Part shown: positions 1 to 64,000 of the stretch, one piece after another
Position numbering within the stretch: position 1 is the first letter of the stretch
How the letters are laid out: every line of letters begins with the position of its first letter
Virus record (IMG/VR): IMGVR_UViG_3300023174_000033
Coordinates: 372,001 to 436,000 of that record
Length of the DNA: 64,000 nucleotides
Strand: one strand, 5' to 3'
Program-made: the position numbers and the translations under genes
The notes under the pieces: generated by a model
What the model was told of the DNA's origin: nothing
Seen by the model: the letters and a program-made list of their open reading frames with translations, nothing else
Databases searched by the model: none

Positions 1-2
1 CT

Positions 3-3000
3 CAAGGGGATATTGGTTTCCAAGGTGACACTGGACCACAAGGATTGCAAGGTTTATCTGGACCGCAAGGTGTTCAAGGTGTAACAGGACCACAAGGTAG
101 AACAGGGCCTCAAGGTAGAACAGGACCTCAAGGAAGACAAGGTTTAGTAACGACTATTAATCAATCTCCGGTTCAATGGAGATATGAAGGATTGATCGTT
201 GGAACAGGTCCGGCTCAAAGTAAATTTGAGTCTAATACGAATGTTATAAAAAATGTTGCTACATTTAGGTTTAATTACTTTGATGTGAATAATATTGATT
301 ATTCCGGTTGGTTTGCTGATTTGGATACTTATATTGTTAATGGACAAAGTTCTTACATTCAAGTTTATGAAAGTTCTTTAACAACACAAAATGGTTTATA
401 CAAAATTACGGGTGTTAGCACGGCTTCAACGACTCCGGTTTCTTATCAATTAACCGTTACAAATGTTGCTGGTGGTGGTACTTTCAGTGTTGGTAGAACT
501 TATAGTGTTGTTTGGTCATCATTGCCGGTTGGCCCACAAGGAGATAGTGGTCCACAAGGATTAATTGGTGAAACTGGTTATCAAGGTGAGACTGGACCTC
601 AAGGTGAAATTGGTTTACAAGGTGTGCAGGGTGTCCAAGGTGTCCAAGGTGTTTCCGGCCCTCAAGGTATTCAAGGAGCTGTTTTACCACTTTCACAAGC
701 GTTTTCAATTTGGAATTTCAATAGTGCTACATTAAGTACTTTGAGTGAATTCAGTACTAATGATGCTACTCTTCAAAATGTTACAAGTTTTGGAATTTCA
801 TATTATGATATCTACAATATTGACCACACAAATTGGTTTGCACAAATAGAAAACTTCGTTCAAAATAATCAAGTAACATATTTATACGTTATTGAAGAAG
901 GAAATAGCCCGGTTAGAGGTTTATACAGAGTAGACGAAGTTTTTGATAATGGTAGTTTGGGATATGACCTAGGTGTATATCCAATAATATTCGGAGGAAC
1001 CTTCACAAATGGTGTTACTTATTCAATTACTTGGGTTGCTAATGGATCAATGGGTACAACTGGTTCACAAGGTGATATAGGTCCTCAAGGTGATTTCGGA
1101 CCACAAGGTGAGATGGGATTACAAGGGGATATGGGTCCACAAGGTTTCCAAGGTGAAACTGGCCCTCAAGGTTTCCAAGGCGATATGGGACCTCAGGGAG
1201 ACCAAGGTGATATGGGACCTCAAGGTTTCCAAGGAATAATTGGTTTCCAAGGTCAAACTGGACCACAGGGTAGAATGGGTAATACCGGTCTACAGGGTTA
1301 TTCTGGGCCACAAGGTGATACTGGTATTCAAGGTGAAACTGGACCACAAGGTTTCCAAGGTGATTTTGGTTTACAGGGTATGCAAGGTCCTTTAGGAAAC
1401 CCAGCACTTAATATAACTTTCGGACCAACAACTTCAATTTCTGTAACACATAGTAGTTCAGTATATCCTTTGATTCAATTAATTGATACATTTGGAAATA
1501 CTTTCATACCAAACAGCATTATACACACATCTACATCTGAATTTATTTTGAATTTTGCTACTGAATCAAGTGGTACTATAATAATTGGAGGTGGAGCTGG
1601 CCCTCAGGGGGAAATGGGTGTTCAAGGTTATCAAGGGGAAATTGGACCTCAAGGAGACATCGGATTCCAAGGAATTAGCGGACCACAAGGTGAAATGGGT
1701 GTTCAAGGTTATCAAGGAGATATTGGTCCACAAGGTGATATTGGTTTCCAAGGTATTAGTGGTCCACAAGGAGATATGGGACCACAAGGTTATCAAGGTG
1801 ATATGGGTCCACAGGGTAACGAAGGGTTACAAGGTGTTTCTGGACCACAAGGTGACCAAGGTTTGGAAGGTCCACAAGGTGATATGGGTCCACAGGGTGA
1901 CCAAGGTTTTCAAGGTGAAACTGGGCCTCAAGGTTTCCAAGGTTTAGAAGGTCCACAAGGAGATATGGGACCACAGGGTGACCAAGGTTTACAGGGTGTT
2001 TCCGGACCACAAGGCGACCAAGGTTTAGAAGGGCCGCAAGGTGATATGGGGCCTCAAGGCGACCAGGGTCTACAAGGTGTGTCAGGACCACAGGGTGATC
2101 AAGGTTTAGAAGGGCCGCAAGGTGATATGGGACCACAGGGTGATATCGGATTGCAAGGTGTATCTGGGCCTCAGGGTGATCAAGGTTTAGAAGGGCCGCA
2201 AGGTGATATGGGACCACAGGGTGATATCGGATTGCAAGGTGTATCTGGGCCTCAGGGTGATCAAGGTTTAGAAGGGCCGCAAGGCGATATGGGACCTCAA
2301 GGTAATATCGGATTGCAAGGAGTATCTGGACCTCAGGGTGACCAAGGGAATACTGGTCCACAAGGTATACCTGGTGCACAAGGAGATGTAGGTCCTTTGC
2401 CAGATTGGTACTTCCAAGGTAATTGGTTTACATCATCTACAGTTCCCGCATTGGGAGATATTTACACATTCAATGGCAGCACTTGGTATAACGCTGGTGG
2501 TACTGCTACTGGAACACCTTCAATTGCACTTGGTTGGAGTTTACTATCCGAAAGAGGAAATACTGGTTTACAGGGAAGTACTGGACCACAAGGCAGAACA
2601 GGACCTCAAGGAGTTACTGGACCACAAGGTAGAACAGGGCCTCAAGGAAGACAAGGTTTGGTCACAACTATCAATCAAGCTCCGGTTCAATGGAGGTATG
2701 AAGGATTGATCGTTGGTACAGGTCCGGCTCAAAGTAAATTTGAGTCTAATACTAATACAATTAAAAATGTTGCTACATTTAGATTCAATTACTTTGATAT
2801 AAATAACATTGACTATTCTGGTTGGTTTGCTGATTTAGATACTTACATATCCAATGGTCAAAGTTCTTATGTACAGGTTTATGAAACCGCTTTAACGACA
2901 CAGAATGGTTTATATGAAATTACTAGCGTAGGCACAGTTTCTACAACTCCAGTTTCTTATGAACTAACGGTTACAAATATTGCTGGCGGTGGTACATTTA

Positions 3001-4484
3001 GCATAGGTAGAACTTATAGTGTTATGTGGACATCTTTACCAGGTGGTCCTCAAGGGATTAGTGGCCCACAAGGATTAATTGGTGAAACTGGTTTCCAAGG
3101 TGATACTGGACCTCAAGGTGAAATTGGTTTCCAAGGTTTATCTGGCCCACAAGGAGTACAAGGTGTTTCCGGTCCTCAAGGTGTACAAGGAGCAGTTCTT
3201 CCACTTTCACAGGCATTCTCTATCTGGAATTTCAATAGTGCTACATTAAGTACTGTAAATGAATTCAGTACTAATGATGCTACTCTTCAAAATGTTACAA
3301 GTTTTGGAATTTCCTACTATGATATTTACAATGTTGATCACACTGATTGGTTTGCTCAAATACAGAATTTTGTTCAAAATAAACAAATAACCTATCTATA
3401 TGTTATTGAAGAAGGAAATACTCCAACTAGAGGTCTATATAAAGTTGATCAAGTAGAAGATAATGGTGGATTGGGATATGATTTGAGCGTTTCTCCTGTA
3501 ATATTTGGAGGAACCTTTACTAACGGTATAACTTATTCAATTACTTGGGTTGCTAATGGTTCAATGGGTGAAACTGGTTCACAAGGTGTAACTGGTCCAC
3601 AAGGTGATTTTGGCCCACAAGGTCAGATGGGGTTACAAGGTGTAACTGGTCCACAAGGAACTGGTCCACAAGGTGATATGGGTCCACAAGGTGATATGGG
3701 ACCACAAGGTTTCCAAGGAGAAACTGGTCCACAAGGTTTCCAAGGTGACCAAGGACCTCAAGGTGATATGGGTCCACAAGGTGATCAGGGTCTACAAGGT
3801 GTTTCTGGTCCACAGGGTGACCAAGGTTTGGAAGGACCACAAGGTGATATGGGTCCACAAGGTGATCAGGGTCTACAAGGTGTTTCTGGTCCACAGGGTG
3901 ACCAAGGTTTGGAAGGACCACAAGGTGATATGGGCCCACAAGGCGATCAGGGTCTACAAGGTTATTCTGGTCCACAGGGTGACCAAGGTTTGGAAGGACC
4001 ACAAGGTGATATGGGCCCACAAGGCGATCAGGGTCTACAAGGTTATTCTGGGCCACAGGGAGACCAAGGGTTAGAGGGACCACAAGGTGATATGGGCCCA
4101 CAAGGCGACCAAGGTTTACAAGGTGTGTCAGGACCACAAGGCGACCAAGGTTTAGAAGGACCACAAGGTGATATGGGACCTCAAGGTAACGAAGGGCTAC
4201 AGGGTGTGTCAGGACCACAAGGTGACCAAGGTTTAGAAGGACCTCAAGGTGATATGGGACCTCAAGGTGATATCGGACTACAAGGAGTTTCCGGACCACA
4301 AGGCGACCAAGGTTTAGAAGGACCACAAGGTGATATGGGTCCACAAGGCGATCAGGGTCTACAAGGAGTTTCCGGACCACAAGGCGACCAAGGTTTAGAA
4401 GGACCTCAAGGTGATATGGGCCCACAAGGTGATATCGGATTACAAGGAGTTTCCGGACCACAAGGCGACCAAGGTTTAGAATGA
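3..4484 (+). CDS. Collagen-like (Gly-X-Y) virion fibre protein, N-terminal part; 5' end lies outside the window
   Basis: Frame is open from base 3. Long GPQG-rich tracts alternate with repeated globular modules. Ends at TGA 4482-4484 in the middle of a repeat unit. Confidence 0.85.
1840..2340 (+). repeat. Coding tandem repeat, ~81-bp unit ([27 protein letters not shown]), ~6 copies
   Basis: Counted in the translation. Confidence 0.85.
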
Positions 4485-4500
4485 CCACAAGGCGATATGG
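3760..4500 (+). repeat. Coding tandem repeat, ~81-bp unit, ~9 copies
   Basis: Same unit as 1840-2340, counted in the translation. Confidence 0.85.
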
Positions 4501-6074
4501 GACCACAAGGCGATATTGGTTATCAAGGTGTTTCTGGCCCACAGGGATATCAAGGTGAGACTGGCCCACAGGGTGAAACCGGTCCACAAGGTGATATAGG
4601 TTTCCAAGGTGAAAGTGGTCCTCAAGGATATAGTGGTGTGCAAGGTGAAACTGGTCCACAGGGTAGAACTGGTCCACAAGGAATTGGTGGTCCAAAAGGT
4701 AATACCGGAGCTTCTGGTGTGGTTGCAACAGTAACACAAACACCAGTACAGTGGAGATATGAAGGTTTATTCGGAGGTGGCGGGCCGTTCTCGGGTCAAT
4801 TTGAAACTACACCATCTCCTAATTTCTCTAACATTACAGGATTTAGATTTAATGTAAACGACGTTAATAATATCAATTATACAACTTGGTTTAATCAACT
4901 AGAACTATTTGTTAAGAATCAAAACACATCTTATATACAATTGTATGATACAGCTTCTGTAAGTAATGTTGGATTATACCTCGTTACTGGAGCTGCTACA
5001 AGTTCTGGTTTGACTCAAGCTTTCGGTATAAGTGTATCAAGTGTGGCTATAGTTTCAAACGGATCGTTTACAATTGGTAGAACTTATAGCGTAACTTGGA
5101 TTGCATCTGGTCCACAAGGAACTCAAGGAATTCAAGGTATAACCGGCCCACAAGGTGAGACTGGCCCACAGGGTGAAACTGGTCCACAAGGTGAAATTGG
5201 CTTACAAGGTTTCTCTGGACCACAAGGTGAAATTGGCTTACAAGGTAATCTAGGACCACAGGGTGTGCAGGGTGCAGTAGTTCCTTTATCACAAGCAGCT
5301 ACTAGATGGAATTATGTAAGTGGTGGTGTATTGACTCAACAAAATAAATTTATCGCTGATTATGATGATTTATCCCTATTGAGTTGTTTTGAGATAAATT
5401 ACTACGATTCATACAATGTTGAATTTACTAATTGGTTTGTACAACTAGAGAATTTTGTAAGTAATCTACAAACCACTTATCTGTTTGTATCAAATGATGA
5501 TGATCTTACCGTTAGAGGATTTTATAGAATTACTAGTGTATCAAATTCTGGATATGGTTATACTATGAGTGTTATACCATTAGCATTTGGTGGTTCATTT
5601 GTAGATGGTGGAACTTACTCAATTAGTTGGACAGTTGAAGGAACTAAAGGTGAAACTGGTCCACAAGGTGCGTATGGTGGTCCACAGGGTCCACAGGGTC
5701 CTTATCCACTTCCTAACGTGATACAAACATTCTCTAGTGTTCTAACTTATAGTGTAACCCATAATAGCGGAGTTTATCCTTTTGTACAATTGATTGATAA
5801 TATCGGAGAGGTTTTTGTACCAGAAGCGATACTACACACTTCTACGTATTCATTTGACATAACATTCGCTACTGAATCATCTGGTTCTGTGGTTTTAGGT
5901 GGAGCAGTTGGTCCACAAGGTTCAAACGGTGGAGTTCTTGTAGGAACAGTTAGTCCAGCAAATTCTGGTTCAACTGGAACTAAAGGAGAAATTAGAGTTA
6001 ATAATGGTGGTTATATGTATATCCATACAGGTACACAATGGTTGAGATCTTCCACAACTTTCTCTACTTTCTAA
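4497..6074 (+). CDS. In-frame continuation (C-terminal part) of the collagen-like fibre protein
   Basis: Same frame as 45..4484, resuming directly after TGA with CCA CAA GGC GAT ATG. Carries third copies of the globular modules. Confidence 0.8.
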   Translation: MGPQGDIGYQGVSGPQGYQGETGPQGETGPQGDIGFQGESGPQGYSGVQGETGPQGRTGPQGIGGPKGNTGASGVVATVTQTPVQWRYEGLFGGGGPFSGQFETTPSPNFSNITGFRFNVNDVNNINYTTWFNQLELFVKNQNTSYIQLYDTASVSNVGLYLVTGAATSSGLTQAFGISVSSVAIVSNGSFTIGRTYSVTWIASGPQGTQGIQGITGPQGETGPQGETGPQGEIGLQGFSGPQGEIGLQGNLGPQGVQGAVVPLSQAATRWNYVSGGVLTQQNKFIADYDDLSLLSCFEINYYDSYNVEFTNWFVQLENFVSNLQTTYLFVSNDDDLTVRGFYRITSVSNSGYGYTMSVIPLAFGGSFVDGGTYSISWTVEGTKGETGPQGAYGGPQGPQGPYPLPNVIQTFSSVLTYSVTHNSGVYPFVQLIDNIGEVFVPEAILHTSTYSFDITFATESSGSVVLGGAVGPQGSNGGVLVGTVSPANSGSTGTKGEIRVNNGGYMYIHTGTQWLRSSTTFSTF

Positions 6075-6133
6075 TACTTTTCCGAAACATTGGTGTGTTT
6101 TTTATATAAAAGGAAATAAATGAGAAATAAATA

Positions 6134-7090
6134 ATGGAACATATTTTACAAGAAAATAAGGATAGATTCGTAATGTTTCCCTTAAAATATCACGATATTT
6201 GGGAAATGTATAAGACGGCTGAACATTCATTTTGGACAGCAGAAGAAATTGATTTAGCATCAGATTTAGTCGATTGGGATGAAAAGTTAAATAAGGACGA
6301 AAAACATTTTATAAAAATGGTTTTAGCTTTTTTTGCAGCATCCGATGGAATAGTAAATGAAAATCTTGCAGAAAACTTCCTTAAAGAAGTACAATATCCA
6401 GAAGCTAAATCTTTTTATGGATTTCAAATTGCTATGGAAAATGTACATTCTGAAACATATTCTCTTTTAATTGATACTTATATCAAAGATGAAAAGGAGA
6501 AAGGTATGTTGTTCCATGCTATTGATAACTTCCCTTCTATTAAAGAAAAAGCTGATTGGGCATTAAAATGGATTTCTTCCGAATCATTTGCTGAAAGACT
6601 CATTGCATTTGCAGCAGTTGAGGGTATCTTTTTTTCAGGATCCTTTTGTTCTATATTTTGGTTGAAGAAAAGGGGATTAATGCCTGGACTTTCATTTTCA
6701 AATGAATTAATTTCTCGCGACGAAGGATTACATTGTAAATTTGCTTGTTTAATTTATAACAAATACATAAAGAACAAACTTTCAGAAGAAAGAATCAAAG
6801 AAATCATTTGTTCAGCGGTTGATATAGAAAAAGTTTTTATTACAGAATCACTTCCAGTATCACTAATTGGGATGAATTCGGAATTAATGAAACAATATAT
6901 TGAATTTGTTGCTGATTTTTGGTTAAATGAATTAGGATGTTCAAAAGTTTACAATACACAGAATCCTTTTGATTTTATGGATATGATTTCAATTCAGGGC
7001 AAAACCAATTTCTTTGAGAAAAGGGTAGGTGAATATAAAAAGGCTTCTGATAGAACGATTGACTTTGATAATATTGACGTTGATTTTTAA
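6134..7090 (+). CDS. nrdB: Ribonucleotide reductase class Ia beta (R2) subunit
   Basis: [40 protein letters not shown] and RDEGLH di-iron/tyrosyl motifs. Confidence 0.97.
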
Positions 7091-7108
7091 AATAAATAAT
7101 TTTATTTT

Positions 7109-7819
7109 ATGAAAAAAATCTATGTGTTAAATCATCCAGAGGGTAAGGGATTACTCAGGCGGAAATATATGGAGGAATCTCTTTCAAGAGAAAATCTTGA
7201 ATTTGAATTTGTAGATGGATATCATCCTAACGATTTTGATTATGAAAAGTTAATCAAAAACTGGAATATTGTAAATGCTCGTTTTGTAAACAGCCACACT
7301 GGATCCAGATTTGAACCAATATACGTTGAATCAACTAACCATGTCCCATACATAACCTTTCCTACTCATATAGGCAAGGGGTCAATAAGTCTCGTACTCA
7401 AACATAAACATTGTTGGTACGATCAAATATTCAATAAGTACGAATATGTGACTATATTTGAAGATGATTGTGAAATACCAAACAATCTAGAAGACATTTT
7501 AGAGGAGTGTATATCGGAAATGAAAGAAAACCAATATGATATAGTTATGTTGGGTGGTTTACCGGGAATGGTTTCTCCAAATTTTGCAGAAGGGAAAAAA
7601 GTACATTATCATCAACATCAAAAATGTAGATGCACTCATGGATACATTTTAAATTTAGACACTGCTAAAATATTCTTGGAAACCTCTGGAATAATAAACA
7701 ATTCTATTGATATTAAATTGAATGAAATTATACAAATTTTCAATTTAAAAGTTGCTTGGTTAGAGCCAGCATTGATTCCAATATTTGAAGAAAGTTTGAC
7801 AGAAGAAACCGGTAGATAA
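7109..7819 (+). CDS. Glycosyltransferase family 25
   Basis: KIYVLN...R...FEFVDG, SLVLKH, IFEDDC, THGYIL, IDI pattern. Confidence 0.8.
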   Translation: MKKIYVLNHPEGKGLLRRKYMEESLSRENLEFEFVDGYHPNDFDYEKLIKNWNIVNARFVNSHTGSRFEPIYVESTNHVPYITFPTHIGKGSISLVLKHKHCWYDQIFNKYEYVTIFEDDCEIPNNLEDILEECISEMKENQYDIVMLGGLPGMVSPNFAEGKKVHYHQHQKCRCTHGYILNLDTAKIFLETSGIINNSIDIKLNEIIQIFNLKVAWLEPALIPIFEESLTEETGR

Positions 7820-7844
7820 ATAGTTTGTTTTGATTTATATTATT

Positions 7845-7853
7845 TAATATATA
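7845..7853 (+). promoter_or_regulatory. TAATATATA putative late promoter (representative site)
   Basis: Exact motif in the gene-facing orientation at 7845, 17838(-), 24027, 32183, 39028(-), 41903(-), 47133(-), 47610(-), 49384(-), 52280(-), 53927, 56410(-), 62659. Confidence 0.65.
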
Positions 7854-7869
7854 AATCAAAAATTCAACT

Positions 7870-8628
7870 ATGAGCGCCTATTCTTTAGAAGAATTTATTG
7901 ATTTTGTTCAAACTGATGTAACGGTCGGTGGAGCACTTCCAAAAAATTTACCAGACCATTCAATAAGACAATTTATAGAAACAAGGGCTTTACCTTGGTT
8001 CTACCAGAACTATCAATTCGGTGTCAGTAAAATGTATTATTTTGTTGACAAGGCTGCTTTTTCCACAGAAGAGTATACAAGTTATCGTTATATTGAATTA
8101 CCGTGTGAAATTCAATCAGTTACTTGGATATACCAAATAATGAATACTCAACTTTTACAATTAGGTATCAACGTACCTAATTTATCGGTTAATCTTGGTG
8201 TTACTAACCAACCATATCTTTCTTCATATGTGACTACAATTGGTGAATTGGGCATGTATAAGTCTTTGATTGATAACATGGCGGATATGTTAAATCAAAT
8301 GAATTTATATACTGTCAAGTACCATTATAATCAACTGTCTCACAGATTAAATATTCTCACTAATATTCAACATCACTTGGTATTGGAGGCTTATGTGAAT
8401 ATTCCAGCTGAAACTATGTTTACAGATAACTATTTTGTTAAGTATGTTACTGCTTGGGCTAAAATGCAACAAGGAAGATTATTGGGAGCTTTTGATTTCA
8501 GTTTACCAGGTGGTGTTAAGTATAATTCAGCGGATATGGTTAGTCAGGGTAAAGAAGAAATGAAAGAAGTTGAAGATGAAATCAAAGCTATGTCCAATAG
8601 TTCATTTTTTTACCTTGTGAAGAGGTAG
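7870..8628 (+). CDS. T4 gp13-like neck / head-completion protein
   Basis: C-terminal KMQQGRLLGAFDFSLPGGVKYNSADMVSQGKEEMKEVEDEI resembles the QLPGGVTLNG..helix end of gp13-type proteins (recognised by eye). Confidence 0.7.
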   Translation: MSAYSLEEFIDFVQTDVTVGGALPKNLPDHSIRQFIETRALPWFYQNYQFGVSKMYYFVDKAAFSTEEYTSYRYIELPCEIQSVTWIYQIMNTQLLQLGINVPNLSVNLGVTNQPYLSSYVTTIGELGMYKSLIDNMADMLNQMNLYTVKYHYNQLSHRLNILTNIQHHLVLEAYVNIPAETMFTDNYFVKYVTAWAKMQQGRLLGAFDFSLPGGVKYNSADMVSQGKEEMKEVEDEIKAMSNSSFFYLVKR

Positions 8629-8650
8629 GTTGCGATATTTTATATAAATT

Positions 8651-9205
8651 ATGCCAGCAAATTCGGAGAAACAAAGAAGATTTATTTGGGCCAAGAGGCG
8701 TGAATATGGAAAGAAAAAATCCACCCCCAAAAAATGGAAGTGGATTTGGAAACCTGAGTGGGTTGATTTGAAAGAGTCTTTTACACATATATCAACATTC
8801 CAACAGTTCAACGAAGGTTATGGAACACTAACAAAGGATGATATGGAATTAATTGATGACTTATGTGTTAGTCTAACTGATGACTGGGATTTAAAGACTG
8901 AGATTAATGGACCTGTATATAGTGGTTCAGAACCTTGTGATGGTTTTTTAAATCTACAAATGTTTGATAGGTTTCATATTCAGTTCTCTATACAACTATA
9001 TCAAAGATTTGATTGGAATGAGAATGGTGAATCATTTGAAACAGATTTAAGAAATCTTATCAATAAAATAAAAAGATTTGGATATGAAATTCAAGAATTT
9101 GTTTGGAATTCTGAATTTCATGGTACAAGAACTTGGTCTTTCCAAATCTCACATACTGATAAACGGTCTGAGGAAATATTCAAATCTAAACCCACTGAAC
9201 TGTAA
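8651..9205 (+). CDS. Hypothetical protein with basic Trp-rich N-terminus and an internal tag-like segment (THISTFQQFNE)
   Basis: ORF track; TATATAAA directly upstream. Confidence 0.7.
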   Translation: MPANSEKQRRFIWAKRREYGKKKSTPKKWKWIWKPEWVDLKESFTHISTFQQFNEGYGTLTKDDMELIDDLCVSLTDDWDLKTEINGPVYSGSEPCDGFLNLQMFDRFHIQFSIQLYQRFDWNENGESFETDLRNLINKIKRFGYEIQEFVWNSEFHGTRTWSFQISHTDKRSEEIFKSKPTEL

Positions 9206-9731
9206 CAAAAGCATCTAAATCTTTACCACCACCATAAGATATAGAACTTTGTAGACATTCTTCTAGGTATTTCAATCCATCTAAGATAGATTCATTTTTA
9301 AATTCTACCAATGTTTTTCTACCTTCAATTCTATTTGACTTACCAGATTGGAAACTTGAAGCACTACCCCAAAATTCTTTATACTTCTTACCACTAACCT
9401 CTACAATGTGCCCTGGTGAATCATTATAACCAGACATTAAACCACCAGTCATAACCATTGTAGCACCAAGTGCAAGTGATTTAGCGATATCACCTGGGTT
9501 TTTGATACCACCATCAGCAATAATAGGCACATTAGCAACAGTTGCACAATGATAAATAGTTGATGCTTGACAATTTCTTGAACCAAACCCAGTTGATGGG
9601 TATGTTGTACATGCTGAGTTGTGAACAATTATGTGTTCTATATTATATGATTCATCATCTTCAACACTCAAGTCCATAACTTCACCAATATAATTTATTT
9701 TTTCAATATTTTCAATTTCAATAAATTCCAT
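9186..9731 (-). CDS. guaC: GMP reductase C-terminal half fused to split-intein C fragment (IntC, 38 aa, 9618-9731)
   Basis: VMDLSVEDDESYNIEHIIVHN|SACTT intein F/G motif ending His-Asn with Ser+1; then PIIADGGIKNPGDIAKSLALGATMVM and GSAS GMPR/IMPDH motifs. Confidence 0.93.
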   Translation of the reverse strand: MEFIEIENIEKINYIGEVMDLSVEDDESYNIEHIIVHNSACTTYPSTGFGSRNCQASTIYHCATVANVPIIADGGIKNPGDIAKSLALGATMVMTGGLMSGYNDSPGHIVEVSGKKYKEFWGSASSFQSGKSNRIEGRKTLVEFKNESILDGLKYLEECLQSSISYGGGKDLDAFVTVQWV

Positions 9732-9843
9732 AATTTTTTAATATTTTTTTATAATTATCATTTTTAATATCAGTTTCCCAAATAGACAATAATCTGTATT
9801 TTTTTTCAACCACATATTCCAATTTTAAATTATCGAATACCAT
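9718..9843 (-). pseudogene. 41-codon C-terminal remnant of a Vsr-like/DUF559-type homing endonuclease
   Basis: Manual translation MVFDNLKLEYVVEKKYRLLSIWETDIKNDNYKKILKNYGIY matches the D..K......Y..L.IWE.D tail. Lies between the intein halves and overlaps the IntC start. Confidence 0.7.
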
Positions 9844-9848
9844 TCTTC

Positions 9849-10670
9849 CTATTCACACTTTATCAAAAGATGTTTATTTTTATCTAAATCTTTTGCCTTT
9901 ATCCAAAATGCAAATTCTAATAGATTTTCATTATTTACTAAATCTTTTTTTGACTTTTCAATAACATAAAATTCATGTAATTCTGTACAGGGTGGTAAAT
10001 TATTAATTTTTAATAACTCTTGTTCTCCATAATAAATATGTTTATCTATAACCTTCTTGTACCTATTTTTATGTGTTAGAACCGAATCACCGATTAAAAT
10101 ATTTTGCAAAGACTTCAATCCTTCAAGTGTTTTAACCTCTGATGTCGGTATAAAGCACCCAGGGCCAATACCTACCTTAATAGCATCTGCACCCCATTTT
10201 TCAAGTTCAAATACAGACTCAACAGTTGACACATTACCAGCAATGATAAATGTGTTTGGCATTTTCTCTTTTAGGAACTTAATCATATTGTACATTTTAT
10301 TAGAATGACCATGTGCAATATCAATTGTTATGAAATCTACTTTTAGTTCATATTTTGTGATTTTATCAATTAGATCATAAGAATCTTGATTCACACCCAA
10401 AGAAATTGATGTCACTAGATTATTCTTATTCATAATATTTATGAATGATATAATCATTTGGTCTGTAAAGAACCTATGTAGGATATAGAAATAACCATTT
10501 TCAGCTAATTTTCTCGCTAATTCTATATCTAAAACACATTCCATATTAGCAGGAACGATTGGAAGTTTGAAAGTATGACCACAAAACTTAACAGATGTAT
10601 CACACTCGGCCCTTGACCCAACAACACATTTTTTTGGTATTAGGTTGATATCATCAAAGTCAAATCGCAT
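9849..10670 (-). CDS. guaC: GMP reductase N-terminal half fused to split-intein N fragment (IntN, 102 aa, 9852-10157)
   Basis: MRFDFDDINLIPKKCVVGSRAECDTSV..FKLPIVPANM is type-2 GuaC-like. IKVGIGPG|CFIPTSEVKT marks intein block A; CTELHEFYV is block B. ATG at 10670 follows the upstream stop. Confidence 0.93.
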   Translation of the reverse strand: MRFDFDDINLIPKKCVVGSRAECDTSVKFCGHTFKLPIVPANMECVLDIELARKLAENGYFYILHRFFTDQMIISFINIMNKNNLVTSISLGVNQDSYDLIDKITKYELKVDFITIDIAHGHSNKMYNMIKFLKEKMPNTFIIAGNVSTVESVFELEKWGADAIKVGIGPGCFIPTSEVKTLEGLKSLQNILIGDSVLTHKNRYKKVIDKHIYYGEQELLKINNLPPCTELHEFYVIEKSKKDLVNNENLLEFAFWIKAKDLDKNKHLLIKCE

Positions 10671-10671
10671 A

Positions 10672-10977
10672 TTAATAGAAGGAATATTTTTCTTGTTCAA
10701 TAATACAATAGTTATTGATTGGGAAAAGATTTATTCTTTCTTCATTTTCATCAACTACACATCTTAAAATTCCATCAATTACATCCTCGTTGAAGATCTT
10801 TGTGGTTGCATTATTTAAACCTTTGAATACGATAAAAAGTGGGTCATCTTTATCAATTGATAAAGGTGTTAGTTTACCCTTTAGTTTACCGTTGTTTCCG
10901 TTATCAAAATAGCTTTGATCGATAATTGACTTGAGTTGATCTTTGTCTTTGAATTCAATTTTTAATTCGTATTTCAT
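10672..10977 (-). CDS. Hypothetical protein
   Basis: ORF in the co-oriented operon. Confidence 0.7.
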   Translation of the reverse strand: MKYELKIEFKDKDQLKSIIDQSYFDNGNNGKLKGKLTPLSIDKDDPLFIVFKGLNNATTKIFNEDVIDGILRCVVDENEERINLFPINNYCIIEQEKYSFY

Positions 10978-11033
10978 TTTTTATTGATGTTAAAATTTAA
11001 TCACTTCACTAATATAATATTAAGTCAAAAAGT

Positions 11034-12068
11034 TTAAGATATTTCCTTCAATTTTATGAAAAGTTCTCGTTGAGAATCATTTATATTTTTTGGTATGGAA
11101 ACTTTTATTTTCACATAAAGATTGCCAGTTCCATTTGTTTGTCCGTTCTGCATTAGTCTTGGTATTCCCTTGTTTGGAACTGTGTATGTTTTCCCACTTT
11201 CACAACCAGCAAATATTTGCAATATAGATTCACCAAGTGGAGTTTTTATTTTTAAATTTGTACCTAATACGGCATCGTATATACTTATAGTTTCTTCGGA
11301 ATGGAGATCATTTCCCTCTCTTTTAAATTTGTCACTTGGTATTTCTTCAATCATTACCTGTAAATCACCAGGAGTACCTTGTCTAATGTGATTACCATAT
11401 CCTTGCATATTGAATGTCATACCACTAGCAACACCTTTTGGTATATTTACTTCAACTAATTCATCTTTAGAAGAAGTTCCATTTCCATTACAGGTTGAAC
11501 ACCTATTATAAATCGTTCTACCCTCTCCATTACACATATTACAAGGTATTTGTTGGGTTATTGTACCAAAAGGTGTATTTTGAATTACTCTTCTAACTCC
11601 CGATCCATTACATCCTTGACAAGTTCTTTCATCAGTTCCACCTTTTCCATTACAAGGATCACATTTTGTTTGTCTTTTGTATTTTATTTTTTTAATTGAT
11701 CCTTGAATTACCTCTTCTAAAGTTACCTGTACTTGAATTCTCAAATCACCACCCCTACGAGTTCTTTGGTTAGTGAAAGCTCCACCGAAAGGATTTCCAA
11801 AAATATCTCCAAACTGACTGAATATATCATTCATATTGAATCCACCACCACCAAATCTACCTCTATTTGGATCACCACCAAACATATCATACTCCTGTCT
11901 TTTTTGATCATTAGATAATGTTTCATAAGCTTCGGCGGCTTTCTTAAATTTTGTTTCGTCCCCACCTCTGTCAGGATGATATTCTAAAGCTTTCTTTCTA
12001 TAAGCCTTTTTAACATCATCTTGTGATGCAGATTTATCAATCCCTAATATATCGTAATAACTTTCCAT
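11034..12068 (-). CDS. dnaJ: DnaJ chaperone
   Basis: J-domain HPD, G/F-rich region, four CxxCxGxG zinc motifs, C-terminal domain. Confidence 0.97.
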
Positions 12069-12098
12069 ATAAAATATATCTTATTTTTATTTATTTGT

Positions 12099-13785
<1,687 letters not shown>

Positions 13786-13786
13786 A

Positions 13787-14275
13787 TTAATAATTATTGA
13801 AATTTAGTAATTTTTTCACAGCGTTTGTGTTATAAAATTCATAACTTACGTTTTGTACAACTAATTTTGAGATTTCCAGTTCCTTTATATTTTCGGATAA
13901 TTCATCAACGTACTCAATCAAATCTTTCAAAGCATTTGCATAGTTAATTGGTGGTGTCCAATAATCTGGGAACTTCTGAAAAAACTTTTCAATAGCAGTT
14001 TCCAATGATTTTTTCTTAATAAAGAAATTTTCTTTACCTTTTATAGAACGAACTGCCATGAAATGTGTGAGATAATCATTGAATCTGTGAATCAAATTGT
14101 CAGTTTCCATCACTTTTAATAAACCAATAACTATAGCATCTCTTTCAGACAATTCAAATTCAGCATTCTCTTTTAACATTTTTTCAGCTTCCTTCTCTGA
14201 ACCCAAAATATAGTAAGTATAACTATCCCATAGGCAACGTTTCACAATATCCTCAGGCTTTATAATAATTTTCAT
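13787..14275 (-). CDS. Hypothetical protein
   Basis: ORF in operon. Confidence 0.7.
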   Translation of the reverse strand: MKIIIKPEDIVKRCLWDSYTYYILGSEKEAEKMLKENAEFELSERDAIVIGLLKVMETDNLIHRFNDYLTHFMAVRSIKGKENFFIKKKSLETAIEKFFQKFPDYWTPPINYANALKDLIEYVDELSENIKELEISKLVVQNVSYEFYNTNAVKKLLNFNNY

Positions 14276-14321
14276 TAAAATTCTTTATTTTTTTAAATTA
14301 TACTATTTAAGTATAGTAAGT

Positions 14322-14852
14322 TTATTTGGTCTTTTTAGGTTTAAGAGTCATTAACCACCTATCACCATCGTATTTTATTGGGTCTTCAAATTGTGAAATA
14401 TCCATTAAAATTTCATAGAATTTTTCCATCACATTTCTACCTCTTTCAGGCATAGATTTTTGTCTACCCTTTAACCTAACCACACATTTCACTTTATCGC
14501 CATCTTCTAGGAACTCCCTAGCCTTCCTTGCTTTTGTTTGTAAATCATTTATGGCAATCTCGCAACTTAATTGAATCTCTCTCAATTCAATTTTTTGTTG
14601 ACTCTTCTGCTTTAGCTTTTGTGCTTTTTCAAAATCATAGATAAATTTGTTATAATCCTCAATTCTTACGATTGGAGGATCTTGATTTTCATTAATTAAA
14701 ATCAAATCTTTACCCTCTGCTTGAGCTATTTTTGATGCTTCAAATGAGGACATTATCCTTGGTTCTCCTTCACCTACAAGTCTGACTTGTGGGAATCTAA
14801 CCTCGGAATTTAATTTGTGTTTTCTCTCTTTTTGTGGCCTTCTTGGATTCAT
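14322..14852 (-). CDS. infC: Translation initiation factor IF-3
   Basis: NSEVRFPQVRLV, DLILINENQDPPIVRIEDYNKFIY, NDLQTKARKAREFLEDGDKVK, LKGRQ. Confidence 0.93.
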   Translation of the reverse strand: MNPRRPQKERKHKLNSEVRFPQVRLVGEGEPRIMSSFEASKIAQAEGKDLILINENQDPPIVRIEDYNKFIYDFEKAQKLKQKSQQKIELREIQLSCEIAINDLQTKARKAREFLEDGDKVKCVVRLKGRQKSMPERGRNVMEKFYEILMDISQFEDPIKYDGDRWLMTLKPKKTK

Positions 14853-14861
14853 TAAAAAATA

Positions 14862-15077
14862 TTATTGACAATTACACATTGAATCAATCAAACTTGAAAA
14901 TTTATATATTTCACCTGTGTTTTTGTTTTGTATGTATAGATTATAATCGCCATATAAAAATAGTTTAGAAATTTGGTAGTTATTATCAACTACCAAATTT
15001 CTAGCTATCTGTTGTTTCTTTTGATTTGTTTGTTCCTGTATAAAGGATTCAATCATTTGAATGGTTTCGTAATTCAC
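14862..15077 (-). CDS. Hypothetical protein
   Basis: ORF in operon. Confidence 0.55.
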   Translation of the reverse strand: MNYETIQMIESFIQEQTNQKKQQIARNLVVDNNYQISKLFLYGDYNLYIQNKNTGEIYKFSSLIDSMCNCQ

Positions 15078-15079
15078 TA

Positions 15080-17089
15080 TTAGTTAATTCTTATTTCCCT
15101 CCATCTATTGTATTGAGCATCATTGCCACTGATTTCAATAACTCTACCAGTGCGGTTGATTGGGATATTCATACGAACTTTACCACTCGTTGTGGTGAAT
15201 ACTTGAACACCATCAACAAATACTGATAAGCTTAGAATTGGTGAACCCCAAGTTGATCCGGATAAAAATCCAGACCAAACATTAATACTTGGAATGTTCC
15301 TTGAAGCTGACAGAGTACATTGTATCCTTGATGGTCCTGTTGTTACCCATCTTGAATTATTTGTGGCGGTGTCACCATCTCTGATTAATAATGTATCACC
15401 AGCATATCTTGTACCAGTACACTTCCAAACAATTGTGCCAGTTGGAGCCGTGGAAGTTTTAAAAGTAAGCTGTGTGCCATAAGCAGTTCCGCTTGAATTA
15501 GTTGCATAAGCTCTCACATAGTAAGTTGTATTTGAGGTTAGTCCAGTTATTGAGCTCACATAAGAACCAACACCACTTCCGTTTACTGTTTTAGTCGTGA
15601 GTGACACCGTAGGATTCTGTGCGGTTGACCAAACAACTCCCCTAGCAGTAACAGTTGCGCCACCATCCGCAGTTACATTACCACCAGTGGTAACTGAATT
15701 TGTGGTTATATTACCGACCGTAGTTGTTGTAATAGTTGGTAAAACAATACCAGTGGAACAAGCTTGTACAGTAACTTGTGTCGGATAGGAATTACATCCC
15801 GATGGACTACCAGTCGCTGTTCTTGTTTGATATCCGTTAACACAAGGGCCCCAAGGTCCATAAGTCCAAGAGGTGCAAATACCAGTGCCGGTTCCGGGAA
15901 CTGTTGATACATTCAAAGTCTGTTGCATAACAGCGGCACAAGTTGGGTGAAAACCTAATGATAATTTAAGTGTTCCGTTTAAGTGACAATAACTCATAAT
16001 TGTACCACCCAATTTAGGATTCTTTATGGTAGTTCCACAATTATAAGAATTGTAAGTTTCACCACCATAACAAGAATCTAATCTACCAACTCCACCATTT
16101 GGTAAAGGCCAACCACACCATTGAGTATGTTTTGAACCATAAGAGTGACCCTCTTCGTGACTCACTACATAAATAGACCAAGCATAATCATTAGTTATAG
16201 TCAATGTGTTGTAGATACCCGATACTGCGGTATTATAAAGACCACCTCTGCCAACTTGACCTATGTAAGCAATTCCACCATAATTTTTGTTTGTTAGTAA
16301 GTGTTTCAAGTCAACATCTGTCCTTGAGGTATAATCTGTTGTAAATTGAGACAATGCTGAAAATGATGAAAGTATTTTGTAATAATTGGAAGTGTCTGTT
16401 AATATTTGCACTTCTTTTATCTTATTATTGATTCCAATCCTATTATAATAAACCAATTTTGCAGCTTGTAAGTTAGCAACAAAATTCGTAATATTTTGTG
16501 TATTTCTTGCGAAGTTTACATACATATCAAAATCCACCACATAAAGTATATCAGCAACTTTATTACTAATCGCGACAGCTCCTCCAGTCACTGTCTGTCC
16601 CGTAGATGGTGTTTGACCTTCAGTGGGCGAATAATTTAGATTTGGAGTTTTGTAATCAGGGGGTAATGCGGGTTCTTCTGTTTCAAGGGGAATTTGTGTC
16701 TCACTTGGTTGTACTAATCCCTCATCTGTGATGTTTAATCCATCCATTGTGCCCAGTACTCCACTCTCGGTTATTGTTAAAACACCCTCTCTACCATTCT
16801 TGGTAATTTTGAAGTGTTTTGGTTTTTTCACTTTTACTTGTTTTTTACCTTCAGTAACAATAAAGTCAGGTAGTGTGAATTCCTCCGCATCAACGTCAAG
16901 TGTATCAGATAACTTTATTTTAACCTTCTTAAAAGATTTTATCTTCGTGTGGTTCTTTTTGTTAATTTGCTTTTTTGGGGTTCCTTGACTTTTCCCAGAA
17001 TTTACAACTTTCACTTCATAAAGGTCAATGACTTGACCATAGGAAATAAAAGATAAAAACAGAAAAAATAAAAGTAGTAGTTTTTTCAT
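15080..17089 (-). CDS. Secreted reprolysin-like (M12B-type) zinc metallopeptidase with TSP1-like and Fn3-like domains
   Basis: Signal peptide MKKLLLLFFLFLSFISYGQ; VSHEEGHSYGSKHT zinc motif; IMSYCH Met-turn; WTYGPWGPC (TSP1-like); GLTSNTTYYVRAYATNSSGTAYG (Fn3-like). Confidence 0.85.
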   Translation of the reverse strand: MKKLLLLFFLFLSFISYGQVIDLYEVKVVNSGKSQGTPKKQINKKNHTKIKSFKKVKIKLSDTLDVDAEEFTLPDFIVTEGKKQVKVKKPKHFKITKNGREGVLTITESGVLGTMDGLNITDEGLVQPSETQIPLETEEPALPPDYKTPNLNYSPTEGQTPSTGQTVTGGAVAISNKVADILYVVDFDMYVNFARNTQNITNFVANLQAAKLVYYNRIGINNKIKEVQILTDTSNYYKILSSFSALSQFTTDYTSRTDVDLKHLLTNKNYGGIAYIGQVGRGGLYNTAVSGIYNTLTITNDYAWSIYVVSHEEGHSYGSKHTQWCGWPLPNGGVGRLDSCYGGETYNSYNCGTTIKNPKLGGTIMSYCHLNGTLKLSLGFHPTCAAVMQQTLNVSTVPGTGTGICTSWTYGPWGPCVNGYQTRTATGSPSGCNSYPTQVTVQACSTGIVLPTITTTTVGNITTNSVTTGGNVTADGGATVTARGVVWSTAQNPTVSLTTKTVNGSGVGSYVSSITGLTSNTTYYVRAYATNSSGTAYGTQLTFKTSTAPTGTIVWKCTGTRYAGDTLLIRDGDTATNNSRWVTTGPSRIQCTLSASRNIPSINVWSGFLSGSTWGSPILSLSVFVDGVQVFTTTSGKVRMNIPINRTGRVIEISGNDAQYNRWREIRIN

Positions 17090-17160
17090 ATTTGCTTTTA
17101 TTTTTATATATCCGACAAAAACTTTTTCATACTTCCCTTTTTTATTGAAAAAATAAGTGT

Positions 17161-17168
17161 TACCTTTG
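17161..17168 (+). promoter_or_regulatory. Bacteroidota primary-sigma -7 element TAnnTTTG (representative site)
   Basis: Sites just upstream of genes at 17161, 18990(-), 31458(-), 31845(-), 33972(-), 36075, 38181(-), 42893, 44101, 55109(-), 55175, 58441(-), 62653(-). Confidence 0.75.
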
Positions 17169-17187
17169 TATAAACAATAAAAAACTT

Positions 17188-17448
17188 ATGAATTCTATAA
17201 TCAACCTGGTCAAATTCCTTTTGGGAATCTCTCTACTTATTTTCTTAATTTTTTTTCCGCCACTTCTAATTATTGCCCTATTGGTAGTACCTGCTACTTA
17301 CCTTTACTCAAAGGCTAATGGTCAAAGTTATAATTTTACACTTGACCAGTCAGAAACTCTATACAAACTAAATAACCTTGGAATTTGGGCTTGGATTTTA
17401 GGCGGTGGATTTCTACTTATCTTCCTCCTATTGGCAGCATCGGTTTAA
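17188..17448 (+). CDS. Small membrane protein (2 TM)
   Basis: Hydrophobic segments; TAnnTTTG upstream. Confidence 0.7.
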   Translation: MNSIINLVKFLLGISLLIFLIFFPPLLIIALLVVPATYLYSKANGQSYNFTLDQSETLYKLNNLGIWAWILGGGFLLIFLLLAASV

Positions 17449-17813
17449 AATTCACCAAACTTTTTAATTGAATGGGATTCATCAATCCCATTTTCTATTT
17501 CTTTCCAATAAGATTGGATAAAATCTATTATATCATCGTGAAAATCCTCGGTGAATAAATTGAATTGCGCAATTGCAGACCTTACGTCCATACCTGGACT
17601 TGCAGATCCACTAGACATATCAAAAATATAAATCATTTTACTATTTCCCTCAACCTCTATACTTTCAATTTCTGGTGCTGAAAATGGGCTTGATACCAAA
17701 TCTTCCTCCCAAGAAATTTTATTCCTTTCTATAAAATCTCTGTGTAGATTATCTGTAGATATTCCAGAAGAAAACCCATCTTCATATATCTCAACTATAA
17801 AAAATCTTTTCAT
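17445..17813 (-). CDS. Hypothetical protein with tag-like C-terminus (ESHSIKKFGEF)
   Basis: TAATATATA at 17838-17846 upstream. Confidence 0.7.
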   Translation of the reverse strand: MKRFFIVEIYEDGFSSGISTDNLHRDFIERNKISWEEDLVSSPFSAPEIESIEVEGNSKMIYIFDMSSGSASPGMDVRSAIAQFNLFTEDFHDDIIDFIQSYWKEIENGIDESHSIKKFGEF

Positions 17814-17864
17814 TCGTAAAACAAGTATTTAATATTATATATATTAAAAATTTAAAAAATTATT

Positions 17865-18470
17865 ATGTATACGAGAGAACAAATTGAAAAAGCTGTTAAA
17901 ACAAAGGGATATGTTTGGTTCAGCGACAATGATAATCAAACTTTTGATGTAAACATCGTAGGAGTCAGAAACAACGCGCCCTCTGTAGCGGATAAAATAA
18001 CAAATGTTTTCGATGATTTCTTGACAATTTCTTTCAAAGATGAAACAAAACAATGGAAATTCTTTTGCTGGAACGCGACAACAGATCCAGGGAAAAAAGG
18101 TGCACTCCAATTTAGTAATAAAAGAGGAGTAGCAAGATTGATACCAAATCAATACAGAACTGTTTGGAGTATAGATAAACACCAAGGAAAATATGACGCA
18201 TTATGTCAAAGGTTAGGAAATGTTAGTGTTTGGAGAGATGCTAATCGGGACATGGTTTTTGAAGAAAAAGTAGTTGACACGGGCATTTTCGGCATTAATA
18301 TACACAAAGCTGGCCAAGATTCAACTTGGGTAGAAAATTGGTCTGAGGGATGTCAAGTATTCAAAAGAGTTAAAGATTTTGACGTATTTATGTCAATTTG
18401 TAAAAAAGCTGCCAAGATTCACGGTAATAAATTTTCTTATACTTTATTAGAATCAACTGATATATCGTAA
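17865..18470 (+). CDS. YkuD/L,D-transpeptidase-like cell-wall enzyme (candidate lysin)
   Basis: GINIHKAG...WSEGCQVF His/Cys catalytic pattern. Confidence 0.65.
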   Translation: MYTREQIEKAVKTKGYVWFSDNDNQTFDVNIVGVRNNAPSVADKITNVFDDFLTISFKDETKQWKFFCWNATTDPGKKGALQFSNKRGVARLIPNQYRTVWSIDKHQGKYDALCQRLGNVSVWRDANRDMVFEEKVVDTGIFGINIHKAGQDSTWVENWSEGCQVFKRVKDFDVFMSICKKAAKIHGNKFSYTLLESTDIS

Positions 18471-18492
18471 AAAAAGGGGACTTTTAGTCCCC
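18469..18492 (-). terminator. Intrinsic terminator
   Basis: GGGGAC-TTTTA-GTCCCC with a 7-U tract on the minus strand. Confidence 0.75.
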
Positions 18493-18511
18493 AAATTACA
18501 ATTTTGACATT

Positions 18512-18985
18512 TTACCACCAACCGAATAGTTTTTTCCAAGATGGTCTATTGTAAGGTTTATCCATTTGAAAGCCAAAGAAGAAGTGTAATTCACCCTCGG
18601 TAAAAACAAGTCCGCTTCCAGTAATATTTTCAGTAATTTTCAATTCTGTCTCAACAGTGTAGCAACTCTTGTTGAATTTATTTCTCAGTTTTGATGGAAT
18701 CTTATTATAGGTTTTTACAAGATTCGAAACAATATCCTCAACTGTCATGCTATCGATAACATTTGTAAAATGTTTTTCAACAGCTTCAGTACTTGAATTA
18801 TATGGCATCTCATAAGTGGGGAAGTGATATCTAACCGATATACAATTAGAGTTCTTATCACAACAATCCAATTTGCGTAGTGGATCAATTCTTGTGTAGA
18901 ACTTCTTAGCGACACTATCTTTCCAATTTTGTCCAAACAGAGGGAAAGAAATAATAATTGTGAGAATTGTTAGGAACGTTTTCAT
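18512..18985 (-). CDS. Hypothetical exported protein
   Basis: Signal peptide MKTFLTILTIIISFPLFGQ. Confidence 0.7.
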   Translation of the reverse strand: MKTFLTILTIIISFPLFGQNWKDSVAKKFYTRIDPLRKLDCCDKNSNCISVRYHFPTYEMPYNSSTEAVEKHFTNVIDSMTVEDIVSNLVKTYNKIPSKLRNKFNKSCYTVETELKITENITGSGLVFTEGELHFFFGFQMDKPYNRPSWKKLFGWW

Positions 18986-19023
18986 AATACAAATATACTA
19001 TAAAGTTGTAAAAGTTCAAAATA

Positions 19024-19539
19024 TTATTTTAAAAAAATTAAAATATCTGTATATCCATAAAATTCCAAGTAACATTTTATGGTTTCCGAGAAAACTTGTG
19101 GTTTATTTTTCTTTTTACCATTTAAAATCTCAATCCAATACTTGAAAAACCTCTTCAAATTCTTTTTATCTACCAAACCAGTTTGTGAAAGTATTATTAA
19201 TTCGGTCAATCCAGTAAAATAATCATCAAATATCTCTCTGATATATGCTTCTTGTTGTGTAAAGTTCATTTTTTGGTTGTGTGTTTTCAAACCCTCAACT
19301 AAAAACGCATCATCTACAACAACTATTTCGTCATTTATCTCGATTTTAGTTTTATTCCAATCCAATAATTTATGAACCTTTAGAGTAGAAGGGGAATTAT
19401 TGAATTTTTCAATTCTTTCTAAAAGAAATTTATTTTTTTCAAACTTTCTACTTTGTGAATATTCCCAAACCCATCTTATAGTTGTCACCAAACCGGCGAT
19501 AACCACAAAATTATCTTGAATCCAATTAAGCAAATTCAT
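19024..19539 (-). CDS. Hypothetical protein with N-terminal TM helix
   Basis: ORF track. Confidence 0.7.
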   Translation of the reverse strand: MNLLNWIQDNFVVIAGLVTTIRWVWEYSQSRKFEKNKFLLERIEKFNNSPSTLKVHKLLDWNKTKIEINDEIVVVDDAFLVEGLKTHNQKMNFTQQEAYIREIFDDYFTGLTELIILSQTGLVDKKNLKRFFKYWIEILNGKKKNKPQVFSETIKCYLEFYGYTDILIFLK

Positions 19540-19542
19540 AAA

Positions 19543-20139
19543 TTACTTCAAAAAATCTTTGAAATTAGTTATCCTCTTACTCTCTTGTTTTTTTAAAAAC
19601 TCTTTTTCTTCATCAGCTAAAGAATCATACCCAGAATCATTTATTTTATCTAGGATATCATCAATGTTCATTTGAGGTTCTTTCGAGTAAGTTTTCTGTC
19701 TTAATTGCTCAATTTCATCATCCTCATCTTCATCCTCTGTTGGAGCAGCTAGTTCACCTTCCTCCTCTTCATATGGCCAATTTGAATCATCTTCAGCCCA
19801 TTCGAAATCATCTTCATCTTCTTCGTAGTCAATACCCATTTTAGCTATGATTATGGCTAAATCATTTTTAACTTTATCCATCATTTTGAAATCAAACCAA
19901 TCAGTATTCTCTTCCAAGTAATCTAAGAATCTAACAAAATCATCAGATATCTCTCCTTTGTCATCAACTGAGAAAATGTCCAATAATTCATCATGGTTTA
20001 GAGCATCGCCTCTATCCTTTTCCATATCTTCTACGAATAATTCGAATTGTTCGTGTAGATCGTCTACTTGGTGGTCTTCTAATTCAAATTTTGCAACTGG
20101 AATGTTCTCAAAATTTTCAAATTTCATTAAGTGTTTCAT
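19543..20139 (-). CDS. Acidic hypothetical protein, tagged at both ends, with DUF6576-like helix pair
   Basis: MKHLMKFENF start, IDDILDKINDSGYDSLADEEKEFL, and KRITNFKDFLK end. Confidence 0.75.
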   Translation of the reverse strand: MKHLMKFENFENIPVAKFELEDHQVDDLHEQFELFVEDMEKDRGDALNHDELLDIFSVDDKGEISDDFVRFLDYLEENTDWFDFKMMDKVKNDLAIIIAKMGIDYEEDEDDFEWAEDDSNWPYEEEEGELAAPTEDEDEDDEIEQLRQKTYSKEPQMNIDDILDKINDSGYDSLADEEKEFLKKQESKRITNFKDFLK

Positions 20140-21818
20140 AGTTTATTTATAAAGTTTATGTATTGGTCAAAATTTGATAACATATCAGGTATATCATAAT
20201 TCATAATGCTATTTAAATATCTTAGTGGTTGATCTACATCACTAGCTTCTAAATAATAATTTACATTACTAGCTCTTTGACATTTTTTAAATATTGGACT
20301 ATTCCTATAACTATCCCTCATATTTCTTATTTTATTATAAAGGATAAGAGCATCTTCTATAGTTTCCAATGGAGCATCTTGAATTTTCTTAACTATTGTT
20401 TTATTTACTTCTATTAATTTATTAACAAGTTTGGTATGATCTTCATCTGGAGAATTCGTTATTAGATAATCAAGATTTTTCTTCATATTGTTATTATACT
20501 CTATATTTGCTTCCATTCTTTCTTTGACATATCTAGCTGCTCTATCTACATAACGCTGTTTGTCATAACTATCTGCAGTCATAGAATTCAAAATACTATC
20601 AAATATTTCTTCCATTGCACTAAAGTTAAGACCTTGTAGAATATAATGACCAGCATAACCAAATCCAAAAACCCTTTGGAATATCCTTCTCAAACTAGAA
20701 ATATCATCAGTTATTTTGATATTCTGAGATATTTGTTTAATATATCTTTCAAAGTTAGCAGATTTAATATCATTCGGTAATTTTAGGGCTAATGCTCCTT
20801 CTCTAGATTCTTGTCTCTTAGCTTTCGTAATTCCAGTGTCAGTGATACTACCACTGGCACTACCACTACTCATCAGTTTCTTCATCTTAACATAATCTAA
20901 AACCAAAGCGAAGTGACCTTGCTTTAAATATTCTTCAACATCTGTAGAATTGCCTAAAGTCATTCTCCTTATTTCAAGTGGAGCATTCCATGTGTATGGA
21001 TCTGGTTTAACTTCTTCTTCTTCAACACTTTCCTCTACTTTTAGTTTGAGTTTTTTCAAATTAGTGGATCCCCTAATATCACCTGGTGATGAAACAACCC
21101 AAGAATATTTTGCAATTTTTTTCCAATTAGTACCATTTGGAGCACTTCCTGATGATTTATTTTGGAGCATGTAATTCAATCTACCCTCTCTATATAACAT
21201 AGCAACTCTCCAACCATCATCACTACCATCACTTGGTCTAAAATAGAATATATCACCTGTGTTATAATCATTTAAGTCAGAATATGTTAAATTCTCTTTT
21301 TCTACTTCGTACTTATCTATATTATCATCTAATGTTCCAGTAACACCAATACCCTGAGATCTTATTTTACCATCAGTGGCTGTTGTGTTTACATATTTAC
21401 CATCTTTATCAAACCAAAATTTAACCCATTTTATAGGGAAACTAGTTTTTGGTTTAATACCAGTTCCTTTACAAACATCACATTTAACCCTTCTTCTACC
21501 TTTACCCCAAGTTCTCAAAACAGTTCCTTGGTTTTCATCACCAGTTGGTCCAGAACACATCTCACCAGGTATAGTATCAGATTCATTATCACATGGTTCA
21601 TCTTCCATATTTGCAGCTAATGACAAAGCTTTATTATAAGGTAGATATTGAAATAAATCATCAGACAATTTAGACATAGGGAAGTTCATCTTACCACAAA
21701 ACTCTTCCAAAATTGTCTTGAATTGTCCTCTTTGACTTTTGTTCACATAGTTAAAAACCTTAGTTAAGGTTTTGGATTCAAAAGCTTCAAATAGTTTTAA
21801 ATATTGTAGATTTTTCAT
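20136..21818 (-). CDS. Hypothetical protein with N-tag (YLKLFEAF) and one CxxCxGxG motif
   Basis: 560 aa ORF, stop/start overlap. Confidence 0.8.
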   Translation of the reverse strand: MKNLQYLKLFEAFESKTLTKVFNYVNKSQRGQFKTILEEFCGKMNFPMSKLSDDLFQYLPYNKALSLAANMEDEPCDNESDTIPGEMCSGPTGDENQGTVLRTWGKGRRRVKCDVCKGTGIKPKTSFPIKWVKFWFDKDGKYVNTTATDGKIRSQGIGVTGTLDDNIDKYEVEKENLTYSDLNDYNTGDIFYFRPSDGSDDGWRVAMLYREGRLNYMLQNKSSGSAPNGTNWKKIAKYSWVVSSPGDIRGSTNLKKLKLKVEESVEEEEVKPDPYTWNAPLEIRRMTLGNSTDVEEYLKQGHFALVLDYVKMKKLMSSGSASGSITDTGITKAKRQESREGALALKLPNDIKSANFERYIKQISQNIKITDDISSLRRIFQRVFGFGYAGHYILQGLNFSAMEEIFDSILNSMTADSYDKQRYVDRAARYVKERMEANIEYNNNMKKNLDYLITNSPDEDHTKLVNKLIEVNKTIVKKIQDAPLETIEDALILYNKIRNMRDSYRNSPIFKKCQRASNVNYYLEASDVDQPLRYLNSIMNYDIPDMLSNFDQYINFINKL

Positions 21819-23482
21819 AATACTGGTCCAATTATTTCTATTTTCACACCTTGTTTTTTAAGGTCATTTATATAAGATTTGTTTTCAGATAAAGATAACA
21901 AATCACCTGAAATAACTAATTTTTTCATCTTTAATCCTCTAATAGAAGGAATAAAATCCTCATCATTCAAAGTATAAACTAAGTGCAATTCTCCTATATT
22001 TCCCATCTTGGATAAATCTAATCTCGTTGTATCACAAGAAATAATTTGTAACTTATTAATATCTTCTGGTAGACTACCCAAAACATCGCCACGAAACTCA
22101 CACTTATCAAATGCATATGAATCACTTTTTAGATTTTTGAAAACTGAAAGGTCTTTCAATGTTAAAAACTTAAATTTAATCCAATCTGGCTGCATTGGTA
22201 TATTTAATAATCCATCAGGTAATACTGATGATTGAATAATAATTTCTTTTAACTTAGCCTTTGGTGACACTTTTATATTAGACCAATCGATATTAGGAGT
22301 TAAAGTAATACTTTTTGTGTTAACACCAATATATCTTTTTGTATCAATGCTTAATCTATCCATATAAGGACTATCAATATTACCAGCAGCATCCTCAGGT
22401 AAGTCAGGTGTGAAATAGTATGTATCTCCTCTTCCACTAACTGAAGACATTTGAGTATGTTTCTCAACAATTTTATCCATAGAATCTTTACATCTATCAG
22501 GATAACATCTATCAAAAAATATTTTAGAATCTTTTGGGTCAAATGCTTCTAAGTTTCTAATCATCATTCTACAAAGTGGTAATTGTTCAGAAATAACTTC
22601 ACCCTTCCATTTGATTGGTGTGTTGAATATAACAAAAGCTGGTACTGTATTTGGATCAAAAACATTTCCAATTACTTTACCTCTATACATGCCAGTATAT
22701 AAGTGCTGACAAGAAGAATAATACTTGGAAATAGACATATTTAAAATATCTTTTGGATTATGTTTAATGTATAAATACATATCCTTTGAGAAGGGATTAT
22801 AATCTACTTCATAAGAACCTCCACTCAGGTCCTCAGCGGCAATATTTACAACATCTCTTACATATCCAGAGGAAAATATAGTAGCATCTACTTTTGTAGT
22901 TGGGAAACAATCATTGTAATCAGAAAGAAAAGTATTGATATTAACTAAGTTTTTTGAAAAAATAACTTCACCAGCTTCTTTAGTTCTTTTAATTATTTTA
23001 TTATCTTCATCTTTTAATGGAACTCCATTTTCATCCCTAGAAATTACTTCAGTAGCTTTTGTTTCACCAACAGAAATCTTTCTGAAAATTGGTTTTGCCA
23101 AAATAGTTATTGAATCAATAGAAGGAAATTGAATATTGAAATCTTCAAGAATTGATTCATATCTATCTTTATCAGGGCCAGCAAATAAGTCGATTTTAAT
23201 AGAATCTCCTAATACAGTTTTAAAATGGTCAGGTAAAGCTTGAAATTGTTTATACATTTCTTTTAAGTCTGTATTAAAAAACTCTGATAAGATAGCCATC
23301 TTATCATCATGGTCTAACTTCCAAACACCTTGTTGTATTCTATCAGTTGGTTCTATCTCTTCATATTCGAGATATTCTGAACCCCATTTATCTTCCACCT
23401 CTTTTGCCTGTCTCGGAAGGATAACATCCTTTATCTTGGCTTCTTCGAGAAGGAACTTTTCTCTTTTTGATAAAAATTTCAT
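21815..23482 (-). CDS. Hypothetical protein with LRR-like C-terminus
   Basis: 555 aa ORF. Confidence 0.8.
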   Translation of the reverse strand: MKFLSKREKFLLEEAKIKDVILPRQAKEVEDKWGSEYLEYEEIEPTDRIQQGVWKLDHDDKMAILSEFFNTDLKEMYKQFQALPDHFKTVLGDSIKIDLFAGPDKDRYESILEDFNIQFPSIDSITILAKPIFRKISVGETKATEVISRDENGVPLKDEDNKIIKRTKEAGEVIFSKNLVNINTFLSDYNDCFPTTKVDATIFSSGYVRDVVNIAAEDLSGGSYEVDYNPFSKDMYLYIKHNPKDILNMSISKYYSSCQHLYTGMYRGKVIGNVFDPNTVPAFVIFNTPIKWKGEVISEQLPLCRMMIRNLEAFDPKDSKIFFDRCYPDRCKDSMDKIVEKHTQMSSVSGRGDTYYFTPDLPEDAAGNIDSPYMDRLSIDTKRYIGVNTKSITLTPNIDWSNIKVSPKAKLKEIIIQSSVLPDGLLNIPMQPDWIKFKFLTLKDLSVFKNLKSDSYAFDKCEFRGDVLGSLPEDINKLQIISCDTTRLDLSKMGNIGELHLVYTLNDEDFIPSIRGLKMKKLVISGDLLSLSENKSYINDLKKQGVKIEIIGPVL

Positions 23483-23526
23483 ATACTATATATATTTTGA
23501 CCCATTATATATTAAGTATATCAAAC

Positions 23527-23553
23527 AAAAAATCCCCTTTCGGGGATTTTTTT
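23527..23553. terminator. Bidirectional intrinsic terminator
   Basis: AAAAAATCCCC-TTTC-GGGGATTTTTT. Confidence 0.85.
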
Positions 23554-23866
23554 ATTGTTCAGCAGCTTTGATTTTATCTCTCAATTCAGCAGCTTTTTCG
23601 TAATCCTCACTATCAACTGCTCTTTTTAATTGTCTTTTCAGTAAATCAACATTTACCCTTTTTTTGATTTCGGAGGTGAGTCGTTCCATTCTTATCCCCC
23701 CATCTTTAGAAACCCAAATTTCTTTTTTTACAATGTGGTGTTTAGTCTCTGATGTCTCAATAGTTTTTGACCAATTTGGATCATCGTCTGCTGGGAAATT
23801 TAAGGATGATTCAGAACTTTGGGCGAACATATCCCCACCAAGAAGAAGTGCAAATAAATCTTTCAT
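23552..23866 (-). CDS. UvrB/UvrC-motif protein
   Basis: LKRQLKRAVDSEDYEKAAELRDKIK; likely start MKDLF at 23866. Confidence 0.8.
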   Translation of the reverse strand: MKDLFALLLGGDMFAQSSESSLNFPADDDPNWSKTIETSETKHHIVKKEIWVSKDGGIRMERLTSEIKKRVNVDLLKRQLKRAVDSEDYEKAAELRDKIKAAEQ

Positions 23867-24054
23867 ATACTTATTATTATTTTTATTATACATATTTTAC
23901 AATTACTATACCAATTTTAATTTTATGTCAAATTGACATTTTTGTGAATGAATAATCACCTTTATCCTTCATACTACAAAGATAGTAGTATTTATATAAA
24001 AAGTCAAGCCCTTCCAGAAAAAATTTAATATATAACTAAAATTCAAAAATCCAT

Positions 24055-24714
24055 ATGAATAAGTTTTCAGAAATAATAAATGAGTCGCAAAGTTTTGAAG
24101 AATTAGAAGACCACTTCATTCCTATATACGACACTTTGGGACAACCAAGTATATCAAATCTAAAATTCGGAGAAAAACAAGGTTATATTTTCAAATGGAA
24201 TCTTAATTTTGAAATAGAAAATTACAACGGAAATAAAGAAATAGGGGAAATTCTAAAAATATTTGAATGTATAAAAACCATATCCCAATCTACAAAAAGG
24301 ATTTTAGAGTTTGATGTTGATTTCAAAATCCAATCAGATTCACTATATGTGAGGTTGACTCCACAAAGTAATGATTCTGATGCTGAATATAAATTCATAG
24401 TTAAGCAAGAATGGAGGCAGATTATCTTGGACTATGGTCAGATATCTAAATTTTTCAAAGACAATGGTTATTCTATCAGAAATACCAAGGTGGACGATAA
24501 TGAATACGAAGAAACTTCTGGAATTTATATCATTACCGATGCACCAGATTATATTACATCAAAATTTGAAGATCTTTTTCTATCAGAATTTAACTATGAA
24601 TACATTGACGAGGAAAGTATAAATAGAAAAATTAGTTGTACTGCTCAAGGAAACATGGTTTATATATTTCCGGAGGAGGAAAAAACATTTGTTATATTAA
24701 ATCAAGAGGTATGA
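24055..24714 (+). CDS. Hypothetical protein (MNKFSEIINES tag variant)
   Basis: TAATATATA at 24027. Confidence 0.75.
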   Translation: MNKFSEIINESQSFEELEDHFIPIYDTLGQPSISNLKFGEKQGYIFKWNLNFEIENYNGNKEIGEILKIFECIKTISQSTKRILEFDVDFKIQSDSLYVRLTPQSNDSDAEYKFIVKQEWRQIILDYGQISKFFKDNGYSIRNTKVDDNEYEETSGIYIITDAPDYITSKFEDLFLSEFNYEYIDEESINRKISCTAQGNMVYIFPEEEKTFVILNQEV

Positions 24715-25526
24715 TAATTAGAAAACTAGGAGGGTTTAAGCCGAATATTATTATATTCCAAGGATCTCCAAGAAGTGAAAACTCTTGTGCCGGTCAAAAA
24801 AGTAAATCGGAAAAGGTTTGTGAATATTTACTTGATAAATGGTCTCCATTTGTAAACTTTGAATACATAGATTTGAGCGTAGGTAAAGTAAAAATACAAC
24901 CTTGTAAGGGTTGTGTTTCAACAGCAAATGGGATGCACTGTCATTGGAAATGTACTTGTTATTCAAAAGGTTCTGAAAAATCACCAGATCTTATGTATGA
25001 AGCTGATATCTATGATAAATTACAAAATTGTCATGGGTTTATGGTAATTAGTCCGATAAATTGGTATGCAGTTTCTACCCAAGTAAAAGCTATGTTTGAT
25101 AGATTAGTTTGTGCAAATCAAACTATTACAAAAGAACAAGCTATTGAAATATTTGGGGATGGAAATATAAAAATGGCAGATTTTACTGGACAAGCTGAAC
25201 TTGAAGGTGAATACAAACACTTACTAAAAAACCATTTAGAAGGAAAATGGGCTTCGTTTTTAGTACATGGTGATGATGGGGCGAACGATTATGATGGAAA
25301 CCAACCTTTTACAGGTGATTTATCTTGGGATGTGAGGAATTCAGTAATGCCACTTGTATATCAGTGTAGATATTCGGGGTTAAATTGTCCTGATGATTTA
25401 GTAGAATCTTTCTACATAAACAAAGGACTTGATTACTTTGAAGCAAATTTACAACCAAATAAAGAACTATTTGATAGGGCGGACAATCTAATGGATAAAC
25501 TTATCAGTTATCTCGATCATCCGTAA
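24711..25526 (+). CDS. Flavodoxin-fold NAD(P)H-dependent FMN reductase / iron-sulfur flavoprotein-like
   Basis: FQGSPRS, IQPCKGC...C...C, SPINWYAVSTQVKAMFDRL; ATG overlaps the upstream TGA. Confidence 0.8.
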   Translation: MIIRKLGGFKPNIIIFQGSPRSENSCAGQKSKSEKVCEYLLDKWSPFVNFEYIDLSVGKVKIQPCKGCVSTANGMHCHWKCTCYSKGSEKSPDLMYEADIYDKLQNCHGFMVISPINWYAVSTQVKAMFDRLVCANQTITKEQAIEIFGDGNIKMADFTGQAELEGEYKHLLKNHLEGKWASFLVHGDDGANDYDGNQPFTGDLSWDVRNSVMPLVYQCRYSGLNCPDDLVESFYINKGLDYFEANLQPNKELFDRADNLMDKLISYLDHP

Positions 25527-25701
25527 ATGAAAATCTATCTCTCATCCACTCAACATAAACGGTCATTGGAAAGGATAAAATTATAGAAAGTATCACTTCA
25601 ATTGTCGTCAAATTAGAATTGTGTGTGTAGAAAAGAAACGAACTGAAAATCAGACAAAGTATAAATGTTACGACAGTGCTAATATCTGCTGTAATTTTCA
25701 T
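25504..25701 (-). CDS. Small membrane protein
   Basis: Two hydrophobic helices. Confidence 0.55.
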   Translation of the reverse strand: MKITADISTVVTFILCLIFSSFLFYTHNSNLTTIEVILSIILSFPMTVYVEWMRDRFSFTDDRDN

Positions 25702-25736
25702 GATGATAGAATTATTTTTTCGTAAGGTATATATAC

Positions 25737-25768
25737 AAAAAAAGTCCCCAAGTTTGGGGACTTTTTTT
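25737..25768. terminator. Bidirectional intrinsic terminator
   Basis: AAAAAAAGTCCCCA-AGTT-TGGGGACTTTTTTT. Confidence 0.85.
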
Positions 25769-25785
25769 ATTACTCGTAAATAGTG

Positions 25786-28700
25786 TTATTCAACAATGAG
25801 TGTTTTAGTCACACAAGTTTTTGGAGTTTCAACTTTGATAAAGTATTGTCCTTTTTGTGTTGGTTTTGAAACCTTCACAGTATTAGATTTGAAAAATCCA
25901 TTGGATACTACTCTACCCATTACATCGGTGACAACAATTTTAACACTACCAGATTTCTCAGGTACTCTTACTGTGATGTTATCAGATTTTACTGGGTTTG
26001 GATAAACACTTACAAAATCATTTTTGTTAAGGTCATTAACACTTGTCAATGCATTTGTGAAAATGATTTCAAATCTATCATTGAATTCACCAGATTGGGA
26101 ATAAAAACTAATTGTGTTCCCAGTGATTTCGGTGATAATACCATTGTAATTATCTTTTAGATACATTTTATTATATCCATTCACAAGATTAATACCATCA
26201 AATTGGAATCCGTAAGTGCCAGAGTTTCTAACAGTGAATCCAAGTGGAATGTTCATTGTTTCATCTGTACCAGGCATTGCGTTGATTGCCAATTTCTCAT
26301 TACCAACCATCGTATAAACGTTAAGGTCAGGATTCATCAATTTACTAGCGTCGAGTGAAGTTTCATATCCACTCTCGGAACCTTCCACGAATTGGAAAAG
26401 AGATGCATCAATATGACTGTTTTCATCTTTCAATCTGATTTCAAGCGCATTTTGTTGATTATCAGTAGCAGTTCTGAAAAATGAACCACTAGATAGAGCT
26501 TTAGCAGTCTGTGGAATAGTCAATGTAGAAGCTGATGTACACTTTACAAAGAAAGCTTGACCTGAAGCGATTGGAGAAATAGAACTGTTCAGAGTAACAC
26601 CAGTCAATCCACCAACAGTACCTTGATATTCGTATTGATTAGTGATTGGATTCCAAATAACAACTACTTGTTGAACACCCGCTCCCCAAGAAAATCCAGA
26701 TGTATTTACAGCGGAAAGGTGTGGGTTCATTACAAGGTTCCAACCAGGATAGCTTGAAGATCCATTGTAATTAAGAGTAATTGCACTTGGGTTCATACCG
26801 TAAGTGCCAGTATTGTCAAGAGTTCTGCCAGATTTGATATAAACTCTATATCCTTTATATTGGTCGATATTAGAAGTGACTGGCACAATCCAACCTTTTG
26901 TGGTAGTACTACTGTAAGGTACTGCATCATTATTATTTTGGTCATACTCATAAATCATAGAGGTAAAATACCCTGGGTTTGGAGTATGAACACCTGGCAT
27001 AGGTCCTTGTGTTTCAGCACCTGGTAGGTCATCACGCCAGTCGCTAAGTGATTGACCAGACATAACAGTTCCGGTAAAGTGCCAACCATCATTAGCAACA
27101 TATCTTTCGGATGTAATGTTTCCAGATATTGTCCCAGTAGAATTAGCTATTCTCGCAGTCGAACTGCCAGTAGATTTTAAAATAATTACACCATTTGAGT
27201 TGAGTGTGCCAGATGTCACAGTCAAAGAACCAAATACATCAATCTTAGAAGCCGGTGTTAGGGTAACAGACGTACCTTGACCAGCAGTGATATCAGTAAG
27301 TAAGTTTCCTACTTGAATATTACCATTTATTCCAGTTGAGATGCCACAAGAATAACCAGCAGTTGTGTTATTATTTCTTGCATAAATTGTTCCTCCAACA
27401 GTTAAATTACCATTGACTGTTAGTGTACCACCTCTCTGACCAGTAGCAGCTCCATCAAAGCCATCAAGAGCAAAATCAGTAGTTGCATCAGACATATTTA
27501 GTGTTTTACCCTCCATTACAGTGGTATTGAGGACTGAGTTATCTACGTTTGAATATATACCAGCACCTCCAGTAAACCTAACATTAACATTTGAGTTAAT
27601 GAAAAGTGATGTTTGTTGGTTAATAACAGTATTTTTCCTCATACGACCAATATCTGTTGTACCATTACCTTTGATAAAGATGGTGTTTCCTTCAAGGCCA
27701 AAACAAATTGGGTTATAAGTAGCACCAGTTCCAATAACACCATTGTTGCTGATATCACCATTGATATAAAGAAACTTGTTATCAGCAGTTGTAGTTCCGG
27801 TTGCAATCAAAGTACCACCTTGATTTACAATTAGTTCTCTACAAGTAACTGCAGATCCACTCTGTGATAGTTGAACAACATCACCATTTTGAATAACAAG
27901 ACCTCTAGCAGTATTCATACCACCAATTGCAGCTAGTGTAGATGGTGTTCCTGTTGGGGAAAGTGACCAAATAGCATCAGTGTGAGAAAGACCAGAACCC
28001 CTTGAATAGATGTTTACAAGAGTTGGAGTAGCAGTTACCTCAACACCAGGACTATATTGAGATCCGAACTTTACAAAAATCTTGAAATAGTAAAGTTGGT
28101 TAAGTGTAAGACCAGTAATAACTTGTGGTGAAGCAGTACCAGTATAAACTACACGACCACCACCAATAAAAGCGGGAGCGGCTGCGTAGTTAGTATTACC
28201 AAAATATGTACCACTTGGAGTACCGGTGATTGAAGATGTATGTGCTACAATAACAATTTGAGATACACAAGCTGGGTTTGTCCAAGAAAGTTGAACAGTT
28301 GGTTGACCACCAACAGCATTTGGTGAAGCAACATCATCTAAAACACCAGCAGAAGTTGTAACAGTAGAACCAGCACTTGGTGTTCCTACTTTTACAGAAA
28401 GAGGATTACTATAAGTAATACTAGTAAGTGATGTAGATGTGATGTTGATTGAGTTACCAACAGATGCACAACCACTTACAGAAGCAACTACAAAAAGATA
28501 TCTTGTTGTTCCAACTGGGATATTCTGTCCAATACCAGTGAATGCCAAAGTCTGACCAGCACCAGTACTTGTTGAGATTGTAGAAAGAACTGGGTCAGTA
28601 ACATCATAAGTACCATCAGTAGAAAGTACCAATTTGAAACTTGTGAAGTCAGAAGATGCGTAAGAACCAGCAGTTTTTACAGTTATACCAGTTAAAAGAG

Positions 28701-30828
28701 CATTACCATCAGCAACATCTAATTGAACACTATAAATAGGTTGTGATGTTCCTTGAGCAGCACTTGAAACAGGTGTTGTGAAAGTGTGAGTGATTGTAGG
28801 TGTTGGTACATTTACAGGAGCAAATGATACACCTTTAAAAAGAACCTGTGTTGAAGCAGGTGATGTAATGATTGGAGAACCAGAAGCTGTAATGATATCA
28901 GAACCTGAACTTGTAATATTAGCAGTTACTGCTGAATTATCAGTAAACTTATAGATTTCATTAGCAGGTGATGTGGTTGATCCAAGACAGATATAGAGAA
29001 CTCTATTTCCACCTACAACTTGAACACCAATACCGTGCACAGTTCTACCAGTTGGATTTGGAAGATTTCCTCTTTTTGTCCAAACACCACCAGTATTTGA
29101 GAACTTAACAACACCTTGAGTTGCTGTTGCATTAGCATCAGCTACATACATAACATCAGGTGTTCCATTATCATCAACATCAGCGAAAACAAAACCTCTT
29201 GGGTCAAGTAGTTCTGTATTTGATGTAGTTCCACTCAAAATTGTGTGTGTATTTCCTGTGGTTGTTGGAAGACCAGCACCAACTGTTGAAATACCAATGT
29301 TCACAGATTGAGCACTTGAATAAAGTTGTGAGTTGTAAATAGCAGTTCCCCTAGTATTCACAGTAGTTGTTGAAACTTGGGTAGAAGTAGAAGCACCAAG
29401 TGCAACATATCTTGTACCACCACCAGTTCCAGCACCTCCTGTCCAGAATGCACTACCATCAACAGTAGCAGCTGAACGAATTGAGTTACCATCATAACCA
29501 TCACTAATACGAGTTGAAGTATTGATTGTACCATTTTGAGTAACCCTAGCAACAATCCTATTTGTTCCAGTAGCAGTACTTGAACTAATACCAATAACAC
29601 CTGGGATGTTATCATACCCACCAAAAGTAAGATATTGACCATCAGGTGAAAGGTTAAGGAAACCTTCGGTTGTAGAAGTACCACTCATAGTGAACTTCCT
29701 ATTTGAACCACTTGTTACAAATGGCATTGGTACACTTTGTACTAAAGTACCTGTGGTGGTGTATTCATCAATGAACACAGGTGCTGAATTTGTTGATAAA
29801 GTTGTACCACCAACTTCACCAACACGAAGAGTTAGGATATTACCAGCAGTGAAAGCAGAACCACCAGAATAAATCTGACCAGTTACAGCCCTTGAAATAG
29901 TTGGTGCTGGTGAAGATACAAAATCAACATTTCCAGTATATGTACCAACGGATGCTGATGTAGTAAGTTTAGCAAAAACTGTGGTTGCTGATACATTACC
30001 ACCAGATTGGTTTAGTGTTAAACTAGATGAAAAAGGACCAGTTGATGAAGTTGAGAATTCATATCCAGAAAGTGTACCCACGGTGATGTTGTTGGTTAGG
30101 TTATTACCACTTACTGATACCGATTGAACTTCTGAACCAAGACCAGAATTTCCATAAAACTTAGCAAATGTTCCAGTAACAGTGACTGTAGGCACAGGTA
30201 AAAAACCAGTTAGAGTAATATCATCAAGTCTAGTTGATGCAGTACCAGCTTTTAACCACCTAAGTTTTAGTCCATTGATTTGACCAGCAACTGGGATGGA
30301 GATTGCAGGTGATTGATACCAAGCAACAGCCGCAGTAGCTGTTTGAGAAAAGGTAAATGGAATATTTACCCAAGCAGTACCATTCCAATAATCTACTGTT
30401 AGTGTAGGTAATACTGTTGCACTTTCTTTTCTATATCCAAATTGGAGTGATAGAGAAGTGTAGGCAGATGCGTTTATACCCTCAATTGCAAAACCATACT
30501 GACCACTAGTGGAAGTTAAGAATACATTACCACCAGCCGAAGCACCAGTGTAACCGGTTGAAGTACTGGTGTTTCTGATATCACCAGGAGTTGTTGCTCC
30601 ACCACTTGTCATAGTAAGAGCAGTGTTTGTGAAACCGTTAGCTGTTTCATGAGCAGCAATTGTAGTAGTTGCAGAAGGTGTACCCATGGTTTCTTGAGTA
30701 ATAACGGGGGATTGCCCAAACACAGTAGGGGCACAAAAAAGTCCTGAGATCAGGACAGCGCAGAAAAGGGACAATACGTTACTAAATCCTGTTCGGAAAT
30801 TAGTACAAAAATTGTAAAGGTGTGACAT
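25786..30828 (-). CDS. Large secreted multidomain protein with T9SS type-A C-terminal sorting domain
   Basis: N-terminal signal peptide; Thr/Ser/Gly-rich beta domains; GWNLVMNP; C-terminal SVYPNPVKSDNITV...DVMGRVV...KGQYFIKV. Confidence 0.85.
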   Translation of the reverse strand: MSHLYNFCTNFRTGFSNVLSLFCAVLISGLFCAPTVFGQSPVITQETMGTPSATTTIAAHETANGFTNTALTMTSGGATTPGDIRNTSTSTGYTGASAGGNVFLTSTSGQYGFAIEGINASAYTSLSLQFGYRKESATVLPTLTVDYWNGTAWVNIPFTFSQTATAAVAWYQSPAISIPVAGQINGLKLRWLKAGTASTRLDDITLTGFLPVPTVTVTGTFAKFYGNSGLGSEVQSVSVSGNNLTNNITVGTLSGYEFSTSSTGPFSSSLTLNQSGGNVSATTVFAKLTTSASVGTYTGNVDFVSSPAPTISRAVTGQIYSGGSAFTAGNILTLRVGEVGGTTLSTNSAPVFIDEYTTTGTLVQSVPMPFVTSGSNRKFTMSGTSTTEGFLNLSPDGQYLTFGGYDNIPGVIGISSSTATGTNRIVARVTQNGTINTSTRISDGYDGNSIRSAATVDGSAFWTGGAGTGGGTRYVALGASTSTQVSTTTVNTRGTAIYNSQLYSSAQSVNIGISTVGAGLPTTTGNTHTILSGTTSNTELLDPRGFVFADVDDNGTPDVMYVADANATATQGVVKFSNTGGVWTKRGNLPNPTGRTVHGIGVQVVGGNRVLYICLGSTTSPANEIYKFTDNSAVTANITSSGSDIITASGSPIITSPASTQVLFKGVSFAPVNVPTPTITHTFTTPVSSAAQGTSQPIYSVQLDVADGNALLTGITVKTAGSYASSDFTSFKLVLSTDGTYDVTDPVLSTISTSTGAGQTLAFTGIGQNIPVGTTRYLFVVASVSGCASVGNSINITSTSLTSITYSNPLSVKVGTPSAGSTVTTSAGVLDDVASPNAVGGQPTVQLSWTNPACVSQIVIVAHTSSITGTPSGTYFGNTNYAAAPAFIGGGRVVYTGTASPQVITGLTLNQLYYFKIFVKFGSQYSPGVEVTATPTLVNIYSRGSGLSHTDAIWSLSPTGTPSTLAAIGGMNTARGLVIQNGDVVQLSQSGSAVTCRELIVNQGGTLIATGTTTADNKFLYINGDISNNGVIGTGATYNPICFGLEGNTIFIKGNGTTDIGRMRKNTVINQQTSLFINSNVNVRFTGGAGIYSNVDNSVLNTTVMEGKTLNMSDATTDFALDGFDGAATGQRGGTLTVNGNLTVGGTIYARNNNTTAGYSCGISTGINGNIQVGNLLTDITAGQGTSVTLTPASKIDVFGSLTVTSGTLNSNGVIILKSTGSSTARIANSTGTISGNITSERYVANDGWHFTGTVMSGQSLSDWRDDLPGAETQGPMPGVHTPNPGYFTSMIYEYDQNNNDAVPYSSTTTKGWIVPVTSNIDQYKGYRVYIKSGRTLDNTGTYGMNPSAITLNYNGSSSYPGWNLVMNPHLSAVNTSGFSWGAGVQQVVVIWNPITNQYEYQGTVGGLTGVTLNSSISPIASGQAFFVKCTSASTLTIPQTAKALSSGSFFRTATDNQQNALEIRLKDENSHIDASLFQFVEGSESGYETSLDASKLMNPDLNVYTMVGNEKLAINAMPGTDETMNIPLGFTVRNSGTYGFQFDGINLVNGYNKMYLKDNYNGIITEITGNTISFYSQSGEFNDRFEIIFTNALTSVNDLNKNDFVSVYPNPVKSDNITVRVPEKSGSVKIVVTDVMGRVVSNGFFKSNTVKVSKPTQKGQYFIKVETPKTCVTKTLIVE

Positions 30829-31040
30829 AAAGTTTTTTTTGTTTTTGTAAAGTTATTTTTTTTTAAGTTTTGTGATTAATTCGGCAGAACCAAAACTACT
30901 AACATTTTGCCGAATGAATCTTTACTTTTAACACAAATTAGCACCACCAAAATTTGCGACATGGCTTAGACTCAAAACCAAAATATATATCGCCCAAAAA
31001 AGGTTTAGTTTAGAAAACCTGGATTTATTATCCATACGAA

Positions 31041-31319
31041 TTAAAGGCCTAATAATTTAGACTTTAGAACAGCTTGAAAAACATTTTTCACTTCGTACTT
31101 TTCTACCGAATCCTTCCGATATTCTTTTTCAGAATTATTGAACTCATTAATCTCACCTATGTAAGCAACTACCATTTCTGAATTGTTATTTTCTACTTGG
31201 TTGTGATAAGTGTTGTAACTCGACCAAGTTTTAATTCTTGAAATAGTATAACCCTCCTTAATAAGGAAATTTATCATTTCATCGTCTGTAAAATATAAAT
31301 TAATCATACTCATAATCAT
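31041..31319 (-). CDS. Hypothetical protein
   Basis: Start reassigned to the ATG overlapping the stop of 31316..31453. Confidence 0.6.
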   Translation of the reverse strand: MIMSMINLYFTDDEMINFLIKEGYTISRIKTWSSYNTYHNQVENNNSEMVVAYIGEINEFNNSEKEYRKDSVEKYEVKNVFQAVLKSKLLGL

Positions 31320-31453
31320 AGAAATAAAGATAATATAATGCCCAAAGAAGTTAAAAATACAATAGATATGGCCATTATTCCAATTAGCAATGAACATCCT
31401 GTAACCGAAATCATTAATAAGTCACCAAGTAAATTTTTCCTCCCATCATTCAT
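31316..31453 (-). CDS. 45-aa membrane peptide (below the ORF-track cutoff)
   Basis: MNDGRKNLLGDLLMISVTGCSLLIGIMAISIVFLTSLGIILSLFL; TATATTTG 5 nt upstream. Confidence 0.6.
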   Translation of the reverse strand: MNDGRKNLLGDLLMISVTGCSLLIGIMAISIVFLTSLGIILSLFL

Positions 31454-31500
31454 AATGCAAATATAGTTAAAGTTTTTACTCTAAAAAATAAAATAAAATA

Positions 31501-31531
31501 AAAAAACCCAACCGAGCTAAAGTTGGGTTTT
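31501..31531 (-). terminator. Intrinsic terminator downstream of the candidate ncRNA
   Basis: AAAAAACCCAAC-loop-GTTGGGTTTTT. Confidence 0.8.
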
Positions 31532-31539
31532 TAATTAAA

Positions 31540-31840
31540 AGTTGAGAGAGATTTAATTAAGATTGCGGTCTCAACACCATCAATCTCTAACTCCGACTTT
31601 CCCAAATCCGCAAATTTGGTTTGTCTACACCTGGATTTGTGTGTGATGCTTTAGGTGTTTCAGCATCAGACCCTACGGGTGATAGGTTTGGTGACCCACA
31701 ACATCTACTAAATGTTGCTCCTTGTTTCATCCATATTAGTAGTTATGGACTTATCTGGACTTGTGTGATCTATATTTGGTTCCTAACATAAATCAAGTTA
31801 GATCCTTTCGGTTAGTCGGCTCTCGCAGCTCCCGTTGGAC
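31540..31840 (-). ncRNA. Candidate ~300-nt structured ncRNA, family unidentified
   Basis: No ORF, higher GC than its flanks, TACCTTTG at 31845-31852, terminator downstream, several hairpins and a pseudoknot-compatible pairing. Confidence 0.6.
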
Positions 31841-31862
31841 AATACAAAGGTAAGGCGATTTT

Positions 31863-32180
31863 TTAGGATTCCAAAATATTTTTCAATTTTTTTTCTCTTA
31901 AATAATAAATTAATTTTTCCTCAGCCCATAAGAATATCTTAAGTCTTGGAATTAAGTATTCATCACTCCATCTTGTATGTTTTATATAACCTCTCAACTC
32001 CTCAATAGTTCTTTGAACCGAATCTAAATCATGGAAAAAATTTCCAGAAGAACCATAATACAAAAAAACTACCTTAGTATCATTTTCTAGTATCTTATGT
32101 CCATAAACCTCTGGTTCATATTCATCTATTATGAAATAATCATTCTTACAAAGGTCAGTAAATATTTTAAGCTGAGACAT
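31863..32180 (-). CDS. Hypothetical protein with C-tag (REKKLKNIL)
   Basis: ORF track. Confidence 0.7.
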   Translation of the reverse strand: MSQLKIFTDLCKNDYFIIDEYEPEVYGHKILENDTKVVFLYYGSSGNFFHDLDSVQRTIEELRGYIKHTRWSDEYLIPRLKIFLWAEEKLIYYLREKKLKNILES

Positions 32181-32196
32181 AGTAATATATACTTAT

Positions 32197-32721
32197 GTGA
32201 AATTCATTAAAAGTTATAAAATTTTTGAGGCAGATGGTACTTTTATGTATGACCCATCAATTGAAAGTATATTACCAGAATATATTAAGATAATTAAGGG
32301 GAATCCAAAAAACCCACTTAGATTAGCTTATAAAAAAGGTATATCAAGACACCTAGGACCAGAAGTTCAAATACCATATGAAACGATGGATAAGAATGGT
32401 GGTAGGGAAAATCCAGACACTTTAGAATTTGACATATATTGGAACTACGATACAAATACTAGTAGTTTAAATATAAATGTCGAAGTAAATTATGGTGATT
32501 TAACTGCTTGTCAATTCTCCATAGAAGCTCCTAATAAAGTTGATGTGATAGTATATACCTCATTACACTCAAAAGATGACCCATCAAATACCGTGTTTGC
32601 AATAGACGATGAAAGTTTGCAATCATTCTGTAATTACATCAACAAATGGGATCATGGTATCCATATAAATCGCGAAGATTTGAAGTTTATGGACAAGTAC
32701 GATAATTACTTACCTACTTGA
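32197..32721 (+). CDS. Hypothetical protein with N-tag variant (KFIKSYKIFEA)
   Basis: GTG start; TAATATATA at 32183. Confidence 0.7.
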   Translation: MKFIKSYKIFEADGTFMYDPSIESILPEYIKIIKGNPKNPLRLAYKKGISRHLGPEVQIPYETMDKNGGRENPDTLEFDIYWNYDTNTSSLNINVEVNYGDLTACQFSIEAPNKVDVIVYTSLHSKDDPSNTVFAIDDESLQSFCNYINKWDHGIHINREDLKFMDKYDNYLPT

Positions 32722-33956
32722 TTTCTATCCCAAGTTTCAATTCCAAGAATGTGATACACTTTATCACTTGGATCCTCTACTAAATCCTTCCTAATGGCCA
32801 ATTCCATAAGTAACAATTCCATTTCGTCGTTCAAATCATGGGATTCCAAATCATAGTTCTCAAGTATCTTTATACCTATAAGTGGGTCTTTTTGAAACTT
32901 TGATATAATCATATCAAATATTTCAATTTGTTTTGACAGAGACTTACCCCGCAAGTTCCTTGAGGAATTAGGTGCATGGTTTACCAACTTTGACAGTTTC
33001 TCTATATTAACGTTTTTTGGGTTTACGTCAAAATATCCATTGAAAGTTAAAGAAGAATCAATTATAGGGTGTAATTTGTACCAAGCTTTTTCATAGTCTT
33101 TCTTATGAAGAATATTTCTCATATAATAAAGATAATCCTTTGAAAGATGAAGTCCACTTATATCATCTTTCTTGTATTTATCACTATCCACTTTTGATTC
33201 TAAAGACCAGATATGATCACTTGACCCATAATTTGAGAGTAAGTAAACTTCCAAATCTTTTTCTCTAACCAATTTGAACCTTGATTTTAGGTCAGATTGA
33301 TATTTTTTGAACATTTTAGCATATCTGTCTTTGAATCTATACTTATGACTATCGATAAAACACCTACTTCCAATAATAGTAGCAATCAAATCCAATTCTA
33401 TCTCTGGTAAAGTAGCTTCCAAATCATACTTTTTCTTTACTAATCTGATAGCAGAGTGTGGTGGTGAACTTAAATTACAAAGACGCAACTCACCAGTTTT
33501 CAAAAATTCCTCAAAATCTTTTGTCCAAATAAATTGATCAGTTTCAATATCGTATCCAAGTTGACAAGAGTTTATATCAAATGAATCTAGTACTAGAGAT
33601 TTATCATCCGTGGTGGAAAAATATTCAATATTGTTATAAATACCATCTACAGACACTTTCTCAATAGTGTAGTAACCCTTTTGTTGATATCCTATATTAA
33701 GACCGGTGTAATCTTCATAAACCCATTTTTCATTTCTAATAAAATGTTGCTTTGATTTTAACTCTCTATTTGTAAAATCCTTTTTGACACCAATCAGATG
33801 ATAGATATCTAAATCATTCACTGGTGCATTCTTACCAGATATTATATTCCATACCACATTTCCGATTGATCCTCCTGCTAGAAAACCAGATTTTGGAAGT
33901 TCCCATTTTGATTTGATTTGGTCAAGTGCTTGACGAAAGATTTCTTGATATTTCAT
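32706..33956 (-). CDS. Pol-beta-superfamily nucleotidyltransferase-like protein
   Basis: GFLAGGS...NDLDIY and VLDSFDINSCQLG resemble the CCA/poly(A) polymerase head domain. Confidence 0.55.
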   Translation of the reverse strand: MKYQEIFRQALDQIKSKWELPKSGFLAGGSIGNVVWNIISGKNAPVNDLDIYHLIGVKKDFTNRELKSKQHFIRNEKWVYEDYTGLNIGYQQKGYYTIEKVSVDGIYNNIEYFSTTDDKSLVLDSFDINSCQLGYDIETDQFIWTKDFEEFLKTGELRLCNLSSPPHSAIRLVKKKYDLEATLPEIELDLIATIIGSRCFIDSHKYRFKDRYAKMFKKYQSDLKSRFKLVREKDLEVYLLSNYGSSDHIWSLESKVDSDKYKKDDISGLHLSKDYLYYMRNILHKKDYEKAWYKLHPIIDSSLTFNGYFDVNPKNVNIEKLSKLVNHAPNSSRNLRGKSLSKQIEIFDMIISKFQKDPLIGIKILENYDLESHDLNDEMELLLMELAIRKDLVEDPSDKVYHILGIETWDRNQVGK

Positions 33957-34036
33957 AATAATTTATTAGCACAAAAATATTAAATTTTTTTCAAAAAACA
34001 AAGATTTTATATTTTAAATCTTATATATAATTGTAT

Positions 34037-34189
34037 ATGAAAAAGGAAAAAAAGTGGAGTAAGAATTGGAAATATTTAGGCATAGGTTTGTTATTTTTAG
34101 CTATACCTGGTTCAACTTTTTTACTACCAGCGTTGTTGGCAAAAAAAATTCATGATAATAAGGATACAAACGATATTTTGGGCATATAA
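34037..34189 (+). CDS. 50-aa membrane peptide
   Basis: MKKEKKWSKNWKYLGIGLLFLAIPGSTFLLPALLAKKIHDNKDTNDILGI (manual translation). Confidence 0.55.
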   Translation: MKKEKKWSKNWKYLGIGLLFLAIPGSTFLLPALLAKKIHDNKDTNDILGI

Positions 34190-34211
34190 TGTTTAACTAA
34201 TTATACATTAC

Positions 34212-35309
34212 ATGGACAAAACATTTCTATTAACATTTATCATAGGTGGTTCTTTGGTTTATTTCAAACAATTTTTTTTGTTTTTATTTGAAAACATAAA
34301 AAATTTATTTATAACGAGCTTAAAAATTGAAGAATCTTCCTATTTTTTCTACTCATTCCAAAATTTTATACTTAATGAGTATAATAATAAGGTAAACAAT
34401 TTCTACTACAGGAACTTCTTTGATGATTGGATCGGTAAAGAATCAAACTTGAACTTATTTTACTCCTCGGGTTTTATCATAGTAAAATTTGAAGGTACAA
34501 AATTCCTAATTCTGAAAGCACAGAATAACATACAGAATTCTTTCAACCCATTCAAAGACACTAAACAATCTTTTCAAATTTATTGTTTCAATAAGAACAA
34601 ATTGAATAAATTAATTGAATATGTAGATAAATCATATGGCAGTAATTATATCAAATCTTATTATAACTTTAATGGTGAAGTAAAATGTTCAGGTAGAGTC
34701 ATAAATAAAACCTTTGAAAATATCTATCTTGATAATGGTATCGTTGAAGATTTGAAAAAAGATTTAGATCTTTTCGCATCATCAAAATCCATATACGATG
34801 AATATGGAATTAGATATAAAAGAACTTATCTTTTCTATGGACCTCCTGGAACTGGTAAGTCATCTTTATCTCTGGGAATCTCCAATTATACAAAAAGGGA
34901 TATACTTTCAATCAATATGTCCAAAGATATCACAGATGCTAATTTGATAAGTTTAATTGCTAATAGACCTACAAAATCCATAGTATTATTTGAAGATATT
35001 GATTGCTTATTGGATGATATTAATAGAAATGAAGAGACAAAAGATAAAGAAGTGAAAATTTCACTTTCATGTATACTGAACATACTTGATGGAATATATA
35101 CTCCTAACGATGTTATTTTCATAATAACAACGAATAATTTGGATAAAATTGACGATGCTATTAAAAGAAAAGGTAGAACCGATGTTTTATTGGAAGTCAA
35201 GAAACCAAATAAATACTTTATGGATGAATTGAAAGATAGGTTCAATATAAAAACCGAAAAGGATATTGATAATATTTCTCAACTTTATGAGGAAATAATA
35301 AATAATTAG
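34212..35309 (+). CDS. BCS1-like AAA+ ATPase with N-terminal TM anchor
   Basis: RTYLFYGPPGTGKSS Walker A, VLFEDID Walker B, SCILNILDG, ITTN, RKGRTD. Confidence 0.85.
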   Translation: MDKTFLLTFIIGGSLVYFKQFFLFLFENIKNLFITSLKIEESSYFFYSFQNFILNEYNNKVNNFYYRNFFDDWIGKESNLNLFYSSGFIIVKFEGTKFLILKAQNNIQNSFNPFKDTKQSFQIYCFNKNKLNKLIEYVDKSYGSNYIKSYYNFNGEVKCSGRVINKTFENIYLDNGIVEDLKKDLDLFASSKSIYDEYGIRYKRTYLFYGPPGTGKSSLSLGISNYTKRDILSINMSKDITDANLISLIANRPTKSIVLFEDIDCLLDDINRNEETKDKEVKISLSCILNILDGIYTPNDVIFIITTNNLDKIDDAIKRKGRTDVLLEVKKPNKYFMDELKDRFNIKTEKDIDNISQLYEEIINN

Positions 35310-35313
35310 TGTT

Positions 35314-35820
35314 ATGAAAACTACAAAAGAATGGTTTGAAACCCTAGACAAACAATACAGAGACAAAGCTCTGAAAAACATGACTAGCCCGAATACTAAA
35401 CATTTTAGTTTACTAGGAGCAATTTCCAATGGATTTGATTGGAAAAATTCAATCGAAGGCCTTAACTATTGGAAAAAGGTTTTTAGAGAAATCAAAACTG
35501 GTGTAAAACAAGAAGATGATTTTCTTGAAGATGAAATTCAGTCAATTTTACAACCGGTAGAAACAAAGGTAAATTTGATTCAAGAATATAAATCTCAAGT
35601 TTCTCAACAAATTCAATTAGAAGAGAAAATTCAAAAAGTGGAAAAAGTGGAAAAACCACTTGAAAAAGAAGTTGTAAGTGAGGAAAAAGAAACTCCACCA
35701 ACTACACCGGAAAATTATGTGCCAAGAATTGATAAACATCCCTTGATGGACGCCTACAAAAAACAACAAGAAGTTGGAATTCAAATTGAAAACGCCGAGA
35801 TCTTAACAGAAAAAAATTAA
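35314..35820 (+). CDS. Hypothetical protein (EWFExL module plus acidic coil)
   Basis: N-terminal ~60 aa paralogous to 35831..36055. Confidence 0.7.
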   Translation: MKTTKEWFETLDKQYRDKALKNMTSPNTKHFSLLGAISNGFDWKNSIEGLNYWKKVFREIKTGVKQEDDFLEDEIQSILQPVETKVNLIQEYKSQVSQQIQLEEKIQKVEKVEKPLEKEVVSEEKETPPTTPENYVPRIDKHPLMDAYKKQQEVGIQIENAEILTEKN

Positions 35821-35830
35821 GTTTGTTTAT

Positions 35831-36055
35831 ATGAAGAAAATTAGAGAATGGTTTGAATTACTACCAGAAGAGCATAAAGATAAAGCTCTAAAAAGTATGG
35901 TAAATGGAGAAAGCGAACAAGAATCTATGGTATCCGCACTATCAAATGGACTAATTTGGCAACATACCCCAGAGGGTAAAGAATATTGGTCCAAAGTATT
36001 TGATAAGTATTTACAAAAACTTATCATAAAAGATATAAAGGCAGAAAAAGTTTGA
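35831..36055 (+). CDS. Hypothetical protein (EWFExL module)
   Basis: Paralog of the previous N-terminus. Confidence 0.7.
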   Translation: MKKIREWFELLPEEHKDKALKSMVNGESEQESMVSALSNGLIWQHTPEGKEYWSKVFDKYLQKLIIKDIKAEKV

Positions 36056-36086
36056 TTTTATCAAACTTTTTTTTTACCTTTGTATT

Positions 36087-36584
36087 ATGTTCACACAAGA
36101 TATCACAACCGAAAAATCCAAAGTTATACTTTTGGTTGGCCCGCCTTTGAGTGGTAAGGATACTTTCTTGAAATCACAAGATATAACTGACTTTACAGTA
36201 ATTAGTAGAGACGATATTCTTATGTCTTTACATGATAATTCCTCTTATTCAGAAGCTTTTGATAAAGTAGATCAAAAAGAAGTAGATAGATTATTGAATA
36301 AAAAAATTCAAGATTCAATATCCAAGAAAGAGAATGTTATAATCAATATGACAAATCTTTCACCGAAATCAAGAAATAAGCATCTTTGCAAATTCGCAAA
36401 CACTGATTATTACAAAATTGCCATAGTCTTTCCAAAATTAGATTTGACCGATTATATAAATAGAAATGAGGGTAGGTCAATAAGTGAAAATAAGTTTATT
36501 CCTCTGCCTGTTATCAAAAATATGCTTGATAATTGGACTGATATTACAGATAGTGAAGGATTTGACACAATAATAAAACTTTAA
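36087..36584 (+). CDS. P-loop kinase, polynucleotide-kinase (AAA_33)-like
   Basis: LLVGPPLSGKDT, VISRDDI, VIINMTNLSPKSR, RN..R lid. Confidence 0.75.
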   Translation: MFTQDITTEKSKVILLVGPPLSGKDTFLKSQDITDFTVISRDDILMSLHDNSSYSEAFDKVDQKEVDRLLNKKIQDSISKKENVIINMTNLSPKSRNKHLCKFANTDYYKIAIVFPKLDLTDYINRNEGRSISENKFIPLPVIKNMLDNWTDITDSEGFDTIIKL

Positions 36585-36589
36585 AATAT

Positions 36590-37075
36590 ATGCCAAACTG
36601 GGTTAAAAACAAATTATTTATTCACGGACCATCTGATAAGGTTAAAAAATGCACACTTGATATCGCAAGTGATAGTGAGCACATTTCCTTTGAGAAAATC
36701 CTACCAAGACCAAAGGATATTGGTGATGGTTGGTACGATTGGAGTGTAGAAAATTGGGGTACTAAATGGGACGCCGCAGATACCTATGAAGATGATGAAG
36801 GATACATCTGTTTTGATACTGCTTGGTCCACTCCACATGAATTAATGGGTACACTTTCAGAGAGATATTCAGATTTACTTTTTGAGGTTAAGTTTGCGGA
36901 CGAAGATTTAGGTAATAATTGTGGAATGTATCAATTTAAAGATGGTGATGAAATTGAATTTATGTCCTATGGAATCGAGGAGGCTTGTGATATTTGGGGA
37001 TATGATATTGAGGAAATTTTCCCCGATATCAAACGAGACAGGCAAATCGACAGAATTATAGGTGATGACGAATGA
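36590..37075 (+). CDS. Api92/YubB-type ferredoxin-like domain protein with C-tag (RDRQIDRII)
   Basis: WYDWSVENWGTKWDA, FDTAWSTP, FADEDLGNNCG. Confidence 0.7.
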   Translation: MPNWVKNKLFIHGPSDKVKKCTLDIASDSEHISFEKILPRPKDIGDGWYDWSVENWGTKWDAADTYEDDEGYICFDTAWSTPHELMGTLSERYSDLLFEVKFADEDLGNNCGMYQFKDGDEIEFMSYGIEEACDIWGYDIEEIFPDIKRDRQIDRIIGDDE

Positions 37076-37581
37076 AGATTTTTGTCCTAACCCTTTTGTT
37101 TCTATTATTCAGTACTTTTGGGTTTGGGCAAAGAGTAGGTACAGAAGTGCCAATTTTTGGAGTTGATAAGTTCAACAGTTTATCAAATGATGGAATTTTA
37201 ACTTTTGAGATAGATTGTAGAATGGCGGATTGTATATCTTATGTACAAATAATCGATATTGAAAAAATAAAAAAAAAGAAAAGCATTTGGGATAAAATTT
37301 ACGATTGGTGGTGGTTTAAGATTGTCAAAAGATTTGATTTCCAAACTGCTAAAAAATTCAATAAAGAAATCACCCAAGATGAATATTTTCTAAAAGATTT
37401 AGATGATGGTAAAGAACACATTTATATGAAATGTGAACTTATTACCTTAAAATCTTTATTTGGAAGAAAATCCTTGAAAAAAGGAATAAGAATAAACGTA
37501 ATTTCCATGTCGGGAAAGAAAATATACACAAGGGACTTTACACTGGACAAGTCAAAATTGATAGAATCTTTAGAACAATAG
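37072..37581 (+). CDS. Hypothetical exported protein
   Basis: Signal peptide MKIFVLTLLFLLFSTFGFGQ. Confidence 0.7.
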   Translation: MKIFVLTLLFLLFSTFGFGQRVGTEVPIFGVDKFNSLSNDGILTFEIDCRMADCISYVQIIDIEKIKKKKSIWDKIYDWWWFKIVKRFDFQTAKKFNKEITQDEYFLKDLDDGKEHIYMKCELITLKSLFGRKSLKKGIRINVISMSGKKIYTRDFTLDKSKLIESLEQ

Positions 37582-37603
37582 TCAAATAAATCATAGAACT
37601 ACC

Positions 37604-37948
37604 GTGTATAACAAATTAATAATTGCGCTGATTCTTCTAACAATTGGTCAAATTCTAGCTTATTTCCAACTACAAGGTCAGTTCATGTCAAATTGGTTTA
37701 AAAACAATCCTTTAATGGTTAGTTTATTGGGATTTCCAATTTCTTACATTTTAATAAAATCAACTCAATATTGTGCTGAAAGTTTCAATGGTCAAGTATG
37801 GCCTGGTAGACTAATTGGGTTTTCAATTGGAGCAATAGTTTTTGCTTTACTTTCTAAATTTCTCATGAATGAGGAATTAAATACAAAAACTGTGGTTTGT
37901 TTAGGACTCGCATCCCTAATTTTAATTATTCAGTTTTTTTGGAAATGA
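37604..37948 (+). CDS. Small 4-TM membrane protein (SMR/DMT-like topology)
   Basis: Four hydrophobic helices; GTG start. Confidence 0.6.
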   Translation: MYNKLIIALILLTIGQILAYFQLQGQFMSNWFKNNPLMVSLLGFPISYILIKSTQYCAESFNGQVWPGRLIGFSIGAIVFALLSKFLMNEELNTKTVVCLGLASLILIIQFFWK

Positions 37949-38176
37949 TTAAATAACTTCCCAAAGTTCCTTTGTGTCCATATTTAATTTGGACATATCA
38001 TTATTCAAAAGTTTTAAAAGGTTTTCCATTTTTGATTCAAATAAAGGATATTCTTTATCCTTTACAATTTTTGAGAATCTACCATCATGTTGGATACCAT
38101 CAAATGGAAAATGAAATTCACCTTTCAAAAAAAATATTTGTGTACAAAGCTTCTCGAATTTTTCTATTTGATTCAT
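37949..38176 (-). CDS. Hypothetical protein
   Basis: TATCTTTG 5 nt upstream of the ATG at 38176. Confidence 0.6.
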   Translation of the reverse strand: MNQIEKFEKLCTQIFFLKGEFHFPFDGIQHDGRFSKIVKDKEYPLFESKMENLLKLLNNDMSKLNMDTKELWEVI

Positions 38177-38191
38177 AATACAAAGATACAA

Positions 38192-39022
38192 TTATAAATC
38201 TGAAATTACAATAGTTTTTACAACTTTTATTCCAACGTCTCCAGGCAGTATTGTAATCACTAAAATTTCATTGTTATTGTTTTTCATAATACCATCTACA
38301 TCAATCACAATAATAATAGAAACATTATACTCTTCAAAATAAAATGAATATCTACCAGATACTAAAATTTCCTTTCCAATCATTGATGGGAATATCTTAT
38401 CTAAAAACCTTTTGAATATCCCATTGAAATGTTTTATTGATTGAAATGAACTTCTTTCAGCAATTCTTTTAGTTAAGTCATGTTCTGATGTATTATACCA
38501 CTTTACTTTGAATAATAACTTTTTACCATTCCACCTTTGTTTACAAGTATGCTGACTTACAAGTTTAACATCTGGTTCAGCTGGTGGTGGATTTAATTCT
38601 TTTGGTAGGTCTTTTATTAGATCAGCTAGTCTTGCTTCATTAACTTCAAGTGTGTCACTTAACATTTGTTTAACACCGTCCAACCCATCACACTTATAAT
38701 AATAACTATCAAATGTATTTTGATTGTAATCTTCAATAAAATACCAATCGTCATCATAGTGGAAAATGAAAATGACTTGATCTTTATTTATTGAAGTGTG
38801 GTAATATTCACTTGTGTTTGTTTGATAAATTTGTACTTTTGGCCAGTCTGGTGTTTTGTTGGATGGATCAAATATTTTTTTGAACAATCTTTCCAATCTT
38901 AATCTTTCTGATTCATTTACCCCATCATATTTAATTTTTGATGTTATATCACTGAATTTTCCCCTAGTAATTTTCTCATATTCACCACTACCAAATACAT
39001 CAAAACTTTCCAAATATTTCAT
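38192..39022 (-). CDS. N-tag family protein (two-domain)
   Basis: MKYLESF; DDDWYFI...YYKCDGLDG family motifs; TAATATATA at 39028. Confidence 0.75.
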   Translation of the reverse strand: MKYLESFDVFGSGEYEKITRGKFSDITSKIKYDGVNESERLRLERLFKKIFDPSNKTPDWPKVQIYQTNTSEYYHTSINKDQVIFIFHYDDDWYFIEDYNQNTFDSYYYKCDGLDGVKQMLSDTLEVNEARLADLIKDLPKELNPPPAEPDVKLVSQHTCKQRWNGKKLLFKVKWYNTSEHDLTKRIAERSSFQSIKHFNGIFKRFLDKIFPSMIGKEILVSGRYSFYFEEYNVSIIIVIDVDGIMKNNNNEILVITILPGDVGIKVVKTIVISDL

Positions 39023-39038
39023 CAGTTTATATATTAAA

Positions 39039-39066
39039 AAAACCCTCTGATTTCTCAGAGGGTTTT
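39039..39066. terminator. Intrinsic terminator
   Basis: AAAACCCTCTGA-TTTC-TCAGAGGGTTTT. Confidence 0.85.
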
Positions 39067-39068
39067 GA

Positions 39069-39581
39069 TTATTTATATCCTATTCCAAAGGCGACGACTT
39101 TGTCTTTTATAGATATTTGTTCTTGTTTGGAAAAATCCCATTCAATAACATAAGTGCCACTCTTACTAGCCAAAAAATCAAAGGTCTTTTTATTCTTGTC
39201 ACCTTTGTTTGATAAGAATAGTTTTCCATCGGCATCATATAAATTTATAGTCACAGGATGGGTGAACCCTGTTGATAAATCAACAATTCTGTATGGCTCA
39301 TTTGAATAAAGATCAAATGTAGCTTTTACAATAGCTTTATCCTTAAATTTACTATAGTCCTGTGATACAGAAGATTCATACTTATACTCACCTAACTTTT
39401 TTATACAATCATATTTTATAGTTCTACCACCATCAATTTGGTAAAAATCCATAAAAGAAGCAGAAATCTGAAATTCCTGATTCACAACATTCTCAAATTT
39501 GGGATCACTTACCCTAAACTGACTGTAGATGGATGTAACAATTAGAGTCACCAAGGCCATCAAAAACGAATTGTTTTTCAT
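39069..39581 (-). CDS. Hypothetical exported protein
   Basis: Signal-peptide-like N-terminus. Confidence 0.65.
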   Translation of the reverse strand: MKNNSFLMALVTLIVTSIYSQFRVSDPKFENVVNQEFQISASFMDFYQIDGGRTIKYDCIKKLGEYKYESSVSQDYSKFKDKAIVKATFDLYSNEPYRIVDLSTGFTHPVTINLYDADGKLFLSNKGDKNKKTFDFLASKSGTYVIEWDFSKQEQISIKDKVVAFGIGYK

Positions 39582-39714
39582 AACTTTAATTTTCTTTTTA
39601 GTCCAATAAATAATATGGGATATACTATATATTTTAGCTATGCGTCGGTAAAAAATCTACCCTCCACTAATTTTTAAAATTAGCAATATGAGTAAAAAAA
39701 TAAATTAAAATAAA

Positions 39715-40155
39715 CTAAAAATTTTCCTTTAAACACTCCTCAACACCTTCGATAGTATCACAAACCCACATTCTTGAATTTACATTTCTTGAACCAGGTG
39801 TCTCTGGTATAAAACATTCAATCAACCATATATCATCTTCCAGTTTTTGAATAACCAGATCGCATTTAAAAGGTATATCTAAATCAAAAACATATTCCCT
39901 TCTGTAATCAGTTAAACCTTCTCTATGAGTCATTTCATACTTTTGTTTATCTACATGAGCTAATGGAAATCCTTTGGATCTAATATACTCCTCTACAAAT
40001 CTATCTAAATTTTTATCTTCTTTTGGTGTTATATCATCTTGGTGACCCCAATATTCTAATTGTTCATAACTATGGGCAGTTAATCTATTATAGATCTTTC
40101 CTTCTAATTTATCATATGCTGATAGATTTTCATTAAATCTTTTTAAGTATTTCAT
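39715..40155 (-). CDS. N-tag paralog family protein
   Basis: MKYLKRFNE; EDDIWLI; WVCDTIEG. Confidence 0.75.
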   Translation of the reverse strand: MKYLKRFNENLSAYDKLEGKIYNRLTAHSYEQLEYWGHQDDITPKEDKNLDRFVEEYIRSKGFPLAHVDKQKYEMTHREGLTDYRREYVFDLDIPFKCDLVIQKLEDDIWLIECFIPETPGSRNVNSRMWVCDTIEGVEECLKENF

Positions 40156-40589
40156 AACCACTTATCAAGTAATATTTTAAGTGAATCAAATTCATCACAT
40201 TCATAGTATTCAGAAAATCCATCAATTGTAGTTTCTTCATCAAAAATATCATCACCTTGAAATATACGAACATAATACCAATCATCCTTATTTTTGTAAC
40301 AATCAAAACAAATTAAATTAGCATTTCCACCATTTGAATACATATAAATAACAAAATTATCTGGAAGTTCTTTTTTATCCGAAGTGAATCTGTTGTAGAT
40401 AAAACTAGAACGATTATTATATTCCACATCTTCTATTTTTCTACTCTTATCAAATACAGATTCTAAATATAAAAGTTCTTTTTCAGTAAAATAATCTCTT
40501 GTCTTTTTTTCTGGATAAAAATCTTCATAGGAAATATTTTTAGGTTCAGCAGGTCCAAACATATTTTCAAATAACTTTAGATATTTCAT
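40152..40589 (-). CDS. N-tag paralog family protein
   Basis: MKYLKLFEN; KDDWYYV; YYECDEFDSL. Confidence 0.78.
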   Translation of the reverse strand: MKYLKLFENMFGPAEPKNISYEDFYPEKKTRDYFTEKELLYLESVFDKSRKIEDVEYNNRSSFIYNRFTSDKKELPDNFVIYMYSNGGNANLICFDCYKNKDDWYYVRIFQGDDIFDEETTIDGFSEYYECDEFDSLKILLDKWL

Positions 40590-41035
40590 TTAAGTTTAGC
40601 TTCTTTTTTTAAAAGATTTAATAAACAATCAAACCCATCACATTCATAATATTCTTCATAACCTTCAAAATATCCTTCATCACTATCCCAATTATCTTGA
40701 TAAAAACTTACTAAAAACCATTCATCTTTACATTTTTGGACATGAACTTCAAATGGATATGGATTGCCTTCATCATAAGTTGGTAGATAAAAAGTTAAAT
40801 AAGTAAGACCAATTCTGTAATAATCAACTTTTTCACTTAATCCAAGATTATCCCATTCTTCTTCTTCCATATGGCAACGGTCACTATCTTCCATTAAATT
40901 AACAAGGGTTTCCATTTCAGATTTACTGAAAAACTCCTTACCCAAAGATTTTAAAAGTCTTGACCATTCACTATTGGTGATTTTTTTTGGTTCAGCAGCT
41001 CCAAATATGCTTTCAAATCTTTTTAAGTATTTCAT
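40586..41035 (-). CDS. N-tag paralog family protein
   Basis: MKYLKRFES; KDEWFLV; YYECDGFD. Confidence 0.78.
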   Translation of the reverse strand: MKYLKRFESIFGAAEPKKITNSEWSRLLKSLGKEFFSKSEMETLVNLMEDSDRCHMEEEEWDNLGLSEKVDYYRIGLTYLTFYLPTYDEGNPYPFEVHVQKCKDEWFLVSFYQDNWDSDEGYFEGYEEYYECDGFDCLLNLLKKEAKLK

Positions 41036-41469
41036 AGGTTTAAAAGTTCTTCTAATTTTTCTATTAAGTCTTCAAATGTGCTACATTCGAACTTTCTAAC
41101 AACCTCATCACCACCTTTTTCATCAAATTCAGCATAACCCAAATAAAACCAATCAGGATCATCCACCTTATCCCTTTTTGAAATTTCAATTGCTTTTACA
41201 ATATATTTCCCCCTTGGGTAGTTACTGGTTTTCTCTACTTTTCTAAAATCATTAATAGTATAATGGGTCTTATCATAATTTAATTCCAATAACCTATCAT
41301 ATTCTAAACTCAATTCATACCTTCTTATAAAATCAGACATCTGTTCTATTTCAGAAGTGGTGAATTCTGATAAAGTAACTGACCTTGAATTCACCCTTCT
41401 CCACCAATCATCGAAGTCGAGTTCAGTTGAACCAGAATAAAAGTTTTCAAATCTTTTTAAGTATTTCAT
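41032..41469 (-). CDS. N-tag paralog family protein
   Basis: MKYLKRFEN; PDWFYL; FECSTFEDL. Confidence 0.78.
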   Translation of the reverse strand: MKYLKRFENFYSGSTELDFDDWWRRVNSRSVTLSEFTTSEIEQMSDFIRRYELSLEYDRLLELNYDKTHYTINDFRKVEKTSNYPRGKYIVKAIEISKRDKVDDPDWFYLGYAEFDEKGGDEVVRKFECSTFEDLIEKLEELLNL

Positions 41470-41472
41470 AGT

Positions 41473-41898
41473 TTATTGTATTTTTAATAAGTTCAAAACA
41501 GAATCAAACCCATCACATTCATAATATTCTTCATACTCATAGTAAACTTCCCCTTCTTCATCTTGATACTCATCTTGATAAAAACTAACCATAAACCATT
41601 CATCTGGACACTTTTGTATATGAACCTCTATTGGTAGAGGATTAACATCACCACCTCCAATATAATAAGTTAGATAAGTAAGACCAATAACAAAATTATC
41701 TAACTTTTCACTCCAACCAAGATTATCCCATACTACTTGTTCTCGACCACTACTTTCCATTAAGTCAATCAAAGTTTTATGCTCTGATTTGGTAAAGAAA
41801 TCTTTTCCAGATTTAATTTTAATTGACCATTGACGTTCACTTATCTGTTTAGCTTCAGCAGGTCCAAACATAGATTCAAATAATTTCAGATATTTCAT
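41473..41898 (-). CDS. N-tag paralog family protein (first of a 5-gene array)
   Basis: MKYLKLFES at 41898; TAATATATA at 41903. Confidence 0.78.
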   Translation of the reverse strand: MKYLKLFESMFGPAEAKQISERQWSIKIKSGKDFFTKSEHKTLIDLMESSGREQVVWDNLGWSEKLDNFVIGLTYLTYYIGGGDVNPLPIEVHIQKCPDEWFMVSFYQDEYQDEEGEVYYEYEEYYECDGFDSVLNLLKIQ

Positions 41899-41962
41899 TA
41901 AGTATATATTAAAATTTTTTATATTTTGCAAAACATTAGAAATAACAAGAATATAAGGTGAT

Positions 41963-42265
41963 ATGTTAAATTTTTATATTTTTTTCGTTTGTTTGATTGT
42001 ATCGAGTAGTATCTATTCCCTAAAGGATTGGAGAATATACCATTACGCTTATATCAATTTAAAGTTTTATAAGTTTGAAAATTTATTCAAAATGAAAATT
42101 GCCAATGATGGTGCAAAAAATGAATTTATAGTTTTTTCCGATTTTAACTATAAAATCAATTATGAAACCTATCTTCAATTTGATATTTGGACTTTATTAG
42201 ATTTTCACAAACTCTATTGGATTTTTAAATTCAGATCCAGAGCTAAAGACATGGGATTAGTATGA
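41963..42265 (+). CDS. Hypothetical membrane-anchored protein
   Basis: ORF track. Confidence 0.6.
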   Translation: MLNFYIFFVCLIVSSSIYSLKDWRIYHYAYINLKFYKFENLFKMKIANDGAKNEFIVFSDFNYKINYETYLQFDIWTLLDFHKLYWIFKFRSRAKDMGLV

Positions 42266-42588
42266 TTAATGCAGTAAGTATAATTAACTTTCTACTATTC
42301 ATTTGGTTTAATACAGATGCATTCACTGTATATTTTAAACATCTTGCCTTCTTAAAAATCAAAGAATATAAAGATTACATTAAAATAAACCCAAGGATAA
42401 ACTATCCAAATTGGATTTTTCTACAAACCCCAAACTTTTTGACAAAGCTTCTCAGTTGTAAACCGTGTCTTTGTTTCTTTTTTTGTTTATTCAGTCATAT
42501 TTATTTTAATTACGATTTTTTTGGGTTCATTCAAACTTATTTAATCTCATATATAAGTTATAGAACCCTTGATAAATATGTCTATTAG
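42262..42588 (+). CDS. Hypothetical membrane protein with CxxC
   Basis: LLSCKPCLCFF. Confidence 0.6.
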   Translation: MINAVSIINFLLFIWFNTDAFTVYFKHLAFLKIKEYKDYIKINPRINYPNWIFLQTPNFLTKLLSCKPCLCFFFCLFSHIYFNYDFFGFIQTYLISYISYRTLDKYVY

Positions 42589-42880
42589 TGCTAAAATAAC
42601 TAGAACTCTGATAATTGATACCCCAAATAAACTTTATCAGATTCTAGACGAACATAAAGATTTGGTTGAAAAATCAATAGAATTGAAAGTTTTCATGGAC
42701 CAAATGAATCTATCAATTCAAGGTTGTGATTGTGATTCATTTGAATATGTAGGTGGTGCGATAAGTATTTATCTTGATTTGGGTAAAATAAAAGAGGAAG
42801 ATAAAGTTCTTCTAAAATATAAAATCGGTTGTGATAAAATAATTTTCAAAATGAAAGATCAAATTTTATTTGAATATTAA
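42578..42880 (+). CDS. Hypothetical protein
   Basis: ORF track; first ATG used. Confidence 0.6.
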   Translation: MSISAKITRTLIIDTPNKLYQILDEHKDLVEKSIELKVFMDQMNLSIQGCDCDSFEYVGGAISIYLDLGKIKEEDKVLLKYKIGCDKIIFKMKDQILFEY

Positions 42881-42908
42881 AAAAAAAATTATTACCTTTG
42901 TGAAAGAT

Positions 42909-43139
42909 ATGACAAACACGGAATTAGCAAGACACATTTACTTCTACTCAAAGAGTTGTAAATCTGAACTACCATCTGGCCAGACTTGGAGTGATCATGA
43001 TGATAAACTGGCAATTAATTACATAGCGAATCTTATGGAACTGCATTTTGAACCACAAAATCATCTCGGTTCAAAAGGGTTTGAGTCCATACCTACTAGA
43101 AATAATAATAATGAAAATTCTCCTATCTTCGGTTGTTAA
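42909..43139 (+). CDS. Hypothetical protein
   Basis: TACCTTTG at 42893 precedes the ATG at 42909. Confidence 0.55.
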   Translation: MTNTELARHIYFYSKSCKSELPSGQTWSDHDDKLAINYIANLMELHFEPQNHLGSKGFESIPTRNNNNENSPIFGC

Positions 43140-43153
43140 AAAAAAATACTATT

Positions 43154-43366
43154 ATGTCAGATAAACTAAAGTACTCTCTTAATTCTTACGCAGTTTGGTG
43201 TCTTGTTGGTTACCTCCTTATGGCTTTTTTCAATTGGGATTTTAATGCCGGAAATTGGCCAGTTGGTTTTAGGTTCGTTTATATCTTATTTGGACCAGTA
43301 TTAGGTGTTTTTATCGGAATTATTATATTCCTCTGGGATAAATTTGAAGAAGAATTCTCTAAATAA
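43154..43366 (+). CDS. Small membrane protein
   Basis: Two TM helices. Confidence 0.6.
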   Translation: MSDKLKYSLNSYAVWCLVGYLLMAFFNWDFNAGNWPVGFRFVYILFGPVLGVFIGIIIFLWDKFEEEFSK

Positions 43367-44074
43367 TAAAACACTCTCCTTTAGTAACTTAACAAATTTG
43401 GTTTGGAAGTCTTTAGCGTCTTGCTTGTATCCTGACTTTGTTTCATCTTTAACATCATCAGTCCACTGATAAGACCAAAATAATTGAGGTGGGGTTTTGA
43501 ATCCAAAAAAATTCAAGACCTCTTTTTCATGTTTTACAGCTTCTGCGCCATTCCAGTTGTGTCCAACCGAAATAACTCCACATTCAATGTCCTTTAGTAT
43601 ATTTGACTCTCCTAAAGTAGCATGTCTGTTTTCTAACCAAGTCAACCTTTCAATCAATTTGGAGTAAACAGCATTCATTTTGCCCCATCTAATTGACCCG
43701 AAGAATATAACCGCATCGGATTCTAATAAATCATTGACAACTTTATATAATTCGTCGTCTTTGTGGTTATACGAAGCCCAACATCTATGTACACCGGTTT
43801 TATCTTTACCATTTTTCAGTAAAGCTCCTTTCAAACCACAATTATTCCCATCTTTATGACTTACATTACCCTCACACTCATAAATCTTCAATTTTGAAAC
43901 GTCTATTATAGTGACTTTATTTGGTCCTAACTTTTCTTGTAAAAGATAAGCTAATTGTGAAGATTTTGGAATATCATCACTGTGTCCATCCCACCGGTTT
44001 GAGGTCAATAAGAAAAGACATTTTTCTTTATCCTTTAAGTAATTGAGGGTTTTATTGAATTTTTCTTTAGACAT
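43301..44074 (-). CDS. Second flavodoxin-fold FMN reductase / iron-sulfur flavoprotein-like protein
   Basis: LLTSNR, KIYECEGNVS...C...HRC, SDAVIFFGSIRWGKMNAVYSKLIERL. Confidence 0.75.
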   Translation of the reverse strand: MSKEKFNKTLNYLKDKEKCLFLLTSNRWDGHSDDIPKSSQLAYLLQEKLGPNKVTIIDVSKLKIYECEGNVSHKDGNNCGLKGALLKNGKDKTGVHRCWASYNHKDDELYKVVNDLLESDAVIFFGSIRWGKMNAVYSKLIERLTWLENRHATLGESNILKDIECGVISVGHNWNGAEAVKHEKEVLNFFGFKTPPQLFWSYQWTDDVKDETKSGYKQDAKDFQTKFVKLLKESVLLFREFFFKFIPEEYNNSDKNT

Positions 44075-44116
44075 ATATTGTATATATAAAGTATATTTTA
44101 TATCTTTGTATTAATT

Positions 44117-44308
44117 ATGGAATTGAGCATAGATCAGAAAATCGCCATCAACAAGTTGCTTCGTAAATACGATGGCACGAACACATTTATACTATCTTTA
44201 CAAAAACAACTAAAGTCAGCAAAAGCTCTTAAAGTTGAAGTAAATGGTAAAATGGTAAAAATTCTTTCAGACAAACAATACTTAACAGCAGAAACAATAC
44301 TAAAATAA
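44117..44308 (+). CDS. Hypothetical protein
   Basis: TATCTTTG at 44101. Confidence 0.65.
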   Translation: MELSIDQKIAINKLLRKYDGTNTFILSLQKQLKSAKALKVEVNGKMVKILSDKQYLTAETILK

Positions 44309-44309
44309 T

Positions 44310-44747
44310 ATGAATCAATTCAATCAAGATAATCTAATTTGTATTCACCTCAATATCTTTTCAACTTTTGATTTGATCGCAAGGATGTGTAAGGACAATA
44401 ATTTGGAAGTTAATCCCAAGTATCTTTGGGACTTTAAAGTAAGTGGATATCATAAAGTGTGGTTGGATAAAAATTCCTATGAGTTAATTTTTTGGACCGA
44501 ATCCTCAAATAAAAGACTCATTTGCTTGAATCAACAATACATTCAATATTTAAGGGATTTGAAATCACTAGTCCACATTAAAACTGAAAAACCACTTGAT
44601 CAAGAATATGAGACTAAACATCCTATGAAGTCTAAAAATGAAGTTAATCAAACAATAATTGATATTATATTGGATAAGATTTCTTCAAGTGGACTGGACT
44701 CATTGAGTGAACGCGAAAGAGAATTTCTAGATAAATATTCTGGTTAA
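44310..44747 (+). CDS. Hypothetical protein with C-terminal DUF6576-like helix pair
   Basis: IDIILDKISSSGLDSLSEREREFLDK. Confidence 0.7.
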   Translation: MNQFNQDNLICIHLNIFSTFDLIARMCKDNNLEVNPKYLWDFKVSGYHKVWLDKNSYELIFWTESSNKRLICLNQQYIQYLRDLKSLVHIKTEKPLDQEYETKHPMKSKNEVNQTIIDIILDKISSSGLDSLSEREREFLDKYSG

Positions 44748-44974
44748 TTTTCCCTTTTATATTTGTTTTTATATTGCAAACTATTATAATATAAATATCT
44801 TTTTTTATTTTCTTGACCATTTGGTTTAACGACCCTTTTAAATTGGTCAAATTCCGTAGGACTAGGTTTGGATAAAACATCCATATAGTCCTTTTTTGTT
44901 TTACAAGAAATTAAAAATAAAAATAAAAATAAAAATACCCACCCCATATAGGGTATATATTTTATAAAGATCAA
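44744..44974 (-). CDS. Putative lipoprotein
   Basis: Hydrophobic stretch followed by LISC lipobox. Confidence 0.55.
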   Translation of the reverse strand: MIFIKYIPYMGWVFLFLFLFLISCKTKKDYMDVLSKPSPTEFDQFKRVVKPNGQENKKRYLYYNSLQYKNKYKREN

Positions 44975-45669
44975 ATATAATCTTCCTCTCTAGCGACCCT
45001 AGAATCAATTGATTTTCTCAATGAAGAATAATCCACCCAACCATTATTATTAGAAACAAGAATATCGTGACAGAATAATTGGGGCCATGTTGCAAAGGAT
45101 TTTCTTTGCTGCTGAATGTTGGTAACAAAATGTCTATCAATTTCCATAGGGAATGATTCATTATATAAATCCACCATTTCCCGCATCAATGTAGGACTGG
45201 GTGAGTAAGAATAAAGTCCCCATAAGTTTTTAGAACTAATCAAGTTAGGAGCAAAGTGTTGTCCATCAATTACACCATAACTCCACATTGAACAATCGTC
45301 AGTCAATGGAATCCAACCCAAATAAAGTAAATCATAGTCCTCAGGTATTTGTTGTGAGAACACTGAGAATAGTTCTTGTATATTTTTGTGTGGTTTTACA
45401 TCATCTTCTAAAATTAGGATTCTTTTGAAACCTCTTGATAACGCATCATTGTAAATCGAAAGGTGTGAAATTGAACAGGCAACGTAATTTTGTGTGGTGA
45501 AGTTAGAGTTGTCTAATTTTTTCCATAAATGGTTTATGACTTGACCATCACAAGCATCAAAAAATTCAAAATCGATTCCAACTTTACCCAATCTTTCTGT
45601 AATTAAGGACCTTCTATCTGAATTCCTTTTCAAAGAAAGAACGTAAATCTTATCAAAATATTCGTTCAT
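44971..45669 (-). CDS. Glycosyltransferase family 25 (second copy)
   Basis: KIYVLSLKRNSDRR, FEFFDACDG, ACSISH, ILILEDDV, LLYLG, EIDRHF. Confidence 0.88.
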   Translation of the reverse strand: MNEYFDKIYVLSLKRNSDRRSLITERLGKVGIDFEFFDACDGQVINHLWKKLDNSNFTTQNYVACSISHLSIYNDALSRGFKRILILEDDVKPHKNIQELFSVFSQQIPEDYDLLYLGWIPLTDDCSMWSYGVIDGQHFAPNLISSKNLWGLYSYSPSPTLMREMVDLYNESFPMEIDRHFVTNIQQQRKSFATWPQLFCHDILVSNNNGWVDYSSLRKSIDSRVAREEDYI

Positions 45670-45721
45670 ATTATCATTTATATTATTAAACTATAAAATG
45701 TTAAGTGAGTATAACATTATT

Positions 45722-46762
45722 ATGAATATTGAACTACAATACTTAGAACTCCTTAAAGATATATTAGAAAATGGTTGTTCAAAAGGTGATAGAACTGGAA
45801 CAGGAACTATCTCAGTCTTTGGAAGACAAATCAGGCACAAAATGTCAGAAGGATTTCCACTTCTCACAACTAAAAAAATGTATTTCAAAGGGGTTATTAC
45901 TGAACTTCTGTGGTTTTTGCGCGGAGATACAAATATTAAATATCTTTTGGACAATGATTGTCATATCTGGGATGGTGATGCTTGGGCTAACTATTCCAAA
46001 AAAGTGATTGCAAACAATTTACAACTTATTCCTGCAACGGATTTACCCAAAACAAAAGAACAATTCATTGAAAAAATCAAAACTGATCAGGATTTCGCTA
46101 ATACGTGGGGTGAATTGGGTAAAGTTTATGGACATGGTTGGCGTAATTGGAATGATAGTATTGACCAAATAGCAAACCTAATCAAAGATCTTAAGACAAA
46201 TCCAGACTCTCGTAGACTTATGGTATCCGCCTGGAATCCCTCAGATTTACCAAATCAAGTTTTACCACCTTGTCATTATGGGTTTCAAGTTTATACAAGG
46301 GAATTAAGCCTTCCTGAAAGAATGGAACTTTGGGAAAAACTTCCTAATAAAGATGTTATGGATTTTCCTATTGGCCAATTAACAGATGAACAATATCATA
46401 AAGTTTTAACAGATATTGGCGTACCTGAAAGATCTATATCTTTAATGTGGTCACAAAGATCGATTGATAGTTTGCTCGGCTTGCCGTTTAATATAGCTTC
46501 TTATGCCACACTATTAGAAATTTTAGCAAAAGAAGTTAATATGGTACCAGATGAACTTATTGGAAATCTTGGTGATTGTCACATTTATAGTAACCACATT
46601 GAACAAGTAAAAGAACAGATTTCAAGAACACCATATAAATTACCAACCCTAAAATTTGAAGTTACAAATCTACTTGAAAATTTAATGGATTGGAAACCAT
46701 CAGATTTTTCAATCTTAAATTATGAATCTCACCCAGCTATAAAAGCTCCTCTGAGTAACTAA
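45722..46762 (+). CDS. thyA: Thymidylate synthase
   Basis: DRTGTGT, GFPLLTTKKM, ELLWFL, SRRLMVSAWNP, LPPCH, QRSID, GLPFNIASY, GDCHIYSNH. Confidence 0.97.
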   Translation: MNIELQYLELLKDILENGCSKGDRTGTGTISVFGRQIRHKMSEGFPLLTTKKMYFKGVITELLWFLRGDTNIKYLLDNDCHIWDGDAWANYSKKVIANNLQLIPATDLPKTKEQFIEKIKTDQDFANTWGELGKVYGHGWRNWNDSIDQIANLIKDLKTNPDSRRLMVSAWNPSDLPNQVLPPCHYGFQVYTRELSLPERMELWEKLPNKDVMDFPIGQLTDEQYHKVLTDIGVPERSISLMWSQRSIDSLLGLPFNIASYATLLEILAKEVNMVPDELIGNLGDCHIYSNHIEQVKEQISRTPYKLPTLKFEVTNLLENLMDWKPSDFSILNYESHPAIKAPLSN

Positions 46763-46765
46763 AAT

Positions 46766-46793
46766 AAAAAACCCACCAAATAGGTGGGTTTTT
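46766..46793. terminator. Bidirectional intrinsic terminator
   Basis: AAAAAACCCACC-AAATA-GGTGGGTTTTT between convergent genes. Confidence 0.85.
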
Positions 46794-46796
46794 CCA

Positions 46797-47105
46797 TCAT
46801 CCTTTCATTTCTGATATTTTATCATCAACCATTGAGTGAATTTCGTCCTCTTTCTTGTCTCTACAAGAATATTCTAACATATCAAATAGTCTGTCAGATT
46901 CGGCTTGTGTGATTTGACCATCATCAACCTTACTTACTAAATAATCATTTAGTACATCGGCGGTATTTCCGAAAAACTTTCCAATTTTTCTAAATATCTT
47001 ATCTGCTGTTTTGGAACCGATTCCACCACCTTCTCCTTTGGAACTGTATCCGTGGAAAAGTTCCTCATTTTTTCCGAATTCTTCAAATCTAGCAATCTTA
47101 CTCAT
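46797..47105 (-). CDS. Hypothetical protein with N-tag variant (MSKIARFEEF)
   Basis: TAATATATA at 47133. Confidence 0.7.
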   Translation of the reverse strand: MSKIARFEEFGKNEELFHGYSSKGEGGGIGSKTADKIFRKIGKFFGNTADVLNDYLVSKVDDGQITQAESDRLFDMLEYSCRDKKEDEIHSMVDDKISEMKG

Positions 47106-47158
47106 CTTTAAATACTTTAATTTATGTAATTGTATATATTAAATGTAAAAACTCTTTT

Positions 47159-47605
47159 TTACATTTTCCAATATTCCAATTTGTAAGCAAAAGTTTTTAA
47201 TATTTTAGGTAAATATTTCATTCTAACATCTTGCCAAATGAATATTTCATTCCCACCAGTTAAACCATCCATCCTAATAAAGAATTCAATAAATCCACCT
47301 TCCCATTGTTCCCAAGGATTCATTTTCCAACTCGGGTAGTGGTTTATTTTCATACCACATTTGATTGCAGTTGGTGCTTTGTGTATAACTTCATCAAATT
47401 TCAATTTTGACTCTCTCCTAGCCATACCACTGAGTTCTTCAACTCTCTCATATTCACAAAGTTTATGACCCAATCTCATAAAATCTTCATTGAACTTTTC
47501 ATCAATCACTTCAATTTGCAGAGGATGATGGACATTCATAGCCTGATGAGCTACTGAATAATCAATAAACTTTTTGAAATCGGTGTCCAAAATAACAGTT
47601 TGCAT
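47159..47605 (-). CDS. Hypothetical protein
   Basis: TAATATATA at 47610. Confidence 0.7.
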   Translation of the reverse strand: MQTVILDTDFKKFIDYSVAHQAMNVHHPLQIEVIDEKFNEDFMRLGHKLCEYERVEELSGMARRESKLKFDEVIHKAPTAIKCGMKINHYPSWKMNPWEQWEGGFIEFFIRMDGLTGGNEIFIWQDVRMKYLPKILKTFAYKLEYWKM

Positions 47606-47620
47606 ACTTTATATATTAGT

Positions 47621-48100
47621 TTAAACCATTGGATTTAAAATATTTAAAATGTATTCAGCTCTTGGATAAAAACCATCAACTAAATCACCTTTGTACGATT
47701 TTGTTTTGAATCCATTTTGAGTAAAATCACCCCAATACTGATTGTTTGTTGTTTCTACCCAATAATAAAGTGTATCTGAATAGTAAGTATAGTCAAGTAA
47801 ATATTCCCTCGCATCAGTAATAAACTGTAAAAATTCTGAATCTGTCAACTGACTTCTCATATAAGATGTAACTACATCTACTTTTTGTTGTCTATTTTCT
47901 GGATTTAGTGGTGGAGTATATTCCATTGATGGGAGTGTATTAACCCACTGAAAATCTGAATTAACACATCCTGAAACTTCTTGGCCTGATATGAACCAAT
48001 CACCGTTTATATCTTGTACTGGATTAAAATAAGATGCTGGTGCAAATAATTGACCAACAAGTAAATCCTTTTGTTCTATTGTTAATTTATATAATATCAT
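47621..48100 (-). CDS. Tail-fibre-associated protein (last gene of the fibre cluster)
   Basis: Position; YFNPVQDINGDWFIS segment. Confidence 0.5.
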   Translation of the reverse strand: MILYKLTIEQKDLLVGQLFAPASYFNPVQDINGDWFISGQEVSGCVNSDFQWVNTLPSMEYTPPLNPENRQQKVDVVTSYMRSQLTDSEFLQFITDAREYLLDYTYYSDTLYYWVETTNNQYWGDFTQNGFKTKSYKGDLVDGFYPRAEYILNILNPMV

Positions 48101-48951
48101 ACTTGTCTAGCTAATGTTGTTTGAAAATTTTGTACTATTGTATATAGCGTTGCAACTTCTGTATCTGTTAAATCATACCCAATACTACAAAATGCACATT
48201 CTTTATCAGAAAATTGAGTAGCGGCACCATTTGAATTATTTCTAGCACCTATGTATAGGGGAAAATTTCCAAGAAAAGTTGTTACACTTGTTACATTTTG
48301 ACCTTCCCTTACACCATTTTTATAAGCTCTTCTATCAGCAAATGAAACTTTATTACCAACCCAAAATCCTTGACCACCTGAAGTGCTAGTAAATTGAGCT
48401 GCTTGAGCACCCCCACCAGAATAAAACTGAGAAGCTACCATAAGTTGTATGAATGAGGTAGCATTATTGGATCCAACTTCCGATCTAGTAGCATTTAATG
48501 TATTGGTCCTTGAATAGTATGAAATGTGGTGTCTTTCTTGTGGTATGTTATCCAGTGTATTAACATAAGTATTAGCAAAGGTGTTTGTAGCGTTGGGTAA
48601 AATACCGTTTGAAGAGTGTGTCCAACCCCCAGAAAATGTTAACCTAAAAGCTGTATCAGCATCTCTTGGGTCTTTCAAATTATATTGGTGTGCAGTAGCA
48701 TTTCCACCAACAAAGGGGTAGACAGCTAACATTTTATTCATTAATCCCGTATTAACCAAATCATAAGATAGTTGATTTATAGCAGCTTGTTGATTAGAAA
48801 CAGTTATACCAGTAATTGATATAAAATTTACAGCATAAGTGTTATAGTTACCTAATTGTCCAATTGGCATAGTTGGAAAGCTAGATGGTATGGATACTGT
48901 TCCAATAGAACCCATTCCAAAATTAAGTCTTTGTGTAAATCCTGCAAACAT
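48097..48951 (-). CDS. Putative tail/fibre beta-sandwich (LamG-like) protein
   Basis: AVYPFVGG..HQYNLKDPRD..FRLTFSGGWTHS, LYIGARN; Thr/Asn/Gly-rich. Confidence 0.55.
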   Translation of the reverse strand: MFAGFTQRLNFGMGSIGTVSIPSSFPTMPIGQLGNYNTYAVNFISITGITVSNQQAAINQLSYDLVNTGLMNKMLAVYPFVGGNATAHQYNLKDPRDADTAFRLTFSGGWTHSSNGILPNATNTFANTYVNTLDNIPQERHHISYYSRTNTLNATRSEVGSNNATSFIQLMVASQFYSGGGAQAAQFTSTSGGQGFWVGNKVSFADRRAYKNGVREGQNVTSVTTFLGNFPLYIGARNNSNGAATQFSDKECAFCSIGYDLTDTEVATLYTIVQNFQTTLARQV

Positions 48952-48957
48952 AACTTT

Positions 48958-49377
48958 TTAAAAATCTCCTCCTGATGCCCAAACTGTTAATGATTGTGTT
49001 GAAGCATTTATACTAGAACTCACCCATATAGATTGACCAGGCATTAATTGTAAATCAGTGTATGTATTTATTACCCTTGCAGAAACTGCAGTAGTTGATG
49101 GTGTTGTTGCGGTAAAAAGTAATTCATCATACAATCTAGCACTTGCACTAGAACCAGTTGTATCTGTTACATAAATATAAACCAAACCAGCTGGATTACT
49201 ATTAGTATATTTACCACCTATTTGTGTTACTTTTGTTCCAGAAAAACCAGAACCACTTGTACCTGTGATTAAAAGGAAAGAATTAGCTGTGGAGGATGTT
49301 CTTGAACCACCAGTTGAATTATTTACTGTGACTAACCTATATTGAGGAGTTGATGCGAATTGTGGATTTGCTGCCAT
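48958..49377 (-). CDS. Putative small virion protein
   Basis: Ser/Thr-rich beta protein ending GGDF; TAATATATA at 49384. Confidence 0.55.
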   Translation of the reverse strand: MAANPQFASTPQYRLVTVNNSTGGSRTSSTANSFLLITGTSGSGFSGTKVTQIGGKYTNSNPAGLVYIYVTDTTGSSASARLYDELLFTATTPSTTAVSARVINTYTDLQLMPGQSIWVSSSINASTQSLTVWASGGDF

Positions 49378-49397
49378 AGAATTTATATATTATTTTT

Positions 49398-52262
49398 TTA
49401 ATAGTTGTAGAACAAAAATAAATTTATTGCTGGATTATTTACACCAGTAGCACCTATTGGACCTTGATTTCCTTGTATACCAGTTGGTCCTTGAACTCCT
49501 TGTGGTCCACCAGCAGGACCAGTAGCCCCTTGTGGCCCAATAATACCATCTATTTTAGAAATTGTAATCCTTGAGTTTGGTTCATTTTGTAACCATCCAG
49601 AACCGTTTATTGTAACAGTACCAGCTTGGTCAGAATTTAAATAAGCTCTTATATCAAAGTAATCATTTTGAGCAAGTGTTATGATGAAAGAAAACATCAC
49701 AGGTTGTCCATAACTATCACTCAATAAAATACTATTTGACGAATACCTATTATTTGAGTTTGTACTTTGACCATTTTTTACACCATATACCTGTAATGAT
49801 GTTGCAAAATCATTAGCACCAAAAGTGGAAATAAAACCAGAAACAGCTACTGTGATAGTAGATGTGTTTATGTTTGTAAATGAATAAGAAGCTCCACTAT
49901 AAGTTACACCCAGAGATCCAATAGTATTTGATGTATCTATGTTTGGCCAAGGTATTATCCCCTCTGTATTGGGTGATATTGATGTGGCATTTGTTTGGTC
50001 TCCAAATCTACCTATACTTGCAAAACTTGTTCCTGCAGTTGGACCTTGAACACCTATAGCTCCTTGTGGTCCAGTATTTCCTTGTAGACCAGTTACACCT
50101 TGTGGACCAGTTACACCTTGGACTCCTTGAAAACCTTGAGGACCTTGCAGACCTTGAAATCCTTGTGGACCAGTTGTACCAGTTCCAGCACTAACTATAA
50201 ATAATGCTAAGTTATTATTATTAGAAAAGTTATGGGTTGCACTTAATAAACTAACTTTCACCTCAACATAACCAGTTTGTATAGAAGCATCCGTAGTCAC
50301 TACCCATTTTTGATAATTATTTGAATTTCCTTGGTCCTGTAAGATTAATATATCATTAACTTTTATCAAAGCCAATATAAAATCTATATCTATATTATCA
50401 TTTGTTATATGTGATATATTTAGTTGTGTTGCTGATGTCTGTGTAGCATTATCCCATAGAATATATTGACTACCAGGGTTACCACTTGTTAATGTTGTTT
50501 TGGCCTTATATAAGAAAGTATTGGTTGAACCACCAGCTGGACCTTGGTCACCTTGTGGACCTTGGTCTCCTTGAAATCCTTGTGGTCCATCAAAACCCTG
50601 AGGTCCCATATCTCCTTGTGGACCTTGGTCTCCTTGAAATCCTTGTGGTCCATCAAAACCTTGCGGACCATCAAATCCTTGCGGACCATCAAATCCTTGC
50701 GGACCATCAAATCCTTGCGGACCATCAAATCCTTGCGGACCTGGATCACCCTGTGGACCTGGATCACCCTGTGGACCTGGATCACCCTGTGGACCTGGAT
50801 CGCCCTGTGGACCTGGATCGCCCTGTGGACCTGGATCGCCCTGTGGACCTGGATCGCCCTGTGGACCTGGATCACCCTGTGGACCTGTGTTACCTTGAAC
50901 ACCCTGGAATCCTTGTGGACCAGTATTACCTTGAAAACCCTGAGGTCCAGTAAATCCTTGTGAACCAGTAAGTCCTTGATTCCCCTGTGGACCTTGTAAA
51001 CCTTGGAATCCTTGGAATCCTTGTGGACCTGTAAATCCCTGAGGTCCTTCTATACCAATAGACAATGGTACAAAAATCATATCGTGTCCATTAGTAAATG
51101 AATAACCACCATTAACATAAGTAACTGGTATTGAAACATAACTATTAGGTGTAATACTAGTTGTCCCACTAACTGTCCATTTTTGATAGTTATTTGAGTT
51201 ATTCTCATCTTGGAGTATTAAACTATCACCAGTTTTAATCAATGCTAAAAATACATCTATATCTACACCATCTCTTGTTAAGTGAGAAACATATAATATA
51301 GTTGAGCTTATTTGCGTGGCATTATTCCACACAATCTGTGAGTTATTTGGTGGAGGTGATTGTGTATTTGTTCTAGCATTATATTTGTAATAAGATACTG
51401 ATACACCATCAGCACCAGCAGCACCAGTTCCACCTTGAATACCTTGTACACCTTGAAATCCTTGTGGGCCTGTATAACCTTGAAATCCTTGTACACCTTG
51501 AAATCCTTGTGGGCCTGTATAACCTTGAAATCCTTGTGGACCAGTAGTTCCCTGACTACCAGTTGAACCTTGATTTCCAGTAGTTCCCTGACTACCAGTT
51601 GAACCTTGAGGACCAGTATTACCTTGAGCACCAGTACCACCAAAAGCACCCCCTTGAATACCTTGAAATCCTTGAGGACCAGTATTACCTTGGTTTCCAG
51701 TACCTCCACCAAGTGGTCCCTGAGCACCAGTATTTCCCTGAGGACCAGTATTACCTTGATTACCAGTACCACCACCTAAACCACCTTGAACACCCTGTGG
51801 TCCAGTATAACCTTGAAATCCTTGTGGACCTTGGATTCCTTGTACACCAGTAAAACCTTGGGGTCCCTCTGTGCCGGCACCTGTTATGACAAGACCACTG
51901 GTGGTGGTAGCAAAAATCAGTGTATAATCATCAGTACTATTATGTGTTAAAGTATATGTTGTTATTTCTTGGAAACTACCATCCAATACTTGAACTACCG
52001 GATAATATCCAAAACTATGTGTTATTGTTAATGTATCAGAAGAACTAAAAGTGCTATTTAAAATGGAGGGAACCCCACCAGATCCTTGTGGACCTTGTTG
52101 ACCTTGTGATCCAGTCTCACCATTAGCCCCTATAACACCATTTCCCCCAGAAATTTCCAAAAGATTTCCATCACCATCATAAAATTGACCATCGATATAT
52201 TGGACCATCACTGGCAATTTTTCGAAGGTTAATTGAAATATTTTATTTGGTAAATCTGCCAA
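49398..52262 (-). CDS. Second collagen-like fibre protein
   Basis: GPQG tracts, two copies of a YK..WxNATQ..ISH..D.D domain, and a module shared with 3..6074. Confidence 0.85.
50650..50885 (-). repeat. 18-bp coding tandem repeats (GPQGDP x8, GPQGFD x5)
   Basis: GGACCTGGATCRCCCTGT and GGACCATCAAATCCTTGC units on the + strand. Confidence 0.9.
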
Positions 52263-52322
52263 ACTATTTGCTTTATTTTTATATATTAATACCGACAGAA
52301 CTCAAAAAAAATTTTAATTATT

Positions 52323-52541
52323 ATGATTGGATTTGTTAGTTACCCAACACCAAATAAAACCTATAAACATTACAAGGGAGGTTTGTATAAAGTTCTTTTT
52401 TTATCCAAACATACCGAAACGGATGAAATATTAGTAAATTACCAATCAATTCTTTTTGGTTCTTATTATTCAAGACCACTAGAATCTTGGAATTCTACAA
52501 CAGAAAGAGGTGAACCACGTTTTAAAGAAGTTATACAATGA
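52323..52541 (+). CDS. DUF1653-family protein
   Basis: YKHYKGGLYKV...HTETDEILVNYQS...YSRPLESW. Confidence 0.8.
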   Translation: MIGFVSYPTPNKTYKHYKGGLYKVLFLSKHTETDEILVNYQSILFGSYYSRPLESWNSTTERGEPRFKEVIQ

Positions 52542-52972
52542 TTAAGGAAAAAGAATTTATCCTGAATAAAATAAAAATTGAAGGTGATGCAAAAGAATGG
52601 AACTATACTTGTAAAAATGGTATAGAATTCAAATGTTATATTCGTAGAGTTCCAAGAAGCGGACACCTTTGTGGTTATGTGCACCTAACACCTGATAACG
52701 ATTACTTTGGTTATGAATATGATCATATACCAGTAGATTGCCATGGTGGATTGACCTATAGTTCTGACCATGATGGTGAGTGGGTTATTGGATTTGATTG
52801 TGCTCACTTTGGTGATAATAAACCATTTTATTCCGATATGGAAATCTATGGGAATGATGGTACTTATAGAGATATGGAATATCTTACTAAAGAATGTGAA
52901 TCTATTTGTGAACAATTATCAACTAAAAGTAAATCACATTATAGAACAAAAAAATTAAATGAAATATTATGA
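52538..52972 (+). CDS. Conserved phage protein (HGGLTY..GFDCxH) with C-tag (RTKKLNEIL)
   Basis: GHLCGYV, CHGGLTYS, IGFDCAHFGD. Confidence 0.75.
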   Translation: MIKEKEFILNKIKIEGDAKEWNYTCKNGIEFKCYIRRVPRSGHLCGYVHLTPDNDYFGYEYDHIPVDCHGGLTYSSDHDGEWVIGFDCAHFGDNKPFYSDMEIYGNDGTYRDMEYLTKECESICEQLSTKSKSHYRTKKLNEIL

Positions 52973-53145
52973 AACAATTTTTTTACGTATTAATGATTTT
53001 AAGCCTTTTAACCACAGCTTTTTTTGTATTTATTGGTCTTAAATTAGCTGAATCCGCAGTTCAAGAAGCATCTGCTGCTGGATTCGCTTGTGTATTTGGA
53101 ATTATAAGTAGAATTCTACAAGCAGAAGCACATAAGTCTGAATAA
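52969..53145 (+). CDS. 58-aa membrane peptide
   Basis: MKQFFYVLMILSLLTTAFFVFIGLKL...; ATG overlaps the upstream stop. Confidence 0.6.
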   Translation: MKQFFYVLMILSLLTTAFFVFIGLKLAESAVQEASAAGFACVFGIISRILQAEAHKSE

Positions 53146-53166
53146 TCAAAATAAATATATACTTCG

Positions 53167-53577
53167 ATGGAGTATATAAAATTATTTGAAAGTTTTTTTA
53201 GTGGTGGAATGCCTGAAGAAATCACCAGTGAACAATGGAATGAATTGCAAATAACAGAAAAAGATGAATATGGAGAAATAATCAAAAACTCTCCAATACC
53301 ACCTTATCTTTTTAGAGAAATTGTTGCAATTGGTGGTGCGGAAAGATACTTACCAACTAGAGAAGGTGGATCTATTCAGATGCACGGCAGAAGACCAAAC
53401 ACTAAACATTTATATGTTGTGTATTTTACACCCAAAGATGATGCTCCTTTTTATTTAATAAGATTTTCAACAGATAATAACCCACCAGAAAGAGTACAAA
53501 AGGAAAAGGGTTTTGTCAAGCTTTATGTAGCTGATGATTTTGAACAAGTGAAAAACTTTTGTAAAGAAAATCTATAA
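53167..53577 (+). CDS. N-tag paralog family protein
   Basis: MEYIKLFESF; YVADDFEQV. Confidence 0.72.
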   Translation: MEYIKLFESFFSGGMPEEITSEQWNELQITEKDEYGEIIKNSPIPPYLFREIVAIGGAERYLPTREGGSIQMHGRRPNTKHLYVVYFTPKDDAPFYLIRFSTDNNPPERVQKEKGFVKLYVADDFEQVKNFCKENL

Positions 53578-53584
53578 AAGTTTT

Positions 53585-53929
53585 ATGGAAAAGAAAAATA
53601 CTATCTTTTGTGATATAGATGGAACTATATTTGTTTACAGGAAATTTGAAACCTATACACAAACCAAACCTGAAGTTATACCATCAACAGTTAAATATCT
53701 CAAAGAGCAAGCCGATTTAGGGCATATGATTGTCCTTACTACCGCTAGGCCGGAACATTTAGAAACACACACTATTAGAGAGTTACTTGAGACTAGAATA
53801 CCATATCACAAATTAATTATGGGAATAGAAAGAGGTCCAAGATATTTAATTAACGATATGGATCCACAAAATGAAGGATTGAGAGCTTATGCTATCAATC
53901 TCGAAAGAGATAAAGGATTCACAGAATAA
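53585..53929 (+). CDS. Small HAD-superfamily phosphatase-like protein
   Basis: IFCDIDGTI motif I, VLTTARP motif II, YLINDM motif IV. Confidence 0.75.
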   Translation: MEKKNTIFCDIDGTIFVYRKFETYTQTKPEVIPSTVKYLKEQADLGHMIVLTTARPEHLETHTIRELLETRIPYHKLIMGIERGPRYLINDMDPQNEGLRAYAINLERDKGFTE

Positions 53930-53942
53930 TATATAAGTTTTT

Positions 53943-54024
53943 ACCGGTGGCTTAAGTGTCACATTTTAGGACCGGTTATAGTTTAGGCTATAAGGAAACC
54001 AAGAACTCGCTACTCTTGGTTTTC
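53943..54024 (+). ncRNA. Candidate ~80-nt three-hairpin small RNA ending in a terminator
   Basis: TAATATATA at 53927-53935, then ACCGGT/ACCGGT, TTATAG/CTATAA and GAAACCAAGA/TCTTGGTTTT stems; no ORF. Confidence 0.45.
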
Positions 54025-54053
54025 ACTTTTTATATGGAAATAAAAAAGGTGTC

Positions 54054-54281
54054 TTAATTGACACCTAATTCATTTGAGAACTTTTCAATCAGTTCGTCAA
54101 TCACCAACATCACATCTTTTGAATCAGTTAGGATTTCAATTTGTCCCCTGAGTTCTTCCATCACCTGTGGATGTTCTCCAATTCCTGCGGCATTTGTTAG
54201 ATAAACTTTGATAGTTTCCTCTGCTTCTGCTGCCTTTGCTTCATAGTGAAGTCTTGCTGCTTTTAATCTTGATAATTTCAT
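54054..54281 (-). CDS. Conserved phage hypothetical protein (GIGEHP motif)
   Basis: YLTNAAGIGEHPQVMEEL. Confidence 0.75.
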   Translation of the reverse strand: MKLSRLKAARLHYEAKAAEAEETIKVYLTNAAGIGEHPQVMEELRGQIEILTDSKDVMLVIDELIEKFSNELGVN

Positions 54282-54359
54282 TGTTTTATTATAGTTCTTA
54301 ATATGTTTTTGTTTTCGGTAAAAAATACAACTTTGCTAATTTAAATATATAATATAATT

Positions 54360-54500
54360 ATGGAAGAAAAGAAATGTGTTTGGTGTAAAAAACCATTCAA
54401 AAATGAAACTCCCGAAACTCACTATTGTCTTGTGAAAAAGAAGGTAGATGATTGGGAAGCTAAACAACGTGAGAAAGGTCAACTCAAACGAGTAAAGTGA
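54360..54500 (+). CDS. 46-aa CxxC..HxC zinc-finger-like peptide
   Basis: MEEKKCVWCKKPFKNETPETHYCLVKKKVDDWEAKQREKGQLKRVK; AATATATA upstream. Confidence 0.55.
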   Translation: MEEKKCVWCKKPFKNETPETHYCLVKKKVDDWEAKQREKGQLKRVK

Positions 54501-55078
54501 TCACAAAGTTTTGTAAGGTCTTTGTTAATTAATTCCAACTTTGTCTGTTTAGTCTTTTCCAAACGCTTTTCGTTTTCCTCATTAAAGGAATTGATGAAAA
54601 ATTCAGCCAATTTATCCTTGATAGTTACTTCATAAAGGTAAGACCTTTGATTATTTATATTAAAAATAGTTAAAAGATAATCAACTTCATTCATACGGTT
54701 TAGACAAAGTAGAAAATTAGTATTTTCAAGGTGTATGTCTTTCGTAATTAGACTACTTGTGAATTTAGTCTTTGGATCTTTCAATAAAGATGTCCAAAGT
54801 TTTTTTGATTTCCAATGAATTGGAGTTTCTTCATAGTTAGATTTTGTTTGCTTTCTGATAAAAGTAGTAATATCACTTTTGATTGATACATATCTTCTTA
54901 ACATAAAAAATTTGAGCCGGTTTGTATTTTTTAATTTTGATTTATACACCACAAAACCCACAATACCCATTGATAGGGTATAAAGATACAAAAACAATTT
55001 ACTCTCGTAGATGCCATTCAACAGATTCGGTGCTAAAAATAAAATAGAAGTGAAGAGAAGGTAAGGAATAGTTTTCAT
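54479..55078 (-). CDS. Hypothetical membrane-anchored protein
   Basis: Likely start MKTIPY at 55078; TATCTTTG at 55109. Confidence 0.65.
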   Translation of the reverse strand: MKTIPYLLFTSILFLAPNLLNGIYESKLFLYLYTLSMGIVGFVVYKSKLKNTNRLKFFMLRRYVSIKSDITTFIRKQTKSNYEETPIHWKSKKLWTSLLKDPKTKFTSSLITKDIHLENTNFLLCLNRMNEVDYLLTIFNINNQRSYLYEVTIKDKLAEFFINSFNEENEKRLEKTKQTKLELINKDLTKLCDHFTRLS

Positions 55079-55192
55079 AGTGATTTGTTGTTGTGAAGTA
55101 TTATATGACAAAGATACTATAATCGTTTGGTAAAAAAAATAAAAAAAATTGTTGGTCTTTTCGATAATTCACCATATATTTGTAGTAGAAAC

Positions 55193-55266
55193 AGACAGGT
55201 GGCGCAATCGGTGAGCGCAGGACTCTTATACGGTCAAGGTTGTGGGTTCAAGTCCCATCCTGTCAA
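55193..55266 (+). tRNA. tRNA-Ile (anticodon UAU)
   Basis: Manual fold: acceptor GACAGG/CCTGTC (1:72 mismatch), D stem GCGC/GCGC, anticodon loop CT-TAT-AC, T arm GTGGG-TTCAAGT-CCCAT; CCA not encoded. Confidence 0.8.
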
Positions 55267-55323
55267 CAAATAAAATCTGTAAACAAAGAGGGCTAATAAT
55301 ATAAAATATTAAGATATATAAAA

Positions 55324-55397
55324 GGGCTCTTAACTCAGTAGGTCAGAGTGTCGGTCTCATAAACCGGAAGTCGTTGGTTCAAACCCAACAGGGCCCA
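55324..55397 (+). tRNA. tRNA with CAU anticodon (elongator Met or lysidine Ile2; not initiator)
   Basis: GGGCTCT/AGGGCCC acceptor, ACTC/GAGT D stem, loop CT-CAT-AA, GTTGG-TTCAAAC-CCAAC T arm. Confidence 0.88.
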
Positions 55398-55430
55398 CAC
55401 TTTTTTATTAAAAAAAACTAATTAACTAAC

Positions 55431-55673
55431 TTGTTCAAGAGTTCAGACTATTTCAACGTCGTATGTATCGAAAATTGTAAATCTACCAAAGAATTCTGGC
55501 CAATAACAATTGGTAAGCATTATCAAATCAAAAGTGGTTGGAAAACTTCAAATATTGCCTTCTATAACATAATAGCTGATGATGGAAAAGAATGGATAAT
55601 ACCATCTACTTTTTTCAAATATGTAGATGAAGTAAGAGAGATAAAGATAGAGGAAATCCTTACTGTAAATTAA
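55431..55673 (+). CDS. Small CI..GKxY family protein with C-tag
   Basis: VVCIE..ITIGKHYQI..FKYVDEVREIKIEEIL. Confidence 0.7.
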   Translation: MFKSSDYFNVVCIENCKSTKEFWPITIGKHYQIKSGWKTSNIAFYNIIADDGKEWIIPSTFFKYVDEVREIKIEEILTVN

Positions 55674-56401
55674 CCAGCTTTCCTCCTGCCAAGTGAATCT
55701 ATACTCCCATCATGCTTGAACTCACTAACCATTCCAGAAAGATAAATAGTTCCAAAATGGTAATCATCTTTCGGGTCAAATAAATAGTAATCATAACCCG
55801 TGAATATCTTATTATAGTCACTCATAAGTGTTCTCCACTCATTAGTTCTTCTTCCCACCGCCCATATATTCTTCGAATTTTTATAGTCATTGATGGGTAC
55901 ACTTAACAAATCATAATTATTTCCCTGTTTATATGGACTTGACTGTAACCAATCCTCAAATCCATCCCAACCATCAACTAACCACCAGTCTTTGACAAAA
56001 TAAATATCTTTGGTTCCTTTCAAAGTAAGGTGACTTGCATCTACTGGTAGTTCAGTTTGAATTAAAAAATAATCATCTTGGTATTTAGCTAGACTCATAT
56101 CTTTCCTAAATCCATTTGGAATTTCAACTTTCCAATTTACTTGATTGATTTTTCCTGAAGTACCAGTTGCTGGATAGAGTGATCGACTAACAAGTTGTAG
56201 ACCAGTTAGTTCTGGTTTTAAATATTTAGTAAATAACTTTTCAATTTGTAATAAATCACTTGAATTTAGTTCTTCTGTGCCCGGACTCTTTTCCATATCG
56301 AAGAAAAGGTCATTGAAAAGGTCTTGACCTAAATTTACATAGGTTGAACTTTTCAAATACTTTTCGTGTCTTGACTCATTGAATTTCCTTAAATATCTCA
56401 T
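55670..56401 (-). CDS. N-tag family protein (two-domain)
   Basis: MRYLRKFNES; QDDYFLI; TAATATATA at 56410. Confidence 0.75.
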   Translation of the reverse strand: MRYLRKFNESRHEKYLKSSTYVNLGQDLFNDLFFDMEKSPGTEELNSSDLLQIEKLFTKYLKPELTGLQLVSRSLYPATGTSGKINQVNWKVEIPNGFRKDMSLAKYQDDYFLIQTELPVDASHLTLKGTKDIYFVKDWWLVDGWDGFEDWLQSSPYKQGNNYDLLSVPINDYKNSKNIWAVGRRTNEWRTLMSDYNKIFTGYDYYLFDPKDDYHFGTIYLSGMVSEFKHDGSIDSLGRRKAG

Positions 56402-56419
56402 AGATAGTGTATATATTAA

Positions 56420-56641
56420 CTATCCGAGCAATATATTCAATTTATCATTTCTATGTTCATTTAAACGCTTGAACATTTTTATAGGATAGTGTCCCATTCT
56501 ATCATAGTCATTTACAACCCAACACAAATCAATATCATTAGTCAAAGTTAGATCGTATACTTTACCTATTACGAATGGACCTTCAATTATGGAATCCTCC
56601 CAATAGGTATTGTCTATACAGACTGCTTTTATTTTTTCCAT
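56420..56641 (-). CDS. Small CI..GKxY family protein with C-tag
   Basis: AVCID..IGKVYDL..FKRLNEHRNDKLNILL. Confidence 0.75.
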   Translation of the reverse strand: MEKIKAVCIDNTYWEDSIIEGPFVIGKVYDLTLTNDIDLCWVVNDYDRMGHYPIKMFKRLNEHRNDKLNILLG

Positions 56642-56642
56642 A

Positions 56643-56966
56643 TTAAAGAGTTTTAATCCATTCTATAAGTAGTAATGATACTTTATATCCACAGAATGCT
56701 CCAAGTGCGGATGGAATTGGAAATACAATTAATTTACCTAAATCAGTAACATATTTAGGTCTATTAACAATTTTCCCCATAAAAAAGTAATAAGCTAAAT
56801 AACCAAGTAAAACAGCAATATCTGTTTTAGTAGCTATAAAAACCACAAGAGTTGCACCAATAAAACCAAAAGTAAAGTTATCTCTTACACCCTCCCATAC
56901 TTCATATGGTGTTGCTTCATTAATTTCTTTAATTATCTTCTTATGTAGTTCTTTAGTCTTTCTCAT
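56643..56966 (-). CDS. Membrane protein
   Basis: Three hydrophobic helices; ATG overlaps the MTase stop. Confidence 0.7.
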   Translation of the reverse strand: MRKTKELHKKIIKEINEATPYEVWEGVRDNFTFGFIGATLVVFIATKTDIAVLLGYLAYYFFMGKIVNRPKYVTDLGKLIVFPIPSALGAFCGYKVSLLLIEWIKTL

Positions 56967-57712
56967 TTTTGTTTTTTCCATTCTTCAAAGTGATCGATTT
57001 GTGGTTGTGATAATTCAGATCCTATATAACTCATTCCCCTTTCAATACAAGCTTTAGCAGTAGTTCCAATTCCCATAAAACTATCATATACAAGTGAGTT
57101 GGGTTTAGCATAAATATCCATTAACTTAGTAATAAGTTCAGTAGAAAAAGTAGCTTTGTTTAGGGGATTAGAACCATCATTATTTCTAGCTTCAATAAAG
57201 TTATAGATATTCTCATAGTTAGCTTGCCCAGTTCTTTCAATTCTACCAGTTATTTTCTTATTAGCATCAAAGGTTTTGAATTCATTTTTCCTAGAAAAGA
57301 CAAAGATATATTCAACTATTCTTGTAAGTTTATTCTTACTCACATTATTTGGAATAGCATTTGATTTTTTCCAAACGATACAATCTGCTGTAATAAAGTT
57401 AGTTCTTCTAATAATATCAGCGATAACTAACCAAATTAAATGTGTTTTCTCACTTGAATAAGACATATTGTAAAGAACACAACCATTTGGTTTTAATATT
57501 TTATCATAACCATTAAAGACATCACAAGTCCAGTCAATATATTCTTGGTCTGTTTTGAAGTCTTGGAATATGTCATACCTACTGGAATATTTATCTGCTG
57601 CGCCAACTCTGGATGTATTATATGGTGGTGATGTAATGACCATATCAACCTGTCCTTGAAGTTCAGGTCTATTCATTGTATCAAAGCAGGATTCGTTATA
57701 AATTATATTCAT
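56963..57712 (-). CDS. Orphan DNA methyltransferase, beta class (N4-C/N6-A)
   Basis: ITSPPYN motif IV precedes VYDSFMGIGTT motif I. Confidence 0.92.
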   Translation of the reverse strand: MNIIYNESCFDTMNRPELQGQVDMVITSPPYNTSRVGAADKYSSRYDIFQDFKTDQEYIDWTCDVFNGYDKILKPNGCVLYNMSYSSEKTHLIWLVIADIIRRTNFITADCIVWKKSNAIPNNVSKNKLTRIVEYIFVFSRKNEFKTFDANKKITGRIERTGQANYENIYNFIEARNNDGSNPLNKATFSTELITKLMDIYAKPNSLVYDSFMGIGTTAKACIERGMSYIGSELSQPQIDHFEEWKKQK

Positions 57713-58098
57713 TTTAGTAGTTGTTCTATTCTTTGGTTTCTTTTTTCTTGTGGTTTTAAAACTGGATTATACTTGAAGTATCTATCAAACTTTAGTAACC
57801 AATATAGTGAATAAGGGTCAAAGTAAGTGATTAAGTTTCTATTCAAATAAACATTTTTTTGTAGCTCATAATGTCCATTTCTCCATCTATAAAACTTTCC
57901 TGTTATGTATAGGTTTTCATCTTCAGTTATTGTATTTCCATCAACACTTTCCCAAAGGTAAAACTTTTTATTAGGAAGGTCGTCATATACCTTTTTATAG
58001 TATTTCCATTTATTAAAGTTAGTCATAATAGAAGCAAACACAAATGGAATGAAACTAGCAATGACTACAACAAAAATATTAAAATGTAATGTAATCAT
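57709..58098 (-). CDS. Membrane-anchored hypothetical protein with C-tag (RNQRIEQLL)
   Basis: ORF track. Confidence 0.7.
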   Translation of the reverse strand: MITLHFNIFVVVIASFIPFVFASIMTNFNKWKYYKKVYDDLPNKKFYLWESVDGNTITEDENLYITGKFYRWRNGHYELQKNVYLNRNLITYFDPYSLYWLLKFDRYFKYNPVLKPQEKRNQRIEQLLK

Positions 58099-58101
58099 TT
58101 T

Positions 58102-58422
58102 TTAGATAAGGTCTTTATCCTTTAGACGTTTTAGATAGGAAGTAGCACCAGTATCGCCAGACATATACCATTCAAGTTCTTTTGCTCTGAATGCGCAGTT
58201 GTTTAGGTCTTTGATTAGTTTATGAACTTCATTTAAGATAAGTTCTCTTTCTTCTGGTGTTGCGTCACCAATTCTATCATACTCTACCATAGGTCTTTTA
58301 CCAAAACCATTGTGGGTATAATCCTCACCTTCATATTTGCCATCATTAACAAACATATTTTCAATTTCATCAGCCAACATTTGGACTTTGAAATAACCAT
58401 AATCAAATGAACCTCCCGACAT
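58102..58422 (-). CDS. Conserved phage hypothetical protein
   Basis: MSGGSFDY...ELEWYMSGDTG; TATCTTTG at 58441. Confidence 0.75.
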   Translation of the reverse strand: MSGGSFDYGYFKVQMLADEIENMFVNDGKYEGEDYTHNGFGKRPMVEYDRIGDATPEERELILNEVHKLIKDLNNCAFRAKELEWYMSGDTGATSYLKRLKDKDLI

Positions 58423-58459
58423 AACTTTTATATTTTTTTACAAAGATAAGGGATTAAGT

Positions 58460-58675
58460 TTAATTCTCCAAAATCTTTTGTAAAAAGTATTCTCTAATGA
58501 TTGACTTATCCCAAAAATATTTAGCTGGTATATCTACTCGTCTCCCAAGATTATCAATGGTTAAATAAAGAACACCATGTTCCATTTTTACTTCAACCAA
58601 TTCATATTCATCACCTAACTTTATATTAGCGTGATTTGCTGGTGAATAGTGTTCCTTAATACATTTGATTATCAT
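58460..58675 (-). CDS. Array gene 17: small CI family protein with C-tag
   Basis: IKCIK..LGDEYEL..REYFLQKIL. Confidence 0.7.
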   Translation of the reverse strand: MIIKCIKEHYSPANHANIKLGDEYELVEVKMEHGVLYLTIDNLGRRVDIPAKYFWDKSIIREYFLQKILEN

Positions 58676-58995
58676 AGGTTTAATATCTCATCTATATCAT
58701 CATCCCGTTTTTGTTCTTTGGATGGTAGTGCCACATCTACTAAATATACTTTGAAGTTAAGGATTTCTTCTTGGATACTACCATCTTTCATATCATAAAA
58801 CTCTTTATAAACAAACTTACCTTGGTAATCATTTGGATATTTACTATTATCTGGCACAAAATCAACAAACTCACCCCTTTGTCTTGGTACACCGCAATAA
58901 TCATCAAGATATTCTCTGATGTATTTGAGGGTTGGACCAACACAGATTGGTGTACCATCTTGTAATACCACATGGGAAAATTTTACTACTTTCAT
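58672..58995 (-). CDS. Array gene 16: unrelated body with C-tag
   Basis: ..RDDDIDEIL. Confidence 0.7.
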   Translation of the reverse strand: MKVVKFSHVVLQDGTPICVGPTLKYIREYLDDYCGVPRQRGEFVDFVPDNSKYPNDYQGKFVYKEFYDMKDGSIQEEILNFKVYLVDVALPSKEQKRDDDIDEILNL

Positions 58996-58996
58996 T

Positions 58997-59272
58997 TTAC
59001 AAAGATAATATATTTTCTATTTTTTCCTCTCTAATTTCTTCAATTGTTTTGAACTCTGAAATAGGGTAGTAGTATTTGGTTGTTCCCTTATCAGATTTTT
59101 CAATCAAATAATATCTTTTATCATCGTTTATTTTGGATGAAATATGACTACCAAACCAAACATAAGGATTTGTGTAAGGAGCCAAGGTATCTTCTCTTGG
59201 TAAGGCATTATACACTTTACCATCAGTTAATTCATCCCACTCAACATCAGTTTTGATTTTAATAACTTTCAT
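58997..59272 (-). CDS. Array gene 15: T.GKxY family with C-tag
   Basis: LTDGKVYNA..REEKIENIL. Confidence 0.72.
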   Translation of the reverse strand: MKVIKIKTDVEWDELTDGKVYNALPREDTLAPYTNPYVWFGSHISSKINDDKRYYLIEKSDKGTTKYYYPISEFKTIEEIREEKIENILSL

Positions 59273-59508
59273 TCTAATATTTTTTCTATTTGTTTTTCTC
59301 TGAATTCTATTATATCAATAAAGTATTCGTCAAATGTTATTTTACCAATAGAAAATCTATGTCTGCCAGTATTCACATCATATAGTTCAACTTTTACAGG
59401 TGGTCCAAATCCTTCATTACCATCATAGTTTAGGAAATAAGTAAAAGTATCTCCCTTTTCTACTGGTGTTTCTTTCATTGGTGATTTAATGCAAATACAT
59501 TTATTCAT
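59269..59508 (-). CDS. Array gene 14
   Basis: CICIK..KGDTF..REKQIEKIL. Confidence 0.72.
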   Translation of the reverse strand: MNKCICIKSPMKETPVEKGDTFTYFLNYDGNEGFGPPVKVELYDVNTGRHRFSIGKITFDEYFIDIIEFREKQIEKILE

Positions 59509-59735
59509 TTTAATATTTCATCTAATTGTTGTTGTCTCCATTTAGTTACTTCTACCATCTTAAACCTATCAGTATTAAGCATCCATTCACTAAATTGTTT
59601 TACTTTTAATTTATCATTTTTGGAAAAATAATTACCACTAACAAAAAGAACATTATATATTTTACCAGGTGTGAAATAGTGACACCTTGAATATTCATAT
59701 GGGTCGTTTTTAATACAGATATATTTTAGGTTCAT
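59505..59735 (-). CDS. Array gene 13
   Basis: YICIK..FTPGKIYNV..RQQQLDEIL. Confidence 0.72.
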   Translation of the reverse strand: MNLKYICIKNDPYEYSRCHYFTPGKIYNVLFVSGNYFSKNDKLKVKQFSEWMLNTDRFKMVEVTKWRQQQLDEILK

Positions 59736-59977
59736 TTTAATAGTTCATCTATTTGTTTTTCTCTGTATTCTTCTATAAAATCAAAATCTTCTATTGGCCA
59801 ATAGGAAAACTGGTCTCTATCATCTTCAACAATATAAGACATAATAACTTTATCTTTACCCGCTAAATAAATGTATTGACCTGAACCATATAAAGGTAGT
59901 GCTTCATATATTTTTCCATAAGTCAATCTTTCCCAGAAAGGTTCATTACCTGGTTTTCTTTTATACCTCAACTTCAT
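59732..59977 (-). CDS. Array gene 12
   Basis: LTYGKIYEA..REKQIDELL. Confidence 0.72.
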   Translation of the reverse strand: MKLRYKRKPGNEPFWERLTYGKIYEALPLYGSGQYIYLAGKDKVIMSYIVEDDRDQFSYWPIEDFDFIEEYREKQIDELLK

Positions 59978-60225
59978 TTTAATAGTTCATCTATTTGTTT
60001 TTGTCTAAAATCTTGTATATCCTCAAAATGACTTTTGAAATGTTTTTCTATTAGACCAAAGTCATACATACCATCTTTAACATCATAAAGATGAAAAGTT
60101 ATTTGGCGATTTCCAAGTGTATCACCAATTTTATCTACTTCATACCAGAACTTATCACCCTTTCTAACAGGTGTTCTTTTTCCTAAAAATTTCCTATCTT
60201 TTATACACACACAATAATTTCTCAT
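59974..60225 (-). CDS. Array gene 11
   Basis: CVCIK..KGDKF..RQKQIDELL. Confidence 0.72.
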   Translation of the reverse strand: MRNYCVCIKDRKFLGKRTPVRKGDKFWYEVDKIGDTLGNRQITFHLYDVKDGMYDFGLIEKHFKSHFEDIQDFRQKQIDELLK

Positions 60226-60578
60226 TCTAAAATCTTTTTTATTTTTATTTCTCTAATTGTTTCTTTACTGGCATACCTTTCTATAATAGATTTTTTTGGG
60301 TTGAAAGTCATAGGAGTAACTTGAAAACAAGATGGTTCAGATAGTAATTGGTCTATGGTTTCTTGTCTATATTCGTCAAGTGGTTTGAAATGTTCCAAAA
60401 AAATATCTGATGGAAGTCCAAGTATATAACGCAACCCACTCACATGGTGGTCTGATTTTTGATAAAGGTTCCATTGTAGTTCTTTTTTCATAGGTGGTAA
60501 AACCAAAAAAACATCACCTATTTTTGGTTTATGTTGAGTATAATACTGCCTATTTTTTATACAAATGTATTGTGTCAT
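60222..60578 (-). CDS. Array gene 10 (two C-tags)
   Basis: YICIK..RQETIDQLL..REIKIKKIL. Confidence 0.72.
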   Translation of the reverse strand: MTQYICIKNRQYYTQHKPKIGDVFLVLPPMKKELQWNLYQKSDHHVSGLRYILGLPSDIFLEHFKPLDEYRQETIDQLLSEPSCFQVTPMTFNPKKSIIERYASKETIREIKIKKILE

Positions 60579-60805
60579 TCTAAAAACTTTTCTATTTGTT
60601 CTTGTCTAAATTCATCAATCAATTTGAAATAATATTCTGGTACTACAATTGGGTGTCCTGTATCCGCAGTGACACCATATTGACTATCAAAATGAAAACT
60701 CCCATAATGTTTAACTTCATAAACCTTTCCAATAGTTAGTATTGCATTTCTACCATTTTTTTGTGGAGTATCCCAGTTTTTATTTCTTATACAAATTGCT
60801 TTCAT
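60575..60805 (-). CDS. Array gene 9
   Basis: AICIR..LTIGKVYEV..RQEQIEKFL. Confidence 0.72.
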   Translation of the reverse strand: MKAICIRNKNWDTPQKNGRNAILTIGKVYEVKHYGSFHFDSQYGVTADTGHPIVVPEYYFKLIDEFRQEQIEKFLE

Positions 60806-61005
60806 TTAAGTAACTCTTCTAATCTTATATTTCTCAATTCTGTAAGTGGTGTGAACATTTTTTCAATATAATGTTCTTTGGCTCCACCATCATCAACAAT
60901 ATAAATCCATACTACACTATTCCTATGGACTTCATAAATCTTACCTGGTGTGATATTAAATTGGATACCATTGGGTGTGATATTGGTTTTACAAACTACT
61001 TTCAT
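60802..61005 (-). CDS. Array gene 8
   Basis: VVCK..ITPGKIYEV..RNIRLEELL. Confidence 0.72.
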   Translation of the reverse strand: MKVVCKTNITPNGIQFNITPGKIYEVHRNSVVWIYIVDDGGAKEHYIEKMFTPLTELRNIRLEELLK

Positions 61006-61217
61006 TTTCCTAAAATATCATCAATGTTTTTATCCCTTTTATCAGCCTCATAGTTTTCCATAAAGTATTTTATCTGCTCTACTATATTCTTATCATTTTT
61101 TTCATTATTTTTAATCCTATCTTGTAGAGCAAAAAGTAAGGAATGTATTTGCTCCTTGAAATCTTCTTTTACAAAGAGTTTTTCCAACTTTTCTCTGAAT
61201 TCTGGGTCCAAGTTCAT
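61002..61217 (-). CDS. Array gene 7: helical unrelated body with C-tag
   Basis: ..RDKNIDDIL. Confidence 0.7.
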   Translation of the reverse strand: MNLDPEFREKLEKLFVKEDFKEQIHSLLFALQDRIKNNEKNDKNIVEQIKYFMENYEADKRDKNIDDILGK

Positions 61218-61444
61218 TTTAGTAGTTCTTCTAGTTTTTCTAATCTAACTTCATCAAGGGGTTTAAACCTACCTCTTCTTAAAGCAACCTCAATCCCATC
61301 ATTACCTATTATATAATATACACCATTATCATTAAATGTTGAATTCAGCCTATCTGTAACTTGGTAGATTTTACCAGAAGTCACAAAATCCATACCCAAT
61401 GCCTCATTAGTAACACCAGTATCATCTATACACACAACTTTCAT
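61214..61444 (-). CDS. Array gene 6
   Basis: VVCID..VTSGKIYQV..RLEKLEELL. Confidence 0.72.
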   Translation of the reverse strand: MKVVCIDDTGVTNEALGMDFVTSGKIYQVTDRLNSTFNDNGVYYIIGNDGIEVALRRGRFKPLDEVRLEKLEELLK

Positions 61445-61650
61445 TTTATTAATTGATTTATCTTATCTTGTCTTATTGATTGGAGTGGTTTAAACATATA
61501 TTCTGTATATTCACTATATTTGATTTTATATCCTTTATCATCTATGATATATTTAGCAAAGAAATAGTCATGAGGTGCTGTTATTACTTCATAGATTTTA
61601 CCTTCAGTAAAATTAAATATTTTGGTATTTATATTACAAACTATTTTCAT
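61441..61650 (-). CDS. Array gene 5
   Basis: IVCN..FTEGKIYEV..RQDKINQLI. Confidence 0.72.
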   Translation of the reverse strand: MKIVCNINTKIFNFTEGKIYEVITAPHDYFFAKYIIDDKGYKIKYSEYTEYMFKPLQSIRQDKINQLIK

Positions 61651-61874
61651 TTTAATAATTCGTCTAACTTTTCTTGTCTATATTGTTCTAACTCAATAAA
61701 TCTCCTTTTTGATAAAATCACTATTTTTCCACTATCATCATACAACTTATATGATTGTTCAGAACCATCATCAATTAACTCATATACTCTACCCAAAGTT
61801 AAAAAGATTTCTATTTTATCTGGGTTTTTACCCATCTTAGGAAAGGGATAATCATCTATACATACTACTTTCAT
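61647..61874 (-). CDS. Array gene 4
   Basis: MKVVCID at 61874..LTLGRVYEL..RQEKLDELL. Confidence 0.72.
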   Translation of the reverse strand: MKVVCIDDYPFPKMGKNPDKIEIFLTLGRVYELIDDGSEQSYKLYDDSGKIVILSKRRFIELEQYRQEKLDELLK

Positions 61875-62086
61875 AACAAAGTTTTTTCTAATTGCATTTC
61901 TCTCCATTCATCCAAAGATACAAATGATTTTGGACTTGTATAAATTGTTTCTCCAATATCATTTGTTATTTTCATAGCCAGTTTATCCTTGTTGGATTTC
62001 CAAATAGGGTTCCAAGAGTCAAGTGCTTCATATTGTTTCCCATATGTAAGATTGGGACAATTTTCTTTGATAAAAATAACTTTCAT
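61871..62086 (-). CDS. Array gene 3
   Basis: LTYGKQYEA..REMQLEKTL. Confidence 0.72.
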   Translation of the reverse strand: MKVIFIKENCPNLTYGKQYEALDSWNPIWKSNKDKLAMKITNDIGETIYTSPKSFVSLDEWREMQLEKTLL

Positions 62087-62325
62087 TTTAATAATTCGTC
62101 TAACTTTTCTAATCTAACTTCATCAAGTGGTTTGAACCTGTCCATCCTTAGTGATACTTCTTTACCATTATCACTGATAATATTTACCATATGAATACCT
62201 GATGGTTTATGTATACCACCTTTATTTGGATGGGAAATCATTTCATATACTTTTCCCTCTGTAATATGTTCATGTGGGGAAACCCCACCTTCTCTGATTT
62301 TATTGTTTATACAAACTAGTTTCAT
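62083..62325 (-). CDS. Array gene 2
   Basis: LVCIN..ITEGKVYEM..RLEKLDELL. Confidence 0.72.
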   Translation of the reverse strand: MKLVCINNKIREGGVSPHEHITEGKVYEMISHPNKGGIHKPSGIHMVNIISDNGKEVSLRMDRFKPLDEVRLEKLDELLK

Positions 62326-62648
62326 AGGATTTCTTCTATTTTTTTATTCCTAACTTCTTGGATGTTTTCACTATCAACCCATTTATTAAAATCTTCAACT
62401 GCGTTTTCTGAAGCATGTTGGTGGTAATACTCTTGATGTTTCACAAGTGATGGGTCAAGAGTTCCACCTTTCCCATCTGAATATGGAATAGGAACTGGAC
62501 TTACTTTATCTTGGATAAGACCAGGATAATGTTTTGTATATCCACAAGGTTTGCAAATAAAACGAATGCATCTATCATAAGAATCGTCTTTGATTTTTCC
62601 ACCACATTTTGGGCAAGGTTTTAAGTATTGTTCGCTATAACTTCCCAT
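62322..62648 (-). CDS. Array gene 1: zinc-ribbon protein with C-tag
   Basis: PCPKCGG..CKPCG..RNKKIEEIL; TATTTTTG at 62653-62660 upstream. Confidence 0.72.
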   Translation of the reverse strand: MGSYSEQYLKPCPKCGGKIKDDSYDRCIRFICKPCGYTKHYPGLIQDKVSPVPIPYSDGKGGTLDPSLVKHQEYYHQHASENAVEDFNKWVDSENIQEVRNKKIEEIL

Positions 62649-62671
62649 ACCACAAAAATAATATATAATCT

Positions 62672-63043
62672 ATGAAATACCTAAAAATATTTGAAAGTTT
62701 TAATCAAGGGAAATATTATTGGCCAATAACTGCAACTGAGTTCAATAAGTATGTAGAAACATTTGAATTTACAGAACAAGAAATTGAAGCAATAAAAAGT
62801 ATCTGTGATAAAAGATTTACTGAAATGGATTTTGAATTTTATACAAGCTGGGATATACCACCAACTGGTTCAATAAATTTGGAGACAAATACAGGTGGTC
62901 AAAACTTATATACTATAAGAACAAGAATAGACAAAGAAAATGACGAATATTTCGCAGTCGCATATAATATTGATAGGACACCAGAATATTACAAAGCAGA
63001 CCAATTGGAGGGTCTAATAAAACTTTTGGAAGATATCTTATGA
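62672..63043 (+). CDS. N-tag paralog family protein
   Basis: MKYLKIFESF; NDEYFAV; YYKADQLEG; TAATATATA at 62659. Confidence 0.78.
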   Translation: MKYLKIFESFNQGKYYWPITATEFNKYVETFEFTEQEIEAIKSICDKRFTEMDFEFYTSWDIPPTGSINLETNTGGQNLYTIRTRIDKENDEYFAVAYNIDRTPEYYKADQLEGLIKLLEDIL

Positions 63044-63486
63044 AATACCTAAAAATATTTGAAGAGTTTTCTGATTTCTATAAAAAAATACGAAATGACG
63101 ATATCAATCCTAAAAAAATCATTGATATTGATTTAGGTATACAGAATATGATAGAATCAAGATTAAAGCACAAATCTACTTTTTCATATTCCATATACCA
63201 ACCATACATGGGTAGTATGTTGAGAGGAAATCAAAGGAAATTAAAGATTGAAACAGATATAATCGTTACACATGGTTCTCCAGATAAAATGGTAAAACCC
63301 TTAATCAAAAAACACAATACTATGATTGTTGAGATGGAAGATGAGTGGTTTATAGTTTCTAACCAGACAAGATTTGATGGTGGTGGTTCTTGGGCTACTC
63401 CAAAGTCATTGGATATTGAATTATATGAATGTGACCAAGAAGAAGGACTTTTGGAGTTATTAAAGAAATTAGATATAATAAAATGA
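63040..63486 (+). CDS. N-tag paralog family protein
   Basis: MKYLKIFEEF; EDEWFIV; YECDQEEG. Confidence 0.78.
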   Translation: MKYLKIFEEFSDFYKKIRNDDINPKKIIDIDLGIQNMIESRLKHKSTFSYSIYQPYMGSMLRGNQRKLKIETDIIVTHGSPDKMVKPLIKKHNTMIVEMEDEWFIVSNQTRFDGGGSWATPKSLDIELYECDQEEGLLELLKKLDIIK

Positions 63487-63917
63487 AATACCTAAAAATA
63501 TTTGAAGGTAGTGAAAGTTTTTTTGGAACCTCCAACTATGGTGATTTTGAAATAAATAAACCCGCCCATAAAGTCATATTCAATATGTTCATATGTGATT
63601 ATGAATCACCAAATTGGAAAGAAAATGTTGAAATCCTAAAAGGTATAAACTTCCCAACAAGTATAGAAAAATCAAAAGGTTATCATAAAGGTTTATCTAT
63701 TCAAGTTTTACTTGATATGGACATCCAATCAGCAAAAGAGTTCTCTGATGAAATCGTCAATATGTTTTTAGATAAACCACTTATCGTTATTGCTGAGGTA
63801 GATGTAATAATGAAAAAACAACCAATAGGTTATTACTTTGATAAAGACCTATGGGAACCTGGTAGATATTTTGATAAACTAATTGAAAGTGGTGAAAAAG
63901 GAGTATTTATACATTAA
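63483..63917 (+). CDS. N-tagged protein with an unrelated body
   Basis: MKYLKIFEGS. Confidence 0.75.
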   Translation: MKYLKIFEGSESFFGTSNYGDFEINKPAHKVIFNMFICDYESPNWKENVEILKGINFPTSIEKSKGYHKGLSIQVLLDMDIQSAKEFSDEIVNMFLDKPLIVIAEVDVIMKKQPIGYYFDKDLWEPGRYFDKLIESGEKGVFIH

Positions 63918-64000
63918 TTCTATCAATAATTTTTGGTCTTAGAAATGTTTTGATGCTTTTTTCATTTTGTTCTAATATATTTGGTATTGCTGCCATTGAA
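63907..64000 (-). CDS. 3' end of a gene that starts beyond the window
   Basis: ..SMAAIPNILEQNEKSIKTFLRPKIIDRINV*. Confidence 0.45.
   Translation of the reverse strand, partial: SMAAIPNILEQNEKSIKTFLRPKIIDRINV

What the first reader, a model, noticed from the sequence alone, without database searches (positions are those of the whole stretch)
9186..10670. GMP reductase fractured by a naturally split intein at its catalytic loop
Seen: the N-half ends GIGPG|CFIPT..KHLLIKCE* (102-aa IntN) and the C-half starts MEFIEIE..IVHN|SACTT (38-aa IntC). Splicing would rebuild GIGPGSACTT, which holds the catalytic Cys. Known: the same insertion point and a similar sequence pattern characterise the IMPDH-1 split intein among the fractured phage genes of Dassa et al. 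2009 (from memory), used as a fast trans-splicing tool. Here the host protein looks like type-2 GuaC rather than IMPDH. Inference: a new natural split-intein pair, possibly orthogonal to existing tools, on which enzyme activity depends.
Basis: partly seen in the sequence, partly recalled or inferred. Interest (0 to 1): 0.7.

Follow-up and report, generated by a model that had tools for sequence, protein, structure and literature searches.

The report
Split-intein GMP reductase in jumbo phage
A lake-water jumbo phage carries its only GMP reductase gene in two pieces that a naturally split intein should stitch together; the intein is a relative of the known IMPDH-1 split intein, with opposite charge and its homing endonuclease deleted, so this is a new member of a known kind.

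Summary
ORF 9849-10670 encodes 171 aa of GMP reductase ending GIGPG, then a 102-aa IntN and a stop. ORF 9186-9731 encodes a 38-aa IntC, then 143 aa starting SACTT.

Removing both intein parts gives a 314-aa protein. It aligns without gaps, at 96% identity, to an intein-free phage GMP reductase that passes NCBIfam NF003966.

IntN is 42% identical (E 2e-29) to the published IMPDH-1 IntN, with the same insertion site and split point. It differs in three ways:
- The host is a type-2 GMP reductase, whereas IMPDH-1 sits in a CBS-less IMPDH-like protein.
- The charge polarity is reversed: IntN +1 and IntC -10 here, against -9 and about +3/+4.
- The homing endonuclease is gone. The 117-nt spacer keeps only the last 38 codons of a 308-aa Vsr-like endonuclease that relatives still carry between the halves.

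The splicing residues are invariant in the family, dN/dS is 0.07-0.11, and the modelled IntN-IntC complex scores 0.80 against 0.00 for controls. The intein is 90-92% identical to one in a host gene only 63-73% identical, which indicates horizontal homing.

Verdict: a real, probably active split intein. It belongs to a large, uncharacterised metagenomic sister family of IMPDH-1. Splicing and orthogonality are untested.

The parts
10158..10670 (-). guaC N-extein, 171 codons, from MRFDFDD to VGIGPG. The ATG lies 1 nt after the stop of the upstream 101-aa ORF.
   Evidence: ORF and translation. NF003966 GMP reductase 246.7 bits over profile positions 6-176. 94% identity to intein-free P0051.
9852..10157 (-). 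IntN, 102 codons, CFIPTS...KHLLIKCE. It contains Cys1 and the block-B motif T58-x-x-H61. The TAG stop follows at 9849-9851.
   Evidence: 42% identity, E 2e-29, to IMPDH-1 IntN (P0303:149-249). C172, T229 and H232 (N-half numbering) are invariant or nearly so in 48 sequences. dN/dS 0.07 against L004. Weak Hint_2 hit.
9732..9848 (-). 117-nt spacer between the two halves. It is what remains after an 824-bp deletion of the homing endonuclease cassette. The deletion junction lies between 9835 and 9834.
   Evidence: Alignment to L004: left flank 90% identical, right flank 84% identical, and L004 5828-6651 is absent here.
9718..9843 (-). 41-codon remnant ORF. Three codons (MVF) come from the leader mini-ORF and are fused in frame to the last 38 codons of the Vsr-like homing endonuclease. 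Its stop overlaps the IntC start codon by 14 nt, as in relatives that keep the endonuclease.
   Evidence: 26/39 identical to residues 270-308 of the 308-aa L004 endonuclease, E 9e-16. This is the only match to that endonuclease in the whole genome. The catalytic Vsr/DUF559 region, L004 residues 188-292, is all but about 22 residues deleted.
9618..9731 (-). IntC, 38 codons, MEFIEIE...IIVHN. It contains the block-F Asp-Leu and the block-G His-Asn. Net charge is -10.
   Evidence: Translation. D20, L21, H37 and N38 are invariant in 46 sequences. dN/dS 0.11. Weak Intein_splicing hit over profile positions 120-155. Charge.
9189..9617 (-). guaC C-extein, 143 codons, starting with Ser+1 (9615-9617). 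The catalytic Cys of the SACTT loop is at 9609-9611. The stop is at 9186-9188.
   Evidence: NF003966 161.3 bits over profile positions 172-315. 99% identity to the matching part of P0051. S39 and C41 are invariant.
10672..13334 (-). Co-directional upstream genes: 101-aa ORF (10672-10977), DnaJ (11034-12068) and adenylosuccinate synthetase PurA (12099-13334). This is probably one transcription unit with guaC.
   Evidence: Pfam hits for DnaJ and for Adenylsucc_synt at 555 bits. The same gene order appears in relatives with intein-free guaC and split guaC. No minus-strand terminator-like site was found in 9000-11200.

Best explanation
This is a fractured guaC gene (type-2 GMP reductase) in a 464.6-kb, 32% GC freshwater jumbo phage.

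Proposed mechanism:
1. The gene is expressed as two polypeptides, GuaC(1-171)-IntN(102 aa) and IntC(38 aa)-GuaC(172-314).
2. The basic-to-neutral IntN and the strongly acidic IntC associate into one HINT domain.
3. Canonical class-1 protein trans-splicing follows: an acyl shift at Cys1, attack by Ser+1, cyclisation of Asn38, and an O-to-N shift.
4. This joins Gly171 to Ser172 and rebuilds the catalytic loop GIGPGSACTT.
5. The active enzyme converts GMP to IMP. The phage's own PurA and PurB can carry IMP on to AMP.

Proposed history: the intein arrived by homing, together with a free-standing Vsr-like endonuclease gene lying between its halves. That gene has since been destroyed by an 824-bp deletion. 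The split intein is now immobile and is kept only because the enzyme needs it.

Shown here: the anatomy, the homologies, purifying selection, the signature of horizontal transfer, and the endonuclease deletion. Inferred: splicing itself, the enzyme activity, co-transcription, and any role of the remnant ORF in translating the C-half.
For: Anatomy and a collinear 314-aa product, 95.9% identical to intein-free P0051. P0051 passes GMP reductase NF003966 at 425 bits against a cut-off of 344.

The genome has only these two IMPDH/GMPR-family matches.

IntN is 42% identical (E 2e-29) to IMPDH-1 IntN. IMPDH-1 trans-splices experimentally (PMC11168065, PMC7090010).

Cys1, the TxxH motif, His-Asn and Ser+1 are invariant or nearly so across 48 and 46 family members.

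dN/dS is 0.07 for IntN and 0.11 for IntC.

The modelled IntN+IntC complex has ipSAE 0.80, against 0.00 for the best of 3 controls. That mark was reached by 58 of 80 solved complexes and 2 of 110 mismatched pairs. The runs agree on at least 92% of contacts, and partner pLDDT is at least 79.

A natural contiguous relative's intein folds as a HINT domain (pLDDT 94.4). Its best solved-intein matches include gp41-1 (TM 0.73/0.82) and NrdJ-1.

Homing signature: the intein is 92% and 90% identical to L004 while the exteins are 63% and 73% identical. Intein dS is 0.52 against extein dS 1.11. The exteins follow the intein-free allele except in the first two C-extein codons.

Endonuclease: relatives carry a 303-309-aa Vsr-like gene between the halves. 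Only a remnant survives here.

Reads: a depth-51 contig with 0 differences spans the C-half, the spacer, IntN and most of the N-extein (9000-10571).

PurA lies 1.4 kb upstream, and PurB is present in the genome at 383.5 bits.
Against: No experiment shows splicing or GMP reductase activity.

Generic intein models score below their cut-offs: Hint_2 16.7 against 28.4, Intein_splicing 17.7 against 35.8. TIGR01445 finds nothing in the genome.

The C-half has no Shine-Dalgarno-like sequence, so its expression is assumed.

The complex model may score high from memory of solved split inteins (caveat).

The RNA-library contigs that match are 93-99% identical relatives or possible DNA carry-over. They do not prove transcription.

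Two independent runs, X2 and X3, have a coverage hole over the spacer. Only the probable source sample supports the exact spacer sequence.
Confidence: 0.85

Rival explanations
1. Decaying pseudogene. After the endonuclease deletion the fractured guaC is no longer expressed or spliced, and the two ORFs are relics on their way to loss.
For: The endonuclease has been destroyed by a deletion. That deletion also removed the conserved hairpin and leader seen in L004. No Shine-Dalgarno sequence precedes the C-half. Intein-free alleles exist in closely related phages, so the gene can be replaced.
Against: Both ORFs are intact. All splicing and catalytic residues are present. dN/dS is 0.07-0.11 for the intein halves. 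The C-extein is 99% identical to the matching part of the intact intein-free gene. A second lineage, L015, has lost the endonuclease and also keeps both halves intact. The translation start region of the C-half is unstructured, which favours initiation.
Confidence: 0.07
2. Non-covalent assembly. The intein halves serve only as a dimerisation module that holds the two GuaC fragments together without peptide-bond formation. The split NrdA of phage Aeh1 is assembled this way by interaction domains (PMC3045599).
For: The modelled IntN-IntC interface is extensive, about 200 confident contacts. A precedent for non-spliced fragment assembly in phage exists (listed).
Against: A 140-residue HINT domain would remain inserted three residues before the catalytic Cys. 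Every residue needed only for splicing chemistry (Cys1, block-B Thr/His, terminal Asn, Ser+1) is invariant or nearly so in the family. The homologous IMPDH-1 splices efficiently.
Confidence: 0.05
3. Assembly or sequencing artefact. The real gene carries a contiguous (cis) mini-intein, or no intein at all, and the stop codon and spacer are chimeric.
For: Contiguous forms exist in relatives (8 of the 214 distinct proteins returned by the two searches). One is 98-99% identical in DNA to a split form. Runs X2 and X3 lack coverage of 9681-10043.
Against: An independently built contig at depth 51.5 spans the C-half, the spacer, IntN and most of the N-extein (9000-10571) with 0 differences and 0 gaps. 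The stop position and IntC start are shared by dozens of independent assemblies. The spacer sequence is explained base by base as a deletion derivative of the endonuclease cassette.
Confidence: 0.02

Closest known systems
IMPDH-1 natural split intein (GOS metagenome; Dassa et al. 2009, PMC2677866; characterised by Carvajal-Vallejos et al. 2012 as cited in PMC11168065; Pinto et al. 2020, PMC7090010)
   Same: The insertion site in the catalytic loop is homologous: G-x-G|S-x-C. The split point and sizes match: 101+40 aa there, 102+38 aa here. Both are Cys1/Ser+1 class-1 inteins. IntN is 42% identical (E 2e-29). IntC shows about 18 identical positions against the 40-aa IMPDH-1 IntC by eye, and is 53% identical to the IMPDH-1-like L005. 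Relatives carry a Vsr-like endonuclease between the halves.
   Different: The host is GMP reductase type 2, which passes NF003966. IMPDH-1's host is a CBS-less IMPDH-like protein that passes no model. Exteins are only 33-40% identical. Charge polarity is reversed: +1/-10 here. IMPDH-1 IntN is -9, and IntC is about +3 by eye (L005 IntC +4). Family medians are +1 and -10 here, against -9 for IMPDH-1-type IntN. The endonuclease is deleted here. The two intein groups fall on opposite sides of the midpoint root of the IntN tree, with weak support at that split (74/89).
gp41-7 locus of Dassa et al. 2009: a fractured gene without an endonuclease between the split-intein halves
   Same: The split-intein halves are adjacent and on the same strand, with no functional homing endonuclease between them.
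   Different: The host gene and the intein family differ. Here the loss is documented directly. A 38-codon endonuclease tail remains and the 824-bp deletion is mapped against an endonuclease-bearing relative.
[quoted passage not shown]
   Same: Both have the HINT fold. The model of a contiguous family member matches gp41-1 at TM 0.73/0.82 and NrdJ-1 at 0.70/0.69. Both are phage-type fractured-gene inteins with Ser+1.
   Different: Sequence similarity is negligible: gp41-1 is the best PDB hit at E 0.63. The host proteins, insertion sites and lengths differ.
Cyanobacterial DnaE split intein (Npu/Ssp)
   Same: It is a natural trans-splicing intein on which an essential enzyme depends, with no associated endonuclease.
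   Different: The DnaE halves lie far apart in a cellular genome. Here they are 117 nt apart in a phage and only recently lost their endonuclease. The model-to-structure match is weaker, TM 0.65.

Membership tests
Intein (HINT-domain protein-splicing element), naturally split | An in-frame insertion whose removal restores a contiguous host protein collinear with intein-free homologues | tested here: met
   The 314-aa product aligns in one gap-free block to P0051 (95.9%), and to P0073, P0080 and P0082 (about 91%).
Intein (HINT-domain protein-splicing element), naturally split | Splicing residues: N-terminal Cys/Ser, block-B Thr-x-x-His, C-terminal His-Asn, and a +1 Cys/Ser/Thr | tested here: met
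   Cys1, T58-E-L-H61, H37-N38 and Ser+1 are all present. They are invariant or at least 90% conserved in alignments of 48 N-halves and 46 C-halves.
Intein (HINT-domain protein-splicing element), naturally split | Two separate ORFs: IntN ends in a stop codon and IntC begins with its own start codon | tested here: met
   TAG at 9849-9851, ATG at 9729-9731, with a 117-nt spacer. A depth-51 contig shows 0 differences.
Intein (HINT-domain protein-splicing element), naturally split | HINT fold, with the two halves associating | tested here: met
   In silico only. The complex has ipSAE 0.80 against a best control of 0.00. A contiguous relative modelled at pLDDT 94.4 has all 50 listed PDB matches in HINT-fold proteins.
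Intein (HINT-domain protein-splicing element), naturally split | Curated intein HMMs scoring above their cut-offs | tested here: not met
   Hint_2 scores 16.7 against 28.4, and Intein_splicing 17.7 against 35.8. TIGR01445 gives no hit in the genome. These models are weak on this family and are not a defining biochemical feature.
Intein (HINT-domain protein-splicing element), naturally split | Protein trans-splicing activity | not testable with these tools
   This requires co-expression of the two halves.
IMPDH-1-type split intein allele (Dassa 2009) | Sequence homology to IMPDH-1 with the same split point | tested here: met
   43/102 identities, 1 gap, E 2e-29 to P0303:149-249. That segment contains all five IMPDH-1 motifs checked, and by eye it reads the same as the published IMPDH-1 IntN.
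IMPDH-1-type split intein allele (Dassa 2009) | Same insertion site in the same host protein (the definition of an allelic intein) | tested here: not met
   The site is homologous: GGG|SIC against GPG|SAC. The host subfamily differs: GMP reductase NF003966 here, against a CBS-less IMPDH-like protein with best hit TIGR01302 at 299 bits, below the 481.5 cut-off. Exteins are 33-40% identical.
IMPDH-1-type split intein allele (Dassa 2009) | Negative IntN and positive IntC, as described for IMPDH-1 | tested here: not met
   The window has IntN +1 and IntC -10. IMPDH-1 IntN is -9 and L005 IntC is +4.
Fractured gene (split intein plus free-standing homing endonuclease between the halves) | An intact free-standing endonuclease ORF between IntN and IntC | tested here: not met
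   Only 38 terminal codons remain. No other copy exists in the genome. The feature is met in relatives L004, L013, L014, L016, L017, L018, L019 and L022.
GMP reductase, type 2 (NCBIfam NF003966 / PRK05458) | Whole-protein score above the curated cut-off | tested here: met
   Met by proxy. P0051, 95.9% identical to the predicted product, scores 425 bits against a cut-off of 344. The halves themselves score 246.7 and 161.3. TIGR01306 is below its cut-off at 390.9 against 465.65.
GMP reductase, type 2 (NCBIfam NF003966 / PRK05458) | NADPH-dependent reduction of GMP to IMP | not testable with these tools
   This requires an enzyme assay of the spliced product.

The most novel reading that the evidence does not exclude
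The GuaC-type inteins could be a natural charge-swapped counterpart of IMPDH-1 that is fully orthogonal to it and splices just as fast. They keep the same fold, split point and insertion site, but IntN is neutral to positive and IntC is strongly negative. This locus, with its relatives, would then capture every stage of a homing cycle for fractured genes. The stages are an empty allele, a split intein with endonuclease, a split intein stranded after endonuclease loss, and a contiguous mini-intein. Split and contiguous states would have interconverted repeatedly. The in-frame remnant ORF would be retained because translating it is what delivers ribosomes to the SD-less IntC start.
Probability: 0.3. 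Interest if true: 0.55.

Novelty: new member of a known kind. Interest (0 to 1): 0.4.

Why it matters
Fast, mutually orthogonal split inteins are limiting reagents for multi-fragment protein ligation. IMPDH-1 is one of the few in use. A homologue with the same architecture but inverted electrostatics is a rational candidate for a new orthogonal pair. It also comes with dozens of natural variants and natural contiguous versions, which makes it a ready-made series for studying what sets partner specificity.

Biologically, the locus gives a dated snapshot of what happens to a fractured gene after its endonuclease dies. The intein becomes a captive, selected part of an auxiliary metabolic gene. 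That gene, together with phage PurA and PurB, would turn G nucleotides into A nucleotides for a 32% GC genome.

None of this changes the known concept, so the interest is moderate.

Tried and rejected
- The annotated phage collection gave only distant, intein-free IMPDH/GMPR-like genes: Bacillus phage G gp120 and Staphylococcus phages.
- A PDB sequence search with IntN found no relative. gp41-1 was best at E 0.63.
- Generic intein HMMs fell below threshold or found nothing.
- The sigma-70 promoter scan was uninformative, 16 sites against 13.5 expected. Only one terminator-like site appeared, on the other strand.
- No significant RNA structure was found in the window's spacer (z 0.61) or at the IntC start (z +1.8).
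- A weak Intein_splicing hit at G000:C1:235794-236036 (E 0.024, with stops) showed no intein-like ORF and was dropped.
- Literature searches for intein with 'GMP reductase' or 'guaC' returned nothing relevant.
- I did not type the published IMPDH-1 IntC into a tool. Its comparison rests on a by-eye count (about 18 identical positions against the 40-aa IMPDH-1 IntC) and on the IMPDH-1-like L005 IntC (20/38).
- The direction of split/contiguous conversions could not be decided from the tree or from the L021/L022 pair.
Full report
**Observation.** The window is bases 372001-436000 of a 464,605-bp virus record judged 98% complete, with 32.3% GC. The record comes from lake water.

On the minus strand, ORF 9849-10670 encodes 273 aa. 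The first 171 residues end in VGIGPG. They are followed by 102 residues, CFIPTS...KHLLIKCE, and a TAG stop.

After a 117-nt spacer, ORF 9186-9731 encodes 181 aa. The first 38 residues run MEFIEIE...IIVHN, and the remaining 143 start with SACTT.

**The host gene.**
- Both pieces match GMP reductase NF003966 best, at 246.7 and 161.3 bits, far above any IMP dehydrogenase model.
- With the intein parts removed, the product is 314 aa. It aligns in a single gap-free block to intein-free 314-aa proteins from related phage contigs, 95.9% to P0051 and about 91% to P0073, P0080 and P0082.
- P0051 passes the NF003966 equivalog cut-off at 425 bits against 344. It scores only 177 on IMP dehydrogenase.
- The genome contains no other IMPDH/GMPR-family gene.
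- The intein-free relative P0080 sits in the same gene order, DnaJ, a 101-aa ORF, then guaC, with a T4 gp13-like gene downstream.

**The intein.**
- I read the published IMPDH-1 sequence in the supplement of Pinto et al. 2020.
- I then found its GOS source protein in the database as P0303. It contains all five IMPDH-1 motifs I checked, and its IntN reads the same as the published one.
- The window's IntN is 43/102 identical to it (42%, 67% positives, one gap, E 2e-29), and both end at the same point.
- The native IMPDH-1 junction is GGG|SIC. The junction here is GPG|SAC, the homologous site.
- Against L005, an IMPDH-1-like viral locus, IntN is 50.5% and IntC 52.6% identical, while the exteins are only 33-40% identical.
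- Cys1, the block-B Thr and His, the block-F Asp-Leu, the terminal His-Asn and Ser+1 are invariant or at least 90% conserved across 48 N-halves and 46 C-halves.
- Between the window and L004, dN/dS is 0.07 for IntN and 0.11 for IntC, at dS about 0.52.
- A model of IntN plus IntC with six flanking residues scored ipSAE 0.80, against 0.00 for the best of three controls. That mark was reached by 58 of 80 solved complexes and 2 of 110 mismatched pairs. The runs share at least 92% of contacts and partner pLDDT is at least 79. The tool warns that such a pass can reflect memory of solved inteins.
- The intein of a natural contiguous relative, P0055, modelled at pLDDT 94.4. All 50 listed PDB matches were HINT-fold proteins. 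The best solved-intein match was gp41-1 (TM 0.73/0.82), and NrdJ-1 was also listed.

**The missing endonuclease.**
- In L004 the N-half is 74% identical to the window's. There, a 308-aa ORF lies between the halves and overlaps the IntC start by 14 nt.
- That ORF matches Vsr (TIGR00632, 1.1e-7) and weakly DUF559. The L005 counterpart matches DUF559 and NUMOD3. This is the Vsr-like homing endonuclease family that Dassa et al. described for the IMPDH loci.
- Six further contigs carry the same 308-309-aa gene: L013, L014, L016, L017, L018 and L019. L022 carries a 303-aa one.
- The window lacks 824 bp relative to L004. The missing stretch covers the last 14 nt of the leader and the first 270 codons. 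The junction lies between 9835 and 9834.
- What remains is a 41-codon ORF (9718-9843). Its residues 3-41 are 67% identical to endonuclease residues 270-308, E 9e-16.
- This remnant is the only trace of the endonuclease in the genome.
- Reading the L004 sequence, the first three codons of the remnant come from a short leader ORF. In L004 that leader ORF ends on the endonuclease start codon.
- The strong hairpin over that start in L004 (-14.3 kcal/mol, z -3.9) is lost here.
- A syntenic contig, L015, has an even shorter 44-nt spacer with different boundaries. That indicates an independent loss.

**Mobility.**
- The intein halves of the window and L004 are 92% and 90% identical, but their exteins are only 63% and 73% identical. 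Extein dS is about twice intein dS.
- Conversely, the closest extein relative has no intein.
- At sites that distinguish the intein-free allele L006 from L004, the window follows L006 almost everywhere. The exception is the first two C-extein codons, TCA GCA as in L004 against AGT GCT in L006.
- This is the pattern expected if the intein-endonuclease cassette homed into an L006-like gene with a very short co-conversion tract.

**Family picture.**
- The two searches (best 120 hits each) returned 214 distinct proteins. They sort into at least 77 N-halves, 53 C-halves, 63 intein-free genes and 8 contiguous forms of 449-471 aa.
- In a tree of IntN sequences, the contiguous forms are scattered among split ones. 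Seven state changes are needed for eight rows, and at least six are forced by well-supported branches.
- One contiguous gene (L021) and one split gene with endonuclease (L022) are 98-99% identical in DNA. They differ by a 935-bp cassette.
- Split and contiguous states therefore interconvert readily. The direction is unresolved.

**How it differs from IMPDH-1.**
- The host of IMPDH-1 is represented by P0232 and its intein-free relative P0220. It is a CBS-less IMPDH-like protein that passes no equivalog model.
- Dassa et al. noted a negative IntN and a positive IntC for IMPDH-1.
- The window has IntN +1 and IntC -10. IMPDH-1 IntN is -9 and L005 IntC is +4.
- Family medians are +1 (n=75) and -10 (n=53) for the GuaC type, against -9 (n=83) for IMPDH-1-type IntN.
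- The inversion makes cross-reaction with IMPDH-1 less likely. This is inference only.

**Reality of the assembly.**
- In run X1, probably the source sample, a 3686-nt contig at depth 51.5 covers 9000-10571 with no difference or gap.
- Run X2, from another study, reproduces both extein/intein junctions at 100% identity.
- X2 and X3 have no contig over 9681-10043.
- Contigs from RNA libraries cross the N-extein/IntN junction at about 97-99% identity. A 93%-identical one ends exactly at the deletion junction. This hints at allele polymorphism but does not prove transcription.

**Function in context.** guaC lies downstream of PurA and DnaJ on the same strand. PurB is encoded about 13 kb away. Together they form a GMP to IMP to adenylosuccinate to AMP route in an AT-rich phage (inference).

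**Verdict.** This is a real, very probably functional, naturally split intein in a phage GMP reductase gene. It is a new member of the fractured-gene kind and of the wider IMPDH-1 intein lineage. It is caught after loss of its homing endonuclease. No paper in the searchable library links inteins with GMP reductase or guaC.

Noticed in passing
L020:695-2185 (+) = G000:C1:169694-171184, and L008:577-1770 (-) = G000:C1:120909-122102 (same genome, outside the window): This looks like a second fractured gene. A ClpB/ClpC-like ATPase ORF (496 aa) ends in the D2 Walker A motif, LGPTGVGK, followed by a 31-aa tail starting with Cys (CVTKDTS...) and a stop. About 49 kb away, on the other strand, a 397-aa ORF starts with about 125-131 intein-like residues ending LLSHN|T. 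It then continues the AAA_2 domain from profile position 16 (7e-59), plus ClpB_D2-small. This fits an atypically split intein with a very short IntN and a long IntC inside the P-loop.
   Followed up: partly
Relatives P0094, P0100, P0118, P0120 (N-halves) and P0206 (C-half): A second split-intein insertion site lies two residues downstream in guaC relatives: GIGPGSA|CF[IL]DG..., and ...VVHN|CTTYPSTGF. There the +1 splicing nucleophile is the enzyme's own catalytic Cys. These IntN sequences form their own clade (100/99) nearer the IMPDH-1 type.
   Followed up: partly
L021:1009-2373 versus L022:1660-3959: A contiguous-intein guaC and a split guaC carrying a 303-aa endonuclease are 98-99% identical in DNA on both sides. 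They differ by a 935-bp cassette that holds the IntN stop, the endonuclease and the IntC start. The same upstream genes are present in both.
   Followed up: yes
window 12099-13334 (-), and L012 = G000:C1:367551-368855 (-): The phage encodes adenylosuccinate synthetase (555 bits) and adenylosuccinate lyase PurB (383.5 bits, above its cut-off) as well as GMP reductase. That is a complete GMP-to-AMP conversion route in a 32.3% GC genome.
   Followed up: partly
window 9681-10043, and 9834: Two freshwater runs from another study match the exteins at 100% but have no contig over the IntC start, the spacer and most of IntN. A 517-nt contig from an RNA library (93% identical) ends exactly at the deletion junction. 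Together these suggest co-existing alleles with and without the endonuclease.
   Followed up: partly
L004:5815-5860: In the endonuclease-bearing relative, the IntN stop is followed by an SD-like AGGAAG and an 8-codon mini-ORF. The mini-ORF's TGA overlaps the endonuclease ATG. A stable hairpin (-14.3 kcal/mol, z -3.9) covers that start and contains TATAAAATA, close to the late-promoter/hairpin element described by Dassa et al..
   Followed up: partly
window 14322-14852 (-), 15080-17089 (-), 7109-7819 (+): Near guaC the phage also encodes a full-length translation initiation factor IF-3 homologue, a 669-aa reprolysin-like M12 metallopeptidase and a family-25 glycosyltransferase.
   Followed up: no

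What the first reader, a model, noticed from the sequence alone, without database searches (positions are those of the whole stretch)
9718..9843. Fossil of the homing endonuclease: a 41-codon ORF between the intein halves
Seen: not in the ORF track. An ATG 5 nt after the IntN stop opens MVFDNLKLEYVVEKKYRLLSIWETDIKNDNYKKILKNYGIY, whose stop overlaps the IntC start. Known: fractured genes usually carry a free-standing Vsr-like endonuclease between the halves, ending in D..K......GY..L.IWE.D. Inference: the nuclease was deleted, but its 3' end was kept as a translated spacer that couples IntN to IntC expression. This would be a late stage of domestication of a selfish element.
Basis: partly seen in the sequence, partly recalled or inferred. 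Interest (0 to 1): 0.65.

Follow-up and report, generated by a model that had tools for sequence, protein, structure and literature searches.

The report
Leftover stub of a homing endonuclease
The 41-codon reading frame between the two halves of a phage's intein-split GMP reductase gene is the leftover tail of a selfish nuclease gene lost in a recent ~825-bp deletion; it is a clear but expected stage in the decay of such elements.

Summary
The ORF is real: minus strand, 9843..9718, with its ATG 5 nt after the IntN stop. It overlaps the IntC gene by 14 nt; the stop codon itself does not touch the IntC ATG. It lies in a 464.6-kb freshwater phage record.

Origin as a nuclease fossil is strongly supported. 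Close relatives carry a 308-aa endonuclease at exactly this position. It has an I-TevI-like zinc-finger/NUMOD N-terminal part and an EDxHD/Vsr-like catalytic domain. The mini-ORF matches its last 38 residues (77% identity, E 9e-12 in a search of the phage's whole record, the only hit). Only the last catalytic Asp survives, so it cannot cut DNA.

The start codon is not the nuclease's own. It is a leader ATG that the deletion fused in frame.

The intein and relic are 86-96% identical to those of relatives whose host gene is only 67-72% identical. The loss is therefore recent.

The idea of a translated coupling spacer is not supported. This genome uses no Shine-Dalgarno sites, and IntC's A-rich leader, which lies inside the relic's 3' end, scores at the 99th percentile of the genome's gene starts. 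Several other relics lack a start codon. The best reading is a young gene scar whose last ~30 nt are kept because they are IntC's initiation region.

The parts
10158..10670 (-). N-extein of a GMP reductase (GuaC-type, IMPDH/GMPR superfamily), ending ...GADAIKVGIGPG. The likely true start is ATG 10670; the ORF listing extends the frame to TTG 10700.
   Evidence: Pfam IMPDH 2.6e-30. NCBIfam GMP reductase NF003966 3.6e-73. The intein-free homologue L001 starts MKRFDYQDINL.
9852..10157 (-). IntN, 102 aa: Cys1 (CFIPTS...), block B VLTHKN, ending ...HLLIKCE. The stop TAG is at 9849-9851.
   Evidence: Hint-domain hits. Alignment A1 with invariant C1, T28, H29. 68 homologues found.
9844..9848 (-). 5-nt gap (GAAGA) between the IntN stop and the mini-ORF ATG. 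It is part of the conserved leader TAGGAAGAATG that full-length loci share.
9835..9843 (-). ATG GTA TTC: a leader-derived start plus two codons. The same 15 bases (GAAGAATGGTATTCG) follow the IntN stop in L015, where this ATG is in frame with the nuclease. In L014 it opens an 8-codon uORF that ends in ATGA on the nuclease start.
9721..9834 (-). Relic proper: the last 38 codons of the endonuclease gene (D271 to Y308 in L015 numbering). These cover the second half of the long helix, strand LLSIWE and two terminal helices. Only the last of the conserved E-D-H-D residues that align with Vsr's catalytic residues (Asp, equivalent to Vsr D97) is retained. The deletion junction is at 9835/9834, give or take 1 nt.
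   Evidence: L107 is 100% identical from GATAAT onward and continues upstream with nuclease codons.
9718..9843 (-). The 41-codon mini-ORF as a whole (stop TGA 9718-9720).
9732..9756 (-). A-rich, G-free leader of IntC (AATTATAAAAAAATATTAAAAAATT), lying inside the relic's 3' end. This is the inferred translation-initiation region of the IntC gene.
   Evidence: The PWM score is at the 99th percentile of this genome's gene starts. The genome lacks Shine-Dalgarno sites. No RNA structure, z +1.2.
9618..9731 (-). IntC, 38 aa (MEFIEIEN...IIVHN). Its first 14 nt overlap the mini-ORF.
   Evidence: Pfam Intein_splicing, weak. tblastn finds IntC hits in about 85 of the loci; the strongest are in the IMPDH-context loci, up to 89% identity.
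9186..9617 (-). C-extein of GMP reductase, starting at Ser+1 (SACTTYPSTGFG..., the catalytic-Cys loop); includes the stop codon.
   Evidence: The intein-free L001 reads GIGPGSACTTY.

Best explanation
The mini-ORF is a young gene scar.

What was there before: the GMP-reductase gene of this jumbo phage carried the mobile cassette known from 'fractured genes'. In that cassette a split intein has a free-standing EDxHD/Vsr-like homing endonuclease gene between IntN and IntC.

What happened: one deletion of about 825 bp (275 codons relative to an L015-like allele) removed three things. These are the nuclease's own promoter-like TAATATATA box, its zinc-finger/NUMOD DNA-binding part, and three of its four conserved Vsr-equivalent catalytic residues (E, D, H). 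By chance the deletion fused a leader ATG plus two codons in frame with the last 38 codons.

What remains: a stub that cannot be a nuclease.

Why the 3' end survives (inferred): the nuclease gene ends inside the IntC gene, and its last ~25-30 nt are IntC's A-rich, Shine-Dalgarno-free initiation region. A deletion reaching further would silence the C-half of an enzyme split at its catalytic loop. The upstream ~85 nt of the stub are unconstrained leftover.

Translation: ribosomes finishing IntN may well read the stub, since its ATG is 5 nt after the stop. That is a by-product, not a selected coupling device.

Shown: homology, position, deletion junctions, loss of catalytic residues, youth of the relic, start-context scores.
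Inferred: why the 3' end is retained, and the neutrality of the rest.
For: 1. Full-length 297-317-aa ORFs lie between the same IntN and IntC in L009, L012, L014/L093/L094, L015, L016, L019, L021, L023, L024 and L054. They end ...LWETDIKN.NYK.IL, overlapping IntC.
2. The mini-ORF aligns with their last 38 residues.
3. Family identity of the full-length protein:
   - PDB profile search: I-TevI DNA-binding domain 2e-5, Vsr 1e-3, with invariant E199, D226, H244, D271 aligned to Vsr E25, D51, H69, D97.
   - AlphaFold model with pLDDT 81. Best fold match is I-Bth0305I 3R3P (TM 0.80 over the target), then Vsr.
4. Junctions:
   - The window shares GAAGAATGGTATTCG with the L015 leader and then jumps to GATAAT... 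of the nuclease 3' end.
   - L107 and a contig of run X5 carry the nuclease codons (...LNETQRYKVN) that the window lacks, directly upstream of an otherwise identical relic.
5. Youth:
   - Nucleotide identity to L007/L014/L015 is 67-72% for exteins, 86-90% for IntN/IntC and 90-96% for the relic.
   - Identity to L107 is 100% over the shared part.
6. A deletion series keeps the 3' end every time: 98 aa (L010), ~78 (L017), 61 (L107), 41 (window), 23 (L007). There is also an independent relic of a different nuclease lineage (L101 from L099, 1 mismatch in 120 nt).
7. 23 of 24 full-length nuclease genes overlap the IntC start by 4-68 nt. Dassa 2009 reports the same.
8. Upstream of 383 long ORFs, G is 4-10% and A is 50-56%, and AGGA/GGAG are not enriched. 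The IntC leader is at the 99th percentile and the mini-ORF ATG at the 15th.
9. There is no other copy of the nuclease in the 464.6-kb record.
Against: - The stub does have an ATG 5 nt after the IntN stop and ends just after the IntC start. The closely related 23-codon relic in L007 is fused in frame to the same ATG.
- L010 and L022 also have ATG-started ORFs that bridge the whole spacer. Some selection for a bridging ORF therefore cannot be excluded.
- Neutrality cannot be tested by substitution patterns, because the relic has hardly diverged.
- That the last ~30 nt act as the initiation region rests on a position-weight score, not on an experiment.
- No contig from the independent runs laid (X2, X4, X5) spans the exact junction. 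Support for it comes from the source sample: its independent Logan assembly holds 0.99 of the sampled words.
Confidence: 0.72

Rival explanations
1. One reading: the stub is maintained by selection as a translated spacer. Ribosomes terminate at the IntN TAG, restart 5 nt later, terminate at TGA 9720-9718, and restart at the IntC ATG 8 nt upstream. This relay would tie IntC synthesis to IntN synthesis and give about 1:1 intein halves.
For: - The geometry fits termination-reinitiation: a 5-nt gap and a 14-nt overlap.
- L007's shorter relic keeps the same ATG and frame.
- L010 (TAATG) and L022 have ATG-started ORFs bridging the spacer.
- In L014 an 8-codon uORF from the same ATG ends in ATGA on the nuclease start, so relays may be native to the cassette.
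- Genes in this phage are tightly packed.
Against: - IntC has a top-percentile native start context, and the genome does not use Shine-Dalgarno sites, so no coupling is needed.
- The mini-ORF's own start context is poor.
- In L101 and L017 the relic is out of frame with the leader ATG. L101, like L026 and L018, has no canonical start in the relic frame at all, while L017's frame holds only TTG codons. All of these loci keep IntC.
- An in-frame fusion has a chance of about 1 in 3. The tree cannot show that the window and L007 deletions are independent.
- The relic is identical to L107 and 90-96% identical to live nuclease genes, so an intact frame needs no selection.
Confidence: 0.15
2. The stub matters as DNA, not as a coding sequence. 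By leaving 117 bp between the IntN end and the IntC start, it keeps the nuclease's recognition site interrupted. The HEG-free allele would then be immune to re-invasion, unlike a precisely re-fused mini-intein.
For: - Homing endonucleases cut the empty site, which is general knowledge about homing.
- Contiguous mini-intein alleles of the same intein exist and would present an uninterrupted site (P0049, L025, L096 and others).
- Longer-nuclease, relic and intein-free alleles (the last in a related phage) occur in the same lakes.
Against: - The target site of this nuclease is unknown.
- Any leftover length would serve, so this does not explain the ORF.
- L018 shows a relic-bearing spacer that still acquired about 600 bp of foreign DNA.
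- This reading is compatible with the scar reading rather than opposed to it.
Confidence: 0.1
3. It is a chance open frame in AT-rich intergenic DNA, or an assembly artefact, unrelated to any nuclease.
For: - Pfam finds nothing in the peptide.
- The PHROG hit is weak (E 0.055).
- Contigs in runs X2 and X4 break around the intein.
Against: - Whole-record tblastn gives E 9e-12, at the syntenic position and with matching junctions.
- A second assembly of the source sample holds 99% of the sampled words.
- The junction has only 1-2 nt of microhomology, so a k-mer assembler would not invent it.
Confidence: 0.02

Closest known systems
Fractured genes of Dassa et al. 2009 (PMC2677866), especially the IMPDH loci (IMPDH-1 split intein) and the endonuclease-less gp41-7 locus (their model's step III)
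   Same: - An enzyme of the IMPDH/GMPR family is split by a split intein, with halves adjacent on one strand.
- The insertion point is the same in the catalytic loop: published IMPDH-1 junction GGG/SIC (supplement of PMC7090010) against GPG/SAC here.
- A Vsr-like nuclease sits between the halves in relatives.
- The nuclease's 3' end overlaps the IntC start.
- A promoter-like box lies upstream of the nuclease.
- Loss of the nuclease is already foreseen in their model.
   Different: - Here the nuclease is neither present nor cleanly gone: 38 of its codons remain, fused to a leader ATG.
- The host enzyme is GMP reductase by NCBIfam, not IMPDH proper.
- The intein is only about 40% identical to the clade (L101/L103) whose IntC starts MKFKLKEI. 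From memory that resembles the published IMPDH-1; this was not checked.
I-Bth0305I, the EDxHD family of homing endonucleases (PMC3239194; PDB 3R3P), and E. coli Vsr (1CW0)
   Same: The full-length relatives share the fold (TM 0.80 to 3R3P), the E/D/H/D residues and an N-terminal NUMOD-type DNA-binding part.
   Different: - The window's peptide keeps only the last Asp and the C-terminal strand and helices. It is a fragment, not a member.
- The relatives are free-standing between intein halves, whereas I-Bth0305I is intron-encoded.
The homing cycle (invasion, fixation, degeneration, loss of homing endonuclease genes; Goddard and Burt 1999, from my own knowledge)
   Same: A degenerate nuclease gene sits in a fixed element, while active, empty and decayed alleles occur across related phages in the same lakes.
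   Different: Decay here is by large deletions whose right-hand end is limited by the overlapping downstream gene, which gives a series of 3' stubs.
Translationally coupled overlapping genes (termination-reinitiation, ATGA-type overlaps)
   Same: There is a short gap after the upstream stop, and the stop of the stub lies just after the downstream start.
   Different: The downstream start has a strong context of its own, and ORF integrity is not conserved across independent relics. Coupling is unproven.

Membership tests
Fractured gene (split intein with a free-standing homing endonuclease gene between the halves) | The host gene is cut at an intein insertion point, with the two halves adjacent on the same strand | tested here: met
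   The N-half is 10670-9849 and the C-half 9731-9186, both on the minus strand. The intein-free homologue L001 reads GIGPGSACTTY across the site.
Fractured gene (split intein with a free-standing homing endonuclease gene between the halves) | Splicing residues: Cys1, block B T-x-x-H, C-terminal His-Asn and a +1 nucleophile | tested here: met
   CFIPTS..., VLTHKN...IVHN|S.
Fractured gene (split intein with a free-standing homing endonuclease gene between the halves) | A complete endonuclease ORF between IntN and IntC | tested here: not met
   Only 38 terminal codons remain in the window. The ORF is complete in relatives L014, L015, L009 and others.
Fractured gene (split intein with a free-standing homing endonuclease gene between the halves) | Overlap of the endonuclease 3' end with the start of the IntC gene | tested here: met
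   The overlap is 14 nt in the window and 4-68 nt in 23 of 24 full-length loci.
Fractured gene (split intein with a free-standing homing endonuclease gene between the halves) | Protein trans-splicing restores the enzyme | not testable with these tools
   Needs expression of both halves.
EDxHD / Vsr-like homing endonucleases (I-Bth0305I) | Vsr-like nuclease fold | tested here: met
   Tested on the full-length relative L015. The model has pLDDT 81. Foldseek best hit is 3R3P (E 2e-4, TM 0.80 over the target), then 1CW0. The window peptide covers only the last ~38 residues of that domain.
EDxHD / Vsr-like homing endonucleases (I-Bth0305I) | Conserved catalytic E, D, H, D | tested here: not met
   Relatives have invariant E199, D226, H244 and D271 aligned to Vsr E25, D51, H69 and D97. 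The window retains only D4, which equals D271.
EDxHD / Vsr-like homing endonucleases (I-Bth0305I) | N-terminal NUMOD / zinc-finger DNA-binding region | tested here: not met
   Present in relatives: NUMOD3 5e-5 and the I-TevI DNA-binding domain 2e-5. Deleted in the window.
Pfam Vsr (PF03852) / DUF559 (PF04480) | Score above the family's gathering threshold | tested here: not met
   The peptide gives no hit at E up to 10. Full-length relatives score 15.6-21.6 bits against a cut-off of 27 for Vsr, and 16.8 against 20.6 for DUF559. NCBIfam vsr scores 23 bits against 97.85.
Translationally coupled bridging ORF | The downstream gene lacks an adequate initiation signal of its own | tested here: not met
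   The IntC leader is at the 99th percentile of this genome's gene starts. No Shine-Dalgarno sites are used genome-wide.
Translationally coupled bridging ORF | The bridging ORF (start, frame, stop position) is conserved across independent relics | tested here: inconclusive
   ATG-started bridging ORFs: window, L007, L010, L022. L107's relic is ATG-started but has no IntN upstream. Start-less: L101, L026, L018. L017's relic is out of frame with the leader ATG. L017 and L034 have only TTG. Independence of the window and L007 events is unresolved.
Translationally coupled bridging ORF | IntC output depends on translation of the stub | not testable with these tools
   Needs reporter assays or ribosome profiling.

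The most novel reading that the evidence does not exclude
In Shine-Dalgarno-free phages, the nuclease cassette of fractured genes may be built as a termination-reinitiation relay: IntN stop, leader ATG, nuclease, overlap, IntC. After the nuclease is lost, selection would keep a minimal in-frame bridging ORF so that the two intein halves are still made in equal amounts. The window and L007 would then be two such domesticated 'relay' ORFs rather than neutral scars.
Probability: 0.12. Interest if true: 0.55.

Novelty: new member of a known kind. Interest (0 to 1): 0.33.

Why it matters
The locus gives a clean, datable snapshot of how a selfish nuclease gene decays inside a split-intein 'fractured gene'.
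- Deletions remove the nuclease, but they always stop short of the 3' end that overlaps the downstream IntC gene.
- Together with the relatives, this forms a natural series. It runs from the full gene through stubs of 98, 78, 61, 41 and 23 codons; contiguous mini-inteins and an intein-free allele complete the range.
- The series fills the gap between steps II and III of the published model for the origin of split inteins.

It is also a practical warning for annotation: such stubs are not small genes. Finally, the relatives supply new natural split and contiguous variants of the IMPDH-type intein that protein engineers use.

Tried and rejected
- Pfam on the peptide at E up to 10: nothing. PHROGs: only a weak 'HNH endonuclease' hit, E 0.055.
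- First viral-contig scan with the C-half: found only intein-free or distant GMP reductases.
- phmmer of the peptide against 1.84 billion representatives: three useful short relatives (P0072, P0075, P0076) and two spurious repeat proteins (P0073, P0074), which I discarded.
- Search of the phage's own record for an intact paralogue of the nuclease or a second intein of this type: none. The second hit (E 0.02, with a stop inside) is A-rich chance.
- RNA fold of the spacer: less stable than shuffles (z +1.2), so no hairpin regulates the IntC start.
- Tree of IntN+IntC: the window, L007, L014 and L015 form a supported clade that is unresolved inside. It cannot tell whether the window and L007 deletions are one event or two.
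- dN/dS on the relic: not attempted as a test, because there are too few differences (0 against L107, 2 against L007).
- DNA for the 98%-identical P0001 locus (235-nt spacer) and the P0075 locus (nuclease in three frameshifted pieces): not available.
- Laid contigs of X2 and X4: they do not span the relic. The short-sided joints in X2 and X4 (22-28 nt) were ignored as unreliable.
- The L022 spacer: only doubtfully homologous to a nuclease 3' end.

Full report
**Setting.** The window is bases 372001-436000 of a 464,605-bp virus record (98% complete by CheckV, GC 32%) from a lake-water metagenome. Near the locus it encodes IF3, GrpE, adenylosuccinate synthetase, DnaJ, a ribonucleotide reductase small subunit and a collagen-repeat protein. 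I read it as a jumbo phage.

**The observation.** Everything lies on the minus strand.
- The N-half of a GMP reductase gene runs from 10670 (probable ATG; the ORF listing extends the frame to TTG 10700).
- At GIGPG it continues into a 102-residue IntN (CFIPTS...VLTHKN...HLLIKCE), which stops at TAG 9851-9849.
- The IntC gene starts at ATG 9731 (MEFIEIEN...IVHN) and continues into the C-extein SACTTYPS... down to 9186.
- The two frames overlap by 14 nt. The stop codon itself does not lie on the start codon.
- An intein-free homologue (L001, 314 aa, GMP reductase at 409 bits against a cut-off of 344) reads GIGPGSACTTY across the site.
- The published IMPDH-1 split intein has the junction GGG/SIC, the same position in the catalytic-Cys loop (supplement of PMC7090010).

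**What the stub is.** The peptile itself matches nothing in Pfam. The answer came from relatives.
- A search with the IntN region found 68 N-half proteins. Their contigs, plus 94 loci from metagenome and viral scans, show what lies between IntN and IntC elsewhere.
- In the closest clade (L014/L093/L094 and L015; IntN 82-92% identical) and in L009, L016, L012, L054, L019, L021, L023 and L024 there is an ORF of 297-317 codons. It ends ...LWETDIKN.NYK.IL and overlaps the IntC start.
- The mini-ORF aligns with its last 38 residues. BLASTP gives 1e-10 to P0069.
- tblastn of the L015 protein against the whole phage record hits only this spot: residues 270-308, 77% identity, E 9e-12.

**Nature of the full-length protein.**
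- A profile of ten copies matches the I-TevI DNA-binding domain (2e-5) and E. coli Vsr (1e-3).
- The invariant E199, D226, H244 and D271 fall on Vsr E25, D51, H69 and D97.
- An AlphaFold model (pLDDT 81) has the I-Bth0305I catalytic domain 3R3P as best fold match (TM 0.80 over the target), followed by Vsr.
- This is the Vsr-like or 'EDxHD' homing endonuclease family of Dassa 2009 and Taylor 2011.
- The window keeps only D271 (its D4), half a helix, the strand LLSIWE and two short helices. It cannot be a nuclease.

**How it arose.**
- In L015 the bases after the IntN stop read GAAGAATGGTATTCG, then TAATATATAGAAAT, then the nuclease ATG.
- The window has the same first 15 bases and then jumps to GATAATTTAAAA..., which is codon 271 onward.
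- The stub's ATG is therefore a leader ATG. It is in frame with the nuclease in L015 and L016. In L014 it opens an 8-codon uORF that ends in ATGA on the nuclease start. In L017 it is followed at once by TAG.
- The spacer is 117 nt here against 941-942 nt in L014 and L015. That is a deletion of 825 nt (275 codons) relative to L015.
- The deletion also removed TAATATATA. This box precedes every full-length nuclease gene. It is promoter-like in this phage: 14 copies in the window against 2.2 expected, and it stands upstream of 8.6% of long ORFs against 0.1% background.
- L107 carries a 61-codon version that is 100% identical to the window from GATAAT onward and continues upstream with nuclease codons.
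- A contig of freshwater run X5 matches 9558-9836 with 2 differences and then runs on into ...LNETQRYKVN. Another X5 contig joins 9608 to 10165 through PGSAC; this is an intein-free allele of a related phage, about 91% identical on its N-extein side.

**Age.** Nucleotide identity against L007, L014 and L015 is as follows.

| Segment | Identity |
|---|---|
| Exteins | 67-72% |
| IntN and IntC | 86-90% |
| Shared relic | 90-96% |

The intein-nuclease cassette has therefore moved between diverged phages recently, and the deletion is younger still. An intact frame in the stub needs no selection.

**A series of stubs.** Other loci keep 98 codons (L010), about 78 (L017), 61 (L107) and 23 (L007/L008, MSIWETDIKNDNYKKIFKNYGIY, fused to the same leader ATG). 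One locus has the nuclease in three frameshifted pieces (P0075). L101 is an independent case from another nuclease lineage. It differs from L099 by one internal deletion, and its relic has 1 mismatch in 120 nt. All deletions stop short of the IntC start. Of 24 full-length nuclease genes, 23 overlap that start by 4-68 nt, as Dassa 2009 noted.

**Does the stub couple translation?** The geometry allows termination-reinitiation, but four results speak against a selected role.
1. Upstream of 383 long ORFs of this genome, G is depleted (4-10%) and A is enriched (50-56%). AGGA and GGAG are not enriched, so there is no Shine-Dalgarno signal.
2. On a weight matrix of those upstream regions, the 25 nt before the IntC ATG score at the 99th percentile of real gene starts. 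The 25 nt before the stub's ATG score at the 15th percentile. The region has no RNA structure.
3. In L101 and L017 the relic is out of frame with the leader ATG. L101, L026 and L018 have no canonical start in the relic frame, while L017 and L034 have only TTG codons. About half of roughly ten relics are ATG-started ORFs (window, L007, L010, L022, L107). That is not clearly above chance, and the tree cannot show that the window and L007 events are independent.
4. The relic is too young to test by substitutions.

**Conclusion.** The stub is a scar. Its last ~25-30 nt are retained because they are IntC's initiation region, and its last 14 nt because they are IntC's first codons. The rest is leftover.
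- I give this reading 0.72.
- The coupling idea gets 0.15.
- An 'immunity to re-invasion' role of the interrupted site gets about 0.1. It is not exclusive of the scar reading.

**Comparison with what is known.** Dassa 2009 described the fractured-gene arrangement, the IMPDH loci, the Vsr-like nucleases and the 3' overlaps. Their model also includes loss of the nuclease as step III (locus gp41-7). The present locus is an intermediate between their steps II and III in a new phage lineage. It is a new member of a known kind, well documented but not surprising to a specialist.

**Limits.**
- The exact junction is supported only by the source sample, although two assemblies of it agree.
- The host is unknown.

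Noticed in passing
P0049, P0066; L025, L033, L040, L059, L096, L106 (intein junctions): Contiguous mini-intein versions of the same GMP-reductase intein exist. Two of them (P0049 ...HLIIKK|MEFIEIE, L025 ...HLLIKN|MELIEIE) keep a Met exactly where the IntC gene starts in split forms. They may be re-fusions of a split intein after precise loss of the spacer. The others have no junction Met and look ancestral.
   Followed up: partly
L042, L046, L027, L030, L031, L050, L095, L099, L104 (between IntN and IntC): Several unrelated nuclease gene types occupy the same IntN/IntC gap in other clades. L042 and L046 carry 236-237-aa ORFs that look HNH-like by their C-terminal motif. Others end ...C[DEK]F.RIK or ...YRVREDE. 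This indicates repeated invasion or replacement at one site.
   Followed up: partly
L018:2810-3492: The spacer holds a short relic (WETDIKNDNFKKILKENGVY). It is preceded by a second, degenerate copy of the IntN-end/leader motif and about 600 nt of unrelated DNA with two small ORFs (83 and 69 aa). A relic-bearing spacer has picked up new cargo.
   Followed up: partly
L107 (772-nt contig): A 61-codon relic plus the IntC half, with no IntN upstream. The upstream 300 nt are unrelated. This could be genomic uncoupling of the halves (Dassa's step IV), a rearrangement, or a chimeric contig.
   Followed up: no
whole record G000; window 7845-7853, 17838-17846 and 12 other sites: TAATATATA is strongly over-represented: 14 copies in the window against 2.2 expected. 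It lies just upstream of 8.6% of long ORFs, so it is probably a phage promoter element.
   Followed up: partly
whole record G000: Gene starts have no Shine-Dalgarno signal. Their leaders are A-rich and G-poor, as in hosts that initiate without Shine-Dalgarno sites. This may hint at the host group.
   Followed up: partly
window 9558-9836 and 9608/10165, in run X5: One freshwater run holds two other forms of the locus. One contig carries nuclease sequence beyond the window's breakpoint and is nearly identical to the window in its flank. Another carries an intein-free allele of a related phage (about 91% identical). In X2 the contigs break around the intein.
   Followed up: partly
window 11034-14852 (-), 4497-7090 (+): The phage encodes IF3, GrpE, DnaJ and adenylosuccinate synthetase in a row upstream of the split GMP reductase. 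Nearby are an RNR small subunit and a 525-aa collagen-repeat protein.
   Followed up: no
L108:598-1094: A free-standing nuclease of the same family lies outside any IMPDH context. It has a frameshift before its last 40 codons (P0076) and is followed by a terminator-like hairpin.
   Followed up: no

Follow-up and report, generated by a model that had tools for sequence, protein, structure and literature searches.

A recurrent N-terminal peptide on about 1 in 11 proteins of an uncultivated huge phage: a candidate T4-like capsid-targeting tag

In the capsid-targeting sequence (CTS) of phage T4, residues 4 and 7 are needed for targeting and residues 8 and 10 for processing, in which the protein is cut after L/I-x-E (PMC9026906). 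The T4 signal MKTYQEFIAE, which an earlier note on the DNA studied here had invoked, was confirmed on two T4 genes. A different arrangement is found in polyvalent proteins, which are giant multidomain proteins with ADP-ribosyltransferase (ART) domains, including ART-PolyVal, and which are predicted to be injected with the phage DNA (PMC5512222). Few of the genes in huge uncultivated phages have a known function. Here, we describe a short peptide shared by the N-termini of many proteins of such a virus. The analyzed window, a stretch of 64,000 nucleotides (positions 372,001 to 436,000), lies inside a 464,605-bp record of an uncultivated virus (IMGVR_UViG_3300023174_000033) with 514 called genes.

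The start consensus M-K-[YH]-L-K-x-F-E-x-F was found on 40 of the 514 called genes, using a position-weight matrix that was derived from the tagged genes themselves and applied at a threshold score of 10. Scores of ≥10 were reached at about 7 of 138,728 truly internal windows. With a loose regular expression, 32 N-terminal matches were found in the whole 464,605-bp genome, versus 0.045 in 200 shuffles, and the strict core K[YH][LI][KR]x[FY][EN] was present at 26 N-termini and at no internal position (145,924 residues). Unbiased clustering of the N-termini of this genome yielded a cluster of 50. A further 12 genes (0.6 expected) begin with a T4-like variant, aromatic-x-x-F-[ILV]-x-E; MRFQKFYEFIAEK is among them. 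The tag is real and well above chance expectation, and tagged proteins make up about 1 in 11.

The earlier note had reported the tag on about 15 proteins. The tag itself was confirmed, and the number proved too low, as the genome-wide census gave 40 to 53 per genome, and the system is widespread among uncultivated huge phages. All 15 listed open reading frames are present; the listed coordinate is the low end of each, and for the 11 on the minus strand the tag is encoded at the high end. The tag is clear in 12 of these; in one it is shifted by 4 residues, and two carry weak variants (Table 1). Additional copies that had been claimed inside or at the C-termini of the products of 8651, 17445, and 19543 did not hold up (matrix score, 1.7 or less). 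A 542-aa open reading frame of a viral contig (locus L072), whose N-terminal run, as judged by eye, is like that of 20136..21818, begins directly with MKYLKLFEAFES. A PHROG search with the product of 21815..23482, the first gene of the same unit, was without match.

Table 1. Tagged and tag-like genes of the window, with the promoter element of the gene or of its unit
Feature	Coordinates	Strand	Product and start	Tag	Body	AATATATA element
First of five tandem tagged paralogues	41473..41898	-	141 aa, MKYLKLFESMFG...; true start is ATG at 41898, not upstream TTG at 41931	clear	main family (BLASTP)	41903-41910, 4 nt before ATG
Tagged paralogue	41032..41469	-	145 aa, MKYLKRFENFYS...	clear	main family (C-terminal motif and alignment only)	in the AATATATA-led unit of 41473-41898
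Tagged paralogue, family representative	40586..41035	-	149 aa, MKYLKRFESIFG...	clear	main family (BLASTP)	
Tagged paralogue	40152..40589	-	145 aa, MKYLKLFENMFG...	clear	main family (BLASTP)	
Tagged paralogue	39715..40155	-	146 aa, MKYLKRFNENLS...; ATG start at 40155	clear	main family (C-terminal motif and alignment only)	
Tagged protein	38192..39022	-	276 aa, MKYLESFDVFGSG...	clear	N-terminal half is main family (BLASTP)	own promoter, 39028-39035, 5 nt before ATG
Three tandem tagged genes (62672-63043, 63040-63486, 63483-63917)	62672..63917	+	each starts MKYLKIFE	clear in all three	62672-63043 and 63040-63486, main family (BLASTP); 63483-63917, unrelated	62660-62667, 4 nt before first ATG
Tagged, diverged main-family member	53167..53577	+	136 aa, MEYIKLFESFFSGG...	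clear	main family (C-terminal motif and alignment only)	53154-53161, 5 nt before ATG
Tagged, other body	55670..56401	-	243 aa, MRYLRKFNESRH...	clear	related to gene at genome 16574-17278	56410-56417, 8 nt before ATG
Tagged, very acidic protein	19543..20139	-	198 aa, MKHLMKFENFEN...	clear	residues 154-183, Pfam DUF6576 (E 4.6e-7)	third gene of unit led from 23489-23496
Tag 4 residues in	20136..21818	-	560 aa, MKNLQ-YLKLFEAFES	shifted; matrix score 16.0 at residue 4		
First gene of unit, tag-like start	21815..23482	-	555 aa, MKFLSKREKFLLEE	degenerate		promoter, 23489-23496, 6 nt before ATG
Weak variant with two extra residues	32197..32721	+	174 aa, GTG start, VKFIKSYKIFEAD	weak		32184-32191, 5 nt before GTG
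Weak variant	46797..47105	-	102 aa, MSKIARFEEFGKNEE (MSKIARFEEFG)	weak; below matrix threshold		47133-47140, 27 nt upstream

Several features indicate what kind of peptide this is. Leu4 is encoded by TTA, CTA, CTG, CTT, TTG, and CTC across the tags and Tyr3 by TAC and TAT; therefore, selection acts on the peptide. Hydrophobic residues are conserved at positions 4 (Leu) and 7 (Phe). The tag consists of alternating charged and aromatic residues followed by Gly or acidic residues, and a positive region followed by at least 10 hydrophobic residues, as looked for in Sec, Tat, and lipoprotein signals, was not found in it. In a related 735-kb phage, signal-peptide-like starts formed a separate N-terminal cluster. 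The median pI of the tagged proteins (5.2) is slightly below that of the other proteins (5.7), a point against a T4-like role. Literature searches with literal motif strings returned unrelated papers only, and none were found that combined "capsid targeting" with huge-phage terms.

Related huge phages carry the same tag or their own versions of it. The same tag occurs in LR745206 (15 strict copies) and LR756502 (8 strict copies), versus 0 in the control. The version in the 735-kb phage reads MIKKFKLFE or MIxxYxxFINE (33 to 53 copies in 400 kb), and that in LR756500 reads MKYIKEYEEFLxE (34 to 41 copies in 400 kb). Strict DNA patterns had suggested that the tag is absent from these last two phages, which was wrong; their versions were found by unbiased N-terminal clustering. 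Lak-B5 gave no match to the strict DNA pattern, which also missed the LR756500 version. The LR756500 version contains YEEFILE, compared with YQEFIAE in T4; MKYIKEYEEFILEA in that phage, like MRFQKFYEFIAEK here, resembles the T4 signal, and both strings are too short for statistics. Most tags of LR756500 and the 735-kb phage end with [ILV]-x-E at residues 9 to 13. This later [ILV]-x-E is missing from most tags of the present genome, where L, I, or V stands two residues before Glu8 in 20 of 40 tags and [LIVM]-x-E ends at residues 6 to 15 in 21 of 40 tagged genes (21% of other genes). Because only half of the tags fit the T4 rule and the later site is mostly missing, cleavage of the tags here is uncertain.

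Beyond these genomes, at least 118 stretches with the tag were found in public viral contigs, and most of the 40 contigs tested resemble fragments of 150- to 700-kb genomes. Among cultured phages, a related capsid protein is present only in Tenacibaculum phage PTm1, in whose whole genome no tag was found. Near-identical contigs were also seen, at low depth, in one freshwater metatranscriptome run. The bodies behind the tags are poorly shared among relatives: in the two closest of these, 22 proteins bear the strict tag, and none has a homologue here. A looser tag definition gave homologues for 7 of 39, versus 11 of 65 neighbours of tagged genes and 22 of 40 genes from the region of the head module; thus, tagged genes lie in variable regions and do not vary more than their neighbours. 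The idea of a faster turnover of tagged bodies was accordingly only partly true.

The phage encodes a recognizable T4-type prohead set, as judged from sequence: a gp23-like capsid protein (Pfam Gp23; E 1.9e-25), a gp20-like portal (phrog_213), a gp21-type (S77) protease (phrog_207), and a scaffold part. The N-terminus of the capsid protein resembles the T4 gp23 propeptide. The protease is assigned to its family through PHROGs and through its annotated homologues, which are 65 to 77% identical and carry Pfam PF03420 (the T4 gp21 family); a direct scan of the genome for PF03420 gave no match. The protease is fused to the scaffold in a protein of 690 aa, the C-terminal repeat region of which holds 11 repeats with [FY][IL]AE. 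A proposed co-occurrence of tags with EY[IL]AE scaffold repeats was dropped, as LR756500 is tagged and showed no match to the repeat pattern. Co-folding of the protease-scaffold fusion (A2) with a tagged protein (A1) gave a score of 0.00, which counts neither for nor against binding.

On this circumstantial evidence, we consider it probable that the tag is a T4-like capsid-targeting propeptide expanded to 35 to 50 cargo genes or, with the figures of the genome-wide census, to about 40 to 53 (8 to 10% of the proteome). The analogy with T4 drawn in the earlier note thus stands in part, with support from the T4-type head module, the late-type promoters, the position of the tag outside the modelled folds, the L/I-x-E of the relatives, and the ART-like body; the departures from T4 are set out at the end. 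It is unlikely, by our reading, that the tag instead serves recognition by some other shared partner or destination, such as a membrane site, an assembly factory, a phage or host chaperone, or a protease that sets the time of degradation. Such a partner would suit a peptide that is free, conserved, confined to N-termini, and borne by diverse proteins of the late class; the many enzyme-like bodies and a T4 cleavage rule that fits half of the tags would also agree with it. Nothing in the data suggests an alternative receptor, however, and the tag has no hydrophobic core of the kind seen in Sec or lipoprotein signals. Its position, length, and hydrophobic positions are T4-like, a terminal L/I-x-E is present in the relatives, a gp21-type head module co-occurs with it, and ART-PolyVal-like cargo fits delivery into a host.

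The bodies behind the tag bear on a second alternative, in which all tagged proteins belong to one fast-evolving family and the tag is its best conserved remnant, a structural or oligomerizing helix with no addressing function. The earlier note had described the bodies as unrelated, which is true of the genome as a whole, where they are diverse, and not of the window, where 9 of the 15 tagged genes form one diverged family of about 145 aa, arranged partly in tandem arrays and sharing the C-terminal motif W[FY]xV...YYECDGFDxLxxLL. BLASTP links 11 tagged genes genome-wide into this main family. The tag is its most conserved block: in the family alignment (A1), M1, K2, Y3, L4, K5, F7, and E8 are nearly invariant, and the paralogues are 20 to 36% identical. 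The representative, 40586..41035, has 79 metagenomic homologues, every one unnamed. Its AlphaFold2 model is a beta-rich fold (mean pLDDT, 78; residues 1 to 8 below 50) with no significant Foldseek match in PDB or BFVD, and 9 of 10 window tag proteins had no Pfam match. The shared family of the 9 window genes, the BLASTP links, and the conserved block would fit a single family.

Other bodies speak against it. A tagged gene outside the window (genome 30741-31310) was modelled with an ART-superfamily fold (pLDDT, 92; residues 1 to 6 below 50), and all of its top structural matches belong to that superfamily (VIA-align Z about 7), including the RES, MbcT, ParT, diphtheria-toxin, and tankyrase catalytic domains and a cyanophage A4 pre-ejectosome domain. 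His16 and Glu169 do not vary among 25 homologues. The match to Pfam PF18760 scored 19.6 bits, below the 31.2-bit cutoff; the body is a candidate ART-PolyVal-like domain. The same body is found within proteins of 1,600 to 3,800 aa, and distant homologues, some of them domains of giant proteins that carry no tag, align only from residue 13 or 14 on. Homologues of this protein also bear the tag version of 32197..32721 (MKHIKTYKIFEN, MKFLKTYKLFES). Weak Pfam matches to HAD, nucleotidyltransferase, and 2H-phosphoesterase domains were obtained for further tagged bodies. Several bodies (HAD, a kinase, and one with an isochorismatase-like N-terminal strand motif) resemble common enzymes of metabolism, which counts against a role as head cargo. 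In both AlphaFold models, the tag appears to lie outside the fold, as the sole low-confidence N-terminal stretch. With the tag at the head of an ART-like fold and of HAD-like, nucleotidyltransferase-like, and other bodies, descent from one family seems very unlikely as its explanation.

The promoters of the tagged genes suggest when they are expressed. The earlier note had observed that most of them, like the neck and fibre genes, follow AATATATA. This observation was borne out: AATATATA, a -10-like element, is found no more than 45 nt upstream of 115 genes and precedes all five identified structural genes (capsid, portal, sheath, baseplate wedge, and fibre), and it was found upstream of none of seven replication or nucleotide genes. 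Units led by AATATATA hold 36 of the 40 tagged genes, versus 175 of the 474 others (Fisher p = 3e-11). The tagged genes thus appear to share the structural, late-type promoter class. That class also covers genes with GIY-YIG-like (homing-endonuclease-type) N-terminal motifs and lipoprotein-like genes, so late timing alone does not mean presence in the virion. A single-sequence search of the genome for the T4 late sigma factor gp55 was without match, an uninformative result. The least probable of the alternatives, and a highly improbable one, is that the conserved start is an RNA-level initiation feature for near-leaderless late transcripts in a non-Shine-Dalgarno host, with the peptide as a by-product: AATATATA precedes the start codon by at most 8 nt in 17 of 40 tagged genes (versus 33 of 474 others), no Shine-Dalgarno-like sequence was visible upstream of tagged genes, and the A/T-rich codons show a mild bias (AAA, TTT, and GAA), but synonymous variation at Leu4 and Tyr/His3 is free, 18 of 40 tagged genes lack a promoter of their own and keep the tag within operons whose stop and start codons overlap, the versions in relatives conserve amino acid properties and not bases, and the 33 other genes with equally tight spacing are untagged.

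If the tag is a capsid-targeting propeptide, the following course of events can be proposed. Tagged genes would be transcribed together with the structural genes from AATATATA, a timing suggested by the promoter association. Their mRNAs would be nearly leaderless, because AATATATA lies only 4 to 5 nt before the ATG in many of them. In the models, the N-terminal 10 to 13 residues appear as a free amphipathic peptide that is not packed against the body. During prohead assembly, this peptide would bind the scaffolding core, probably the C-terminal repeats of the 690-aa fusion, following the T4 example of internal proteins and gp22. The gp21-family protease would then cut the scaffold at the eleven [IL]-A-E repeats and may trim the tags at [LIV]-x-E. 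The cargo would remain in the head with the DNA, enter the next host alongside it, and act before phage gene expression, with ADP-ribosylation by the ART-like protein as one example. Recognizably related versions of the tag would serve related phage lineages. More tentatively, the huge phages of this lineage, whose predicted hosts are Bacteroidota, might possess a "cargo code," in which tag versions co-evolving with the protease-scaffold core mark 6 to 10% of genes for the head.

If the tag is a head-loading address, roughly 50 genes in each genome, and many others in public viral contigs, would gain a place (the virion interior) and a time of action (the onset of infection). The sequence of an uncultivated phage would then reveal its set of injected effectors, a large pool of candidate counter-defence proteins would become accessible, and proteins of choice could be loaded into such capsids by means of the tag. 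The small internal-protein system of T4 would be scaled up more than tenfold, giving a reason for the usefulness of giant capsids, and the delivery of dozens of ready-made enzymes may partly explain why these are so large.

Among the known systems, encapsulins also use a short conserved terminal peptide to send unrelated enzymes inside an HK97-fold shell. They are bacterial compartments in which the peptide is usually C-terminal, binds the shell directly, and remains uncleaved, and neither DNA nor injection is involved. About 50 cargo species would, to our knowledge, be far beyond any known system; for phage P1, we know of no short tag shared by dozens of proteins. The likeness to the P1 Dar antirestriction system is that defence-countering proteins are reported to enter the head during morphogenesis and to be then injected (PMC9024508, PMC12810830). 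Loading in P1 is hierarchical, protein on protein, unlike that proposed here. Phages phiKZ, 201phi2-1, and SPN3US are, like the present virus, large, and have many head-internal proteins cut after Glu by a diverged gp21-type protease; SPN3US gp53 and gp54 carry conserved N-termini on diverged paralogues (PMC5694885, PMC9026906). Their propeptides mostly exceed 100 residues, with no single shared short tag and the motif S/A-x-E, whereas the tag here is a uniform peptide of 10 to 13 residues. Polyvalent proteins are related through the tagged ART-like protein, which is homologous to domains in the 1,600- to 3,800-aa proteins, these being matched to the polyvalent class by size range (PMC5512222). 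The domains are joined in one polypeptide there, whereas here each is a separate small gene that carries a tag and often a promoter of its own.

The closest comparison is with T4, and it has two sides. The present genome has 40 to 53 tagged genes, versus about four in T4; the main version, MKYLKxFExF, has no confident alignment to MKTYQEFIAE, and the canonical cleavage site is often missing. The predicted cargo is mildly acidic and includes enzyme-like proteins of up to 560 aa, whereas T4 IPII and IPIII are basic, and the protease is fused to the scaffold. As with the CTS of T4 IPI, IPII, IPIII, and Alt, however, an extreme N-terminus of about 10 residues is common to otherwise unrelated, fast-changing proteins (PMC9026906, PMC3012670). 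Both have hydrophobic positions 4 and 7 followed by an acidic residue, and both occur with a gp23/gp20/gp21-type head. Most tags of LR756500 and the 735-kb phage end in a motif of the L/I-x-E kind, as that of T4 ends in I-A-E, and an ADP-ribosyltransferase-like protein is among the predicted cargo here, as Alt is in T4.

A short N-terminal peptide, with the extended consensus M-K-[YH]-L-K-x-F-E-x-F and often Gly next, begins many proteins of this huge phage. All 15 tagged open reading frames (ORFs) counted in the window by the earlier note are real, and 12 start clearly with M-[KR]-[YH]-[LI]-[KR]-x-F-[EN]; of the other three, one has its tag set back by four residues and two carry weak variants. 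Across the whole genome, a loose regular expression detected 32 N-terminal copies, compared with 0.045 in 200 shuffles, and the strict core was N-terminal in all 26 of its occurrences, with no internal copy among 145,924 residues. A position-weight matrix, derived from the tagged genes themselves, retrieved 40 tagged genes, compared with approximately 7 hits at truly internal sites among 138,728 positions; the similar strings that had been reported inside proteins or at their C termini scored at background level. Motif-free clustering of N termini yielded one cluster of 50 genes. Twelve more genes begin with aromatic-x-x-[FY]-[LIVM]-x-E (0.6 expected), giving a total of 46 to 53 genes (9 to 10%). 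One of the twelve encodes a protein starting with MRFQKFYEFIAEK, which has EFIAE in common with the T4 start MKTYQEFIAE (confirmed on two genes in the T4 record) and [FY]IAE in common with a scaffold repeat of this genome. Judging from its sequence, it is the most T4-like of the candidate internal proteins here.

The window spans bases 372,001 to 436,000 of an IMG/VR virus record (464,605 bp, 32% G+C, CheckV completeness of 98%). A simple gene call on this record yielded 514 genes, which together take up 94% of its length. Among them is a T4-type head module. Its capsid protein matches Pfam Gp23 (E value of 1.9e-25) and phrog_138, and its portal gene matches phrog_213. The head protease has thousands of metagenomic homologs, and among those at 65 to 77% identity, many carry a precomputed PF03420 (T4 gp21) annotation. 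It is fused to a C-terminal scaffold-like part that includes eleven tandem 14-residue repeats (YSEY[IL]AENLDKNIA), each containing the T4-type cleavage motif [IL]-A-E, and a subsequent acidic stretch. The closest public relatives of the capsid protein are from LR745206 (634 kb, 68% identity) and LR756502 (642 kb, 66%), followed by 636-kb and 735-kb genomes, LR756500, Lak phages, and Tenacibaculum phage PTm1. The 634- to 735-kb genomes belong to the "Mahaphage" clade, for which Bacteroidetes hosts were predicted (PMC7162821). The scaffold repeats (42-nt period) are kept, again immediately upstream of the capsid gene, in LR745206, LR756502, and LR756501 (the 735-kb phage); a search for the repeat pattern in LR756500 and PTm1 gave no match.

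Of the 163 genomic copies of the promoter-like (-10-like) element AATATATA, 118 have a start on the same strand no more than 40 nt downstream. Genes for the capsid protein, portal, tail sheath, baseplate wedge, and tail fibers have the element 25 to 33 nt upstream, and it was found upstream of none of the seven replication and nucleotide genes identified (i.e., both RNR subunits, a DnaB-like helicase, a second helicase, DNA polymerase, clamp loader, and an adenylosuccinate-synthetase-like gene). Units led by AATATATA hold 36 of the 40 tagged genes versus 175 of the 474 others (P = 3e-11). Its spacing from the start codon falls into two classes, one of 16 to 33 nt, seen at structural genes, and a sharp peak at 4 to 5 nt (about 34 genes), the latter suggesting nearly leaderless transcripts; in 17 tagged genes the distance is 8 nt or less. 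This promoter class, which also includes non-virion genes, points to late timing of the tagged genes. A run of about 25 small genes in the window has no AATATATA upstream of any member and looks like an early-type array, with tagged late-class genes on both flanks. Outside the window, AATATATA lies 26 nt upstream of each of two adjacent long genes, which may represent a duplicated, unusually long sheath gene; the first of the pair, the one scanned, matches tail sheath families.

The explanation that fits best, and in our analysis a probable one, is that a capsid-targeting propeptide system like that of T4 has grown more than tenfold here. Proteins made late would attach to the scaffolding core via the tag and be trimmed by the gp21-type protease, and the trimmed cargo would remain in the head and then be injected. 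Several features count against capsid targeting: only half of the tags in this genome agree with L/I-x-E, several tagged bodies (i.e., the protein parts after the tag) look enzyme-like, the tagged proteins are mildly acidic, and the late promoter class takes in non-virion genes as well. That the tag addresses another partner or destination is unlikely in our judgment.

The bodies bear on a further alternative, that the tagged proteins are a single diverged family. The bodies are related only in part: 9 of the 15 tagged window genes belong to one main family, and the other bodies differ. In the main family, 11 proteins were linked by BLASTP after tag removal and a few more by alignment. Its members share the C-terminal motif W[FY]xV...YYECDGFDxLxxLL and have 79 metagenomic homologs, all unnamed; the tag is their most conserved block, and paralogs are only 20 to 36% identical. 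This family leaves different bodies unaccounted for, including one with a predicted ADP-ribosyltransferase (ART)-superfamily fold, and common descent of all tagged proteins is accordingly improbable. The structural neighbors of the ART-fold model are ART-superfamily domains throughout (Z of about 7), among them a cyanophage A4 pre-ejectosome domain, RES, MbcT, ParT, and the diphtheria toxin and tankyrase catalytic domains. His16 and Glu169 are invariant in 25 homologs, and the Pfam ART-PolyVal match is weak. Some homologs are domains within proteins of 1,600 to 3,800 aa; with distant stand-alone homologs, the alignment begins only at residue 13 or 14. Weak matches to HAD, nucleotidyltransferase, and 2H-phosphoesterase families were obtained for other tagged proteins. 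At the N terminus, both AlphaFold models give a pLDDT below 50 to the tag alone (residues 1 to 8 and 1 to 6), and the fold begins directly after it; the tag thus seems, in these models, to behave as a portable, unpacked peptide. A very acidic tagged protein (window 19543-20139, minus strand) ends in 30 residues that match Pfam DUF6576 (30.3 bits; cutoff, 27.3).

Selection on the tag acts at the peptide level, because codons at conserved positions vary synonymously (six codons for Leu4; TAC in 11 and TAT in 9 cases for Tyr3) and because the 18 of 40 tagged genes without their own promoter, which lie within tandem operons whose stop and start codons overlap, keep the tag; the same two observations make an RNA-level start signal the least probable reading. 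Codon usage in the tag is close overall to that of the genome.

Versions of the tag occur in other phages. Strict tag starts numbered 15 in LR745206 and 8 in LR756502 (0 for a reversed-pattern control). Unbiased clustering of N termini revealed 39 genes in the first 400 kb of the 735-kb phage (MIKKFKLFE, MIxx[FY]xx[FY][ILV]xE) and 41 in LR756500 (MKYIKEYEEFLxE); most tags of the latter terminate in the T4 protease motif, [ILV]-x-E. In PTm1, no tag was found and the largest cluster comprised 3. Several tagged proteins of LR756501 (e.g., 5130-5426, 132555-132890, 297634-297945, and 338419-338715) have DPYGEE 10 to 15 residues past the tag; they may form their own family, or DPYGEE may be a second conserved element. 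At least 118 stretches in IMG/VR match the tag; among the matches listed, nearly all begin real ORFs with diverse bodies, many preceded by TTTAATATATA plus 4 nt. Of 40 tag-bearing IMG/VR contigs, 15 carry a Gp23-type capsid gene. Most were rated 7 to 37% complete and those at least 76% complete span 155 to 482 kb, so most are probably pieces of genomes of about 150 to 700 kb. A related short motif, A/T-ATATATA, is enriched upstream of tags in the genomes of distant relatives. Tagged genes are located in variable genome regions: when tags are strictly defined, 0 of 22 tagged proteins of close relatives have a homolog here, and when they are loosely defined, 7 of 39 do. Within the head-module region the figure is 22 of 40, and among neighbors of the relatives' tagged genes it is 11 of 65.

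Among other features of the window, the PurA/PurZ-like protein could have a role in purine metabolism or a modified DNA base. The genes with collagen-like repeats have a G+C content of 38 to 43% versus about 30% in the remaining window. A freshwater metatranscriptome run, whose library could include DNA, contained contigs 90 to 100% identical to parts of window 38000-43999, which suggests fresh water as the habitat of the phage or a close strain.

Coordinates of features, counted from the first base of the window or of the record (genome)
Feature	Position	Strand	Remarks
T4-type head module	genome ~246-253 kb		Pfam and PHROG matches
690-aa protease-scaffold fusion	genome 247865-249937	-	outside window; first 340 residues match head maturation protease phrog_207; scaffold repeats at about residues 260-440
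Two adjacent genes, ~1,400 aa each	genome 269815-274029, 274183-278325	+	outside window; first 22 residues identical
120-aa protein beginning MRFQKFYEFIAEK	genome 189430-189792	+	outside window; AATATATA 4 nt before ATG
Tagged ART-superfamily-fold protein	genome 30741-31310		model pLDDT 92
411-aa PurA/PurZ-like protein	window 12099-13334	-	full-length phrog_1211 match, "2-aminooxy adenylosuccinate synthetase," E 2.5e-112
Three large proteins with many collagen-like tail-fiber repeats	window 45-4484, 4497-6074, 49398-52262	+, +, -	window holds only the end of the first, a 2,227-aa gene begun upstream
Run of ~25 small genes (67-249 aa)	window 56420-62648	-	unbroken; stops and starts overlap
AATATATA examples	window 41903-41910, 62660-62667, 39028-39035, 53154-53161

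In T4, the first 10 residues are enough to bring a protein into the head, with residues 4 and 7 serving targeting and residues 8 and 10 processing; the gp21 protease cleaves after L/I-x-E, and internal proteins copurify with the scaffold protein gp22 (PMC9026906). Internal proteins are very diverse, the targeting sequence alone being conserved (PMC3012670). The conserved hydrophobic residues of the present tag likewise occupy positions 4 and 7, whereas L/I-x-E fits only half of the tags. Our literature search found no paper describing a tag system of huge phages; if confirmed, it would be of high practical value for annotating their genomes. T4 already illustrates the principle; the novelty lies in a scale of about 50 genes per genome, in the lineage, which comprises uncultivated huge phages with predicted Bacteroidota hosts, and in tag versions that are lineage specific.
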